This document shows positions 1-64,000 of a DNA stretch of 64,000 bases, in pieces. The notes beneath the pieces were generated by a model. The model saw only the letters and a list, made by a program, of their open reading frames with translations, did no database searches and had not been told where the DNA came from. Numbering within the stretch: position 1 is the stretch's first letter; each line of letters opens with the position of its first letter. The DNA lies in contig NC_091995.1 in assembly GCF_044704955.1 (NCBI RefSeq), positions 17,794,001-17,858,000 of the forward strand, in the 5' to 3' direction. Source of the stretch: Pristiophorus japonicus. Taxonomy: Eukaryota. The translations under genes and the position numbers were made by a program.

Positions 1-244
1 AATGATGGTGCAAGGCATAAAGAGAAGGTAATGGGACAAGAAAAGAAACGAAAGGTGTCTAGAAGAGGTGTAACTGGTTAACTTGAGAGATATTGGAACT
101 AGAAATGGAGCGTCTTTTTATTTTGGGTGCATTCTTAGGTCAAGCACAGAATGGATCTTTTAAAAAGTAACTCTGCCCTTTTCCAAATAATAAGCATTAA
201 CTTTAATTTCAGTACTCCTGATTGCGCCGGCGTGATACATATAT

Positions 245-790
245 AAGAACATTAGAATATAAGAATTAGCAGGAGTAGGCAATTTGGCCCGTCGTGCCTG
301 CTCCACCATTCAATAAGATCATCACTGATCATCGACCGCAATTAAACTTCGCAACCCCATCTCCATTTGCCTTGATTCCTCATGACTTCAAAAATCTATC
401 TATCTCATTCTTGAATATATTCAGATACTGACCATCCACAGCTCTCTGGGGTAGATAAGTCAAAAGATTCTTGACCCTCTGAGAAATATAGAAACATAGA
501 AACATAGAAAATAGGTGCAGGAGTAGGCCATTCGCCCCTTCGAGCCTGCACCGCCTTTCAATGAGTTCATGGCTGAACATGCAACTTCAGTACCCCATTC
601 CTGCTTTCTCGCCATCCCCTTGATCCCCCTAGTAGTAAGGACTACATCTAACTCTACCTATCTCATTCTTGAATATATTCAGAACTGAGCATCCACAGCT
701 CTTGGGGTAGAGAATTCCAAAGATTCACGACCCTCTGAGAGAAGAAATTCTTCCATTTCGCCGTCTTAAATGGGCGACTCCTTATTCTGA
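245..790 (-). mobile_element. CR1 3' end with a nested younger CR1 tail (490-653)
   Basis: Two CR1 tails; FFSQRVVNLWNSLP peptide. Confidence 0.75.
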
Positions 791-1749
791 AACAATGCAC
801 TGATTTCAAAATTACCCCGTGTGAGTTAGTCCCATTCCTTTTCCACATATCTTTGCAATATTTTCCTTCAAGTATTTGTCCACCTTCCCTTTTCAAAGCT
901 GCTATTGAATCTGTATCCACCACCCTATCAGGTAGACTACTGTGGCAATACATACTTTAGGAAGAACATATATTGTGCTTTCCTGGACCAGACCCAATAA
1001 TCCTAGTTACCTGGGAGCTGATCAGTCTGTAATATCTCTCTATCTCTTTCAGTCTCACTTTCTCTCACACAGAGATACGCACCCGTACGATTGGAACTCA
1101 TTTCTCTATTTATGCATAATGCTCTCCTCAACTCCCTTTCACATTCCAAACCATCACTTCTTGATTTATCTTGTCTCATCTCCTACTATTCCCAGCCTTG
1201 ATGTTGTCCCGCGCCATGGCCCATTGGCCTTTCACCTAAATAGCTCAATGAAAATATGCAATCTCAAAAGCATCAGCTTCTCTATGCTGAGCTCCCACTT
1301 AACTGCGGGACTGATTATATTACCGGGATATGATTCATTACCAAGACGCTGATATTTTAAGATGGCTAATCTCGTGTCTATGAGAATGTCCGCACAAACC
1401 AGATGTTTCTTTTAATTGCAGGTGAGCTGATCATGAATATAAAATTGGTTGAATCTACAATCCGTTATTGAGAAACGCAAAGATTAAGATTGGACCAGGT
1501 TGGCAGATCACTTATTGTATACATATATACGAAACAAAAGGGAGGACATCGCTGTGGGTAATTAATAACGTGTTAAGTCATGCAATATTTCATTCAAGTC
1601 ATTATGAAATCCATGGAAATGATACTCAATCCCTTTCAATAACAGGTGGCCACATCGCAGCTCCTGTTTTACGCCTAGGCGGCAAATTGACAAACTCCCC
1701 TATATGATGGACCTGGTGTGTCAGAAAATGATATTAAAACGCTGCTTAC

Positions 1750-1792
1750 CGGAGAACATAGTGCTTTCCCAGGAAACTGCAGCCCAATTCAT
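1750..1792 (-). CDS. Leader exon of a second gene-A paralogue (rest lies left of the window)
   Basis: MNWAAVSWESTMFS G|GTAAGC, 43 nt, inside the block paralogous to 58531-59990. Confidence 0.72.
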
Positions 1793-3309
1793 TATCCCTG
1801 TGGACTGTGGAATAATTTCAGAAAATAAATTCAGGTATTGCAGAGAGAGGAATATTTGAGTAACGTGCAGTGCGAGAGTACAGCCGAGTTAGTGTCCAGA
1901 TGTGTGGTAATATTGCCGTTCCTTCATGGTCGCTGGGTCAAAATACTGGAACTACCTATTTAACAGCATTGTAGGAGTACATTCACCAGATGGACTACAG
2001 CGGTTCAAGAAGGCGGCTCACCACCATCTTCTCAAGGGCAATCAGGAATGGGCAATAAGTGTTGGCCTTGCCCGCGATGCCAACATCCCATGAAAGAATT
2101 AAGTAAAAGAAAATAAGAAATAGGATATGGAGGAGGCCGTTTGGACCCTCGTGCCTGATCACAGCTAGTCTTCTACCTCAAATCCACGTTCCTGCACTAT
2201 CCCCATTTCGCTTCATTCCCTTTGTTCCCCAAAATTTCTTGACTTCTCTCTTGAATATAGTCATTCGGCAGAACCAGTCGATGCTGGAGTTTATGATAGA
2301 ATCATAGAATCATAGAAATTTCCAGCATGGAAGGAGACAATTCTATTCAGCCCATCGTGTCCGTGCGGCTGACAAAGAGCTATCGAGCCTAATCCCACTT
2401 TCCAGCTCTTGGTCCGTAGTCTATTAGGTTATGGCCCTTCAACTGCATATACAAGTAATTTTTAAGTTTGGTAAGTGATTCTGTCTCTACCACCCTTTCA
2501 GGCAGTGAGTTCCAGACCCACATCACCGTCTAGATGAAAATGTTTCCCTCAAATTCCCTCTACACCTCTGACCAATTACCTTGAATCTATGCCCCCTGGC
2601 TGTTTATCTCTCTGCTCAGAGAAGTATGTCCGTTGTGTCCATAGTATCTAGGTCCCTCACAATTTATGCACCTCAATTTTCTCTCCCCCCTGCCTCCTCT
2701 GTTCCAAATAAATAAACCCCAGCCTATTCAATCATAGATAAAATTCTGCAGTTGAGGCAACATCCTCGTAAATCTCCTCTGTACCCTCTCAAATGCAATC
2801 ACATCATTCCTGTAATGTGGTGAGCAGAAATGCAAGTAGCACCCTAGCTGAGGCCTAACTGGTGTTTTATACAGTTCAAGCATAACCTCCCAGATCTTAT
2901 ATTCAATTCTTCGGCTAATAAAGGCAAGTATCTCATATGCCTTCTTAATCAACTTATCTTCCAGTCCTGTTACATTCTGCCATATGGGACATTATCAAAG
3001 GCCTTACTATATCAATATACCCTAATCAAATGCACTACCCTCATCAACCTTCCTTATTACCTCCTCAAAAAATGTAATCAAGTTCGTCAGATGTGACCTT
3101 CCCTTAAGAAATCCACGCAAACTACCCTTGATTAAACCATCTCTTTCGAAGTGAAAATTTATCCTGTCCCTTGGAATTTTTTCCAATATTTTTCGCACCA
3201 CTGAGGTTACACTGATTGGCCTAAAATTACTTGTGATATCGCTTTCTCCCTTTTTAAAGAACAGTATAATGTGAGTAGTCCTCTCTTCCTCCGACATCAA
3301 ACCTGTAGC

Positions 3310-6300
3310 TTGAGGCAGATTGGGAGGCCAGCATTGCGAGAGCGGGTGGCGCAGGAGGATAAAGGGCGGTGGCAGTGACTGGGAGCAGCGGCAGATCGGG
3401 AGGCTAGCTGGTGCAGGGGTAAAAGGTAAACAAAGAAGCAAAAATAAATCAAAGTGTGACGTTACAGCGAGGCGGGTAAGTGATTATTGAGTATTTAATC
3501 TTTTTCTTTTTCTTTTTATTTCCTGAGCAATAAGGAACCGTCATTGTTGCCAAGTTAAATTGATTTAAGGGTTAACTCATGGCAGGAGAGCCGAGACCCG
3601 TGCCATGCTCCGCCTGTGCTATGTGGGAAATCAGGGATGCTTCCAGTGTCCCTGATTTCCCACATGTGTGCAGGAAGTGTGTCCAGATGCAGCTCCAGGC
3701 AGACCGCATTGCAGTACTGGAGTTGCGCATCGATTTACACTGGAGCATCCACAATGCTGAGGATGTCATGAAAAGCACGTTTAGTGAGTTGGTCACACCT
3801 CAGGTAAAGGTTTCTCAGGCAGATAGAGAATGGGGGACCATCAGGCAGAGCAGTGGAGGGAAGGTAGTGCAGGGGTCCCCTGTGGTCATCTCCCTCCCAA
3901 ACAGATACACCGTTTTGGGTACGGTTGGGGTAGATGACTCATTAGGGAAAGGTAGCAGCAGCCAAGTTCATGTCACAATGGATGGCTCTGCTGCACAGGA
4001 GGGCAAGAAGAAGAGTGGGAGAGCTTTAGTGGTAGGGGATTCTATTGTCAGGGGAATAGATCGGCTTTTCTATGGTCTTAATCGAGACACCAGGATGTTA
4101 TGTTGCCTCCCTGGTGGAAGGGTCAAGGATGTGTCAGAGCGGCTGCAGGTCATTCTGGAGGGGGAGGGTATACAGCTAATTGTTGTGGTACATATAGGTA
4201 CCAACGATATAGGTAAAATATGGCATGAGGTCCTACAAGCTGAATTTAGGGAGCTAGGAATTAAATTAAAAAGTAGGACCTCAAAATAGTAAACTCAGGA
4301 TTGCTACCAGTGCCACGTGCTAGACAGAGTAGAAATAGCAGGATAGTTAAGATGAATACATGGCTTGAGGAATGGTGCATGAGGGAGGGATTCAAATTCC
4401 TGGGACATTGGAATTGTTTCTGGGGGAGGTGGGACCTGTAGAAACCGGATGGTCTGCACCTGGGCAGGACCGGAACCAATATCCTAGGGGGAGGGTTTAA
4501 ACTAATATCGCAGGGGGATCAGAATCTATGCAGGGAGACAGATGGAAGTAAAATGGGAACAGAAGCAAAAGGTAGAAAGGAGATAAGTAAAGTTGGAGGG
4601 CAGAGAAATCAAAGGCAAAAAACAAAAAGGGCCACATTTCAACACAATTCTAAAAGGACAAAGAGTGTTAAAAAAACAAACCTGAAGGCTCTGTGCCTCT
4701 ATGCGAGGAACGTTCCTAATAAGGTGGATGAATCAACTGCGCTGATAACTGGTAACGGATGTGATTTAATTCCGATTACAGAGACATGGCTCCAGATTGA
4801 CCAGGGCTGGGAACTCAACTTCCAGGGCTATTCAACACTCAGGAAGGATAGACAGAAAGGAAAAGGAGATCGTGTAGCATTGCTGGTTAAAGAGGAGATT
4901 AACGCAATAGTAACGATGATGTCGAATCTGTATGGGTGGAGCTGCAGAATACCAAAGGTCAGATAACGCTAGTGGGAGTTGTGTACAGACCATCAAACAG
5001 TGACAGTGAGGTTGGGGATGGCATCTAGTAGGAAATTAAGGATGTGTGCAATAATATCATGGGTGACTTTAATCTATATATAAATTGGGACAACCAAACT
5101 GGTAGCAACATGGTGGAGGAGGATTTCCTGGAATGTATAAAGGATGGTTCTCCAGACCAATATGTCGAGGAACCAATTAGAGAGCAGGCCATCCTAGACT
5201 GTGCTTTGTGTAATGAAAGAGGATTAATTAGCAATCTTGTTGTGCGAAGCCTCTTGGGGAAGAGTGGCCATAATATGGTAGAATTCATCAATAAGATGGA
5301 GAGTGACACAGTTAATTCATAGAAACATAGAAACATACAAAATAGGTGAAGGAGTAGGCCATTCGGTCCTTCGAGTCTGCACCGCCATTCAATGAGTTCA
5401 TGGCTGAACATGGAACTTCAGCACCCCATTTCTGCTTTCTCGCCATACCCCTTGATACCCCTAGTAGTCAGGACTACATCTAACTACTTTTTGAATATAC
5501 TTAGTGAATTGGCCTGAACAATTTTCTGTGGTAGAGAATTCTACAGGTTCACCACTCTCTGGGTGAAGATGTTTCTCCTCATCTCGGTCCTAAATGGCTT
5601 CCCCTTATCCTTAGACTGTGACCCCTGGTTCTGGACTTCCCCAACATTGGGAACATTCTTCCTGCATCTAACCTGTCTAAACCTGTCAGAATTTTAAACG
5701 TTTCTATGAGATCCCCTCTCATTCTTCTGAACTCCAGTGAATACAAGCCCAGTTGATCCAGTCTTTCTTGATATGTCAGTCGCGCTATCCCGGGAATCAG
5801 TCTGGTGAACCTTCGCTGCACTCTCTCAATAGCAAGAATATCCTTCCTCAAGTTAGGAGATCAAAACTGTACACAATACTCCAGGTGTGGCCTCACCAAG
5901 GCCCTGTACAACTGTAGTAACTCCTCCCTGCCCCTGTACTCATATCCCCTCGATATGAAGGCCAACATGCCATTTGCTTTCCTAACCGCCTGCTGTACCT
6001 GCATGCCAACCTTCAATGACTGATGTACCATGACACCCAGGTCTCGTTGCACCTCCCCTTTTTCTAATCTGTCACCTTTCAGATATTAGTCTATCTCTCT
6101 GTTTTTACCACCCAAGTGGATAACCTCACATTTATCCACATTATACTTCATCTGCCATGCATTTGCTCACTCACCTAACCTATCCAAGTCACACTGCAGC
6201 CTCATAGCATCCTCCTCGCAGCTCACACTGCCACCCAACTTAGTGTCATCCGCAAATTTGGAGACACTAAATTTAATCCCTTCGTCTAAATCATTAAAGT

Positions 6301-8678
6301 ACAATGTAAACAGCTGCGGTCCCAGCAAAGAACCTTGCGGTACCCCACTAGTCACTGCCTGCCATTCTGAAAAGTACCCATTTACTCCTACTCTTTGATT
6401 CCTGTCTGCCAACCAGCTCTCAATCCACGTCAGCACAATAACCACCATTCCCATGTGCGTTAACTTTGCAGATTAGGGTCCTGAATTTAAAGAAAGGTAA
6501 CTTCGATGGAATGAGACGTGAATTGGCCCTGATAGACTGGCGAATGATACTTAAAGGGTTGACAGTGGATATGCAATGGCATTTATTTAAAGACACATGG
6601 ATGAACTTCAACAATTGTACATCCCTGTCTGGCGTAAAAATAAAATGGGGAAGGTGGCTTAATTGTGGCAAACAAGGGAAATTAGGGATAGTGTTAAATC
6701 CAATGAAGAGGCATATAAATTGGCCATAAAAAGCAGCAAACCTGATGACTGGGAGACATTTAGAATTCAGCACAGGAGGAAAATAGAGTATGAGAGTAAG
6801 TTTGCAGGGAACATAAAATTGATTGTAAAAGCTTCTATAGATTTGTGAAGAGAAAACGATTAGTGAAGACAAATGTAGTCCCCTTTCAGTCTGAATCAGG
6901 TGAATTTATAATGGGGAACAAATATGTGGCAGACCAAATGAACAAATACTTTGGTTCTGCCTTCACTACGGAAGACACAAACAATCTTCCGGAAATATTG
7001 GGGACTGAGGTTCTAGCGAGAAGGAAGAACTGAAGGTTATCCTTATTAGTCAGGAAATTGTGTTAGGGAAATTGATGGGATTTAAGGCCGATAAATCCCG
7101 AAAGCCTGATAGTCTGCATCCCAGAGTACTTAAGGAAGTGGCCCTAGAAATAGTGGACGCATTGGTGGTCATTTTCCAACATTCTATAGACTCTGGATCT
7201 GTTCCTATGGATTGGAGGGTAGCTAATGTAACCTCACTTTTTTAAAAAGGAGGGAGAGAGAAAACACGGAATTATAGTCGAGTTAGCCTGTCATCGGTAG
7301 TGAGAAAATGTTGGAATCAATTATTAAAGATGTAACAGCAGTGCAGTTGGAAAGCAGTGACAGGATCAGTCCAAGTCAGCATGGATTTATGAAAGGGAAA
7401 TCATGCTTGACAAACCTTCTAGAATTTTTTGAGGATGTAACTAGCAGAGTGGACAAGGGAGAACCAGTGGATGTGGTGTATTTGGACTTTCAAAAGACTA
7501 TTGACAATGTCCCACACAAGTGATTAGTGTGCAAAATTAAAGCACATGGTATTGGGGCTAATGTATTGACGTGGATAGAGAACTGGTTGGCAGACAGGAA
7601 GCAAAGAGTAGGAATAAACGGGTTCTTTTCAGAATGGCAGGCAGTGACTTGCGGGGTACCACAAGGTTCAGTGCTGGGACACCAGCTATTTACAATATAC
7701 ATTAATGATTTGGACGAAGGAATTGAATGTAATACCTCCAAGTTTGCAGATGACACTAATCTGAGTGACGGTGTGAGATGTGAGGAGGATGCTAAGAGGC
7801 TGCAGGGTGATTTGGACAGGTTAGGTGAGAGAGCAAATACATAGCAGATGCAGTATAATGTAGATAAAGGGGAGATTAGCCGCTTTTGTGGCAAAAAGAG
7901 GGAGGCAGAATATAATCTGCATGGTGACAGATTAGAAAAAGGGGAGGTGCAACGAGATCTGGGTGCCATGGTACATCAGTCATTGAAAGTTGGCATGCAG
8001 GTACAGCAGGCGGTGAAGAAGGCAAATGGCATGTTGGCCTTCATAGCGAGAGGATTTGAGTATAGGAGCAGTGAGGTCTTACTGCAATTGTACAGCGCCA
8101 TGGTGAGGCCACACATTGAATATTGTGTGCAGTTTTGATCCCCTAATCTGAGGAAGGGCATTCTTGCTATTGAGGAAGTGCAGCGAAGGTTCACCAGACT
8201 GATTCTCGGGATGGCAGGATTGACATATGAAGAAAGACTGGATCGACTTGGCTTATATTCACTGGAATTTAGAAGAATGAGAGGGGATCTCATAGAAACA
8301 TATAAAATTCTGACGGGATTTGGCTGGTTAGAAGCAGGAAGAATGTTCCCGATGTTGGGAAAGTCCAGAACCAGGGATCACAGTCTAAGGATAAGGGGTA
8401 AGCCATTTAGGACCGAGATGAGGAGAAACGTCTTCACTCAGAGAGTTGTGAATCTGTGGAATTCTCTACCACAGAAATGTAGAGTGCATTTCGTTAGATA
8501 TATTCAAAAGGGTGTTAGATGAGGCCCTTACTGCTAAAGGGATCAAGGGGTATGGAGAGAAAGCAGTAATGGATACCGAAGTTGCATGATCAGCCATGAT
8601 CATATTGAATGGTGATGCAGGCTCGAGGGGCCGAATTGCCTAATCCTGCAACTATTTTCTATGTTTCTATTTTTCTAT
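3310..8678 (+). mobile_element. Near full-length decayed CR1 LINE (ORF1 Zn-finger + SGNH esterase; ORF2 APE-RT)
   Basis: ORF1 from 3579: CxxC..CxxC, GDS, GTND, DGLH. ORF2 fragments ETWL, GDFN, QHGF, GVPQGS, FADD; (TTTCTATG)n tail. Interrupted by 5318-6470. Confidence 0.9.
5318..6470 (-). mobile_element. 5'-truncated young CR1 nested in the preceding element
   Basis: (ATAGAAAC)n tail at 5318; RT C-terminal peptides FADDTKL, RPHLEYCVQF, QRRFTRLIPG. Confidence 0.9.
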
Positions 8679-9929
8679 GCTAGGAAAATGATGGTCGGAG
8701 CTTCTGCTCTTTCCACATTTGCTTTTCTTAACAGCCTGGGATACATTTCATCCGAGTCTGGGCATTTGTCCACTTTCAAAGATGCTCAATCCCTTAATAC
8801 TTCCCTTCTCACTATGTTTATTTTATCTAATGTTTCACTCTCCTCCTCCGCCAATTTTGGCATTGCCCTCTCTTTTCTTAAAACAGATGCAAAATATGCA
8901 TCACGCACCATACCTCTGCCTTCCGCCTCCACGGGTCTCTAGGGCCCTAATCTTTCTTTAGTTATCCTCTTCCTTTAATGTATTTATAAAACATGTTTCG
9001 GTATTGTTTGACTTTACTTGTCAATCTTTTCCCTGTTCTCTCTTTGCTTTCCTAATTTCCTTTTTAATTGCACCTCTGCACTTTGTATACTACTGTAGAA
9101 TGTCTGCAGTATTGAGCCCTTGGTATCTGTAATAAGCCTCCCTTTTTTTAAGCTGGTACCCCGTCTGCCCTTTGGCATGCAGAGGGCTCTAGATTTGCTG
9201 ATCCCGCCGTTTTACTTGAATGGAACATACTTGTTCTTAACCCTCACGATCTCCTCCTTGAATGCCTCCCAATGCTCTGACACTGATTTACCTTCAAGAG
9301 GCTTGTTTCAGTCCACTTTGGACAAGTGATATCTCAGCTTCGTAAAATTGGCTTTTCCCCAATTGAGGAATTTTCATTCCTAGTTTATCTTTGCCCTTTT
9401 CCATAACTACGCTAATTCTAACTAAATTATGATCACTATCACCAACATACCCCTTCAACCTGCCTGGATTAATTCCCTAAAACTAAGTCCAGAACCAGCA
9501 CCTCCCTTGTTTGGCTTGCTATTTACTCTCTAAAAAAAGTTACACTTAATGCTGCACCCTCTATACTCTTCACACTAATTCTATTCCAGTTAATATTAGC
9601 ATAGTTGAAATCTCAAGCTACTACTGCCCTATAGTATATGCGCCACTCGAGCCACCTCCTGTCTTTCCTCATCTAAATATATCAGCATAATCTTCTATCC
9701 CCTCCTCCTTCATATACTGGTCTAGCCACCACCGCCCCCCCCCCACCCTTCAATGCATCTGTACTATTCACTTCAAACTCTCCCTGTGGTAGAGTGCCAC
9801 ATTCTCAGCACCCTCTGCGTAAAGAAGTTTCTTCTGAATTCCCTAATTGATTTCTTCGTGAATATTTATATTGACGGCCTCTAGTTATAATCTTCCTCAC
9901 AAGTGGAAACACTATAAAAACCTATGACG

Positions 9930-11950
9930 AAATAATGGATCAACTAGGCTTATATTCACTGGAATTTAGAAGAATGAGAGGGATCTCATAGAAACATATA
10001 GAATTCTGACGGGATTGGACAGGTTAGAGGTAGGAAGAATGTTCCCGATGTTGGGGAAGTCCAGAAGCAGGGGTAACAGTCTAAGGATAAGGGGTTAGGA
10101 CCGAGATGAGGAGAAACTTTTTCAGTCAGAGAATTGTGAACATGTGGAATTTTCTACCACAGAAAGTTGTTGAGACCAGTTTGTTAGATATATTCAAAAG
10201 GGTGTTAGATGAGGGCCTTATGGCTAATCAAGGGATATGGAAAGAAAGCAATAATGGGTACTGAAGTTGCATGATGAGCCATGATCTTATTGAATGGTGG
10301 TGCAGGCTCAAAGGACCGAATGGCCTACTCCTGCAAATACTTTCTATGTTTTGATATATCTTTCATAATGTTAAAAAGCACTATTAGATCACCCCTCAGC
10401 TTTCTTTATCGGGAGAAAAAATACCCAGCCTGTTCATCATTTCCTGATATATGTACCCGCGCATTTCTGGTATTATCCTTGTAAATCTTCTCTGCACCCT
10501 CTCCAATGTCTCTATATCCTTTTAATAACAAGGCAACCAGAACTGTACACAATACTCCAAGTGTGGTCTAACCAAGGTTCGTTACAAATTTAGCATAGCT
10601 TCCTTACTTTTCAATTCTCTCCCTCTAGAAATAAACCCTAGTGCTTGGTTTGCCTTTTTTCATGTTGAGGGGAACATTTTCAACAAGAGACTGGAGGGGA
10701 ACTGGAACTCACTGCCTGAAAAGGTGGTAGATGCAGATTCCCTCATCATATTTAAAACATATTTCAATATGAATTTGAATTGCTGCTACCTGCATGGCTA
10801 CTGATAATGTGCAGGATCCCATGAGCTTTCGCGAAAGTAAAAGCCCATGGGATCCAAGGCAAAATGGCAAGTTGTATCCAAAATTCGCTGAGAGGCAGGA
10901 AGCAAAGGGTAAAGGGCGATGGGTGTTTTCTTGAATGGAAGGCTGTTTCCAAAAGGGTTCCGTGGGGCTCGGTATTAGGTCCCTTGCCTTTTATGGTATT
11001 TATCAATGATTTAGACTTGAATGTAATGTATGATTAAGAAGTTTGCAGGTTATACAAAAATTGGCCGTGTGGTTGATAATGAAGAAGGAAGCTGTAGATT
11101 GCAGGAAGAAATCAATGAACTGGCCAGGTGGCAGAATAGTGGCAAATGGAATACAATCCAGAGAAGTGTGAGTTAATGCATTTGGGGAGGGCTAACAAGG
11201 CAAGGTAATAAACAATAAATGGTAGGACACTGTGAAGCATATGGAGAAAGGGACCTGGAGCGCCTGTCCACATATCTCTGAATGTAGCAGGACAGGTACA
11301 TAATATGGTTAAGGAGGCATATGGAATATTTGCCTTTATTAGCTGAGGCTTAGAATACAGGATCAAGGAGGTAATGCTTGAACTGTATGAAACTGTATCG
11401 TTAGGCCACAACTAGAATATTGCGTGCAGTTCTGGTCAGCACATTGCAGGAAAGAACTGATTGCATTCGAGATGTTCCAGAGGAGATTTACGTGGATGTT
11501 GCCTGGACTGGAGAATTTTAGTTATGATGAAAGATTGGATAGGCAGAGTTTGTTTTTGTTGGAACGGAGGAGGCTGAGGGGAGACCTTATTGAGGTGCAT
11601 AAAAAGGTGAGGGACCTTTTTAGAGTGGATAGGAAGCAACTATTTTATTAGCAGAGCGGACAACAAGCCGGAGGCATAGATTTAAAGTAATTGGTAGGAG
11701 GTTTAGAGCGGATTTGAGGTGAATATTTTGCACCCAGAGGGTTGTGGGGTCTGGAACACACTGCTTGAAAGGGTAGTAGAGGCAGAGACCTTTACCACAT
11801 TTAAAAAGTACTTGGATATGCACATGAAGTGCACTGCAAGGCTACGGACCAAGAGCTGGAAAGGGGGACTAACCTGGATAGATCATTTTTTCGCTGACAC
11901 AGACAAAATGACCCATTGGTCCCATTCAGTTCTGTAAGTTTCTTTGATTC
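9930..11950 (+). mobile_element. CR1 fragments (+ strand 9930-10350 and 10810-11950, with intervening minus-strand pieces)
   Basis: RRLRGDLIEV, QFWS and GVWNTL-type peptides and CR1 3' tails. Confidence 0.7.
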
Positions 11951-14300
11951 GACAAGAATTACATATCCAGTCTATGTGATCAAATCCCCTTGAAGGATAT
12001 TTTATTGGAGTATTTGAAGCGTTTCTAAGTGAACAATTTAACATCTTCCTTAAAATGACCTGTACAATTATTGCACATGAAGTTGATAAGTTTCCTTTTG
12101 TGTCATTGCTTACTGGCAGAATGTAACTTTAAGGCCCAGGCATAAAATCCAAATTTTAGGCAGTTGCTGTGGATTTTGGACTGTTGCTGTTGTAATTCCA
12201 TGTCATGAAACTATCTTGAAAGGAGGACGGAGCTGACACAGAATGGTATGGAGTTCACTCATGCTTTCCTCAGCAACGTGCAGTGTCGACTCAATTAATG
12301 AACGGTCCTTCTAGCTTAAATTAGGTGAGTGCAAGTTAGAAACAATACCATATATCTTTTTGACCGAGCAGCTTTTGACCTCCAACACCTGGGACTCCAG
12401 TTATAGATGCTGCACGCTTCTCGTTGTCTTTAATAGATGCGGCATTTGCCTCAAGTGCGTTTGCAGAATCTCATTGCTTGTGTGCATCCCACTGAATTTA
12501 TGGGGCTACGTGCAGATTAGCACACCCGACATGAACTTTAGTAACTTGCAGATGAGCCAAAATCGGTACAGAAAACACGTCAATAAAGAATTGCAAAATA
12601 ACCCAGATAATTCCTTCTTTAAATATGAAACGTCTTGAAAAGCAACCGCGACCAACGTAAAATAATAATTTGATTTTGGTCATTTTGATTAGAGTGATGA
12701 GGGAATTTAGGGGCTGCATGAAAAATCTCAGGAAGTTATTTACATAATTGACCCCGGCCATCCTGCTGAAGTAACTGATTCATGGTTTGTCTGTTGTTAC
12801 ACAGGTGGCAGGCCTCAGCCGCTCCACAAGTGGACATCTTGATCTCTGAGCCCGGACAATGATTGATGGGGTGCTATTCAACTAAGACCAACCCCACACC
12901 CCACCCAGCCGAATGTTATGTACCGAACAATGTCAGCATATGACTGGTTGGGCACAGTGTTTAATTCTGGCTCAAGTATCATATTCTCTCAGCTGTACTT
13001 TTGTTCTGAACCTTTAATCCGTGTGTCACAGAGGAGGCATTTTGACCGCCTTTTCTCACCTCACTAATATTGCCCGCCTCCGCCCCTGTCTCAGCACTTC
13101 TGCTGCGGAAATCCTCATTCATTCCTTTCTTACTTCGACTTGACTACTTCAACTCACTCCTGGTGGCCTTCCACATTCCACACTACGTAAACTTGAAGTC
13201 ATCCAAAACTCAGCAGCCCATATACCACACCAAGTCAAGAACATCCATCATCACTTTGCTTTCTGATCTACATTGGCTCCCGGTTAAACAACGCCTCGGT
13301 TTCAAAATCCTCATCCTTCAATACAGTTCATTCCATGGACTTGCCCCTCCCTATCTCTGTAATCTTTTTCAGCCTCACAACCCCACAAGATGTCTGCCCT
13401 CCTCAAATTCTGGCCTCTTGAGCACCCTGATTATAACTCCTCAACCATTGGTGGCTGTGCTTTCAGCTGCCTGGGCCCTAAGCTCTGGAACTCCCTCCCA
13501 AAACCTCTACGCCTCTCTCCCTATCTTTCCTCCTTTAAGATGCTCATTAAAACCTACTTCTTTAAACAAGCTTTTGACCATCTGCCTTAAATTCTTCTGT
13601 GGCTATCTGTCTGTAACAGTGTTGTGAAGCACTTTGGGACGTTTTACTACCTTAAAGGCGCTATAAAATAAAAGTTATTATTGTTGTTATCATTTGAAGG
13701 CATCGCGTTACTTCCTGCAAGGTGGAGGATGCTTACTTATATAGTCATTAACCAACTGGCAAGGTTGGGCCCGGGCCCTCGCTTCAAGTACAATGTAACC
13801 CAAACCTGCCAAGTGCCGCCCAGGTTAATATGTATCGGTATTTTTCTATTTGTGTTGATAGTTCATATCATCAGACCAGAATTAATGCTGCTCAGCACAA
13901 AGAAAACGTTTATGCTCTTGTTTGTGATAATGCAAAGTAAAAATCAATGAATACGTGACAATATAACGAGGAAGTTTCCCAGGGCACTAACACCCTGATG
14001 AGTTAGACTCCACATAGGCAGCCGTCCGCTCATCTACTGCTCTTGTCCAAATAGAGCCAAGGCACACTTTATCCCTCGGTGAAAGGGTCGCAGTTGCTTT
14101 GTATAGCTATAGCAAAACATGCTCCCCTTTATATTCTAGCCCTCTACATATAAAGGATGACATTTCATTAGTCATTTCGATTAATTTTCGATCTGATCGC
14201 TACATTTTAGTGATCCGTGTACATAGACCTCTAACTCTCTTTGTACCTCCACTGTTCTTAGCTTATCACCGTTTTAAATATATATTTATCCATCCTGTAC
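11890..14300. repeat. Segmental duplication block, direct paralogue of ~61920-63790
   Basis: Co-linear, e.g. gctttcctcagcaacgtgcagtgtcga at ~12263 and ~62294; tctgagcccggacaa at ~12845 and ~62873. Confidence 0.9.
13047..13693 (+). mobile_element. L2-clade LINE 3' end
   Basis: RLDYFNSLL, LHWLPV, GPKLWNSLP; tail aaggcgctatataaata(aagtt). Absent from the paralogous block at ~63075. Confidence 0.85.
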
Positions 14301-15375
14301 TGATACAAATTATAATTTAAATGGAGAAACATAGCAAAGTGCTGAAGTAAAGAAGGACATAGAAACATAGAAATGAACAGCGCAGAACTAGGACATTTCG
14401 GCCCACCATGTCCATGCCGTCCGACAAAGAGCAACACTGCCCTCTATCAGCAGCCCTGAATGTTACATATAAACCTATCAACAATGAATAATGGTGGACA
14501 GGTAAAGAGCATGTGGCCCAACCAGTCCGCCCCACACAACTGCAATAACCCATGTATCGCAACATGTCCCACTCCACCCCACCCGGAGCCATGCGATCTC
14601 CTGAAACAGGCAAAAGAGCAGTTAAAAACTCAGGCCAATTGGGAAAAAATCTGGAAAAATTCTTCTCCAACCCATCCAGGTCATCGAAACTAGTCCAGGA
14701 GTTCACTCTGGCCGTATTAGATTCCCTGAAGTACTAACCATCATATCTGCGTCAGCCAACAAGTGGTTATCCAGTCCAATCCCACTTACCAGCTCTAGGA
14801 CCATAACCCTACAGGTTATGACACTTTAAGTGCCCATCTAAGCACCTTTTAAATGTGGCGAGGGTTTCTGCCTCGACCAGCCTTCCAGGCAGTGAGTTCC
14901 AGACCCCAACAATCCTCTGCATGAAGAAGCGTCCCATCCAATCCCAACCAACCACTTTACACCTATGCCCTCTCGTAATTGACCTCTCCACCAAGAGAAA
15001 TAGCCCCTTACTATTCATTATATCCATGTCCCTCAAAAATGTATACACCTCAATGAGGTCTCCTCTCAGCCTCCTCTGTTCCAAGGAGAACAAACCCAGC
15101 CTATCCAATCTCTCCTCATAGCTAGGATTCTCCGTTCCAGGCAGCATCTTCGTAAATCTCCTCTGCACGCTCTCCAGTTCAATCATGTCCTTCCTACAGT
15201 ACGGCGACCAGAACTGCATGCATTATGCCAGCTGTGGTCTAACCAGTATATTATACCTGTTAAGCATAACCTACCTACTTTTGTATTCAATGCCTTGGCC
15301 AATAAAGGCAAGTGTTCCGTATGCCTTCTTAAACCACATTATCCACCTGGCCTGCTACTTTCAGGGATCTGTGGA

Positions 15376-16025
15376 ACAATGGGTCTGGAAGAGTCCGTGT
15401 TCCATGTTTTTATTGAATGCACGAGGTTGCAGCCCCTGTTTTATTATTTAAAGGGGCTGCTCCTGAAATTCTGGCTGCACTTCAGTCCCACACTCCTGAT
15501 CTTTGGGCACCCTGTGCGGAGGGGAGCGGGTAGGTACGAGGGCCTCCTCGTAGGACTGCTCCTGGGCACGGCCAAGGGTGCCATCAGCCGGTCCAGGCAG
15601 CGGGCGGTCAAGGGGGTCGTTCAACCTGACTGCCTGCCTCTCTTCCCCGCGTACATCCGCGCCAGGGTGTCCTTGGAGATGGAGCATGCGGTGTCCACCG
15701 GTACGCTCGCGGCCTTCCGCGAGAGGTGGGCACCGGAGGGACTGGAGTGCATCATCACGCCCGGCAACCAAATTTTAATTTGATTTTATGTTTTAAAGTT
15801 TAATTTGTTTTAATTGCCGGTGTTTTCAGTGTCCCCCTTCTCTTTTATAGGGGGCACTTGGAGGAAAAATATATGATTTTAGTGCCCAAAAAAAAACTTT
15901 AAAAAAAAAACACAAAAAAATAACAAAGAAAACACAAAAAAAGGGCCTTGTAAATGTTTGGTGTGCCCCCCAGATCGAGGGGACATGATTTAAGAATTAA
16001 TGTTTTGGTTTCCTCCCAAAAGAGT
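15376..16025 (+). mobile_element. Tx1-type non-LTR retrotransposon, 3' end
   Basis: EESVFHVFIEC C-terminal Zn-finger region, stop at 15783, A-rich 3'UTR ending aaaagagt. Confidence 0.85.
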
Positions 16026-16033
16026 TCTGTGGA

Positions 16034-19000
16034 CCAATGGTAGAGCTTTGGAGGCGTGGCCTATTCAGTTGGAGCTCTGCTGTTCTGAGAGAAGGAACTC
16101 CCTGCTGAAGCTCCTGTCTGGAAAGCCTGGAGTGAGCCCTGTGAAACAGCCCAGGAAGAGGAGGAGGAGGCTTTCTACATTCCAATCCATCCAGAGGGAG
16201 AGGAGGAGAGCAGAAAACTCAACAACTTTAATACTGCTACAGAGAGTTGGAGCGAGGGGAAAAATAAACAACTATCCAGTGTGGAAGGAGGGAGAAACTT
16301 CATCAACTAAAGATGGGTGTGTTTTGGTGCATTCTCCGAAAGACTTTGTTGTATCGGTGGGGGGAGGAAAGAAGATATCTCGAGGGCCGGAACATCACGG
16401 GGGGTGTGTGTGTGTGGAAGTGTGTGTGGGGTTCTTGCTTACAGCTAGGCCCCACACACCACTGAAGCACCCCTCCCCCATTGCCTAGCCTGGGATAGCT
16501 GGAGCTACCTGTCTGAAGTAGTAATAATCACCCTATTAAACATCGTTGGAAGTGTGTGCCTGGGTGGCTCCAGCTACCCCAGGTGAAGACATCTTCTCCC
16601 CCCATCCGAAGACCATTCTACAAAGACTGTGTTTTTTGCCATCTGGGGCGTGCACCCCAAGAAACACCCACCCATCGCTGTGAGGGGAGACCTGCCCTCG
16701 CAGCTTCCCTCTTTCCCACCCCCTCACACTTTCTCTCTCGCTCTGTCTCTCCCCTCTCTCTCTGAGAGCCCTTTCCTCCTAATTATTAAACAATTAAGAC
16801 AACTGAGTAGAGGGAGCAAGGCCCCTCCCCATTCGTTAACTAGCGAAGAGGTGTGCCCCATTAAGAGCTCCCTCTGCTCAAAACACCAACGAGGCCAATT
16901 AAAGACCATTAAGGCCTGTGACTTTGGGGTGGGTGTAGCCCTTAAAGGAACCCCGTGATGGCGACCCCATCCACACCGGTGGCAGGGCCAGCTAGGACAT
17001 ATGCGCAGGCGGCGTCCACATCCATGGCGCCTCCTGCGCCTCCTGCTGCCCTGCCACCATTCAGACTGATAACAAAAAAACACGGGGTCAAGAGCTACAC
17101 TCACCCCACAATGAGCATTGAGGAGTGCGTGCAGGTGATGGCTGGGGTAGTCGGCCCCTCGGCCATTGTCGCAGCCTCCAAGATGTCTGGGAAATCTGTG
17201 TTCTTCTTGGGGTTGGAGCGGGCGGTGTCCTTGGCCCTCGAAAAGGGGCTCACGGTGGGCGGGACGTTCCTGCCGGTGGACCCTCCCAAGGCCACCGCGC
17301 AGAGGGTCATCCTTTCAAATGTCCCGCCCTTTGTTCCCGCTGGGCTCCTCCTCCCTCAGCTACACCAACTGGGGGAGGTAAGGTCAGGGATCAACCCCAT
17401 ACCGCTCGGCCTCAGGGAGAGCAGCCTGCGCCATGTGTTCTCCTTCCGCCGCCAGCTTTTTGTCTGGCTGGCACGGGAGGAGACGACAGAGGGCAATTTT
17501 CATGTGGTGCACGAGGGGACTGCCTACTGCGTCTTCTGGACGTCGGACAGCGTGCGGTGCCATGCCTGTAGGGAGGTGGGGCACGTTCGCAAGAACTGCC
17601 CCGCCTCCAAGGCCGCCAAACCACCGAGGGCGGCCAAGGCTGGCGCCGCCGCCACCCCTCCCCCTAGTAGCGTCCGTGTGCTGGGAGCCGTAGGTGCACG
17701 GGCATCGTCGGGGGCCTTTGTTTTCACGGCCTCCGGCGGGGTGGGGAGAGGGAGAGCATCCAATCGGAAGGAAGGCGCACAGGAAGGCGAAACATCTCGG
17801 GGCGGGACCCCTCAGTGCGCCAGACAGCTTGAACACCGCGCTCAGCCCAACCCTGACACGGCGAGCGCGTGGTGCCCTGAGCCCGTGCCCGAGCCATTGA
17901 CCAATATCACAGAGGGGCTCGGGCGTGGGCAAGAAAAGAAAAAGGGGGGGGGTGGAGCGGGAGGCCTCGGCAGACATGGAGGTCTCCCTGCCTCCGCGCA
18001 CCCCCAGGAACAAAAGGAGGCGACGCTCCAATGAGGCGTAGAGGGAACAACTTCCCTCCGCGGAGGAGTCAGTGCCTGCCGCGTGTCCCGCGTCCACTAC
18101 CAGTGACCCCAAACTGCGCTGTAGGCGAGAGGAGTCTGTCCCCGGGGAGGGTGAGACAGTCGAGGCTGCCCAGCCTCTGCCTCCTGGGGATGGCATGGAA
18201 GATCTGCCTGTCGTGGGGGCCGTGGGTCCAGCGGAAGAATGCGTTGCCGCCGGGTCGAGTGTCCCGGGAACTGATGCGGGCGGGGCCGAAAAGGCCGAAT
18301 CTGAGCCCGCCCAGTTATTAACCAACTTCCCCCGGGAGTCGCTCGACCCGGCAGAAACTGAAAATGCTAATAATTTTACAGAACTTCCACACGCTGGGCC
18401 AGGGGGTGGCGGCGTGGAGGGGGAAGAACAACAACCCTCGTCCCCTACTTTGGAGCTGAGGTACTTGGAGGACCTGGAACATTACTTTGGCCAGGTCTCT
18501 CCGTGTTCCCCGGTTCCTGGGGCGGAGGAGGAACCCATTCCGCTGTCGCTTCCTGACCCAGCACCACTTTTAAAAGAGCCTAGTGGGGACTCCTCTGCCG
18601 ACGATCCTGGGGGTGGGATCGGGGCAGAGACAGGGTCGGATGGAACGGCCGGGCGGTTTGCCATACCTCGTGTGGTCGACGGTCCGGCTGCTGGCAGCGA
18701 CCTCCCGGAGGGGGACGGGGACTCGGTGGGGGACGAGGGAGAAGATCTCAGTCCATCGCCAGTGAGGCGGTGGATCTCCTTGTGCCCGCCGCTGAGTCCC
18801 CCCTCATTCCTGCAAAGGAACTCCGGGACTTTTTGGTCCAGAGCCAGGGTCGCCGCAACCAAGCCCATCTGGCCCTGGAAAGATGGTCCGAGCCGGGGCT
18901 GCTCATCGCGTCCGTCCGCGCCGCCGCTAAAACCATGGCCGCGGGTGGGCCCTTATCAAATGTGCAAGGCCTTGAGCTGCGCCAGTTCAAAAGGTTCCTC

Positions 19001-20260
19001 GCTGGGCTGCTGAAGGAATGGAGGTCAACAAACGACTCCACTCCCTCCCCACAATAGGTTAGGTAGAGGTTGCACTATGCTTTTGTCATGAAGATAACCA
19101 TAGCCAGCCTCAACATCAACGGCGGCAGAGAGTCACACCATAGATTTCACAATTTTTCGCTCCTGCAAGAGGGGAAATATGCGGTGAGCTTCCTGCAAGA
19201 AACCCACACCGTTCCGGGAGACGAAGCCACGTGGCTCCTGGAATGGCAAGGAGAGGTCCGCATGAGCCACCTCACTACCACTTCTTGTGGGGTGGCCATC
19301 TTGTTGGCCCCGCATTTTCAGCCAGAGATCTTGGGGGTCGAGGAGCCCGTGCCAGGCCGCTTGCTGCACGTCACGTTTCGCCTGGGGGACATGCCGCTCC
19401 ATCTCGTGAACGTGTACGCCCCTCAGCCCGGCCTGCAGCAAACGCGCTTCTTCGAAGAAGTTTCCGCTCTTCTTGGGTCCGTCGACGTCGGCGACTGCAT
19501 TGTCCTCGGGGGGGATTTTAACTGCACCCTCGAGGTGAGGGACGGCTCCGGTGCCCCACAGAGCATGTTCGAGAAGTTGAGGGACCTGGTCAGGTCCTTC
19601 GACTTGGTGGACGTCTGGCGAAATCTCCATCCCGACTTCAGTGCCTTTACTTGGGTGAGGCCTGGAGTAGGATGATCCAGAGTCGACCGCCTTTACATGT
19701 CTCGGGCGTACGTTTCCTGCGTCCCGGCGGCCTCCATGCAGCCGGTGCCGTGTTCGGTCCACCACCTGGTGTGGACGGAGCTCGCTTTGCTCTGCGCGAG
19801 GACGGGGTCCGCGTACTGGCATTTTAACAACCAGCTGCTGGAGGACGTGCGGTTCCAGGACTCGTTCCGTCGTTTCTGGGCCGACTGGAGAAGGAAGCAG
19901 GGGGGCTTCCCCTCCTTGAGGCTATGGTGGGACGTGGGCAAGGCTCACGTCTGCGTCTTCTGTCAAGAGTACGCGAGGGGGTCGACCAAGATGCGGGCGG
20001 CCAGGGTTTGATTTTATATTTTAAAGTTTAATTTGTTTTAATTGCCGGTATTTTTAGTGTCCCCCTCCCCTTCTATAGGGGGCACTTGGAGGAAAAATAT
20101 ATGATTTTAGTGCCCAAAAAAAAACTTTAAAAAAAAACAAAAACACAAAAAAATAACAAAATAAAAACACCAAAAAGGGGCCTTGTAAATGTTTGGTGTG
20201 CCCCCCAGATCGGGGGGACACGATTTAAGAATTCATGTTTTTGTTTCCTCCCAAAAGAGT
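16034..20260 (+). mobile_element. Tx1-type non-LTR retrotransposon, internally deleted (5'UTR, ORF1, APE endonuclease, 3'UTR; RT missing)
   Basis: ORF1 at ~16958 with TYAQA, LSNVPP and CHACREVGHVRKNC knuckle. ORF2 at 19088: MKITIASLNING, LQETH, NVYAP, GDFN, WHFNNQLL; joined to the 3'UTR at ~20007. Confidence 0.88.
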
Positions 20261-23149
20261 TCTGTGGACAAGCAATCCAAGGTCCCCTTGTTCATCTACA
20301 TTGCTAATTGGCTACCATTTAATGTGTGTATTCTTTCCTTATTAGCCTTCCCCAAGTGCATTACCTCACACTTCACTGAATTAAATTCTATTTGCCACTG
20401 TTCTGCCCATCTGACCAGTAGATTGATATCCTCCTGCAGTGCATGAATTTCCTGTTCATTATTAACCACAAAGACAAATTTAGTGTCATCTGCCAACCTT
20501 CATCACACCACCTCTATTCAAATCTAGATTATTGATGTATACCACAAAAAGGAAGGGACCCAATGCTGTGCCCTACGGAACCCCACTGGAAACATCCTTC
20601 CAGTCACATAAACATCCATCAAACATTACCCTTTGCTTCCTACCTCTGATCCAATTTTGGATCCAACTTGCCATTTTTCCCTGGATCCCATTGGCTTTTA
20701 CCTTTGTGACCAGTCTGCCATGTGGTACCTGATCAAAAGCTTTGCTAAAATCCATATACACTACATCGTACACACTACCTTCATCGATCCTCCTGGTTAC
20801 CTCCCCGAAAAATTCAATCAGGTTAGTCAAACACGATCTTCCCTTAACTGTCCCTGATTAATCCTTGCCTTTCAAAATTTTCCTGCCTTCAGGATTTCTT
20901 CCAATAATTTTCCCCGCATTGAGGTTAGACTGACAGGCCTGTAATTACTCGGCCTATCCCTTGCTCCCTTCTTAATCAATAGTACCACATTAGCAGTCCT
21001 TCAGTGTTCCTGCACTATGCCTGAATCCAAAGAGGACTGGAAAATGACGGTTGTGGCCTCGGCTATTTCTTCTTTTGCCCTGCTCACCAGCCTGGGATGC
21101 ATTTCTTCTGAGCCTGTGGAATTATCCACTTTCAAAGCTGCTAAACCCATTAATACCTCCACTCTCACTATGGTTATTTCATGCAGAATTTCACACTCCT
21201 CCTCGATAGCAGTAACAGCATCGCCCCTTTCCTTTGTGAAAACAGACACCAATTTTTCCTTAAAATCCATACCCACATCTTCCGCCTCCACACACAGATT
21301 ACCCTCATGGTCTCTAATAAGCCCTGCCCTTTCTATAGTTAGCCTCTTGCTCTTAATATCTTTATAGAAGATCTTTGGGTTTTCCTTGGTTTTACTTACC
21401 AAGAATTTTTCATGCTTTCCCTTAACATTCCTCATATCTTTTTTAATTTCACCTCTCAACTTTCTATATTTTGAAGATATTCTTCAGAATTTAGCCGTCG
21501 GTATATGACATAAGCTTCCTTTTTTTCTTTATCCATCCCTGTGAGTCCCTAGACTTCCAGGGATTTAGAATAATTATTCCCAGCCGTTTTCTTTAAGGGC
21601 ACGTGTTTGGCCTGAGCCCTCCGGATCTCCTCCTTGAATGCCTCCCATTGTTCCGACATTGATTTACCTTCAAGTAGCTGGTTCCAGTCCACTGTGGCCA
21701 AATCACTTCACAACTTACCAAAGTCTTTCCTTGTCTTTATCAATAACTACCTTGAATCTGACTGAATTATGGTCATTGGCACCAAAGTGCTCTCCCCCTG
21801 ATACCCCTTCCACCTGCCCAGCTTCATTCCCCAAAAGTAAATCCTGAACCGCCCTTTGCCGTGTTGAGCTTGTTAGATACTGACTAAAAAAACTTCTTGG
21901 GTGCATTTTAGGAATTTCACACCCTCTATACACTCTATACCCTTCACAATATATTTGTCCCAATCAATATTAGGATAGTTATAATCCACTATATTACTCT
22001 CCCATGGTTTTTGGACTTCACAGAAAATTGCTCTTCTATCTCACTCCCATTTATTGGGGGTCAAAATACATGTCCAGCAGTGTGATCGCCCATTTTGTAT
22101 TTTTCTGTTCAACCCATATGGCCTTATTTGATGATCCCCCTTCACATCTGTAATAATTTTTTTAATCAATACCGCCCCCCTCCTTTTTACACCCCTTCCT
22201 GTCTTGTCTAAAATTCCTGTAACCAGGAATACTGAACTGCCAAACCTACCGCTCTTTCAGCCATATCTCTGTAATGGCTATAATGTCACACTTCCAAGTT
22301 TCTACCTGTGCTCTCAGCTCATCAGCCTTATTTGCCATACTCTTTTTCATTTAGCACAGGAAGACCTCCATGAGTACTACTTACTAAGCCTTGTTTCCTC
22401 TGTATTACAGATTCACGTTCTACATTCTTGCTTTCCAATTTCAGCCTTACTTCCCTCATTATTGATTGTGATCTCAGGTTCCCATCCTCCTGCTAATCTA
22501 GTTTAAACTCTCCCCAACAGCACTAGCAAAACTCCCTGCGAGGAAATTAGTCCCAGCACGGTTGAGGTGCACAGCTCCTATCTCCCCCAGAAGCATTCCC
22601 AATGCCTCAGGAATTTAAAGCCCTCTCTCCTGCACCAACCATCCAGCCATGCGTTCATCCTCTCTCTCCTTCTATTCTTGTACTCATTAGCACGTGGCAC
22701 CAGTAGTCATCTGTAGACTACTAACTTTACGGTCCTACCCTTTAATTTTTCTTCTAGCTTCCTAAATTCTGCCTACCTATGTCATTGTCCCAATATGGAC
22801 CATAACCTCTGGCTTTAACACTGTCCCGTCAGAATGCCCTGCATCTGCTCTGTGACATCCTTGACCCTGGCATCAACGAGGCAACATGCCATGCTGGAGT
22901 CACGTTCACGGCCATAGAAACGCCTCTCTATTCCCCCAACTATTGAATCCCCTACCAGTAAAGCTCCTTTATGCTTTGTCGCTCCCCTGTGTGCAGCTGA
23001 GCCACCCATGGTGCCATGGACTTGGCTCTCGCTGCACTTCCCAGAGGCACCATAACTTTCACCGGTGCTCAGAAGAGGCTCGCAACTGGAAAGCGAGATG
23101 GACTCAGCGGGTGTGGGGGGAGGGGGAGAAGGGGGGGGGGTTGAATCCT

Positions 23150-23480
23150 GCACGTGGGAAACGCGGCAACCAATCTGCGAACAGCAACGCGATAATGACC
23201 AGGTAATCTATTTTTGTTATGTTGATTGCGTGATAAATATTAGTCAGGAAGCCAGGTATAACCTCTCTCCACTCCTTCGAAATAGTGCCATCGGATCTTT
23301 TACGTCCACCTGAGAGGGTCTTGGTTTAATGTCTCAACCGAAAGACGGCACCTCTGACAATGTAGCACTCCCTCAGCACTGCACTGGGCGTGTAAGCCGA
23401 GTTTTTTCTGCTCAAGTTTCCAGTGTAGGATGTGAACCCACAAACTTCTGACTCACGAGAGGATGCTACCACTAAGACAC
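23150..23480 (-). mobile_element. Deu-domain SINE
   Basis: Reverse complement of the core: ccgaaagacggcacctctgaca..gcactccctcagcactgcact. Confidence 0.75.
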
Positions 23481-24018
23481 TCAAGTATCAAAACGCGGGG
23501 ATGATGTGATTACCGTCGACAACGTATGCTGTTTGATTTACACAACTGTGCTCAGCACCATGCCGTGATATCTGTGCAACACATGTTCATATTTCAAACA
23601 ATTGGCAGGCACTATTCATTTAAATCAAATCCGAGCATGTTTTCTTGTTTATATATTCTGCGTTCTAAGTTCGTCAGTGACTTATCTGTTCAAACAAATA
23701 CAAGATGAGTTTGAAGCACCCATTGCAATAAATGAAGAATTAATCTGAACTGTAAGGCGTTGCTCCTTTGCTTCAAGGTACTCGGTGAAATATTAAAGTC
23801 GTGTTATTTCTTAAATAGCCTTAACATATTAAGTTGCCGACTAAATGAGAAAACATGGTGCTTAATGAACATAGTTCCTGCTGTGTGGTGCTAAACCAGC
23901 AGAGTTTCTGATTTATATATACACGTCAGCGTCAGAGGTGGGACGAATGCTGCGTTCAACAGCACTTTTCGAACTCTGCAGGTCAGATGTGAGCTCGTAG
24001 TGTCCTGCAAGAAGCAAA

Positions 24019-24076
24019 ATGCAAACTATTCACATATGGACGATCATGAATTTAATGACAATATTGCTTCATTTCG
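24019..24076 (+). CDS. Gene B exon 1: signal peptide
   Basis: ATG CAA ACT...CAT TTC G|GTAAGT = MQTIHIWTIMNLMTILLHF + phase-1 G; perfect donor; 58 nt. Confidence 0.75.
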
Positions 24077-24740
24077 GTAAGTCACTGTCTTCTTATTTTC
24101 ACATTTTAATTCTTTATTTATTAAGGCGGACGAGTATGTGGTTTGTTTAAACAGAACTATTATATAATGAAGATATAGCACAGAAAAAACTGCTCTATGT
24201 TGTGCTATTTTGCCTTGAATCCACAATTTCTGCGGCATAAGCATTTTAACTTTCCGGCAACTTTATATATATGTTACACACATTAACGTTCTCCTCCATG
24301 CCATGAACGCATTGTTAAATATATATAATTAAGGGCCTATTAAAATGTACCTATGTAAATAAATTAAATCCCACACTGCTTACCGACTGTTTTATGCATG
24401 AAATTAACGAACATTTTATATCTCCTACCCGACAATTCAACGTCTGTGCATTAGATTGAAGATATCCGAACTGCAATGTCCCCCTAGTAGGAGAGAGAAC
24501 TAGAAGTGCATCAAGAAGCAATGGTTAAATGTTGTCAATGAAATCTTACAAAAAAACAAAGTAAAAACAAAGTAGATCCATCTTTATAAAGTGCTAATTT
24601 CCTCTAATTTCATGCCTTGTAAAGCTTCAGAATAGAGAGATCTGCTCGATCAAGTCCATACGACTATGGACTACAATTGTCAAAAGTTGCCTTGAGAAAC
24701 TGGAAAAAGAATAATATAATAAAACTAACGTTAACGTGCA

Positions 24741-25190
24741 CAGCTGTGGCTCAGTGGGTCCCACCCTCACCTCCGAGTCAGATATTTGTGGGTTCAAGTC
24801 CCTGTCCAGGGATCTGAGCACAAAATCAAGGCTGACACTCCAGAGCAGTGCTGAAGGAGTGCTGCACTGACGGAGGTGCTGTCTTTCGGAATTAACGTTA
24901 AACCGATGATCCATCTGTTCTATCAGGTGGATGTAACAGATCCCATGGTACTATTTCGAAGAAAAGTTGGGAGGTTATTCCCAGTGTACCTGGGTCAGTA
25001 TTTGTCCCTCAATCAACTTAACAAATAATCTGGTCATGATCACATTGCTGTTTTTGTGAGTTTGCTGTGCGCAACGTGACTGCCACGTTTCGCACATTAT
25101 AACAGTGACTACGTTTCAAAAGTACTTAATTGGCTGCAAAGTGCTTTGAGACGCCCGGTGGTCGTGAAATGTCCTCTATAAATGCAAGCT
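24741..25190 (+). mobile_element. tRNA-derived Deu-domain SINE (SacSINE1/AmnSINE-like)
   Basis: A box tggctcagtgg, B box ggttcaagtcc, Deu core gcactg.cggaggtgc.gtctttcgga, L2-like tail tataaatgcaag. Confidence 0.8.
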
Positions 25191-25589
25191 GAGGACATTC
25201 AGGTTGTTTCATCATTTTAACTATTGAATTCTGTTTGAATTTTACACATTCTCCAGTCACCAATGGTTAATAGAGAGATCACTGTGGTGTTTAGCATCTA
25301 TGTGACTTTCAACCTTTTCAGACTAATAAGATTAAACTTGCTCTCGCTTTCTGGAGCTGATTTTGAATTTGTGGGACGGGCGATATTGGATTAACCACCC
25401 GTTGTATACCTGGACCCGATTTCAACTGCAGGCAGCTGATCCAATCTCACCCGTTTTTCAACCTAAAGTTGGAATGACACCCAAATGCAAGAGCGCATCG
25501 GGTGAAGCGTTTAATTCAAGATTCCCAGTTCTGACCCTCGCTCAAAGTGTTAGAGAGATCTGAGGGTAGCGCAGAAAGCATATTAACAT

Positions 25590-26200
25590 GCAGTTACAGC
25601 AAGCGAAAAAGCAAATGGTATGGTGGCCTTTAGTACAAGAGGATTTGAGTATAAGAATAAAGACGTCTTACTGCAATTAAATAGACCACACCTGGAGTAT
25701 TGTGTACAGTTTTGGTCTCCTTACCTAAGCAAGGTTATATTTACCTTTGAGGTAGTGCAACAAATGTTTACCAGACTGATTCCTGGGATGAGGGATTGTC
25801 CAATGAAGAGAGATTGAGTGGACTAGGCCTATATTCTCTAGAGTTTAGAAGAATAAGAGGTGATCCTACAGGGCTTGATCGAGTAAATGCAGGGAGGATT
25901 TTTCCTCTGGCAGAGAAATCTAGAAACCGGGGTCAAAGTCTCAGAATAAAGAGTCGGCCATTTTGGACTGAGATAAGGAGAGACTTCTTCACTCAGAGGG
26001 TGATGAATCTTTGGAATTATCTACCTCAGTGGGATGTAGAGGCTCTATCTTTGAGTATATTGAAGACAAAGATCTATAGATTTTTGGATATTGAAGGATC
26101 AAATGATGTGGGGATAGTACGGGAGAGTGGAGTTGATGTAGAAGATCAGCCATGACCTCACTGAATGGCCTACTCCTGCTCCTAATCCTTATGTTCTAAT
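25590..26200 (+). mobile_element. CR1 3' fragment
   Basis: RPHLEYCVQFWSP, FFTQRVMNLWN. Confidence 0.8.
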
Positions 26201-26816
26201 TTTATTATAAAGATCAAGCCGGCACAATCGGGAGTACTGAAATTAAAATTAATGATTATTCTTTGGAAAGGGGCAGAGGTACTTTGTACCAGATCCATTC
26301 TGTACTTGACCTAGGAGTGCAACCGAAATTGAAAGGCACTCCATTTCCAGCTCCAATATCCCTCAAGTTAACCATTTATACCTCTTCTCGACTCATCTTT
26401 TGCTTCTTTACTTCTGCCATTACTATTTCCTTATGACTTGCATTATCATCCCTTTTGTCAGTTAATCTCTCCTGCCTTCCACCCTGTCGCAGACCATCCC
26501 GTTTGTTCTTTATTCCCCTCCCCTCTTTCACTGCCCCCTGCACCTGCTTAAAACCTGACACATCTTTACCTGTTTCCAGTTCGGGTTAAAGGTAATCGAC
26601 CTGGAACGTTAACTCTGATACTCTGTCTCCACAGATGCAGCCTGACTAATTGACTATTTCCAGAATTTTCTATTATTATACCGCCAATTAAAGATCATTA
26701 ATATGTCAGCATAAATCCTCAGAACAATATTTGATTGAAACCAGTCCTTCTGCGCCGTGTTTTAAGGCAATCACGTGCACTGCTTATTTATATATCGTCT
26801 GTTTACCCACTTGCAG

Positions 26817-27167
26817 CAACTACTGTTGGAAATATCACAGTATTTCAGAACCCGCAATCGCTCACCAAAACCGTGGGACAGACAGCGGACCTGGTCTGCA
26901 CATATGAGGGTACCGATGGAGTTGGCAGCTACAGTTGGCACCGAGGTTCCAAACAGGGAATTGAAGTTTCCAACAATACAGTGCAATACAGTGGCAGGGT
27001 GATGTTGGCAAGTAGAGAGGATTTCCGCCAGTTGAAAAACGCGTCCATTAGAATAATCCAACTGAAACCGGAAGATACAGGGATCTATTTTTGCAAAGTG
27101 CAGCTTGTAGGAATCGCTGCTGCATACGGACCTGGCACAACACTGAACGTGAGGCGTGGTGATGAAG
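26817..27167 (+). CDS. Gene B V1 exon: VJ-type Ig V domain (NCR3/NKp30-like, gene-A type)
   Basis: Acceptor tttacccacttgcag|, donor gaag|gtaagt, 351 nt, phase 1-1. Encodes ITVFQNP..LVC..YSW..GRV..DTGIYFC..YGPGTTLNV. Confidence 0.92.
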
Positions 27168-27329
27168 GTAAGTTTGGATTGGTGGAGTTATTCAGGCGAA
27201 TTAAATTGCACGCAATCATATGCTATTTTTCTAGGGAGTAATATTGGCGCGAAAGGTAAATGATCCATCAAGTCAATTGGAACTCCAAAACCCGCGACCT
27301 CCACCACCTCGAAGGTTAAGGGCAATAGG

Positions 27330-28140
27330 TAGAAACATAGAAATATAGAAACATAGAAAATAGGTGCAGGAGTAGGCCATTCGACCCTTCGAGCCTGCAC
27401 CACCATTCAATAAGATCAGTACCCCTTTCCTGCTTTCTCTCCATACCCCTTGATCCCTTTAGCCATAAGGGCCATATCTAACTCCCTCTTGAATATATTC
27501 AATGAACTGGCATCAACAACTCTCTGCGGCAGAGAATTCTACAGGTTAACAACTTTCTGAGTGAAGAAGTTTCTCCTCTTCTCAGTCCTAAATGGCCTGC
27601 CCCTTCTCCTAAGATTCTGCCCCCTGGTTCTGGACTTCCCCAACATCGGGAACATTCTTCCCGTATATAGCCTGTCCAGTCCAGTCAGAATCTTATACGT
27701 TTCTATGAGATCCCCTCTCATCCTTCTAAACTCCAGTGTATAAAGGCCCAGTTGATCCAGTCTCTCCTCATATGTCAGTCCAGCCATCCCTGGAATCAGC
27801 CTGGTGAACCTTCGCTGCACTCCCTCAATAGCAAGAACGTCCTTCCTCAGATTAGGAGACCAAAACTGAACACAATATTCCAGATGGGGCCTCACCAAGG
27901 CTCTGTATAACTGCAGCAAGACTTCGCTGCTTCTATACTCAAATTCCCTTGATATGAAGGCCAACATACCATTTGCCTTCTTCCCGCCTGCTGTACCTGC
28001 ATGCCAACTTTCAATGAATGATGAACCATGACACGCAGGTCTCGCTGCACCTCCCCTTTTCCTAATCTGCCGCCATTCAGATAATATTCTGCATTCGTGT
28101 TTTTGCCCCCCAAAGTGGATAACCTCACATTTATCTACAT
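27330..28140 (-). mobile_element. Young CR1 3' end in gene B intron
   Basis: (ATAGAAAC)n tail and RT C-terminus; absent from the inverted paralogue at ~57.7 kb. Confidence 0.88.
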
Positions 28141-29835
28141 ACATGGGGACACCACCACCTGCATGTTCCCCTCCAAATCAAACACCATCCTGACTTGGCC
28201 TTCTGTCGCGGTTACTTTCAAAACCTGGAACTCTCCCAAACAGCGCGGTGGGAGCACTTTCACCTCACGGACTGTAGCGGTTCAAGAAGAAGGCCAACCA
28301 GCACCTTCTCAAGGGCAATTTTGGGAGTGCAATACAAGGCGGCCTCGCCAGTGACGCCCAGATCCCGAGAGTGATTTTTTTTTGGAATAAATAAATGGAG
28401 GATATTCATAAAAATCAGTTGTGTATAATTTTAGGTAGGACTATAGACAATTATTCAACCCAGTTACAGTATTCAAGGCGAAGAGCAACACCTAAGCCTT
28501 GTAATTGCAGCGTGCCAATATTAGGAATAAACAGGTCAACACATCTATAAGTTAGATTTCACTGCCATCCTGTAAACGGAGATAGAGGCAGATAGAGTTG
28601 TGTGTGTAAATAGGAATTAATACATTGCACTCCATCTAAATGAATGCAACGATGGGTCCACGAAAGAACCACATTGACTACCCAGATTCGGCCATCTAAT
28701 ATCTGGATGGTCGTTTTGTCTTAAGCATCCCATAATTATGAGGGGACAATTTTCTCGTTCGTGCTCAGGGCCGCGTACATCTCCAGGGTCTAGGGAATTC
28801 AGGAAAAGTCGGCGGGAGGAGGAATACTCTCAAGATATTAAGGGGAACAGATAGGAAAGATGGAGATAAACTATTTCAGCTGTTTGGGGATTCTGGGACC
28901 GGGGGCATAGTCTAACATTTAGAAGCAGACTTTTCAAGAGCGAAATTAGAAAATTCTTCTCCACATAAAGGGTGGTAGAGGTTTGGCACTCTCTTTCATA
29001 AATGGCAATTGTAAATTTAAAATCTGTGATTGATAGCCTTTTATTCAACAAAGGCACTAAGGAATATGGAGTTAGGTTGCAAATCAGCTGTGATCTCAAT
29101 GAATGGCGGAGCAGGTTTGAAGTGTTAAATGGCCAAAACCTTTTCCTATGGTAACGGAACTCCACCAACCACCCCCCACCACCCCTCACATCCCATCCCA
29201 TTTAAAATAAATTAAAGTGGCACGAACCTATTAAGCTTCTCTACATTAAAATTCTCCCAGTGTTACTTCAGGGGTAGGAACATGTCCACTTGACCACCGG
29301 TGACATATTGCATTTTAATCGATGTCCTAGTTTTATGTATGCCAGTGTTAAGTATGAATCCGCATCCGGTGATCGTGAAAAATGCTATATAAATATTTAT
29401 TTAATAATTGCTCGCTAAATACTGTCTTATCAGTACTCTTCCTGGATTAGTATTTTAAATAACATGTCACTTATTGACAGATCAATATTTCTTTCTCCAG
29501 AAACGCATGTTGTCCCTTGAATCTATTTCTACTGCCCACACTAACGACCACCTCCAGTAACTTTTTCTACAAATCTATTACAATTTAGGCGTACCACCTG
29601 TCTTTCCTTCTTGCCTGTAGCTTGTTCATCGACAAGTTAATTAAATTGATTCATTGAATTCAAGACATGTGACACATTTTGCGCAGGCATATTGATCCTA
29701 TGTATTGCAATGAACAGACCATTAATTTGTGATATTGAATGATATTTTAAGATGAGCTTCAACTCTCCAGACAGAACTAAGTACTGGTCTGTAAATCTGT
29801 AGGAAATATTAAAGATTACTCCATTTATACTCCAG

Positions 29836-30174
29836 ACAGTGGGTTGATGAGTGGGATCAGAGTGTTCCAGACCCCGGGAGTGATTCACATAACAGAAGGT
29901 GGATCGGTGCAATTTAACTGCACTTTCGAAGCGAATGGCTCTTTCGGAGAAGTTATTTGGAGGCGGGCCTCGCAAAACCTGGAAGTGTCGGATCAGAATC
30001 TTTTCTATCAGAACCGGATAATGAAATCAGGTTCGCAATTATTTTCCCAAAAAATGGCTTTTCTTAAAATCATCAATTTATCGAATATGGACTCGGATGT
30101 TTACTACTGCGAGGTGAAAATTCCGTCGGATGGGAAAGGAAATGGGACAGGGACACAACTTACAGTAACTGACA
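29836..30174 (+). CDS. Gene B V2 exon: VJ-type Ig V domain (NCR3/NKp30-like)
   Basis: Acceptor ccatttatactccag|, donor a|gtgagt, 339 nt, phase 1-1. Encodes IRVFQTP..EGGSVQFNC..VIW..AFLKIINL..DSDVYYCEV..GKGNGTGTQLTV; the EGGS..C and GxGNGT motifs are typical of the NKp30 family. Confidence 0.92.
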
Positions 30175-30307
30175 GTGAGTAGAAAAGATCAGAGTTTATT
30201 GTAAGAATGTCCGAATCGTTCGACATTTATATAGCTGGGAATGTGCTATGCTAAGAGATTGTATCTCGGGTTTGTGAATTATATCCGAGTGTCAATATCG
30301 CTTTCAG

Positions 30308-30438
30308 AGTACTTTGACCACATTCGGTCGGCAGTTAATATCCTGAAAGTATTACATATCTTACCAGAATCCCGCTATTCAAGGTGCGATGCTGTAGTAC
30401 ACGGAAGCATTGGCGGAGACGATGCTCATCCCAAATGA
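30308..30438 (+). CDS. Candidate terminal exon after V2 (secreted form, or decayed TM exon)
   Basis: cgctttcag| phase 1: (K)YFDHIRSAVNILKVLHILPESRYSRCDAVVHGSIGGDDAHPK*; AATAAA at 30538-30543. Confidence 0.35.
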
Positions 30439-31294
30439 AGCAGAGACCTGCTGCTCACTCACTGGGCAAGAGTGGGGAAACCGAACAGTTGGGGCCGTCC
30501 AGAAGGAGAATAACTGGAAGGAGCCGAAGTTGTCAAAAATAAAGATATTGCACAAGTTGAATATATTTGGTTGATTTTGGTTGTACTGATGAATCTAACT
30601 GGAACCTTGTTTTAGTGCAGTCATGGATATTGCAAAAAAAATGCATTGAACGTTGGGGCTTGTAGAGAGCTCAATGGGCAGGCAAAGCAGGTTTCTGCGG
30701 AAAGATCCCAGCAGAGCGGGACGAAATTCCAGTTCCCCACTTTCTGCAAGAATTGTCTTAACATTATGTGATGGTAAAAGTATTTGGTCAAAATCAGAAT
30801 GCAAGGCAATAGACAAGCAGACAATTGTGAAGCTCGAAATAGTGGCAAAGTAGAAAAATGCAAGAAATTAAAACAATGGAGAGTAAAAGTCAGACGGGGT
30901 TCACCCGATCCCGTCAGTTTCCCAACAGGCAAATTTCCTTTCAATTGTTCCTATATATATGTCTAACTTAGGATGGGACATGGCACGGAAGGGAACGGTA
31001 GCATAGTGGTTATCTTACACCGAGCCACATAAGGAGTTGTTAGGAAAGATGACCAAAAGCTCCATCCAAGAGGTAAGTTTTAAAGAGTGTCTTAAATCAG
31101 GAGAGTGATGCGAAAAGGGTGAGAGGTTTAGGGAGGGAATTTCAGAGCTTGGGGCCCAGGCAGCTGAAGGCACGACCGCCAATGGAGGAGGGATTACAAT
31201 TAGGGCTACTGAAGTGGGCAGAATTGGAGGAGCGCAGAGAGATGGGACAGTTCTAGTGCTGGAAGAGGCTACAGCCAGAAGGAGTGGTGAGTCC

Positions 31295-31295
<1 letters not shown>

Positions 31296-31322
<27 letters not shown>
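31296..31322. repeat. (AT)n microsatellite
   Basis: Direct reading. Confidence 0.9.
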
Positions 31323-31325
<3 letters not shown>

Positions 31326-31419
31326 AAATATCAAGTGCAAGCTGAGTTTATGTCTACGGTGCGAACATAACGTTGACATTTATGAAGGATTGAATAAAAC
31401 TGTAATCCGTTAATCTTCG

Positions 31420-31790
31420 GTCTCAATGTACTGAGGGAGCTCTGCACTGTCAGAGGTGCTGTCTTTCAGATGAAACTTTATGCCGAGGCCCTGTCTGCTC
31501 TATCAGGTGAACGTAAAGGATCCCATGGCATTCTTTCAAAGAAGAGCAGGGGTGTCTTCCAGATGTCCTTGCCAATATTTATCGCTCAATCAACATAACA
31601 AAAGCAAATTAGCTGGTCATTATCACTTTGCTGTTTATGAGAGTTTGGTGTGTGCAAATTGGCTGCCGCGTGTCTTACATTACAACAGTAACTACACTCC
31701 AAAGAAAGATACTTCATTGGCTATAAAGCAGTTTGGAACATCCGGACTTCATGAAAGGCGCTATATAAATGCAAATCTTTCTTTGCTCGG
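31420..31790 (+). mobile_element. Deu-domain SINE (5'-truncated)
   Basis: Core plus aaaggcgctatataaatgcaa tail. Confidence 0.75.
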
Positions 31791-32299
31791 TGATGATTGA
31801 CTAATACAAATATAGTGTACTGGCCTAATTATTTTTAAAAGATTGTTTCTGGCCAAATTTGGAAAACGAGATTGATAAACAGAGTTGGTGTTGTTTTGTA
31901 TTAAGACACCACGGATTCTTTGCACACACATTTCTTAGAGGGCTTGGCAGGGACGATGTTTCCTATGGCTGAGGTGCCTAGAACCGTGATTACAGTTTCA
32001 AAATAAGTGGTCGGCCATTTAGGACTGAGATGAGGTGAAACGTCTTCACTCAGGGGATGGTGAATCTTCGGAATTCTCTACACCAGAGGGATGTGGAGCT
32101 CTGTCTTTGAGTATATTGAAGACAGAGTTTGCTAGATTTTTGAATATTAAGGCAATCAAGGGATATGGGGGCAGTTCAGGGAAGTGGAGTTGAGGTAGAA
32201 GATCGGTCATGATCTTATTGAACGGTAGAGCAGGATTGAAGGACCAAATGGCCTACTCCTGGTCTTAATTTTAGCTTATAATGCTTAAACAACTCAACG

Positions 32300-32820
32300 G
32301 CTGTGGTGGGATGCTTACTGCGTTCACCAGCACTTTGGGCGGCTGCATTTCAGATGTGAGCCACTGGTCATCTGTAGAGAAAGCGTCAATATATTGGTCA
32401 GTCACTAGCTTCTTATTGGCAAGCTTTATATATTTATTTGGGCTTTAACATGTACGAATATTTAGTTGCTCAAACTTTGTCCTTATGCAGAAATAAACAC
32501 ACAATGAAGTAACAGCGTAAATCAAGGCATTATTTCAACTATGTTGCATTGCTTATTTTGCAATGAATCCTCCATTTCTATAGTATAAGCCTGTTATCTT
32601 TCGGCGAACTTTATATATATATATATATTGCATCTACATATAATATATATATATATGGCACGTTAAAGGTTCTCCTCGAAGCAGGTGCTGACAATTTCTA
32701 TTAAGATACTAGCAAATTATTGGGGCTTTTCAAAATTGACTTCTGGAAATAAATTAACTCGCGGGCTCCTTAAATGTGTTATATATGAAATTATCTGACA
32801 TATTATACCTTCTACCTTTA
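32300..32820 (+). pseudogene. Decayed paralogue of the gene B 5'/leader region
   Basis: Aligns by eye with 23935-24430 (ctgcgttca.cagcacttt, tcagatgtgagc, aaataaattaa). The leader coding part is largely deleted and the donor ggtaagtcact has become ggtcagtcact. Confidence 0.65.
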
Positions 32821-33114
32821 CGCAGCAAGTCGTTAGGATCTGAAATGCACTGCCTGAAATTGTAGAGGAGGCAGACTCAATCATTGCTTTCAAAAGGGAA
32901 TTGGTTAAGTATCTGAAGGAAAAACATACAGGGCTACCGGGAAAGGATGGAGAGTGGGACTAGCTGAAGTGCTCTTACTGAGAGCCAGCATGGGCTCGAC
33001 ATGCCAAATGACCGCCTTCTGTGCTATTACCATTCTATGATTCTATAATTCTATATTGACATGTAATTCTGTGGGTAATTATTGACAGATTGCATTGTTC
33101 CGTTTATACTCTAG

Positions 33115-33277
33115 ACAGTGTGCTGATGAGTGAGATCAGAGTGTTCCATTCCCCAACTGCCATTCATGTAACAGAAGGTGGATCGGTGCAGCTGAAGTGC
33201 ACCTTCCAAGTGGATGGTTCTGTCGGATTAGTTGGTTGAAGGCTGGAATCACAAAATGTGGAGGTCACGGATCATAA
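33115..33277 (+). pseudogene. Truncated V3 pseudo-exon (paralogue of V2)
   Basis: ctctag|ac..: DSVLMSEIRVFHSPTAIHVTEGGSVQLKCTFQVDGSVGLVG*RLESQNVEVTDH. The core Trp codon is TGA, and the 3' half is missing at a repeat insertion. Confidence 0.85.
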
Positions 33278-33900
33278 AATACGCGGATGCTGGAAATCTG
33301 AAATCAAAACAGAAAATCTGTGGAGAAAAAGAAGACTTAAATTAATATGACACACTACTTCACTACCGGATGCCTCAAAGTGCTTTACAGACAATGAAGT
33401 GCTTATGAAGTTTAGTCACTGTAGTAATGCAAGAAACACGGCAGCTAATTTGTGCATCGCAAGCTCCCACAAACAGCAATGTGATAATGATCAGATTTGT
33501 TTTATTTATGTTGATTGAAGAAAAAATATTGGCCAAGATAGAGGGGATAACTCCCCTGCTCGTCTTCTCAATAGTGTTTTTACGTCTACCTGAGAGAGCA
33601 GACGGGCCCTTGGTTTAACATCTAATTCGAAAGACAGCACCTCTGACAGTACAGCACTCCTTCAGTACTGCACTTGAGTGTCAGCCTAGATTTATGTGCT
33701 CAAGTCCCTGGAGTGGGACTGTTAACCCACAACCTTCTGACTCAGAGGCTAGAGTGCTATCCACTGAATCACAACTGGGGGAAACAGAGTTAACATTTCA
33801 GGTTGCTGACGAAGGGTCAGCCACCTGAAATGTTAACTGTTTCTATGTCCACAGATGCTGCTAGGCCTGCTGAGTATTTCTAGCATTTCCTGTTTTATTA
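33277..33900. mobile_element. Palindromic Penelope-like terminal fragment (33277-33330 and 33780-33900)
   Basis: gatgctggaaatctgaaat..aaacagaaaat and its inverted counterpart; related copies at 26570-26680, 51630-51800 and 58385-58470. Confidence 0.5.
33335..33777 (-). mobile_element. Deu-domain SINE nested in a Penelope-like repeat
   Basis: cgaaagacagcacctctgacagtacagcactccttcagtactgcact. Confidence 0.75.
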
Positions 33901-34060
33901 TATTTAATAATGGGTGCGTTGTATAATGGTAGGACAATGCGATTCTGCATGCTTTGTGGAAGTGTCCATGTCCAATTTAACCCCATCATTTTCTTGCATT
34001 ATATTTCACTTTAACCAAGCCCCACCTTACTTATTCTATTATTGCTTTTGTTTCTGACAG

Positions 34061-34182
34061 GATCTACAGTTGAGATTATCTGCCATTTCCCCACACTCAA
34101 TGTTGGATTACAAGTCGCAAAAATGGTACTGCTGATCATTCTCATAATCACAGGCCTAACGATGCATTCTATCCTACGTTGA
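34061..34182 (+). CDS. Stalk/TM terminal exon with intramembrane Lys and no tail (activating type)
   Basis: Strong acceptor attgcttttgtttctgacag|, phase 1: (R)STVEIICHFPTLNVGLQVAKMVLLIILIITGLTMHSILR*. Confidence 0.78.
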
Positions 34183-34544
34183 CAAAAAAGGCTGTGATTT
34201 ATAACAAGATGCATTTCGAAAAACAAAGTCCAAAGTCAAAGCAAATTGTAACAAGAAGTTCTTTGTGATGCCCATAGTCGATATCTTGGTGTTATAGCTT
34301 TGCATGTATGTGCATTTAAGCATCGGGGAGGATAGATTCCAAATATGCTTTTTATCGCAAAGCATTTAAACTGAAGTTACTGATCCATCAACAAATAACT
34401 CGCAAATGCCATTCTGTGATGCGAGACGTCTTTCTTTCAAAAAATGAGAAAGGCATAGATTTTTTTTAACTGTCATGGTCGGTGTAAAATGTCCAGTTCG
34501 TGCATGATTTTATATGTTACGGTAGATTTTCTTTTAGCTTACGA

Positions 34545-35035
34545 AACTCGGCTGCCGGTGTCTTAACTCACACCAAGTCCCGCTCAACCATCACCCCCTG
34601 CGCTCGTTGAACTATACTGGTTCCCGCTCCGGCAATGCATCGATTTTAAAATTCTCATCCTTATTTTCAAATCCCTCCGTGCCCTCGCCCCTTCCTATCT
34701 CTGTAATCTCCTTTAACCCCACAAACCCCCCTGAGATATCTGCGTTCCTCTAATTCTGCCCTCTGGAGCATCCCTGTTGAGATTGAGCATTGGTGGTCGT
34801 GCCTTCTGAGCCTAGGCCCTAATGGAATTCCTTCCTTAAACCTCTCTGCCTATCCACCTCCTTCCTCCGTTAAGACGCTCCTTAAAACCTATCTCTTTGA
34901 CTAAGCTTTTAGTCATTGTTGCATTTTCTCCATATGAGGCGTGGTGTCAATTTTTGTTGTACTATAATACTCATGTGAAGCGCCTTGAAACGTGTTACTA
35001 CGTTGAAGATGCTATATAAATACAAGTTGTTATTG
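34545..35035 (+). mobile_element. L2-clade LINE 3' end
   Basis: Same family as 13047-13693; tail gctatataaatacaagttgttattg. Confidence 0.8.
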
Positions 35036-37011
35036 TGGAAACATTTAAATGGGGGGGCGGGGATCAAAATAATAGCAGTTTTGTGCTGGTCTTGAGTCTT
35101 GATTACTCAATCTGAGACTCTAAAGTAAATCCAGTTGCACTCTCCAAGTGAGAACTATCTGCCAGTAGATTACAATTGTCCATGTCTCGTGAACAGGTCC
35201 TAGGCTGCTCATAGAATTGTTACAGCTCAGCAGGAGGCCATTCGGCCCGTCGAACCCGTTGTTATGTTGCAGAACGCAACTGTCATTACAAAAGCGACAT
35301 TCTCATAATTAACTTCGGAATTAAATTGAACGTGATATTTTGGTGAATGTCTTCTGGGACTGCTTTTGTTTATCTTATTAAGTATTATGAATCGTTTACT
35401 TGTCTTTAATTCAGTAAGTCACCACGGGACTAACCTTGATACTTGCTTGGAACGCCTTTAATTGAATGCTGTTAACGATCTGCTCAAAATGTATTAAAGC
35501 CGACAGGGAATCGATGTGATTTTTAATTTGTCGTTTTATGCAAAACTTTAAAATATAATGTGACGTATCTACTCTATGTGTGAAAGAGCTCTTGCATTTA
35601 TTGGCTTTTAAAGCGAATGCCTTTTTCTCGTGTTTAATCCAAATTGATCAGTACTTGCGGAGAAGTCCAATCCTCAGCTTGTCAGCGATATCTTTCATGC
35701 ACCCCAGTCTAAAAAATAGAGCCAGACGTTTCAAGATTGAAATTAGGAAACACTTCTGCACACAAAGGATTGTAGAAGTTTGGAACTCTCTTCCTCAAAC
35801 GGCAACTGATGCTAGGCCAATTGTTAATTTTAAATCGGTATTTGGTAGCTTTCTGTTAAGCAAAGGGATTAAGGGATATGGATCAAAGGCGATTATACGG
35901 AATCAGTTCGCAGATCAGCTATGATCTTATTGAATGGCGGAGCATGCACGAGGACCTCCTCCTGTTATTATGTTCCAAAACTTAGTAGGATTTTGTTTTT
36001 AAGTCTCATGATCCGTTGAAAACAGGCTGCTACTGAAAGTCTCCACGTAAAATGCAGGCTGTGAAGTCAGTTACCTAGAATTATTTTCCTGATGGGATGA
36101 AGGGGTTTGCAATTATCACATAATAAAACACTCTGTCAAAACGCAAATGTGAAATAATGAGAAATAGTAAGATGCAATCTTTGAGTTAAATGATCGAAAC
36201 AACTTCTTTATCCCATTGATGATATTAATTACATTACTGGGCAGTAATTAACATTATATTAATATAGGAATATCTGCCTAGGAACCGAATGTTAAAATTG
36301 GGGTGACTGAATGCCCCACAGAACGGGATGTGTTTCTCAGCACAGAGGGACCTTGTTGTGGAGAATATCTTGCTAAGGTAATAGGGTGGGAACGGATGGA
36401 TAATTACAGTTTACCTCAACTACGTTTGTAGATCTGGGAGTGTTGGTGTACAACTTCCCCTTAGAAAGTAAATGGGTGCGCTACCGTCCATGTCAAGGCA
36501 AATTGCATAAAGTCTGTGGGTGGGGGTGGATAGCTTCAATAAGCTAAATGCTTTTGATTCACTGTTTATATCTTGTTACATCCATAGATTATAAATACTA
36601 GCCAGGTCAGAATATTTATCTCTAATATAAGGAAGATCCGTAGTTCATATAAGTCAAATTTTAAAACTAGTCGATATTAAGCATTTGACTTTATGCTGTA
36701 CTCAGCTCACCAACCAGCAAAAAGCCTTGACTCTCTGTACCGATAACGCAAGTCGATGACATCACATTAACATTTGTAAATAAAAATTGGGGCCGTTATG
36801 TGCACTATAGTTGAAGGTATCTCTCAATAACGTCACTCTATCCTGTATGATGATTCGAGCTGTACACAGGCAAGAATTTATTTGCCGCATTATTCCAGAC
36901 CAAGCAATGAGCGAGCCAATATAAAATTTTACAGTGGGTCATACCTGAAGTGCGAGGTAATAATCAGAGCACCATGCTATGAAACATTGGAACCCCCATC
37001 AGGCTGCTCAT

Positions 37012-37778
37012 GGTGAATGGTGACAGATTAGGAAAAGGGGAGGTGCAAAGAGACCTGGGTGTCATGGTACATCAGTCATTGAAGGTTGGCATGCAGGTGC
37101 AGCAGGCGGTTAAGAAAGCAAATGGCATGTTGGCCTTCATAGCAAGGGGATTTGAGTACAGGGGCAGGGAGGTGTTGCTACAGTTGTACAGGGCATTGGT
37201 GAGGCCACACCTGGAGTATTGTGTACAGTTTTGGTCTCCTAACCTGAGGAAGGACATTCTTGCTATTGAGGGAGTGCAGCGAAGGTTCACCAGACTGATT
37301 CCCGGGATGGCGGGACTGACCTATCGAGAAAGACTGGATCAACTGGGCTTGTATTCACTGGAGTTCAGAAGAATGAGAGGGGACCTCATAGAAACATTTA
37401 AAATTCTGACGGGGTTAGACAGGTTAGATGCAGGAAGAATGTTCCCAATGTTGGGGAAGTCCAGAACCAGAGGTCACAGTCTAAGGATAAGGGGTAAGCC
37501 ATTTAGGACCGAGATGCGGAGGAACTTCTTCACCCAGAGAGTGGTGAACCTGTGGAATTCTCTACCACAGAAAGTTGTTGAGGCCAATTCACTAAATATA
37601 TTCAAAAAGGAGTTAGATGAGGTCCTTACTACTAGGGGGATCAAGGGGTATGGCGAGAAAGCAGGAATGGGGTACTGAAGTTGAATGTTCAGCCATGAAC
37701 TCATTGAATGGCGGTGCAGGCTAGAAGGGCCGAATGGCCTACTCCTGCACCTATTTTCTATGTTTCTATGTTTCTATG
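37012..37778 (+). mobile_element. Very young CR1 3' end
   Basis: Uninterrupted 222-aa RT C-terminus; (TTTCTATG)n tail; near-identical to 46797-47560. Confidence 0.92.
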
Positions 37779-38160
37779 TCAAGTGATGCATCAGCGACTG
37801 CTCCATGTCAAGAGCCAGGCGCCATAAGTCGAAAGGCCACCTCAGGCAAATTACCTCTCTGTGCAGCATGAGCAGTCAGCCATCTCCTGCATCCTGGCCT
37901 TCAGCTGGCGGGTAGAAAAAGCACTAGAACATGAGATAGAAGGACATCTTGCAGATAGCAAGAGGAAGTGAGGAATTATGGTTGTTGGAAAGAAAAGCCT
38001 AATTGCTTGTTGCACTTTGCAATTATTATATGAAAGTACAATGTGCACCTATATTGTGTTATATCATTGATAGAGATTACAGCCATACAGGAAAGTGAGT
38101 ACTCATTTGATGCTGATTTATTGACTCAGATGATGACTATTGGCAAAGTTATTTCCTGAA

Positions 38161-39400
38161 AAACATAGAAACATAGAAACATAGAAAATAGGTGCAGGAG
38201 TAGGCCATTCGGACCTTCGAGCCTGCAAAACCATTCAATAAGATCACGGCTGATCATTCACCTCAGTACCCCTTTCCTGCTTTCTCTGCATACCCCTTGA
38301 TCCCTTTAGCCGTACGGGCCATATCGAACTCCCTCTTGAATATATCTAACGAACTGGCATCAACAACTCTCTGCGGTAGAGAATTCTACAGGTTCACAAT
38401 TCTCTGAGTGAAGAAGTTTCTCCTCATCTCGGTCCTAAATGGCTTACCCCTTATCCTTAGACTGTGACCCCTGGTTCTGGACTTCCCCAACATCGGGAAC
38501 ATTCTTCCTTCATCTAATCTGCCAGTCCCGTCAGAATTTTATATATTTCTGTGAGATCCCCTCTCATTCTTCTGAACTCCAGTGATTACAGGCCCAGACG
38601 ATTCAGTCTCTTCTCATCTGTCAGTCCTGCCATCCCGGGAATCAGTCTGGTGAACCTTTGGTGCACTCCCTCAATAGGAAGAACGTCCTTCCTCAGCTTA
38701 GGAGACCAAAATTGAACACAATATTCCAGGTGAGGCCTCACCAAGGCGCTGTACAAAACTAAGACCGCCCTGCTCCTATACTCAAATCCCCTAGCTATGA
38801 AGGCTAACATGCCATTTGCCTTCTTCACCGCCTGCGGTACCTGCATGCCAACTTTCAATGACTGATGTACCATGGTACCAAGGTCTCGTTGCACCTCCCC
38901 TTTTCCTCATCTGCAGCATTCAGATAATATTCTGTCTTCATGTTTTTCCCACCAAAGTGGATAACCTCAAATTTGTCCACATTATACTGCATCTGCCATA
39001 CATTTGCCCACTTGCCTGACCTGTCCAAATCACCCTGCAGCCGCTTAGCTTCCGCCTCACAGCTCACACCGCCACCCAGCTTAGTGTCATCTGCAAACTT
39101 GGAGATATTATACTCAATTCCTTCATCTAAATCATTGATGTATATTGTAAATATCTGGGGTCCCAGCTCTGAGCCCTGCAGCACCCCAGTAGTCGCTGCC
39201 TGCCATTCTGAAAACGACCTGATTATCCTGACTCTCTGCTTCTTGTCTGCCAACCAGTTCTCTATCCACGTCAATACATTACCCACAATACCATGTGCTT
39301 TAATTTTGCACACCTATCTCTTGAGGGGAACTTGTCAAAAGCTTTTCGAATGTCCAAATACAACACATCCAATAGTTCTCCCTTGTCCACTCTACTGGAA
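38161..39400 (-). mobile_element. CR1 3' part
   Basis: (ATAGAAAC)n tail; [20 protein letters not shown]. Confidence 0.88.
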
Positions 39401-40750
39401 GATTCTCGAAAAAATGGCTCTTGTGTTTTCACGTGGTACGTTGGGTAGTAATTTCACGGGAAAGCTGTTTTTGTGCAAGCATTTTACAGCCAGTGAAGTA
39501 CTTTTCAAGTGTAGTCACTGTTGTGATTCAGGATCCAATAATTAATAAGGAAAGTTTAAGGATGATTCAAAAAGCTCTCGAACACCTCAGTTCCGCCTGG
39601 ACCAGGACAAAACAGCAAACTTCAGTCCGCAGCACCATTGTGTAACAAGCTCTGGTATGCAAATATTACACGCGGTCACATGGCGAGATTAGTCAAAAAC
39701 TTAGAGGAAGCTTGGGGGAGCGGGGGTGAGGGGATTATTTAAAGACGCAGCAGGGGCTGAAATTGCATCTAACCGACTTTCCTCGTTAGAAATCAATCCT
39801 ACAACTCTAGGATAGAGAGAGGACATTCACCTCTCAAAACATTTTGTGTAGCAATTCTTCAAGCCTTTCCTTCTTTAACTGCGCAACCAGTCCCGAAATT
39901 GTTGGTGCCAACGTGCCCGTGGTTTGGTCACTTGCTCTACAGAGGACGCTTGGAAGGTTCAGGTTTATGTTGCTCAAGGTCAATGCACGCTCTGGCCATT
40001 TTTCATGATCCTTCTATCTTCTATGATGTCCCGGAATGTACGTTAGCTCTGCTCAAAGTTTTAACGTGAATCGGTATCCATTTGCGTGTTTTAGATGCTT
40101 TTTATATGTTCTTGGGATACGAGCATGACAGTGTTTATTCGCCATCCCGTCAAGGGTGTCAAACGATGTGCATTCAAAAGATAAACGTTATTGCTACTTA
40201 TTTATATTTATATTTAACTTACTGCTACTGCTGTAGTCTCTTAGATTTAATCATCTTTTCAGAGATCCTCTACTTCATCCCGCAAACATTGGGAATACCC
40301 TGCTGCTATCTACCCCATCACCATATTTCATAACTTTAAATATTTCTGTCATATCGCCCTGGAATATGTGTTGATCATGTAAAGATTGAGTCATAACAGA
40401 AAGGGGGCAATGTCAGAATGGAGCTTAGAGTGTGTAACCTTCTATTCTGGTCAGGAATGTACTGTCTTGTTTGACCTCCTATATTCTTAACATTTTACAC
40501 TACCACAACTAGCTGTCTCAGTGATTTTTAGCTATAAACCAATGTACATTAACAACCTCTGCTGCATCTATTGCAAGCATTATTCCCGTGTCATCCACAG
40601 TGGGGAAAATCACTGCAAGAAGATAGGAAGAGAGGAACCTTTCCTTCCCATGGCAAGGTGAAAGCTTTACTATGCAAGCTTAACTGTTCAAATAAGTACA
40701 GTTCAAAGTTTATTTGGAGGAGCTTTATTTCACTTTTGACTATTCAATAG

Positions 40751-41040
40751 TGACTATGGACAACGTGGCTGACCTGTATCATTGATGACATCACAATGAC
40801 TATGGACAACGCGGCCGATGTACATTATCAATAAGATCCCAATGACTATGGACAACGTGGCCGATCTGCATCATTGATGACATAATAATGACTAGGGACT
40901 ATGCGGCCGACCTGCATCATCAGTTCCATCACAATTACTATGAACAATGCAACCGACCTGGGTAATTGGTGACATCAGAATTACTGTTGATACCAGAGCA
41001 CAGCCTGCATCATCAGTGATGTTACACGGACTATTGACAA
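40751..41040. repeat. 46-bp tandem repeat, about 6 diverged units
   Basis: tgactatggacaac.. units start at 40751, 40797, 40843, 40889, 40935 and 40981. Confidence 0.85.
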
Positions 41041-41049
41041 TTAATGATT

Positions 41050-41245
41050 GAGGTTTAGTGGTTAATGGGAAGGATTGCATTGGGGCTAGTTGGGGCTAGT
41101 GGCTAATGTGTTAGGGCTAGGGGCTGGATGTTCAAGATTATGATTAGTGTTTAGCATTAGGAGTTAGGATTAGGATTGGGGTTAGAGTGTTAGGTTTCAT
41201 GACTGGTGTTAGTACGTTTGGTCTCAGTTTCGGGTTATGGTTAGA
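41050..41245 (+). repeat. Degenerate (TTAGGG)n-like tract
   Basis: ttagggctagggg, ttaggagttaggattaggattggggttagag. Confidence 0.55.
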
Positions 41246-41299
41246 AACAACTATTCACAACACCATTGTCAACAGACATGACCATTTCTGATGTAAATT

Positions 41300-41856
41300 G
41301 TCCCTGGATTCGGTAATAAAATGTGTAAGTATTCCCTGGACTTGAACTCATGGTGCAAGTGGTCACTGGAGTTAGATTCTCAATGTAAGTGGTCTCTGGA
41401 TTTTGTCTCTCGGTGTAAGTGGCCCTTGCATTTGGTCTCAGAATTGAAGTGGTAACTGCATTTGGTCTCAGGTATAAGTAGCCACTGGATTTGGTCTCAG
41501 GGCGCAAGCAGTCCCTGGATTTGGTCTCTCGGTGTAAGTGGTCACTGGATTTTGTCTCTCGGTGTAAGTGGCCCTTGCATTTGGTCTCAGAATTGAAGTG
41601 GTAGCTGGATTTGGTCTCAGGTATAAGTAGCCCCTGGATTTGGTCTCAGGGTGCAAGCAGTCCCTGGATTTGGTCTCTCGGTGTAAGTGGTCACTGGATT
41701 TTGTCTCTCGGTGTAAGTGGCCCTTGCATTTGGTCTCAGAGTTGAAGTCGTCCCTGGATTTGGTCTCAGGCTGTAAGTCGTCCCTGGATTTGGTCTCAGG
41801 GTGTAAGGAGTCCCTGGATTTGGTCTCTCGGTGCAAGTGGTCCCTGGATTTGGTCT
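41300..41856. repeat. 30-bp minisatellite with a 149-bp higher-order repeat
   Basis: Unit ~ctggatttggtctc(a/t)(g/c)ggtgtaagtggtcc, about 18 copies; higher-order units start at 41401, 41550 and 41699. Confidence 0.92.
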
Positions 41857-42869
41857 GAGGGTTTAATTGTCAACACCTCCTGATCCCAGTCAGGTTCACT
41901 CAACCAACTTCTCATGTTTCTTTTCTCAGCTCTTTCTTTCTCTAGCCTTGATATTTTTCTTTTTTTAATGGTGTGGGGGTGCAGTCTGGTGAAGTGGGAG
42001 TCCTTCCTGTCGAACTCCCGCTGTTTCACCATTTCTCTGCTCAAACTTTTCCATTGAGATTCATTTCATTTAAAACAGTTTTACCTTCAGCACAGAAGAG
42101 CGCAGCACCCCGCTGCAGAGAGACAGAAGGTGGCTGAAAGTCGGGTGGAGCCGACCTGCAAAAACCAATGTCAAAGGCATGAAAGGCCAGAGAGAGACCT
42201 GGAAAACTGATTGGACAATCAGCGAGCACCTGGGAGGCTGAGATGTATGGGACTCAATGGCACGTGACACGAAGTTAGTGGAGGGGCTGGGAGATGTTTG
42301 TGGGCCGGATGAAACTGGAGGACAGGAGAATGCTTTGTGACTATAAGTGCACGCAAATATCACTAACAGTAAATTCCACTATGTAACCGTAATGTGCCTG
42401 AGGCCATTGCTTGTGATTTGTGATGAGCACCTACATCTGTATTCAGATTGTGCAGTTAAAGGTATCCCACTTATTTTATTGATGTACATACAGGTAAGAA
42501 CAGGCACAATGGGTGGAATGACTTCCTTCTGCGTTGCCTCATTCAATAGGAGGAACTATTGGAACGATGGGAATGTTGATATCCATGAGTCCAACTGAAG
42601 TTGTAGCAAGCATTCTGCAGTACAGGGGCAATGGGAGCAAGTGCAGCCAATGAAAAGTTGAAATCCACTCTCATTTCCTTGCCCCGAACTGAATTCATTC
42701 AAATATGAGCCTGAAAAATTCTGAGAACAATCTATTCCAGTTCCTAATGGGTATCTTTGCACAGAACAGATCTTCAACATTGATTGTCACAAAAGTGGAA
42801 ATCTCCTATTATCGTTAAAACCCTTACATCCGGGGCAGAGGATTGTGGCTGATGTCCTGCTGCAGGAAT

Positions 42870-44840
42870 TGAGCCCGTAAAGTAGGCTAATGCTCCAGTG
42901 CAATACTGGGGAAAGCGTGGAATTGATGGGGGTGTCTACTTTTTTGCTTGAACTGCTGCATTCCTTGTAATGAAGGAACTCCCACAGTGCTGTTAGGGAG
43001 GGAGCTCCAGAACTTTGATTGTGCGACCATGAAGGAATGGCAACATATTTCCAAGGCAGGATGGTGTGTAACTTGGAGGGGAGATTTGAAGTGATGGTGC
43101 TCCCATGTGCCTGCTGCCCTTGTTCTTCTAGGTGGTAGAGGCCACTGTTCTGGAATCCGTGCCTCCACGACCATGATTTTAGGTGGCAGTTGGACGAGAA
43201 GGCTGTGGCTGGTGAGGTGACCAGGGTCAGGGACCTGCTCGATGGCGGAGGAGCGGGCTGGATGGCGCCAGACATGCTGGTGCGGTGCCTAAATTCAGCC
43301 GACGTCTGCCGCGAGGCCGATGCCATCGAGTCGCTAAAAACAGCTCTGGGCCCTGACTCCGTTAGGTGTATCGAGGAGGCTCAAGCACATGGGGAGATCC
43401 CGTCCGAACTGACCCCCGTCCGGACGGAATTCCTCATCGGCGCCAAATCCTGGAACCTCCCTCGGGAGCCGGCGCCTCACAACTTGAGCCACCTCGGGGA
43501 AAACCCCTCCGTGCATTTCAGTTCTGCGCAGAGGGGTTTCCTGTCCCGGCTGCTCCTGCACACTCTCAACCTTACCATCCTCATCTGCCGTCCGGACACG
43601 CCATGGTGTACCATCTTGCTGTCCGGAGGAGACGGGGGTCCCCGATGGAGTGCACTCTATGCCGGAGTCCTCCCACTATTTATCGGGGACTTGGCCTGGT
43701 GGGTGGTGCACGGAGCAATCCCGTGCAACAAATTTTTAAGTCGGTTCATGGGGTCCCAGCCCGCCTGCAATTTCTGTCGTCTGGAAGAGTCCATGTTCCA
43801 TGTTTTTATTGAATGTACGAGGTTGCAGCCACTGTTCCATTATTTAAAGGGGCTGCTTCTGAAATTCTGGTTGCACTTCAGTCCCACACTCCTGATCTTT
43901 GGGCACCCTGTGCGGAGGGGAGCGGGTAGGTTCGTGGGCCTCCTCGTAGGACTGCTCCTGGGCACGGCCAAGGGTGCCATCAGCCGGTCCAGGCAGCGGT
44001 CGGTCGAGGGGGTCGTTCAGCCTGACTGCCTGCCTCTCTTCTGTGCCTACATCCGGGCCAGGGTGTCCTGAGAGATGGAGCACGCGGTGTCCACCGGTAC
44101 GCTCGCGGCTTTCCGCGAGAGGTAGGCACCGGAGGGACTGCAGTGCATTGTCACCCCCGGCAACCAAATTTTAATTTGATTTTATATGCTTTAAAGTTAA
44201 ATTTATTTTAAATGCTGGTTTTAGTGTCCCCCTCCCCTTTTATAGGGGGCACTTGAAAAAATATGATTTAATGCCCAAAAAACCCCCCCCAAAAAAAACA
44301 CACAAAAAATGGCCTCGAAAAATGTTTGAAGTGTCCCCCAGAATGGGGGGGGGGGGGCACTTGACTTAACTGGTTAATTTTGTCTCCTATCAAAAGAGTT
44401 CTAGGTGGTAGAGGTCTCGGATTTGGGAGATGCTGCTGAAGAAGCCTTGGTAAGTTGCGACAATGAATCTTGTAGATGGTACACACTGCAGCCATGGTAC
44501 GCTGGTGGTCGAGGGAGTGAATGTTGAAGGTGGTGGATGGGCTGCCAATCAAGCGGGCTGCTTTGTCCTGTATGGTGACGAGCATCTTGAATGTTGTTGG
44601 TGCTGCACTCATCCAAGCAAGTGGAGTGTATCCCATCACAGTCCTGAATTGTGCTTTGTGGTTGGTGGAAAGGAATTGGGGGGTCAGGAGGTGAGACACA
44701 CGTCACACAATTTCCAGCCTCTGACCTGCTCTTGTTGCCACGATATTTGTGTGGCTGGTCCAATTAAGTCTCTGGGCAATGATGACCCTCAGGATTTTTA
44801 TGGTAGGGGGTTCAATGATGGTAATGCTGTTAAATATGAA
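42870..44840 (-). mobile_element. LINE (CR1-like) 3' part hosting the Tx1 insertion
   Basis: YKAQ-R-MEY-like and IQDKAARLI peptides; sequence is continuous across the TSD. Confidence 0.7.
43142..44398 (+). mobile_element. 5'-truncated Tx1-type element with 15-16 bp TSD
   Basis: CNFC..EESMFHVFIEC; same 3'UTR; TSD ttctaggtggtagagg at 43126-43141 and 44399-44414. Confidence 0.9.
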
Positions 44841-45199
44841 GAAGAGCAATCCAGTTAGTCCCACTCCCCCGATCTTTCCCCAAATCCCTGCAATTTGTTG
44901 ACCTTTAAGTATGGAGCCATTTCCATTTTGCCAGTTACTATTGACTTTGTCTACATAAATGCACCATCACAAACATGTGTGTCATTATGAGCCCGCTGTT
45001 GGCCACGTGTTTCTGTGATCCGCAATCAATCCAGCATTATAAATATATGTTGTTGGATTATTTTTCACTGTATTTGTTAATGAGATCAGCAATTAACATA
45101 AGAAATGCTACAGTTAAGTGAGAAATCACATTGCATTTAATGCGATTTCAGCTGTTTGGGGGTTAACTCTGGTCCCTCTTCCACTCTCTTTCACTCTCC

Positions 45200-45202
<3 letters not shown>

Positions 45203-45233
<31 letters not shown>
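45203..45233. repeat. (AC)n microsatellite
   Basis: Direct reading. Confidence 0.9.
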
Positions 45234-45237
<4 letters not shown>

Positions 45238-45489
45238 CTCCAAATCAGATTTTACACATTTATTTTTGAGAAGTGCAATTTTAACCTAACCCACCCACGG
45301 GGAAACTGAGAGTGTCAGATGCAACGCTGCTTTTACAGCCCGGTCTGATTTGAGTCTTTGGCGTTCCGCCCCTTCCTGTAGAATCCCGGCCTCACCTTAG
45401 GAAGGATGTGACGTCCTTAGACTGGATGCAGGAAAGGTTAGGAGAATGGTTCCAAAGATGAGGGACTTCAGTTACGTGGATAAACTGGA

Positions 45490-48400
45490 GAACATAAGAA
45501 ATAGGAGCAGGAATAGGGCATTTTGGCCCTCGAGCCTGCTCCACCATTCAGTGAGATCATGGCTATTATCTTCCCTCAATTCCACTGGCCTGCACTGTCC
45601 CCATATCCCTTGCTTCAGTCAATATCCAAAAATCTATCGATCTTTGTCTTGAATATGATCAACGACTAAGTTTCCACTGCCCTCTGGTGTAGAGGATTTC
45701 AAAGATTTACCAAGAATAAATTGCTCCTCATCTCAGGCTTAAATAGTCGACCCCTTCTTCTGAGACTGTGACCCCTGGTTTCAGACTCCCCAGCCAGGAG
45801 AAACGAGCTCCCTGCATCTAACTTGTCAAGCCCTGTAAGCATTTTGTATGGTTCAATGAGATCACCTCTCATTCTACTAAACTCTAGAGAATATAGGCAT
45901 AGCCTGCTCAATCTCTCCTCCTTGGTCAATCCCTCCATCCGGGGAATCAGTCTGGCGAACCTTCATTGTACTACCTCTAGGCGAATATATCCTTCCTTAT
46001 GTGAATAGAATAAAACTGTACACAATACTCCAGGTGTGGTCTCACCAGGGCTCAATATAATTGCAGTAAGATATCTTTAGTTTTATACTCAAATCCTCTT
46101 GTAGTAAACACCGGCATACCACTTGCTCCCTTAATTAGTTGCTGTATCTGCATGTTAACCTTCTGTGATTCATGTACAGGTCCATTTGAATACCAACATT
46201 TTCCAATTTCGCACCATTTAAAATGTACTCTGCTTTTCTATTCTTCCTACCAAAATGGATAATTTCACATTTCTCCACATTATAATCCATTTGCCACGGT
46301 ATTGCCCACTCACTTAGCCTGTCCATATCCCCTTGAAGCCTCTTTGCATCCTCTTCACAAATTACTTTCCCACCTAGCTTTGGACCATCAGCAAACCTTG
46401 ATATATTACATTTGATTCTCTCATCAAAACAATTGATAAAGATTGTGAATAGTTGAGCGCTAAGTACCGATCCTAGCAGAAAAACACTTGTTACAGCATG
46501 CCACCTGGAAAATGACATGTTTATTCCCACTCTCTATTTTCTGTCCACAAGCCATAATTTTCGTTATAATCTCGTGGGTGGTACCTTTTCGAATGCCTTC
46601 TGAAAATCTAAATACACCACATCCACTGGTTCCCCTTATCTATTCTGCTATTTGCAACCTCAAAAAACACTAACAGATTTGTCACAGACTTGGATAGGTT
46701 AGGTGAGTGGGCAAATGCATGGCAGATGAAGTATAATGTGAATAAATGTGAGGTTATCCACTTTGGTGGTAAAAACAGAGAGACAGACTATTATCTGAAT
46801 GGTGACAGATTAGGAAAAGGAGAGGTGCAACGAGACCTGGGTGTCATGGTACATCAGTCATTGAAGGTTGGCATGCAGGTACAGCAGGCGGTTAAGAAAG
46901 CAAATGGCATGTTGGCCTTCATAGCGAGGGGATTTGAGTACAGGGGCAGGGAGGTGTTGCTACAGTTGTACAGGGCCTTGGTGAGGCCACACCTGGAGTA
47001 TTGTGTAGTTTTGATCTCCTAACTTGAGGAAGGACATTCTTGCTATTGAGGGAGTGCAGCGAAGGTTCACCAGACTGATTCCCGGGATGGCGGGACTGAC
47101 ATATCAAGAAAGACTGGATCAACTGGGCTTGTATTCACTGGAGTTCAGAAGAATGAGAGGGGACCTCATAGAAACGTTTAAAATTCTGACGGGTTTAGAC
47201 AGGTTAGATGCAGGAAGAATGTTCCCAATGTTGGGGAAGTCCAGAACCAGAGGTCACAGTCTAAGGATAAAGGGTAAGCCATTTAGGACCGAGATGAGGA
47301 GAAACTTCTTCACCCAGAGAGTGGTGAACCTGTGGAATTCTCTACCACAGAAAGTAGTTGAGGCCAATTCACTAAATATATTCAAAAGGGAGTTAGATGA
47401 AGTCCTTACTACTAGGGGGATCAAGGGTTATGGCGAGAAAGCAGGAACGGGGTACTGACGTTGCACGTTCAGCCATGAACTCATTGAATGGCGGTGCAGG
47501 CTAGAAGGGCCGAATGGCCTACTCCTGCACCTATTTTTCTATGTTTCTATGTTGTCTATGTCAAACTTGATTTTCATTTCATAAATTCGTGTTGACTGTG
47601 CCTAATCTTATTATTATTTTCTAAGTACCCTGTTACAACATCTTTACTAATAGATTATAACATTTTCCCTGCGGCTGATGTCAGGCTTACTCTTTTATCG
47701 TTCCCCGTTTTCTCTCCTCCTCCTTTCTTAAATAGCGGGGTTACATTTGCAACCTTTCAATCCACGGGAACCATTGTAAAATCTATTTTCGAAGATAACC
47801 AATGCAGCCATCTTTCTGAAGCCATCTTTTTCAAAACCCTAGGATATAGGCCATATAGGGAATTTATGGGCTTCCAGTCCCATTAATTCCTCCAGTACAA
47901 TTTTTTTACTAATATGAATTTTTTCGTGAGAATCCTCATTCTTACTAGATCTTTGGTTCTTCATTCTTTCTTGCAAATATTTTGCATCCTCTTCCATGAA
48001 GACAGAAACAAAGTATTTCTCTGCCATTTCCTTATTCACTATTATAATTTCTCCATTGTCTCAGCCTGTAAGAAACCCATATTTACTTTCACTAATCCCT
48101 GACTTTTTATTTACCTATAGCAGGTTTTACATTAGGAAAATTTGGCTTGACCAGCCTACATGTAAATTAAAGTCACCCATGAATACTGTGTCACCCTTAT
48201 TACATATGTTTCTAATTTCCTGATTTATACATAGTCCTAAAATATAACTATTGTTTGGGGTCTATAAACAACTCCAACCAATCTTTCCTGCCCCTTGCGG
48301 TTTCTTAGCTCCAACCATACAGATTCCACTTCTTGATTTCTATAGCTAAGATCTCTACCGTCCTTTATTATCAGGGCTACACCGCCTCCTTTTCCATTTT

Positions 48401-48600
48401 GCCTCTCTATTCCAAAAGTAAAGTATCCTGAAACATTTAATTTCCAACGTTGCCACTTTGCAACCACGTCTCCGTAATGGCTATTAGATCAAACCTATTA
48501 ATTTCTATCTGCACTTATAATTCATCTATTTTTTTGCAAATGCTTCACACATTCAGATATAATGCATTTATCTTTTACATATTTATATTCTTCACTGATG
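45490..48600 (-). mobile_element. Decayed CR1 interrupted by a young + strand CR1
   Basis: RT and endonuclease peptides (VESVWLELRN, VGVVYRP) on both sides of 46685-47560. Confidence 0.8.
46685..47560 (+). mobile_element. Very young CR1 3' end
   Basis: Near-identical to 37012-37778; possible short TSD tgtca. Confidence 0.9.
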
Positions 48601-50672
48601 TCACTTTAGTCACTGATGCCTTACATTATCTGTCCCTTCACAACCCACTTTGCTTATTTTTACCCAAATCTCTACTCTGATCTAGAGCCTTGAAAGATAG
48701 CATCTCCGACAGTACAGCGCTCCCTCAGCAGCTAACACCAGATATTCTGTGTGACTGTGATCAGTATCTCACGTATCATCTCCTTAGCTTTGCACTGTTA
48801 CTGACCGGAAGGTTCGGTGCACATGAACAGTCAAGAAGGAGGACCATAACCTGGGGCACTTACTTCCCGATGGAGGTCGAATAGGGTGGCTTAAATCTTG
48901 CTGATGTTGCGTTACCGAGGGTTGTGGGGGCATCCAGGACGTGATGCCCAAAAGTTATATCTAACAGCATGGGATGGCCATGTACTGTGTGTAATTAACC
49001 ATGGGTCTCATCAGAATGCATGTGAACGTTGGCTCTATGTTTTTGGATGATGTCATGGAATATTAGCATGTTATTGAGAACAATAAGCCAACCAAGTATG
49101 GACCATTGCCAAATGTTCCACTTACTGGGGGTGACCATAGGGAAACAGGAAGAAAATGCAACCTGCACCATTGCATTGTAATGGTGCCTAAGCTGGGCAG
49201 TGCAACAGGGTTGAGTCGCAGAGAAGCAGTGTGCAAAATAGGGATCAACTTGTTGATAGCTGCAGGGTGATGAAGGATATCACATCATAACTACAAACAC
49301 AATGGGATATTACTGGTGACCTTAGCGAGAGTAGCCTGGGTGATGTGGGCCGAAATAGGGGTAGTTAGAGAGATGGTGTTCAAATGCATCAAGTTACCTT
49401 AGATCGTTTCAGAACGTTAGAGATTGATGCATAGCTGAAGGGGATAGAAACATCAAAGGTGGGCTTTTTGTGAAAGAGGATAATGGGGACAGATCTTGAG
49501 AGAGGTACAATGCCTGGTGAGAGGCAGGGCCGCAAGGAAACGAGGCAGTTGAGTTGTTTCTAGCGGGAATATGAACAGTAGATGGTAAGTCTCATGGAGG
49601 TCGTCAGTCTGATAAGAACATAATGGGCAAACGTAGAGCGTTGCGGAGCGGGAACTGGAGTATGTCGGGCTTGAGAATATCTGCGAGATAGAGAGGAAGC
49701 AGAAAACAAAAGTTGCCAAGAGGATAAATGTAAGGGACGTTTTATTCCAATACAGTGGCTGCTGCCAATTTGCTAAATATTTATATTCACTTTTAATTCG
49801 GGGATCTACATATTAAAACATGATGTGCTAGGCAAGTATGAAAACGTGTGATATGCAGTGAAGAAAACTTAGCGATTTGATGAGAATCATCGAAGCAAAG
49901 AATGGTTACAGCATAGAAAGACGCCTTTCGGCCCATCGAGCCCGTGTCAGCGCTCTGCAAGAACACATCAGCTGAGCCTTGGCGAGTTGCTGCAGGAAAT
50001 CTTGTAGATGGTACACAATGCAGTCACGGTGCGCCCATGGTGCAGGGAGTGAACGTTTAAGATGGTCGATGGGGTAAAACATTATGGATCCAGGTAAGGT
50101 GAATACAGAAAATACCACGGCACTACAGGAAGAAGAGCAAGGAGATTTCCAGTGCTTCTCTCAAATAATCCACATCACCTATCAAAAAATGATCAACTGA
50201 TCCTTTATCTCATGTGTTCTGTGAGGAGCCTTTCTTGGCGCAAGGCTGTTGCTGCGTTTTACTGCAAAGCAACTGTAACTGTCACGTGGTTCTTTGCCTT
50301 AACCACCTGGGAGGAGTAAAGGGGAAAGGTTGGTTGGGATATTCTCACTGCAGTATCAGAAGTTGCTGGATTTTCCTTTCATCAAAATCAATGGAAGGAA
50401 ATTCCAGCGGATTCTATTGGAAGAGTTGGAACCTCCTCCCCATGAGATTTTGTTCCATTAGTTCCATTAGGCGATGTTTGACACCTAAACATTGAACACA
50501 AATGTCTACCCATATCTGTCAAAATGTAGCAAAGCTTTGAGACGTTCGCAAAGTCATAATTTCAGCTAATACCCGTTTCATCTGAGTTCCACCGATCTTC
50601 CGCCGTCATTACCGCGAGAGATCGGGAGAACCCAGCAGAATTTATCCCTTCCCGTGAGTTTAACGTAAAGCC

Positions 50673-50746
50673 TTTATTTCAATAAAAGGTACAACGGAAA
50701 CTTAAAAGAACAACCTGACTTGGGTCAACTGAGCAGAAACTTTATT
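50673..50746 (-). terminator. Candidate poly(A) signals of gene A
   Basis: Minus-strand AATAAA at 50741-50746 and 50673-50678, about 420-490 nt past the stop. Confidence 0.4.
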
Positions 50747-51160
50747 ATGAAAGTATCACATACTATATAGGATTATAATGAAATGCAGTCAGTTGCGTGA
50801 TGAAATTAGGTCGATTGAACAGTAACCGGTATCAAAGTTGAACATGTTGGCATCCATTTTAACAGATGTATGAATCTGTTTATTGTCTCGTATAGCACGC
50901 CCCTAAGAATAGGGGACTAATACATTTCATAAAGAAGGTGACAAATGTTCTCAACTAATACTAAAGAGCCTACTGTTAAAGCATTGGAGATTTGAAGTCC
51001 TTGCTATTGAATCATTTCCATGGAAGATTCTCCGATTATCCGCCGTTGAAGATCCCAGAGTACCCCGCGTTTCTGCCAAAGCTATGGCGGGAGAGCGGGA
51101 CAACTCTGCGAAAATTGTACCCCCAGTCTATCGGGGGCGTCTCACCATTGGGACGGATTG

Positions 51161-51280
51161 TCACGGCTCCGCTTCCTTCGCCAAAGCGTACAGCACCGCT
51201 TCTCGATTCACGGGACACTCTATTTGATTGCTCTCATGCAGATTCAGCGTGGCGTATTGCAAATTGCCATCGCCCTTTTC
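51161..51280 (-). CDS. Gene A terminal exon with ITIM(s)
   Basis: Acceptor ctttcatctcaatag|, phase 0: EKGDGNLQYATLNLHESNQIECPVNREAVLYALAKEAEP*. LQYATL fits (I/V/L)xYxx(L/V); VLYALA is ITIM-like; minus-strand AATAAA downstream. Confidence 0.8.
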   Translation of the reverse strand, partial: EKGDGNLQYATLNLHESNQIECPVNREAVLYALAKEAEP

Positions 51281-51916
51281 CTATTGAGATGAAAGTGATT
51301 CAGTGTTGAATAATGTAAATTGAATATAGCGTTTGACATCAAGCACAGTGCAATGAATGTGCAGTTTCATTTGAATAGAATTCACCCGCAGTGGACATTC
51401 TACATATAATTAGAATATGACTCTGCCTCTCAAATTTTGTAACAGGATAGAACACGCCGTCCTAAATATTCCTGTTCTTTGAATATATTTCAGCGAGTCA
51501 AGTATTGCACAATTTAAATAAAAAAACACGGGGAAATAATCAAACTAAATAGCGCACAATTACAAGTATAACTTTAAAACTCATGCATTTAGAAGCAATT
51601 CACAATTCACACTTAATGAATTCACGAACAGCATCTGGGAAAGACAGATTGACATTTGAGAATAACTGTTGAGTAGAACTTTCCATTCGGATGAAGGGTC
51701 CCAGCCCAATGTTTACCCTGTGTTTTCTCTTTCTGGTGCTGACCTACTTTGCATTTCCAGCATTTTCTGTTTCGACTTGAGATTTCAAGCATTTGCTGGT
51801 TTCCTTCTTTTCTCGACTGATCAAATGATGTGTATTTTTGTATGTGTGTGTGTGTGTGTTTGTGTAGAAACTTAGGTGCCCGTATTTTGGATCTACGTTA
51901 TGCATTCTCTATGTAC

Positions 51917-52083
51917 CTCGTGTATGTGCATGCACCTGCCTGATGGTGTGTGCCAATTAGTATTTGCAGTTTCTTTGTGAGTGCCTTTCTCTGTGTGTGC
52001 AGGCGTTTGAAATCTCAGTCTGTCAGATTTATTTTCCTGGTTGGCTCTCCGTCGAATTATAACTAATATTATAGTCCCCGGCT
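51917..52083 (-). CDS. Gene A alternative candidate cytoplasmic linker exon (phase 1->0, open)
   Basis: tttccaatag| ... gag|gtacat, 167 nt, open frame (E)PGTIILVIIRRRANQENKSDRL...MHIHE; weaker splice sites and no recognisable motif. Confidence 0.3.
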
Positions 52084-52223
52084 CTATTGGAAATTGATTT
52101 TCAACGTGCTGCGCCTGCGCATAAAATTGGCATTCGAGATGGGCCGCAATGCTAGCTTTACACCATGTGGCACGTTAAGAATCTACCCCACATCGTCAAG
52201 AAGAAAGGTTGAGGCCATCCAAC

Positions 52224-52282
52224 CTCGTTTATTTTTTAGATTGTTACACACCACGGAGTGAACTCTTTATATTCTAATCTAC
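52224..52282 (-). CDS. Gene A candidate cytoplasmic linker exon (phase 1->0) carrying an in-frame TAA
   Basis: Strong acceptor ctcttgtttacttttccag|, donor gag|gttgga, 59 nt. Reads (G)RLEYKEFTPWCVTI*KINE; the phase bridges the TM exon and the ITIM exon. Confidence 0.45.
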
Positions 52283-52649
52283 CTGGAAAAGTAAACAAGA
52301 GGTCAGTAGTTTTAAAAATGACATAAGTAGCCCACGTCATTGTTGTACATACCAGATTTGGTCTTCTGCACTCAGAGCTGTCATTATTCCTCTCTATAAA
52401 GCATAGAATAGAAACATATTTATTTATATGAATTTATATAGCGCCTTTAATGATTACCGGGCGTCACAAAGCGCGATACAGCGAATAAATATTCATTTTT
52501 GAAGTTTAGTTACTCTTGAATGTAGGAAAAGCGATTTTGCACACAGTAAGCTGCCACAAACAACATCGCAATAATGACCAAATAATTTGTTTTTGTTATG
52601 TTAACTGGGGGATCAATATTGGCGAGTAGGGAATAACTCCACTGCACTT

Positions 52650-54530
52650 CGAAACATAGAAACATAGACACTTACAGCGCAGAAGGAAGCCATTCTGGAC
52701 CATCGTGTCCACGCCGGCCGACAAAGAGCCACATGGCCCTTGGTCAGCAGTCCTAACGGTTACATATAAACCTATGAACAATGAAGGAAAGACAAAGAGC
52801 ACCCAGCACAACCAATTCGCCTCACCACAATGTAACACCCCTTACACTAAAACATTCTACACTCTACCCCAACCGGAGCCATGTGATATCCTGGGAGCCG
52901 AAAAAAAGCGAGGTCAATTTAGGGAGAAAAAATCTGGGAAAATTCCTCTCCAACCGATCCAGGTGATCGAAACTAGTCCAGGAGATCACCCTGGCCGTAT
53001 TCTATTCCCTGCAGTACTTACTATTATATCTGCTTCGTCCAACAAAATGTCATCCCGTCTAATCCCAATTACCTGCAGGTTACTGCACTTTAGAGTGCCC
53101 ATCCAACCATCTCTTAAAAGTGGTGAGGGTTTCTCCATCCACCACTCTCCAAGCAGCGAGTAACAGATCCCCACAACGCTCTGCGTAAAGAACCCCCCCC
53201 CCCCTCAAATCCCCTCTAGACCTTCTATCAACCACCTTAAAACTATGCCCTCCTCTCAATAGACCCCTGCACCAATGGGAATAGACCCTTACTATCCACT
53301 ATAACCAGGCCCCTCAATGAGGTCTCCTGTCAACCTCCTCTGTTCCAATGAGAACAACCCCGGCCTCTCCAAGTTATCCTCATAACTAAGATTCTCCATT
53401 CCAAGCAGCATCCGAGTAAATCTCCTCTGCACCCTATCTAGTGCAATCACATCCTTCCTATAATAAGGCGATCAGAACTGCATGCAATACTCCAGCTGTG
53501 GCCTAACCAAAGTATTATACAATTTAAGCACAACGTCCCTGCTCTTATATTCTATGCCAATAAAGGCAAGCATTCCATATGCCTTCTTCACCAACTTATT
53601 CACCTGGCCGGCTAATTTCAGGGATTTATGGAAAAGTACTCCAAGGTACCTTTGTTCATCTACACTATTAAGTGGCCTACCGCTTAATGAGTATTGCCTT
53701 TCCTTATGAGCCCTCCCAACGTGCATCACCTCACACTTCTCTCAATTAAATTCCATTTGCCACTGCTCTGTCCACCTGACCAGCAGATCGATATCCTCCT
53801 GCAGCCAATAACTTCCGTCTTCATTATCAACCACACAACAAATGTTAGTGTTGTCTGCAAACTTCTTAATTATACTCCCTCGATTCAAATATAAATCGTT
53901 GATATATACCACAAAAAACAATGGTCCCGGTACTGAGCGCAGCGGAATCCCACTGGAAACATCCTTCCAGTCACAAAACATCCATCAATCATTACACTTT
54001 GCTTCCTACCTCCAAGCCAATTTTGGATCAAATTTGACACTTTGCCCAGTATTCCATGGCTTTAACCATCATGACCAGTCTACCATGTTTGACCTTATCA
54101 AAAGCTTTGCTAAAGTCCATATATACTACATCGTATGCGCTATCCTCAGCGACCCTCTTGGTTGCCTCCTCAAAAAATTCAATCAGGTTAGTCAGACAAG
54201 ATCTTCCCTTAACAACTCTGTGCTGACTGTCCCTAATTAATCGTTGCCTTTCCAAATGCAGATTTATCCTGCCTTTCAGAATTTTTTCCAATAATTTTCC
54301 CAACACTGAGGTTAGGCTGATAAGCCTGTAATTACTAGGTCTATGTCTTTCTCCCTTCTTAAACAAGGGCATTAGTAGTCCTCCAATCTTCCAGCACCAT
54401 GTCCAGATCCAAATAGGACTGGAAAATGAGAGTTATGGCCCCTGCTATTTCTTCTTTTATTTCGCTCAACTGCCTGGGATACATTTCATCCGGGCCTGAG
54501 GACTTAGCTGTTTGCAAATCTTCTAAATAA
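52650..54530 (-). mobile_element. CR1 (long-3'UTR subfamily, as at 14358) in gene A intron
   Basis: Tail at 52650; RPQLEYCMQF, FADN, DFSKAFDKV. Confidence 0.85.
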
Positions 54531-54569
54531 TGCGGCAGTATCTTTTACGTCCACATGAGATCGCAGACT

Positions 54570-55060
54570 AGGATTGATTGCACTGGAAAGGGTGCAGAAG
54601 TGATTTACAAGCATGTTGCCTGAACTGGCGAATTTGGGCTATAAGGACAATTTGGAAATACTGGGTCTGTTTTCTTTGGAACAGAGGAGGCTAAAGGGAG
54701 ACCTGATCGAGGCGTATAAAATTATGAGCGGCCTGGAGAAAGTGGATAGAAAGGATATGTTTCCCTTGGCAGAAGGGTCAATAACCAGGAGGCATAGATT
54801 TAACGTTATTGCGGGGGATTTTAGAGGAGAGATGAGGGGAACTTTCTTCACCCAGAGGGTGGTGGTGATCTGGAACTCATTGCAAGAAAAGGGTGGTCGA
54901 GGCAGGAACTTCGCCACATTTAAAACCTGCTTGCATGTGCAATTAAAGTGTTATGGAACAAGAGTTCGAAAGTGCGATTAGGTTGGATAGCTCTTTGTCG
55001 GCCTGCGTGGAAAAGATGGGCCGACATGGCCTCTTTCCATGCTGTGAATTTCTATGATTC
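54570..55060 (+). mobile_element. CR1 3' fragment
   Basis: LFSLEQRRLKGDLIE, FFTQRVV. Confidence 0.8.
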
Positions 55061-56267
55061 AGACATCTGAAAGACGGCACCGCCCACAATGCAGTGCTCC
55101 GTCAGTGCTACACTGGAGTGTAAGCCGAGGTTTTTGTACTACAAGTCCCTGGAGTGGGACACAAACCTACGACCTTCCGATTCAGGGCGAGTGTGCTACC
55201 AAGTGAGCCGCGGGAAAGGACCCTGTATAATTTAATTTAATTGAACAATGTATAGAATACAATAGGACGTGCAATGCCATCAACATAGCGCTGTAATGCA
55301 CTGTGTTATAATGCAATCGGATACAACATAACATGGGAGAAAACAGTAGAACGCAATTAAATAAAATGCAGTAGGATGTACCACATTGCACAACAATAAA
55401 ATGATACAATTACTATGGTCCAATATATAATACTGTACCACACAATGTAAAACAGCATAAAGTTTTACTGTTTAACTGTTTACTTTAAACTGGTGAGCAA
55501 AGCAACTTGATCTGAGCGCACCGAGCATTCGTACGAGAATAGAGTGATGTCTAGTATAATATATTATAATATAATACTGAAACGTACATCACAATATCAT
55601 GTAATCATTTGTCACAAAAAAAATCAGCGTGCGAGAAGAAAATATTTTAAAATATTATGCTAACCATAAACTTAATCTCTCAAATTGACTTTGTGACCAA
55701 GACGTCTAATATGTGTCAATTAATAGCCGTTCTAGAAGCAAGAGTTATTGATTCATAAAATAATACAGTACAGAAGGATGCCATTAGGCCCAACCTGCCT
55801 GTGCTCGCACTCTGACAGAGCTACATATTAGTCCTGCTCTTCCCAATAGCCCTGAAAAATTACCCCTTTTTAAGTACTTATTCAATTCCCTTTTGAAAGT
55901 TACCGCTGGATCTGCTTCCACCAACGTTGGTGGCAGTGCATTCCAGCTCATGGCCACTCGCTGAGTAATAAAAAAATAATCATCTCCTCACCTGGCTCAT
56001 ATATGCCAGTTATCTCAACTCGGTGTCCTCTGGTTACAAGACAGTGTAATGACATAATAGATTGTTTTATTCGTTCACGGGATGTGGGCTTCGCTAGCAA
56101 GGCGGGAATTTATTACCCATCCCTATTTGCCCTTGAGAAGGTGGCGAGCAATATTGGGCGCATGTAAACGCAATGTTCCACCCGATCTCGTTCGTTTGCC
56201 ATCCGGTGAGTTAGGATGAATTTGACAATCATATGGAGATCAGTAGAGTTACAATTCGTGCTTTTAC

Positions 56268-56369
56268 CTCTCTTACAACGCCGGCTGATAACAACGACAA
56301 TGACTATAACGATGATCAGGAGAGGCGAGGCTCCCGCTGCAAAGACGCCGTTGCTGCTCTCTCCACAAT
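56268..56369 (-). CDS. Gene A exon 3: stalk and uncharged transmembrane segment
   Basis: Acceptor tttacatttacacacag|, donor ag|gtaaaa, 102 nt, phase 1-1. Reads (Y)CGESSNGVFAAGASPLLIIVIVIVVVISRRCKR: hydrophobic run, basic stop-transfer, stalk Cys. Confidence 0.82.
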
Positions 56370-57893
56370 CTGTGTGTAAATGTAAAGGTTCCTTGTGAGA
56401 CAAAGGAGCCATGGCAGGGTAACGTTCACATTGAGATTGAGGATCAGTAAATGTGACAGAGATTCCAATCCCCTTTGACATGCTGGTCTAAATTCATATT
56501 TAACACTTGCATACATCAACAAGACAACTGATGAAAATGCATAATATCATCGATGGTCAACACCTTTGAAGTAACACTGAGAGAATTTTAATGAAGGGAC
56601 GCTTAATAGGTGGGTGCCAATTTCCATTCTTTTAAATGGAATGTGTGTATTGGTGGGGGGGGGGGGGGGAGGGGCGCCCGTGTGAGTTCCCTTATCATAG
56701 GAACTGGAAGAGGCCATTTTTCCCCTCAAGCCTGCTTCGCCATTCAATGAGGTCATGACCGACTTGCAACCTAACTACATATCCCTTAATAACTTTGTTT
56801 TAAAAAATGCTATCAATCACAGATTTCAAATGTACAATTGACTCAGCAACGATTGCCATTTGCGGAAGAGAGTGCCAAACTTCTACCACCCTTTGTTTGC
56901 AGAAATGTTTCCTAATTTCACTCCTGAAATGTCTGGCTCTAATTTTTAAATTATGCCGCCGGGTCCTATAATCCCCAAACTGTTGAAATAGTTTCTCTCT
57001 ATCTACCTCTCTGTTCCCCATAATATCGTGAGAGTGTCGCTCCTCCCGGCGAGCTTTCCTGAATTCTCTAGACCCAGGAGATCCATTCGGCCCCAGTACT
57101 AACGAGAAAATTGTCCGTTCGTATTTACGGGATGCTGCAGACAAAACAATGAGTTGGATATTAGATTGCCGTAAATGGATGGGCAACGAGGTCCTATCGT
57201 GGACCCATCTTTGCATTTAGATGGAGCGCAATGTGTTAATTTCTATTTACACGCACAACTATATCTGCCTCGATCTCCATTTATAAGATGGCAGTGAAAT
57301 CGAACTTATCATAGACTTGTTAATCTGTTTATTCCTAATATTGGCACGCTGCAATTTAAAGGCTCACGTGTTGCTCTCCTTAATGGGCTGCAGTTGTCGC
57401 CTTACATACTGTAACTAGGTTGACTACTTGTGCATAGTTCTACCTAAATGATACATAATTGAACGTAATTAGTATCCTCCATCGATTTATTCTAAAAAAA
57501 TAATTCTCAGGATATGGGTGTCGCTGGGGAAACCTGCATTGATTGCCCATCCTAAATTGCCATTGCGAAGGTGGGCCTTCTTCTTGAACCGCTGCAGTCG
57601 TGAAGTGAAGGTACTCCCACAGCGCTGTTAGGAAGGGATTGCCAGGGATTTGAAAGGAACGTCGATATAAGTCCAAGTCAGGCTGCTGTGTGACTTGGAG
57701 AGGAACTTGGAACTTGGGCTGCTCCCATGCACCTGCTGCTCTTTTCCTTCTAGGTGGTGGAGGACACGGGTTTGGGAGTACCAATTGATCTAGTGGATAC
57801 TGTGTCTATACTGCCAATATTACTCCCTAGAAAAATCCCACATGATTGCGTGCAATTTCATTGGTAAGAATATCTCGACCAATCCAAACTTAC

Positions 57894-58241
57894 ATTCTTC
57901 ACCACGTTTCACGACCAGTATTGTGCCGCTTCCGTAAGCAACACCGATTCTCACGAACTCCACTTTGCAAATATAGAAACCTGTATCTCGCGGGCCCAGT
58001 TGGATTATTCTAATGGATGCTGTTTTCCTCTGACGGAAATCCTCTTCGTCTGTCCGGAACACCCTTCCTCTGTATTCGTCTGTACTGTTGGAAACTTCAA
58101 TTCCATGTTTGGAGCCTCGGTGCCACTTGTAGCTGCCGATTCCTGCTGGACCTTCATATGTGCAGACCAGGTCCACTGTCTGTCCCACGGTTTTGGTGAG
58201 AGATTGCGGGCTCTGAAATACGGTGATATTTCCACCAGTAA
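57894..58241 (-). CDS. Gene A exon 2: VJ-type Ig V domain (NCR3/NKp30-like)
   Basis: Acceptor ttttgcccacttatcacag|, donor |gtaagt, 348 nt, phase 1-1. Encodes ITVFQSP..LVC..YKW..GRV..ASIRIIQL..DTGFYIC..YGSGTILVV (both Cys, core Trp, D-x-G-x-Y-x-C, J-like GxGT). Confidence 0.92.
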
Positions 58242-59843
58242 CTGTGATAAGTGGGCAAAAGAGACCATTTATAAATAGGCAGTGCACGTCTTTGCTTTAC
58301 AATACTACGTGAAGAAGCTGGTTTTAAACAAATATTGTTCTGAGGAATTTTGACCAGGTATTAATGATCTTTAATTGGGGGTATAATAAACAGAAAATGC
58401 CGGAAATACTCAGCAGCTCGGGTAGCATGTGTGGAGAGAGAGCAACAGAGTTAACGTTCCAGGTCGATAGCATTTTGCCAGACCAATGTCTGTGATAGTT
58501 GGAAGGCAGGAGAGTATAATTCACAAAAGGAATGTTGATGCAAGGCATAAGGAGATGGTAAAGGGACAAGTAAGGCACAAAAGGAGTGTCTAGAAGTGGT
58601 GTAAATGGTTAACTTGAGGTTTATTGGAACTCGAAATGGAACGGCTTTTGATGATGGGTACATTCCCAGGGCAAATATAGCATGGATCCGGTAAAAAAAA
58701 AGTACCTCAACCCTTTCCAAATAAAAAGCATTAACTTTAATCTATGCACTCCTGATTATGCCGCCGTGATATATACATAAGAAAATATGAATATAAGGAT
58801 TAGGAGCAGGAGTAGGCCAGTCGGCCCATCGAGCCTGCTCCACTATTCAATAAGATCAAGGCTGATCATCGACCTCAATTCCACTTTTCCGCCCTATCCA
58901 CATATCCCTTGATTCCCTATGACTCCAAAACTCTACCTATCTCATTCTTGAATATATTCAGAAACTGAGCATCCACAGCTCTCTGGGGTAGAGAATCCCA
59001 AAGATTCATGACCCTCTGAGAGAAGAAATTCCTTCTTATTTCCGTCTTAAATGGGCGACCCCTTTTTCTGAAACTATGCCCCTAGTTCAAAATTATCCCC
59101 GAGTGAGTTAGCCCCACGCCTTTCTCCCATATCTCTGCAATATTTTCTTTCAAGTATTTGCCCATATTCCCTTTTGATGGTTGCTATTGAATTTTTATCC
59201 ACTACCTTATCAGGCAGAGTACTGCGGCAGTATGTACTTCAGGGAGCAAAACACATCGTGCTCTCCTGGACCAAACACAATAAATCTAGTTACCCGAGAG
59301 CCGATCAGTCTCTCATCTTTTAGCTGTAATCTCTCGCGATCTATTTCAGTCTCACTTCCTCTCACACATGCGTACGTACAAGTATGAATGGAACCCATTT
59401 CTCTTTGTGTGTTTTATGCATAACGTTCTCCTCAACTCTCTTTTCCCATTCCTAACCATCAATTCTTGATTTACTTTGTCTTCTCTTGCCTTGGTGTTGT
59501 CCTGCGCCATGGGCCATTGGCCTTTCAGCGAAATGCCCCAGTCCAAAAAAAGCAACATCGAAAGATAACAGATAGCAGAATAAGATTGAACCAGGTTCAC
59601 AGATGATCTAGTAAACATCAGAAAAAAAGTGAGGACATTGCTATCGGTAATTAATAACGAATTAAGTAATGCAATATTTCATTAAAGTCATTGTGAAATC
59701 AATAGAAATGATAATCAGTCCCTCTCAATAACAGCCGGCCACACCGCAGCGCCCGTTTCACTGCTAGGCGGCAAGTTGACAATCTCCCTTATATATTTAT
59801 ATAGACCTGATGTGTCAGAAATTGATATTAAAACGCTGCTTAC

Positions 59844-59886
59844 CGGAGATCATCGTGATTGCCCAGGTAACTGCAGCCCAATTCAT
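59844..59886 (-). CDS. Gene A exon 1: signal peptide of an NCR3/NKp30-like inhibitory receptor
   Basis: ATG AAT TGG...TCC G|GTAAGC = MNWAAVTWAITMIS + phase-1 G; 43 nt; strong donor; phase matches the V exon; paralogous copy at 1750-1792. Confidence 0.8.
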
Positions 59887-60209
59887 TCTCCCTGTGGGCG
59901 GTAGAATAATGTCAGAAAAGAAATTCAGGTATGGCACAGAGAGGAATATTTGAGTAATGCGCAGTGGGAGAGTGAAGCCGGGTTTGTATCCGGATGTGAG
60001 GTAATGGAAATAAAAATGAACTGCATGCTGTATGTACAACTGCAGTTATCTCTTGCACATTGTTCTCAATGTCTCGCACACGCACACTCATATTTTCTGT
60101 CAAGGACAATTTGCAGCAGGCACACACAGGTGGGGTAGAGTTTTGGCTTCACCGATTCCTTGGGTATGTAATTGGTTATGGTATAGGAGGCAGAGAGATG
60201 TTTTGTCAC

Positions 60210-60670
60210 TGGAAGAAAGAAAGATTTGCATTTATAAAACGCATTTCACGACCACTGGACGTCTCAACGTGCTTTGCAGCCAATTTATTACTTTTGAAGA
60301 GTAGTCACTGTTGTAATATGGGAAACTCGGCAATCAATTTGTGCACAACAAACTCCCACAAACAGCAATGAGATAACCACCAGATAATCTATTTTGTTCT
60401 GTTAATTGAGAGATAAAACTTATCCAGGACACTGGGGATAACTCCCCTGCTCTTCGATATAGTGCCATGGGACCTTTTACGTGCACCTGAGAGAGCAGAC
60501 GGGGCCTTAGTTCAACGTATCATCCGAAAGCCTACACCTCAGATAATACAACACTCTACTCAGCACTGCTTTGGAATGTCTGCAGAGATTAATGTGCTCA
60601 AGTTCACGACTTGAATGCACAATCTTCTTTCTCGGAGACAAGCGTGCTATCTACTGAGCCACGGCTGAAT
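60210..60670 (-). mobile_element. Deu-domain SINE
   Basis: Tail ttgcatttata at ~60226; head ctactgagccacggctg at ~60651. Confidence 0.75.
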
Positions 60671-60679
60671 TCAGGGGCA

Positions 60680-61980
60680 CATACAGAGACTGATGAAATG
60701 GGCAGACACAAGGCAGATGCAAATTAATGCTGAGAAATGTGAAGTGATGCACTTTGGGAGGAGCAACATGGAGAGACAGTATAACCTAAATGGTACTATT
60801 TTGAGGAAGTGCAGATCAGAGGAACCTGAGTGTGCATATTCTCAAGTAATTGAACGTACAATGTACAAGCCATCCTGACTTGGAAACATTTCGCTGGTTT
60901 GTCATCGTCGCTGGGTCAAGACCCTGGAATTCCCTCCCGAATAGCACTGTGGGAGTACCTACACCACACGGACTGCAGCAGTTCAAGAACGTGGATGACC
61001 AGCAGCTTCTCAAGGTCAAGTAGGGATCGGCAATAATGTTTGGCCTTTCCAGCAATGCCTACACCCCGGAACGAATGAAAATAACTTTGAAAGTGGCAGG
61101 GCAAGTTGAAAAGGCAGTTGAGAAAACATATAGGATACTTGGCTTTCTTAATAGGGGCATTGAATACGAAAACATGGAAGTCATGCTAAGCCTTTACTAA
61201 TCACTGGTTTGGTCTCAGCTGGGGTATTGTGTACAATTCTGGCCAACATGCTTTAAGAAGCATGGCAAGGCCTTGATGAGTGTACAGAGGAGGTTTAGCA
61301 GGATGACAGAGTGTACAGAGGGTTGTGAATCTGTGGAATTCTCTGCCCAAGGAAGCAGTTGAGGCTAGCTCATTGATTGTATTCAAGTCACAGATAGATA
61401 GATTTTTAACCAATAAGGGAATTAAGGGTTACGGGGAGAGGGCGGGTAAGTGGAGCTGAGTCCACGGCCAGATCAGCCATCATCTTATTGAATGGCGGAG
61501 CAGGCTCGAGGGGCTATATGGCCTACTCCTGTTCCTAATTCTTATGTTCTTATGTACTTATGATACCAGGAAGGAGGGAGTTCAGTTATGTAGAGATATT
61601 GGAGATGCTGTGACTGTTCTTCTTCGAGCAGAGGAGGTTAAAATAAGAAGTAATTTAGATAGAGCAGATAGGGAGAAACTATATCCTCTGGCAAGTGTGT
61701 CGTTAAACAGACGTCATAGATTTAAAATAAGTGGCCAAACCCTAGAGGGGAAATTTGGAGAACTTTCTTCACACAGGGTGTTACTAAGATCTTAAACGCA
61801 CTACCAGAAAGGGCTGAGGCATTAACTTTCAAAAGGCAATTGGACGTGTACTTGGTTATTTGTAGGGTTAAGGGAAAAAATTAGGGAATGCGACTAATTA
61901 AACCCTCACCACACTTTTTTGGCCGGCACAGACAAGATGTTCCATTGGTCTCTTTCAGTGCTGTAAATTTCTATGATTCG
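60680..61980 (+). mobile_element. Nested CR1/LINE fragments
   Basis: KCEVMHFG peptide; inserted 3' ends at 60880-61080 and 61315-61560. Confidence 0.65.
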
Positions 61981-64000
61981 AAAAGAATGAAATACCCTCT
62001 CTATGGGATCAAAACCCCTTGCATTTTATTTTATTAGAGTCTTCCTGAAGTGTTTATCAGTGAATCATTTAACATCTTCCTTAAAATAACCTATAAAATC
62101 ATTGCACGTAAAGTCGGTAATTTCCCTTTGTTTTATTGTTTATTCGCAAAATGTAAATTTAAGGCCCAGGTGTAACGTCCGAATTTTAATCAGTTGCTAT
62201 GGATTTTGGACTCTTGCTGTAGTTCGTCCATGGCATGACACTAACTTGAAAGGAGGAGGAAGCTGACCACAGACTGTTATGGAGTTCATTCTCGCTTTCC
62301 TCAGCAACGTGCAGTGTCGATTCAAGTTGATGAACGGTTCTCGTAGCTTAAATTAAGTGACTGCAAGTAAGAAATAACACCATACGACTTTGTGACCGAG
62401 ACGCTTTCTGACCTCCAGCGCCTGGGACTCCAGTTATAGATGTTGAACGCTGCTCGTTGTCTGCAATAGACGCGGCATTTGCATTAAGTGCTTTTGCAGA
62501 ATCTCATTGCTAGTGCGCATCCGGCTGAAGTTAAGGAGCTTCGTGCAGATTAGTACAGCCGAAACGAACTTTAGTAACTTGCAGATAAACCACATTCTAC
62601 ACAGGAACCACGTCAATGATGAAATGCAAAACAAAACCGCGATAATTCCTTCTTTAACTATTAAACGTCTTGAAAAGCCAACATAAAAAAAAAAAACTTG
62701 ATTTTTGTCATTTTGATTAGATTGACGCAGGCAATTTAGGGGGAAATGAAAAATCTCAGGTCTCTATTTACATAATTGACCCTCGACCATCCTGCTGAGG
62801 TAGCTGATTCACGGTTTCTCTGTTTTCCACCGATGGCGGGCGTCAGCTGCTCCGCAAGTGACCATCTTCATCTCTGAGCCCGGACAAAGATTGTTGGTGT
62901 GCTATTCAACTAAGGACCCCGCCCCCCACACCTCGTCCCTGCTGAATATTTTGTACTTATCAATGTCAGCAGATGACAGGTTGGGCCCAGTGTTTAATTC
63001 TGGCTCAAGTTACATTCCTTCGGCTTTCCTTTGGTTCTGAACCTTTACTCCCGTCTGTCACCCTGGACACATTTTGACCTTGAAACCACCACGTTACTTC
63101 CTGCAAGATGGAGAATGCTTACTGTATAGTCAATGTCTAACTGGCAAGGGTGGGACCGGGCCCTCGCATCGAAGACAATGTAACCCAAAACAGCCCAACG
63201 CCGCCCACGTTAATATGTATTGGTATCTTTCCGTTTGGGTTGATAGTTCATATCATCAGACTGGAATTAACGCTGTTCATCACAAACAAACCTATTTATG
63301 CTGTTGTTCGTGTTAATGCAAAATGAAAATCAACGCATAAATGGCAATATAACTCTGAAGTTTCCCAGGGCACTAACATCCTGATGTGTGAGACTCCACG
63401 CAGACAGTCGTCCCTCACTGCTTGGAGTTCTCAAAACGTGCATTACAAATTCAACTTTAAGAAAGAAAGGTGGTGCATTTATTTAGCGATTTTGAGACTT
63501 CCTAAATGCCGTCATCCCCTGCTCTTGTCCGAATAGAGCCGTGACACATTTTACTTCCAGGTGAGAAGGTAGAAGTGGCTTTGTATAGCTACAGCAAAAT
63601 ATCCTTCCCTTCATATTCTAGCCCTCTAGATATAAAGGTTAACATTTCATTCGGCTTTTGGATTTTTTTAAAAAATGTCACCACATTTTAGCGACCTGTG
63701 TACATGGAGCCCTAACTCTTTTGGGGCCTCCACGGCTCGTATCTTTTCACCGTTTGAAAAAATATTTGTATCCATCCTGCATTAGTCCAAAATGGATGAC
63801 GTCACTTTGTGGCGTTGAAATCGAACTGCCACAGTTTTACCGACTCACTTAATCGATCAATTTATCTTTGCAATTTTATATTCCCTTCTATACTAGTTAA
63901 TACACCACCTGGAATTACATCTTCTAAATTTGGAAAAGTGTCTCTTTATTGTGCTATCGATGTCATTGATACATATAGTGCGTAGCAGAGGCTCCAGCAT

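What the first reader, a model, noticed from the sequence alone, without database searches (positions are those of the whole stretch)
24019..59886. Paired inhibitory/activating receptor system built from germline-joined VJ (NKp30-like) domains in a shark
Seen: two convergent spliced genes with phase-compatible exons. Gene A is L-V-uncharged TM-tail with LQYATL and VLYALA. On the other strand are L-V1-V2 and a tail-less TM exon with a Lys, and V1 matches gene A's V at 81 of 113 aa (hand count). Established: related ectodomains coupled to either ITIMs or a charged TM define paired receptor families (KIR, LILR, Ly49, teleost NITR, Xenopus XMIV), and human NKp30 is a single charged-TM receptor. 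Inference: this is an expanded elasmobranch NCR3-like paired receptor locus. The ORF track hides it because the leader, Lys-TM and ITIM exons are not called.
Basis: partly seen in the sequence, partly recalled or inferred. Interest (0 to 1): 0.88.

Follow-up and report, generated by a model that had tools for sequence, protein, structure and literature searches.

The report
Shark NKp30-family receptor gene cluster
This stretch holds part of a shark cluster of NKp30 (NCR3)-family immune receptor genes: one looks like a conserved inhibitory receptor, and its proposed activating partner is a patchwork gene whose membrane anchor is unproven.

Summary
The paired-receptor reading is only half supported.

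Gene A (- strand, 59886 to 51161) belongs to the known elasmobranch NCR3/NKp30 family. Its V domain is 66% identical to nurse shark NCR3. Its tyrosine-motif tail exon is conserved in horn shark and catshark NCR3-like proteins. However, the TM exon ends in phase 1 and the tail exon starts in phase 0, so joining them directly destroys the ITIM. A 41-nt candidate micro-exon (52393-52353) restores the frame but is unproven.

Gene B (+ strand) is a patchwork. Its leader and V2 are orthologous to a second NCR3 subtype, which in other sharks is leader-V-TM followed by a long tyrosine-motif tail. Its V1 is an inverted copy of gene A's V exon plus flanking intron (82/115 aa). The usual TM and tail exons of that subtype are not detectable. 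A dead leader copy and a broken V2 copy lie before the Lys-TM exon. That exon has good splice signals and the right phase, but no homology support.

No RNA run was listed. ITIM-bearing and Arg-TM NCR3-like proteins are already annotated in sharks, so this is a new member of a known kind. The scan also noted NKp30-like genes nearby in this genome.

The parts
59844..59886 (-). Gene A leader exon (ATG at 59886; 14 codons + 1 nt; donor G|gtaagc, phase 1)
   Evidence: Sequence read. 11/15 identical to the N-terminus of the Heterodontus NCR3-like protein P0007. A paralogous copy lies at 1792-1750.
57894..58241 (-). Gene A V exon (348 nt, phase 1 to phase 1): VJ-type V-set domain with a GSGT J-like motif
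   Evidence: Pfam V-set E=4e-10. Best solved structure is NKp30, 1.5e-11 against 1.7e-6 for the next hit. 66% identical to nurse shark NCR3. Falls in a clade with SH-aLRT 96 that includes it.
56268..56369 (-). Gene A stalk/TM exon (102 nt, phase 1 to phase 1): a stalk Cys, an uncharged TM, then a basic stop-transfer stretch
   Evidence: Weak similarity to the TM segments of P0001 and P0008, ending at the same place.
52353..52393 (-). Candidate 41-nt cytoplasmic micro-exon (ttatag|...|gtatgt; phase 1 to phase 0) that would put the ITIM exon in frame
   Evidence: Best splice score among the 46 phase-correct candidates in the 5-kb intron, and the one most like the Heterodontus cytoplasmic segment. 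The similarity is not significant (p about 0.34). The sequence is unique in the window. Unverified.
51161..51280 (-). Gene A terminal exon: ITIM LQYATL, then 24 residues on (Tyr to Tyr) VLYALA, then stop; phase-0 acceptor caatag|G
   Evidence: Homologous to the tails of Heterodontus P0007 (21/32, E=2.6e-8), Scyliorhinus P0001 (E=1e-5) and Chiloscyllium P0008. Alignment of the double motif.
50879..50884 (-). First AATAAA downstream of gene A's stop (about 280 nt)
24019..24076 (+). Gene B leader exon (ATG at 24019; donor G|gtaagt, phase 1)
   Evidence: 14/19 identical to the leader of the Heptranchias perlo protein P0165 (tblastn E=7e-6). Joined directly to V2 it recreates the orthologue's junction residue Asp.
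26817..27167 (+). Gene B V1 exon (351 nt, phase 1 to phase 1): an inverted duplicate of gene A's V exon
   Evidence: 82/115 aa, 81% nt, dN/dS 0.73. Sister to A_V in the tree, SH-aLRT 94. NKp30 is the best single-domain PDB hit.
26595..29359 (+). Inverted duplication block shared with gene A (= 58468-56492): V exon plus about 220 bp of upstream and 1.9 kb of downstream intron, 76-80% identical. It ends about 120 bp before gene A's TM exon.
   Evidence: blastn; identity and indel counts.
29836..30174 (+). Gene B V2 exon (339 nt, phase 1 to phase 1): VJ-type V domain of a second NCR3 subtype
   Evidence: Pfam V-set E=4.5e-10. 64% identical to Heptranchias P0165, 60% to Heterodontus NCR3-like P0067 (61% by blastp), 55% to nurse shark NCR3 P0169.
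32286..32620 (+). Dead copy of the gene B leader region (a 47-bp deletion removes the ATG and most of the leader)
33062..33277 (+). Broken V2-like pseudo-exon (first half only, with an in-frame stop), followed by repeats
   Evidence: 76% nt identity to 29790-29998.
34061..34182 (+). Candidate terminal exon: a stalk with a Cys, a hydrophobic segment with one Lys near its outer end, a 5-residue tail, then TGA; phase-1 acceptor after a long pyrimidine tract
   Evidence: A pattern scan finds only 2 such exons in 128 kb, against 0.45 in shuffles. It is unique, non-repeat sequence. It has no homology to the family's TM segments.
1750..1792 (-). Leader exon of a third gene (gene C), paralogous to gene A; the rest of the gene lies before the window start
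   Evidence: 10/14 aa match to gene A's leader. The flanks are 77-83% identical to gene A's leader region and first intron.

Best explanation
The window covers part of an elasmobranch NCR3 (NKp30) multigene cluster with three genes.

Gene A (- strand) is a single-V NCR3-family receptor of the same subtype as nurse shark NCR3 and a horn shark NCR3-like protein. It has a leader, a VJ-type V domain, a Cys-containing stalk, an uncharged TM, and a cytoplasmic tail that ends in a conserved ITIM (LQYATL) followed by a second, degenerate tyrosine motif (VLYALA). By analogy with other ITIM receptors it most likely dampens lymphocyte or NK-like cell activation by recruiting SH2-domain phosphatases; this step is inferred. 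Its mRNA must contain at least one small exon between the TM exon and the tail exon. The best candidate is 52393-52353.

Gene B (+ strand, convergent) began as a member of a second NCR3 subtype (leader starting MQTI, one V, a TM, and a long tyrosine-motif tail). An inverted copy of gene A's V exon with its flanking intron landed in gene B's first intron and became V1. The 3' part of gene B was rearranged. The subtype's usual TM and tail exons are not detectable, and a dead leader copy and a broken V2 copy lie downstream of V2. The only candidate membrane anchor is an unrelated Lys-containing terminal exon at 34061-34182. If that exon is used, gene B would be an adaptor-dependent activating-type receptor that shares gene A's ligand-binding domain. 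Whether it is used is open (about 45%).

Gene C (leader at 1792) is a further gene A-type paralogue.
For: - Family: HMMER against 1.84 billion representatives gives 307 hits. The best are elasmobranch NCR3 or NCR3-like proteins.
- PDB: NKp30 is the best solved relative of A_V and the best single-domain relative of V1.
- Tree: A_V and V1 are sisters (SH-aLRT 94) inside a clade (96) with nurse shark NCR3, P0007, P0008 and P0001.
- Tail exon: homologous to the tails of P0007, P0001 and P0008. The double tyrosine motif is shared by NCR3-like proteins of sharks, lungfish, sturgeon and salamanders.
- Splice phases were read directly.
- Gene B's leader and V2 are orthologous to Heptranchias P0165, Heterodontus P0067 and nurse shark P0169.
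- The duplication block was mapped.
- V1 has stayed intact although it diverges at the intron rate. The joint chance of that under neutrality is about 0.03.
- The dead leader and broken V2 copies are documented.
- The Lys-TM exon is rarer than chance: 2 in 128 kb against 0.45 in shuffles.
Against: - Every junction is therefore predicted.
- The micro-exon's likeness to the Heterodontus tail is not significant.
- The Lys-TM exon shows no similarity to Arg-TM segments of the family or to the stalk/TM of V2-type orthologues. The criteria of the pattern scan were set after the exon had been seen.
- The second tyrosine motif has Ala at Y+3, so it is not a canonical ITIM.
- A_V and V1 diverge as fast as the introns (81% against 80% identity). 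One copy drifting neutrally is therefore not excluded.
Confidence: 0.7

Rival explanations
1. Gene B is a working activating receptor (leader-V1-V2-Lys TM-5-residue tail) that signals through an ITAM adaptor (a DAP12-, FcR gamma- or CD3 zeta-like chain). Together with ITIM-bearing gene A it forms a true paired inhibitory/activating system that recognises the same ligand.
For: - All four gene B exons are phase-1 compatible and sum to an open frame of 289 codons.
- V1 is A_V's closest relative.
- The Lys sits about 4 residues into the hydrophobic segment, where NKp30 and many NCR3-like proteins carry an Arg.
- Exons of this kind are rare in the window and in shuffles.
- The acceptor follows a long pyrimidine tract and the exon is not repeat-derived.
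Against: - The Lys-TM exon has no homologue.
- Orthologues of gene B's leader and V2 have long tyrosine-motif tails and mostly uncharged TMs.
- A dead leader and a broken V2 copy lie in the V2-to-TM intron.
- The nearest poly(A) signal is 1.1 kb downstream.
- There is no RNA evidence.
Confidence: 0.28
2. Gene B is a decaying or truncated chimera. The Lys-TM 'exon' is a chance ORF. The locus yields nothing, or only a soluble leader-V(1)-V2 product: reading through the V2 donor adds 2 codons and then a stop. Only gene A (and gene C) are working receptors.
For: - The subtype's usual TM and tail exons are undetectable in the 17 kb up to gene A's 3' end.
- Internal pseudo-copies show that the region has been rearranged.
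- A_V and V1 diverge at the neutral intron rate.
- The V2 ORF ends 2 codons past the donor.
Against: - Leader, V1 and V2 are all intact with consensus splice sites and conserved core residues. The joint chance of that for V1 alone under neutrality is about 0.03.
- dN/dS is 0.73, below 1.
- The Lys-TM exon's combination of features is unlikely by chance at this position.
Confidence: 0.4
3. V1 is not part of gene B's product. It is an orphan fragment of an inverted segmental duplication lying in gene B's first intron. Gene B is expressed as the ancestral single-V form (leader spliced directly to V2).
For: - Joining the leader directly to V2 reproduces the orthologues' sequence exactly at the junction (…H-x-D-x-G-L-M-S).
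- All exons are phase 1, so skipping V1 keeps the frame.
- The duplication carried no leader, TM or tail from gene A.
Against: - V1 keeps a good acceptor and a consensus G|gtaagt donor, so the spliceosome should recognise it.
- It has stayed open and kept its structural residues.
- Multi-V NCR3-like proteins are common in shark annotations.
Confidence: 0.3

Closest known systems
Shark NCR3 family (Kinlein et al. 2021, Immunogenetics 73:333; nurse shark NCR3 QTT61898.1 = P0005 and a second nurse shark NCR3 = P0169)
   Same: Single-exon VJ-type V domain. A_V is 66% identical to P0005 and V2 is 55% identical to P0169. The family is multigene with divergent subtypes.
   Different: Gene B combines V domains of two subtypes in one gene and lacks the second subtype's usual TM and tail. 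The paper's text was not held, so what it says about ITIMs or charged TMs could not be checked.
Heterodontus francisci NCR3-like protein XP_067865395.1 (P0007), with the first half of Scyliorhinus canicula XP_038671257.1 (P0001)
   Same: Same architecture as gene A: leader, V, stalk, uncharged TM, and a tail ending in xQYAxLNL…VLYAxx. The V is 65% identical to P0007 and the tail 21/32.
   Different: Their second motif is VLYATV, a canonical ITIM; the window has VLYALA. Their juxtamembrane segment is longer (about 45 aa); the window may have only one 41-nt exon there.
Human NKp30 (NCR3; PDB 3NOI, 3PV6, 6YJP)
   Same: Best solved relative of A_V (E=1.5e-11). I-type/VJ-like single Ig domain, stalk, then TM.
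   Different: Human NKp30 has an Arg in its TM, no ITIM, and signals through CD3 zeta/FcR gamma (established knowledge). Gene A has an uncharged TM and an ITIM. Mammalian NCR3 lies in a separate clade of the tree.
Arg-TM NCR3-like proteins: Chiloscyllium plagiosum XP_043533794.1 (P0006, V-V-TM), Bombina and Aquarana NCR3 or NCR3-like proteins, and the Xenopus XMIV family
   Same: One to three VJ domains, a basic residue about 3-4 residues into the TM, and a short tail. P0006's V domains cluster with ITIM-tailed shark proteins P0020 and P0027, so paired forms already exist in annotations.
   Different: The basic residue there is Arg in a recurring I/V-R-I/V-x-L context. The window's exon has Lys and shows no detectable similarity to them.
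Classical paired receptor families (KIR, LILR, SIRP alpha/beta, teleost NITR)
   Same: A recent duplicate of an inhibitory receptor's ligand-binding domain placed on a different signalling module.
   Different: Here the activating module is unproven, and the duplicate sits in a two-domain ectodomain of mixed origin.

Membership tests
NCR3 / NKp30 family | Non-rearranging VJ-type V-set domain encoded by one exon (G-x-G-T J-like motif, no RSS split) | tested here: met
   All three V exons are single ORFs with Pfam V-set hits and GSGT, GPGT or GTGT motifs.
NCR3 / NKp30 family | V domain closer to NCR3 than to other IgSF V families | tested here: met
   A_V: NKp30 scores 1.5e-11 against 1.7e-6 for the next PDB hit. 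V1: NKp30 is the best single-domain hit. The top database hits are named NCR3 or NCR3-like. For V2 the PDB test is ambiguous (TCR alpha and NKp30 score about the same), but its orthologues are named NCR3. No tree with outgroups could be built.
NCR3 / NKp30 family | Groups with bona fide shark NCR3 in a phylogeny | tested here: met
   A_V and V1 fall in an 8-row clade (SH-aLRT 96) with nurse shark NCR3, inside a 34-row clade in which every named sequence is elasmobranch (95). V2 is a long branch and is not placed.
NCR3 / NKp30 family | Arg in the TM and a short tail (mammalian NKp30 signalling mode) | tested here: not met
   Gene A's TM is uncharged and its tail carries an ITIM. Gene B has only a candidate Lys-TM exon. 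Shark family members also lack this feature, so it defines the mammalian orthologue, not the family.
NCR3 / NKp30 family | Linkage to the MHC; binding of B7H6 | not testable with these tools
   The window holds no other genes, only transposon debris. No binding test is possible.
Paired inhibitory/activating receptor system | Closely related ectodomains in neighbouring genes | tested here: met
   A_V against V1: 82/115 aa. They are sisters in the tree and share 2 kb of flanking intron at about 80% identity.
Paired inhibitory/activating receptor system | Inhibitory member with a cytoplasmic ITIM joined in frame to the TM | tested here: inconclusive
   The ITIM exon is conserved. The direct join is out of frame, and the candidate micro-exon is unverified.
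Paired inhibitory/activating receptor system | Activating member with a charged TM and short tail that is really expressed and pairs with an ITAM adaptor | tested here: inconclusive
   The exon's features are rarer than chance, but there is no homology and no RNA. Adaptor binding is not testable.
ITIM-bearing inhibitory receptors | (I/V/L/S)-x-Y-x-x-(L/V/I) motif(s) in the tail | tested here: met
   LQYATL fits. VLYALA has Ala at Y+3 and does not fit; orthologues have VLYATV.
ITIM-bearing inhibitory receptors | Tyrosine phosphorylation and SHP-1/SHP-2/SHIP recruitment | not testable with these tools
   Needs biochemistry.

The most novel reading that the evidence does not exclude
The locus has caught a paired receptor at birth. 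An inverted duplication moved the ligand-binding V exon of an ITIM-type NCR3 gene into a neighbouring NCR3 gene of another subtype. That gene lost its own inhibitory TM and tail and now ends in a newly recruited Lys-TM exon. The result would be a two-domain, adaptor-dependent activating counterpart that competes with gene A for the same ligand, in one of the oldest jawed-vertebrate lineages.
Probability: 0.27. Interest if true: 0.55.

Novelty: new member of a known kind. Interest (0 to 1): 0.36.

Why it matters
NKp30 is the one NK-cell receptor that can be traced from sharks to humans, and its VJ domain is thought to predate the rearranging antigen receptors. This report gives exon-level models of two further family members in an unannotated shark genome. 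It shows that the inhibitory tail needs a hidden micro-exon. It also maps an exon-shuffling event between two NCR3 subtypes. This is useful for annotation and for studying how inhibitory and activating pairs arise. It does not open a new question: ITIM-tailed and charged-TM NCR3-like genes are already visible in shark, lungfish, sturgeon and amphibian annotations.

Tried and rejected
1. The search for homologous proteins on A_V found nothing. The exhaustive HMMER search was needed instead.
3. A profile of Arg-TM segments from 13 family members did not pick out the Lys-TM exon; it was not among the first ~480 rows inspected of 2,244.
4. Alignment of the Lys-TM peptide to the stalk/TM of six V2-type orthologues gave p = 0.15-0.6 against shuffles.
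5. A profile of the V2-subtype C-terminal halves found no TM or tail exon anywhere in the window; the best E was 0.48, on the wrong strand.
6. I tested whether the Lys-TM exon is a decayed V exon. An 80-bp stretch upstream of it resembles the stretch upstream of A_V and V1. I rejected the idea: I read that stretch as a common repeat motif, and the exon region has no significant DNA similarity to any V exon region (p = 0.6-0.97).
7. I looked for a relic of an A-type leader or A-type TM exon in gene B and found none.
8. The similarity of micro-exon 52393-52353 to the Heterodontus 'ETNNSSERRG' segment is not significant, either window-wide or within the intron.
9. The Kinlein 2021, Flajnik 2012 and Ohta & Flajnik 2015 papers are not held. 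Only their titles were seen, in reference lists.
10. The joined spliced models were not searched as joined sequences. Only exon lengths and phases were summed.
11. The sigma-70 promoter scan is irrelevant to a vertebrate gene.

Full report
WHAT IS THERE. Six-frame ORFs and direct reading of the sequence show three intact immunoglobulin V exons. All match Pfam V-set (E 4e-10 to 5e-13), and each ends in a J-like G-x-G-T-x-L-x-V motif within the same exon. On the - strand lie a leader (ATG 59886, donor at 59844), a V exon (58241-57894) and a stalk/TM exon (56369-56268, uncharged TM). An ORF starting exactly at 51280 encodes LQYATL and VLYALA and then a stop. On the + strand lie a leader (24019-24076), V1 (26817-27167), V2 (29836-30174) and a terminal exon (34061-34182). 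That last exon encodes a Cys-containing stalk, a hydrophobic segment with one Lys, five more residues and TGA. The hand count of V1 against gene A's V (81/113) also holds: tblastn and a codon alignment give 82/115.

Every junction is phase 1 except the last one in gene A. The TM exon ends AGA G|gtaaaag (phase 1). The tail exon begins caatag|GAA in phase 0, and the codon just upstream in that frame is TAG, so the exon cannot be extended. A direct TM-to-51280 join reads 15 out-of-frame codons and then a stop, with no ITIM. At least one intervening exon with phase 1 in and phase 0 out is required. Among the 46 phase-correct, stop-free AG…GT candidates in the 5-kb intron, a 41-nt exon at 52393-52353 (ttatag|…|gtatgt) has the best splice signals. 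It is also the most like the Heterodontus cytoplasmic segment, and it lies in unique sequence. The similarity is not significant, however (p about 0.34), so this is a candidate only. With it, gene A sums to 654 nt, or 217 codons plus a stop (with the stop corrected to 51161).

FAMILY. No hit came from the word-indexed protein search. The exhaustive HMMER search gave 307 hits at E ≤ 0.001. The best of them are named as follows:
- nurse shark 'natural cytotoxicity triggering receptor 3' (QTT61898.1, 66% identity);
- Heterodontus francisci NCR3-like / SIRP-like XP_067865395 (65%);
- Chiloscyllium punctatum NCR3 (61%);
- a Scyliorhinus model (53%).

Among solved structures, human NKp30 is the best relative of gene A's V (1.5e-11, next 1.7e-6). 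It is also the best single-domain relative of V1. For V2 it ties with TCR alpha. In a maximum-likelihood tree of 96 V domains, A_V and V1 are sisters (SH-aLRT 94). They sit inside a clade (96) with nurse shark NCR3, the Heterodontus, Chiloscyllium and Scyliorhinus proteins and one unnamed sequence. That clade lies within a larger clade (95) in which every named sequence is elasmobranch. Mammalian NCR3 and the mainly amphibian NCR3-like proteins form separate clades. V2 is a long branch that is not placed. No outgroup sequences were available, so the tree is unrooted evidence.

GENE A IS AN ITIM-TYPE FAMILY MEMBER. The tail exon matches the C-termini of the Heterodontus protein (21/32, E=2.6e-8), the Scyliorhinus protein (E=1e-5) and the Chiloscyllium protein. 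In those models the tail follows leader-V-uncharged TM. The double motif (xQYAxL…about 20 residues…VxYAxV) recurs in NCR3-like proteins of white shark, lungfish, sturgeon and salamanders. The first motif in the window is a canonical ITIM. The second has Ala where orthologues have Val. That gene A inhibits through SH2 phosphatases is an inference from the motif, not something shown here.

GENE B IS A PATCHWORK. V2 has close relatives that the first search ranked low:
- Heptranchias perlo P0165 (64%);
- Heterodontus NCR3-like P0067 (60%);
- a second nurse shark NCR3, P0169 (55%).

Gene B's leader is 14/19 identical to the Heptranchias leader (E=7e-6). Joining the leader directly to V2 recreates the orthologues' junction residue (…H-x-D-x-G-L-M-S). 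The ancestral gene was therefore leader-V2-TM-tail. In all six orthologues the TM is followed by an 80-90-residue tail with tyrosine motifs, and only one of them has an Arg in the TM. Neither tblastn nor a profile of those C-terminal halves finds such exons anywhere in the window.

V1 belongs to an inverted duplication of gene A. Coordinates 26595-29359 match 58468-56492 at 76-80% identity, and the match stops about 120 bp short of gene A's TM exon. Exon and intron have diverged equally (81.3% against 80.0% identity). dN/dS is 0.73. The intron rate of frameshifting indels is 12 per 1.6 kb. A simulation of 33 substitutions gives about 0.11 for no stop with the five core residues kept, and the indel rate gives about 0.27 for no frameshift. 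The joint chance of V1 staying intact under neutrality is therefore about 0.03. This is modest evidence that V1 is maintained by selection.

Between V2 and the Lys-TM exon lies debris from a partial internal duplication. One piece is a leader copy whose ATG is removed by a 47-bp deletion (32286-32620). The other is the first half of a V2 copy with an in-frame stop (33062-33277).

THE LYS-TM EXON. Several features favour it. The acceptor follows a long pyrimidine tract. The phase is right. The stalk has a Cys, as the orthologues' stalks do. The basic residue is about four residues into the hydrophobic stretch, where NKp30 and many NCR3-like proteins carry an Arg. The sequence is not repeat-derived. 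A pattern scan finds only two such terminal exons in both strands of the window, against 0.45 per shuffle. That implies well under 0.05 expected at this place and phase, although the criteria were set after the exon had been seen.

Other results count against it. It shows no similarity to Arg-TM segments or to the orthologues' stalk/TM. It is not a decayed V exon either. The first poly(A) signal is 1.1 kb downstream, and there is no RNA. I put its use at about 45%, and the full activating reading at about 27%.

CONTEXT. A third leader at 1792-1750 (- strand), with 77-83% identical flanks, marks another gene A-type gene that runs off the window start. Other notes place more NKp30-like V-exon arrays 52 kb and 381 kb away. 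The rest of the window is LINE and SINE debris.

COMPARISON WITH WHAT IS KNOWN. A paper on the shark NCR3 family exists (Kinlein et al. 2021; title seen). From memory it reports eight divergent, MHC-linked subtypes in nurse shark, but its text was not held. Public annotations already show both signalling types in sharks. ITIM tails occur in Heterodontus, Scyliorhinus and Carcharodon. An Arg-TM, short-tailed, two-V protein occurs in Chiloscyllium plagiosum, and its V domains cluster with the ITIM-tailed ones. The kind of system is therefore known. What is particular here is the chimeric origin of gene B and the hidden micro-exon that gene A needs.

VERDICT. This is a new member of a known kind, of moderate to low interest unless transcripts prove the Lys-TM form.

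Noticed in passing
window 1750-1911 (- strand): Leader exon and upstream region of a third NKp30-like gene (gene C). It is 83% identical to gene A's leader region over about 430 bp, and the rest of the gene lies before the window start.
   Followed up: partly
window 32286-32620 and 33062-33277 (+ strand): A partial internal duplicate of gene B's 5' end. The leader copy has a 47-bp deletion that removes the ATG. The first half of a V2 copy has an in-frame stop and is followed by repeats.
   Followed up: yes
window 16000-20000: A G+C-rich block (58-61%) with long ORFs: a 359-aa ORF with a weak, sub-threshold zinc-knuckle (zf-CCHC) match, and an apurinic-type endonuclease domain. It looks like a young non-LTR retrotransposon (LINE), possibly of the Tx1 kind noted earlier for this genome.
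   Followed up: partly
window 41323-41866: A minisatellite of 30-bp units (about 18 copies; higher-order period 149, 90% matches). It gives repetitive 'ETKSRD…' ORFs on both strands.
   Followed up: partly
window 23180-23455, 24741-25122, 31428-31701, 33402-33778, 52426-52600, 55069-55206, 60291-60657: At least seven copies of a roughly 380-bp interspersed repeat (68-83% identical) are scattered through the introns and flanks of the receptor genes. One ends 33 bp upstream of the candidate micro-exon.
   Followed up: no
window 56369-56268 and 34061-34182: Both stalk/TM exons encode a membrane-proximal Cys, as the 'DCP' stalks of the V2-type orthologues do. This would allow disulfide-linked dimers.
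   Followed up: no
window 30168-30182: Reading through the V2 donor adds only two codons (S-E) before TAG. An unspliced or intron-retaining transcript would therefore encode a soluble V1-V2 (or V2) protein.
   Followed up: no

What the first reader, a model, noticed from the sequence alone, without database searches (positions are those of the whole stretch)
26213..29360. Exon shuffling caught in the act: the inhibitory gene's V exon copied, inverted, into intron 1 of the opposite gene
Seen: 26213-29360 is the reverse complement of ~56490-58770. It covers the V exon and flanking introns but stops about 120 bp short of gene A's TM acceptor and excludes A's leader. V2 begins with DSGLMSG, which reads like the end of a signal peptide, and the decayed paralogue at 32.3-33.3 kb goes from leader directly to a V2-type exon with no V1. 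Both block ends abut repeats (a CR1 tail and a SINE/L2-like tail). Inference: gene B was L-V2 and gained V1 from the A lineage. This would be a direct way to give an activating or soluble receptor the ligand-binding domain of an inhibitory one.
Basis: partly seen in the sequence, partly recalled or inferred. Interest (0 to 1): 0.8.

Follow-up and report, generated by a model that had tools for sequence, protein, structure and literature searches.

The report
Borrowed V exon, shark NKp30 gene
A shark immune-receptor gene of the NKp30 family carries, inside its first intron, an old back-to-front copy of the sensing-domain exon of a neighbouring family member; this is a textbook kind of exon shuffling, and whether the copy is used in the messenger RNA could not be checked.

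Summary
The inverted repeat is real. Window 25925-29359 (+) matches 59087-56492 (-) at 69-81% identity. The match is broken only by an 810-bp LINE fragment present in the + copy alone. It carries an Ig V exon (V1, 26817-27167) and both flanking introns, and excludes gene A's leader and TM exon.

Gene B's leader and V2 are orthologous to single-V NKp30/NCR3-like proteins of 10 other elasmobranch species, where the leader joins the V2-type domain directly. V1 is sister to A's V inside a separate, also single-V, clade.

"Caught in the act" fails. The copies differ by about 20-24% and a LINE has landed since.

"Activating or soluble" is unproven. B-type relatives carry tyrosine-motif tails. No B-type TM or tail exon is detectable here, only a candidate Lys-TM exon at 34061-34182.

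V1 keeps its frame, its splice sites and phase 1-1, and has no indels. Its replacements avoid family-invariant positions, which suggests use. No RNA run was listed, so inclusion in transcripts is untested.

This is a new example of a known process.

The parts
24019..24076 (+). Gene B leader exon (MQTIHIWTIMNLMTILLHF + 1 base, donor GTAAGT, phase 1)
   Evidence: Leader scan and sequence. 16/19 identical to the leader of the Heptranchias perlo B-type protein P0157.
25583..26210 (+). LINE 3' fragment in B intron 1. Its last ~290 bp (25925-26210) are part of the A/B homology.
Evidence: Multi-copy in the window. A's counterpart 58773-59088 is shorter. Junction alignment.
25925..27330 (+). Left arm of the inverted block (matches 59087-57731)
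   Evidence: blastn 69-80% identity. MAFFT identity profile.
26817..27167 (+). V1 exon: A-type VJ-type Ig V domain, 351 nt, phase 1-1, acceptor ...cttgcag, donor GTAAGT
   Evidence: Sequence. Pfam V-set E 4.7e-13. 81.2% nt and 82/116 aa identical to A's V, with no indel. Sister to A's V in the tree.
27331..28140 (-). LINE fragment inserted into the B copy after the duplication
   Evidence: Absent from A in the alignment. 82-86% identical to five other window copies.
28162..29359 (+). Right arm of the inverted block (matches 57709-56492). It contains a shared LINE tail ending near 29148.
   Evidence: blastn 76.1% over 1250 columns. Sharp right edge. Internal repeat tail.
29836..30174 (+). V2 exon: B-type VJ-type Ig V domain, 339 nt, phase 1-1, donor GTGAGT. 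If the donor is not used the frame stops two codons later.
   Evidence: Sequence. Pfam V-set E 4.5e-10. 64% identical to Heptranchias P0157. Keeps 30 of 34 columns invariant in 9 relatives.
32286..33277 (+). B' pseudogene: promoter and leader remnant (47-nt deletion removes the ATG), ~0.7-kb intron with no V1-type exon, and V2' with an in-frame TGA, cut by a repeat
   Evidence: blastn and alignments.
34061..34182 (+). Candidate terminal exon (phase 1): ...GLQVAKMVLLIILIITGL... then a stop. A Lys-bearing TM with almost no tail.
   Evidence: TM scan and sequence. Weak likeness to the TM of P0089 and the N-terminal half of P0159 (44% over 18 aa, E 0.2-0.6 in a 161-protein set). Not verified.
59844..59886 (-). 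Gene A leader exon (MNWAAVTWAITMIS + 1 base, donor GTAAGC), outside the block
   Evidence: Sequence. Matches the leaders of A-type proteins P0107, P0101 and P0011.
57894..58241 (-). Gene A V exon (348 nt, phase 1-1)
   Evidence: Sequence. Pfam V-set E 4e-10.
56492..59087 (-). A-side copy of the block
56268..56369 (-). Gene A TM exon (102 nt, phase 1-1, uncharged TM), 122 bp beyond the block
   Evidence: Sequence. TM scan.
51161..51280 (-). Gene A last exon with LQYATL and VLYALA tyrosine motifs
   Evidence: tblastn with the P0107 tail, 66% over 32 aa, E 1.6e-9. Sequence.

Best explanation
The window is part of a cluster of NKp30/NCR3-family receptor genes in a cartilaginous fish. Earlier notes of this scan name the species as the Japanese sawshark.

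Gene A (minus strand) is an A-type member: leader, one VJ-type V exon, an uncharged TM and a tail with tyrosine motifs. Gene B (plus strand) belongs to a different, old subtype that in other sharks and rays is leader-V-TM-tail.

Long ago a DNA segment of about 2.6 kb from an A-type gene was copied in inverted orientation into B's intron 1. The segment held the V exon and parts of both flanking introns, but neither the leader nor the TM exon. That put a complete, phase 1-1, splice-competent A-type V exon (V1) between B's leader and B's own V exon (V2), on the coding strand. This much is shown.

Inferred: V1 is, or for most of its history was, spliced between leader and V2. That would give a two-V protein that joins the ligand-binding domains of two NCR3 subtypes. 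The protein would end either at the stop just after V2's donor (a soluble form) or in the candidate Lys-TM exon at 34061-34182.

The copying mechanism is unresolved. It was a DNA-level segmental copy in a repeat-rich intron, with no sign of retrotransposition.
For: Block and edges.

Recipient identity and polarity:
- The whole-library HMMER search with V2 found 200 proteins at E<=0.001. Its closest hits by identity (P0002 61%, P0004 54%, P0005 53%, P0007 52%) have one V domain.
- The word search with P0002 added Heptranchias, Scyliorhinus, C. plagiosum, Ginglymostoma and Mustelus.
- 10 species have B-type proteins. In the 6 that show a leader at the N-terminus, the leader abuts the V2-type domain.
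- B's leader is 16/19 identical, and V2 64% identical, to the Heptranchias protein.
- The neighbouring B' has about 0.7 kb between its leader remnant and V2', with no V1.

Donor lineage:
- V1 and A's V are sisters (91/88) inside a 6-row A-type clade (100/99) with single-V proteins of 4 galeomorph species.
- V2 lies in a 10-row clade (96/95) on the other side of the deepest split (IQ-TREE on 38 rows). FastTree on all 231 domain rows gave the same neighbours.

Signs of use of V1:
- The open frame and the AG/GTAAGT sites are intact.
- The exon has 0 indel events in 351 aligned nt, against 22 in 1846 nt of flanking intron.
- V1 and A's V changed equally against 4 outgroups (9-11 vs 8-11 unique changes).
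- V1 differs from A's V at 8 of 52 family-invariant columns against 23 of 60 variable ones (Fisher p 0.010).
- No other leader candidate was found between 24.1 and 26.8 kb, or between V1 and V2.
Against: - No transcript evidence. No RNA run was listed, so read laying could not be used.
- No sawshark protein containing V1, V2 or A's V turned up in three word searches covering lengths 92-294, 132-437 and 147-469 aa. No public gene model supports the splice.
- dN/dS between V1 and A's V is 0.76 (dS 0.264, dN 0.200). I did not test it against 1. I expect the difference is not significant.
- The exon is barely better conserved than the introns (81% vs 76-80%).
- Under strict neutrality the frame stays open in 27% of simulations with half the observed changes. 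The case for constraint is therefore suggestive, and for the V1 branch alone it is not significant.
- No B-type TM or tail exon is detectable in the window (tblastn; best profile hit E 0.69). The sister copy B' is dead. V2 has lost 4 of 34 invariant residues. B may itself be a decaying fragment.
- Most orthologue proteins are computed models, which could miss a cassette exon.
Confidence: 0.6

Rival explanations
1. V1 is an unused intronic relic. The inverted copy landed in B's intron 1 but is never, or no longer, spliced in. B makes leader-V2 only, or B is itself a truncated pseudogene like B'.
For: - dN/dS is 0.76, and the exon is only slightly more conserved than its introns.
- An open frame is kept in 27% of neutral simulations with half the changes.
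- No B-type TM or tail exon is in the window.
- B' is a pseudogene.
- No sawshark protein model contains V1 or V2.
- No RNA run was listed.
Against: - The exon has no indel in 351 nt, against one per 84 nt in the introns.
- Both splice sites and the phase are kept.
- V1 is no more changed than A's V against four outgroups, and keeps 45 of 52 invariant columns against 44 for A's V.
- Replacements avoid invariant columns (p 0.010).
- Multiplying the rough neutral odds (open frame 0.27, no frameshift about 0.24, few hits on invariant columns about 0.1) gives well under 1 in 100. The terms are crude and may not be independent.
Confidence: 0.32
2. The ancestral gene was V1-V2. A lost V2, and B-type genes elsewhere lost V1.
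For: Multi-V relatives exist in the wider family, for example P0008, P0020 and P0024.
Against: - B-type proteins of 10 species and A-type proteins of 4 species are single-V.
- V1 is sister to the same genome's A V, not to an old first-domain lineage.
- A's leader and B's leader are unrelated, and each matches its own orthologues.
- The homology includes intron and a shared LINE tail at about 20-24% divergence, far younger than the A/B subtype split.
Confidence: 0.03
3. The block was moved by a LINE (transduction or template switch) rather than by DNA-level duplication.
For: - Two sense-oriented LINE tails lie in the block, one at its left edge.
- The copy is short, inverted and 30 kb from A.
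Against: - The right edge (29359) is about 200 bp past the internal LINE tail.
- No shared flanking word longer than 6 nt was found at three candidate left edges, so there is no target-site duplication.
- The left LINE fragment is longer in B than in A, which does not fit a 5'-truncated retrocopy of A.
Confidence: 0.05

Closest known systems
Shark NCR3 (NKp30) family genes: Kinlein et al., Immunogenetics 2021;73:333. I saw only the reference-list entries; the paper is not held. What it says is recalled.
   Same: - A non-rearranging VJ-type V domain in one exon, with a G-x-G-T-x-L-x-V end.
- Several divergent subtypes.
- The nearest named relatives of both V1/A (P0101, QTT61898.1) and V2 (P0161) are nurse-shark entries called 'natural cytotoxicity triggering receptor 3'.
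   Different: Here two subtypes' V exons lie in one transcription unit. Among the 231 domain rows (228 from 133 proteins, plus the 3 window domains) I found no natural protein with an A-type V before a B-type V. The two that pair types (P0011, P0159) have a TM and tail, or a second leader, between the domains, which I read as merged gene models.
Exon shuffling of symmetric phase 1-1 Ig-domain exons (general principle, recalled; mentioned for VJ and C1 domains in PMC10751288, passage seen)
   Same: A whole domain exon with intron flanks was copied into an intron of another gene, with matching phase.
   Different: Inclusion in mRNA, which defines a completed shuffle, is not shown here.
Paired activating/inhibitory receptors that exchange ectodomain exons (KIR, Siglec-5/14, SIRP; recalled, no call)
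   Same: An inhibitory gene's ligand-binding exon turns up in a neighbour that may have a charged-TM ending.
   Different: The exon was added to the recipient's own V domain and did not replace it. The activating ending is only a candidate exon.
LINE-mediated transduction of exons (L1 3' transduction; recalled)
   Same: A short block that contains LINE tails.
   Different: The defining edge at a LINE 3' end and the target-site duplication were looked for and not found.

Membership tests
NCR3/NKp30 family (shark subtypes) | Ig V-set domain encoded by one exon | tested here: met
   Pfam V-set for V1, V2 and A's V. Each is a single phase 1-1 exon.
NCR3/NKp30 family (shark subtypes) | Germline-joined J-like end (G-x-G-T-x-L-x-V) | tested here: met
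   By eye: YGPGTTLNV in V1, YGSGTILVV in A's V, GNGTGTQLTV in V2. The motif definition is recalled.
NCR3/NKp30 family (shark subtypes) | Closest relatives are proteins named NCR3 | tested here: met
   P0101 and P0161 (nurse shark NCR3), and P0002/P0151 and P0162 (NCR3-like). Tree. Some relatives are auto-named SIRP-like or SHPS-1-like.
NCR3/NKp30 family (shark subtypes) | Linkage to the MHC | not testable with these tools
   The window holds no MHC gene that I identified, and no tool reads the rest of this genome.
Completed exon shuffling | Donor exon with flanking intron copied from another gene | tested here: met
Completed exon shuffling | Insertion inside an intron of a recipient whose relatives lack the exon | tested here: met
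   B's leader and V2 are orthologous to single-V proteins. B' lacks the exon.
Completed exon shuffling | Phase compatibility and intact splice sites | tested here: met
   The leader donor is phase 1. V1 is 351 nt and V2 339 nt, both phase 1-1, with AG and GT kept.
Completed exon shuffling | The new exon is present in mature mRNA | not testable with these tools
   No RNA run was listed, so read laying was unusable. No protein model was found.
LINE-mediated transduction | The copy ends exactly at a LINE 3' end and is flanked by a target-site duplication | tested here: not met
   The right edge is about 200 bp past the LINE tail. No flanking repeat longer than 6 nt.
Paired activating counterpart | Charged residue in the TM and a short tail, in the same transcript as the ectodomain | tested here: inconclusive
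   Candidate exon 34061-34182 has a Lys in the hydrophobic stretch and a stop after ...HSILR. Its likeness to known TMs is weak. Its linkage to V2 by splicing is untested.

The most novel reading that the evidence does not exclude
B is a working gene whose product is leader - V1 (A-type) - V2 (B-type) - Lys-bearing TM. That would be a natural two-headed activating receptor, joining the binding domains of two anciently separated and elsewhere single-V, tyrosine-motif-tailed NCR3 subtypes. It would be a documented first step from single-V NKp30-like genes to the multi-V receptors common in sharks.
Probability: 0.2. Interest if true: 0.6.

Novelty: new member of a known kind. Interest (0 to 1): 0.38.

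Why it matters
NK-type receptor families change quickly. How new domain combinations arise is usually inferred from finished products. Here donor, recipient, an unmodified sister copy (B') and single-V orthologues in other elasmobranch species can all be lined up, so the polarity of a V-exon gain can be read directly.

If V1 is spliced in, it shows how a single-V NKp30-like gene becomes a multi-V receptor, and how an inhibitory gene's binding domain can be passed to a neighbour with another kind of ending. If V1 is not spliced in, this is simply a fossil of segmental duplication in a repeat-rich cluster.

Tried and rejected

Whether intron 1 of B-type genes in other sharks holds an A-type V exon was judged from proteins only.

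Public gene models of this species. Word searches with the V1 ORF, P0002 and P0107 returned no sawshark protein with these domains. The length windows were 92-294, 132-437 and 147-469 aa, so shorter or longer models would be missed.

B-type TM and tail exons. tblastn with eight, then three, relatives and a profile of seven C-terminal parts against all stop-to-stop ORFs of at least 12 aa found nothing better than E 0.69.

LINE-transduction mechanism. Rejected on the edges and the lack of a target-site duplication.

A larger duplicated unit. The colinear SINE-like repeat plus LINE tail in B, upstream of B' and upstream of A's V looked like one. The spacers share no homology, so I left it unexplained.

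Pfam on the repeat ORFs. This gave RVT_1 only for 54028-54372.

Papers. Kinlein 2021 and Flajnik 2012 are not held. Searches 'NCR3 + shark + NKp30', 'NKp30 + exon shuffling' and 'Pristiophorus japonicus + genome' found no paper on a two-V NCR3 gene or on this locus. Paper supplements were not consulted.

Joined model. I did not search or fold the spliced protein (leader+V1+V2+TM).
Full report
OBSERVATION

The window has no N. An inverted repeat links 25.9-29.4 kb with 56.5-59.1 kb. The repeat finder reports arms 26802-27330 and 57731-58259, 529 nt, 80% complementary. blastn of the window on itself gives three matches:
- 26595-27330 vs 58468-57731, 80.1%, E = 0
- 28162-29359 vs 57709-56492, 76.1% over 1250 columns, E = 0
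- 25930-26494 vs 59082-58488, 72.9%

A global MAFFT alignment shows 71-89% identity per 100 columns from 25905 to 29320. Identity falls to 32-51% beyond 29320 and before 25905.

The gap at 27331-28140 is a repeat found five more times in the window at 82-86% identity. It is absent from the A copy, so it inserted into the B copy after the duplication.

The right edge is sharp at 29359/56492. Both copies carry the same LINE 3' tail at the same junction, and the homology runs through it to 25925/59087. In A this LINE fragment stops at 59088, as all other copies of the repeat show. In B it continues without a break to 25583.

THE GENES

Three exons read as Ig V-set in Pfam. From the sequence:

| Exon | Coordinates | Length | Phase | Splice sites |
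|---|---|---|---|---|
| V1 | 26817-27167 (+) | 351 nt | 1-1 | AG acceptor, GTAAGT donor |
| A's V | 58241-57894 (-) | 348 nt | 1-1 | AG acceptor, GTAAGT donor |
| V2 | 29836-30174 (+) | 339 nt | 1-1 | AG acceptor, GTGAGT donor |

Gene A has these parts:
- a leader at 59886-59844 (MNWAAVTWAITMIS, donor GTAAGC), about 760 bp outside the block
- a TM exon at 56369-56268, whose acceptor lies 122 bp beyond the block
- a last exon at 51280-51161 with LQYATL and VLYALA

Gene B has a leader at 24019-24076 (MQTIHIWTIMNLMTILLHF, donor GTAAGT, phase 1). No other leader-like exon was found between it and V1, or between V1 and V2, with my scan thresholds.

A third A-type copy (A2) begins at the window's start. 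Its leader is at 1792-1750. Positions 1-2100 and 11886-14297 are direct copies of 58531-61079 and 61915-63779 at 77-83% identity.

WHAT THE FAMILY IS

The one whole-library HMMER search, with V2 as query, found 200 proteins at E<=0.001. Taking this search together with the word search using P0002, the closest relatives are single-V proteins of these species (names):
- Heterodontus francisci (P0002/P0151, 'natural cytotoxicity triggering receptor 3-like')
- Stegostoma tigrinum (P0005)
- Chiloscyllium punctatum (P0004)
- Pristis pectinata (P0007)
- Cetorhinus maximus (P0052)
- Heptranchias perlo (P0157)
- Scyliorhinus canicula (P0158)
- Chiloscyllium plagiosum (P0160)
- Ginglymostoma cirratum (P0161, named NCR3)
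- Mustelus asterias (P0159, a model that runs two genes together)

In the six proteins that begin with a leader, the leader MQT(I/V)... abuts the V2-type domain. B's leader is 16/19 identical, and V2 64% identical, to the Heptranchias protein.

V1 and A's V have other nearest relatives:
- nurse-shark NCR3 QTT61898.1 (P0101)
- Heterodontus P0107/P0162
- Scyliorhinus P0011, again a merged model
- C. punctatum P0126

All four have the leader M(H/D)W(A/I/V)AV(T/S)W, one V, and then a TM.

For the tree I cut 228 domains from 133 proteins of 800 aa or less and added the three window domains. FastTree on all 231 rows and IQ-TREE on 38 rows that I picked to cover both clades and other subtypes agree:
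- V1 and A's V are sisters (91/88) in an A-type clade of 6 rows (100/99).
- V2 sits in a B-type clade of 10 rows (96/95).
- The two clades lie on opposite sides of the deepest split (96/97).

So both genes belong to the shark NCR3 (NKp30) family described for the nurse shark. I could see that paper (Kinlein et al. 2021) only as a reference-list entry. Its content is recalled.

Earlier notes of this scan name the species as the Japanese sawshark and report many NCR3-family loci on this piece of the genome. I did not test the species name.

POLARITY

- B-type genes are single-V in 10 other elasmobranch species, and A-type genes are single-V in 4.
- The tandem sister copy B' (32286-33277) has only about 0.7 kb between its leader remnant and V2', with no V1-type exon.
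- V1 groups with the same genome's A-type V.
- The two leaders are unrelated to each other, and each matches its own orthologues.

The alternative, an ancestral V1-V2 gene with losses, would need many independent losses and is contradicted by the tree.

AGE

'Caught in the act' is not supported.

| Region | Identity | JC distance |
|---|---|---|
| V1 exon | 81.2% | 0.216 |
| Flanking introns | 76-80% | 0.23-0.29 |

A and A2 are closer to each other (77-83%) than either is to the B block over the shared stretch (72.9-73.3%). B and B' are about as far apart as the block copies (74-78%). A LINE fragment has inserted since.

On the protein tree the V1-to-A's-V path (0.41) is about half to two-thirds of the path from either to galeomorph A-type domains (0.58-0.80).

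IS V1 USED?

No sawshark protein with these domains was found. The evidence from sequence is indirect.

For use:
- The frame is open and both splice sites are intact.
- The exon has no indel event in 351 aligned nt, against 22 events in 1846 nt of flanking intron (15 of them not multiples of three).
- V1 and A's V have changed equally against four outgroups: 10/9, 11/8, 9/11 and 9/11 unique changes.
- They keep 45 and 44 of 52 family-invariant columns.
- They differ from each other at 8 of 52 invariant columns against 23 of 60 variable ones (Fisher p 0.010).

Against use:
- dN/dS is 0.76 (dS 0.264, dN 0.200). I did not test it against 1.
- The open frame survives in 27% of neutral simulations with half the 65 differences, and in 8.5% with all of them.
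- On the V1 branch alone the avoidance of invariant columns is not significant. This is my estimate from the counts.

I read this as moderate support for past or present use.

B'S ENDING

B-type relatives carry their own TM and tails with tyrosine motifs. By eye these are LTYAQV in Stegostoma and Ginglymostoma and LEYSTI in Heterodontus. The ITIM pattern I compare them with is recalled.

No such TM or tail exon is detectable in the window. If V2's donor is not used, the frame stops two codons later.

A candidate phase-1 terminal exon lies at 34061-34182. It encodes ...GLQVAKMVLLIILIITGLTMHSILR followed by a stop. It weakly resembles the Lys-bearing TM of P0089 and of the first half of P0159.

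V2 keeps 30 of 34 columns that are invariant in nine relatives. Those relatives keep all 34 of 34 to 42 when each is left out in turn. V2 is therefore slightly relaxed but not decayed. B' is a pseudogene.

MECHANISM

I found no target-site duplication. The right edge lies about 200 bp past the LINE tail inside the block. The left LINE fragment is longer in B than in A. LINE-mediated transduction is therefore not supported.

A DNA-level inverted segmental copy fits best. Either its left junction fell inside a resident LINE, or A's LINE fragment was shortened later. The true donor may be an A-type paralogue other than A.

COMPARISON AND VERDICT

Copying a symmetric Ig-domain exon into another gene's intron is the classic route of exon shuffling. 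Exchange of ectodomain exons between neighbouring inhibitory and activating receptors is familiar from mammalian NK and myeloid receptor clusters. Both statements are recalled.

What is new here is the particular case: two old NCR3 subtypes' V exons in one transcription unit. I did not see that pairing in any natural-looking protein among the 133 proteins whose domains I cut.

Searches for papers on it found none ('NCR3 + shark + NKp30'; 'NKp30 + exon shuffling'; 'Pristiophorus japonicus + genome'). The key family paper could not be read. Paper supplements were not consulted.

I did not search or fold the joined spliced model. Exons were searched apart.

Interest is moderate. The polarity is unusually well documented, but the process is well known, the event is old and expression is unknown.

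Noticed in passing
window 16000-20000: A GC-rich stretch (58-61% GC) that looks like the 5' part of a LINE. One ORF has a CCHC-like knuckle (16955-18034) and another starts like an AP endonuclease (19070-19675). Partial copies: 15383-15919 / 43779-44309 (90%) and 15779-16034 / 20007-20269 (92%).
   Followed up: partly
window 24741-25187, 31428-31784, 60226-60667 (inverted), with LINE tails at 25583-26210, 31947-32282, 59088-58773: A SINE-like repeat is followed three times, within 0.2-1.1 kb, by a LINE 3' tail in the same orientation: in B intron 1, upstream of B', and upstream of A's V. The spacers share no homology. This could be chance, a composite element or traces of an older duplication.
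   Followed up: partly
window 1-2100 and 11886-14297: A third A-type copy (A2) starts at the window edge. Its leader at 1792-1750 (-) reads MNWAAVSWESTMFS, with a Glu in the hydrophobic core. The stretches are direct copies of 58531-61079 and 61915-63779 at 77-83%.
   Followed up: partly
window 32286-33277: B' is a pseudogene. A 47-nt deletion removes the ATG and most of the leader. V2' has an in-frame TGA, and the exon is cut by a SINE-like repeat at about 33277-33336.
   Followed up: yes
window 34061-34182: A candidate terminal exon encoding a Lys-bearing TM with almost no tail. It could serve B, or once served B'.
   Followed up: partly
window 41323-41866: A tandem array of a 30-bp unit (18 copies; higher-order period 149 bp, 90% matches). 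A 46/92-bp array lies at 40751-40975.
   Followed up: no
window 51161-51280 (-): Gene A's last exon reads in phase 0 from its acceptor, while the TM exon ends in phase 1. At least one linker exon must lie between them. The second tyrosine motif is VLYALA, where relatives have VLYATV.
   Followed up: no
proteins P0011 (Scyliorhinus) and P0159 (Mustelus): Public gene models that run two neighbouring NCR3-family genes together: a TM and tail, or a second leader, sits between the two V domains. They mimic two-V receptors and should not be counted as such.
   Followed up: partly
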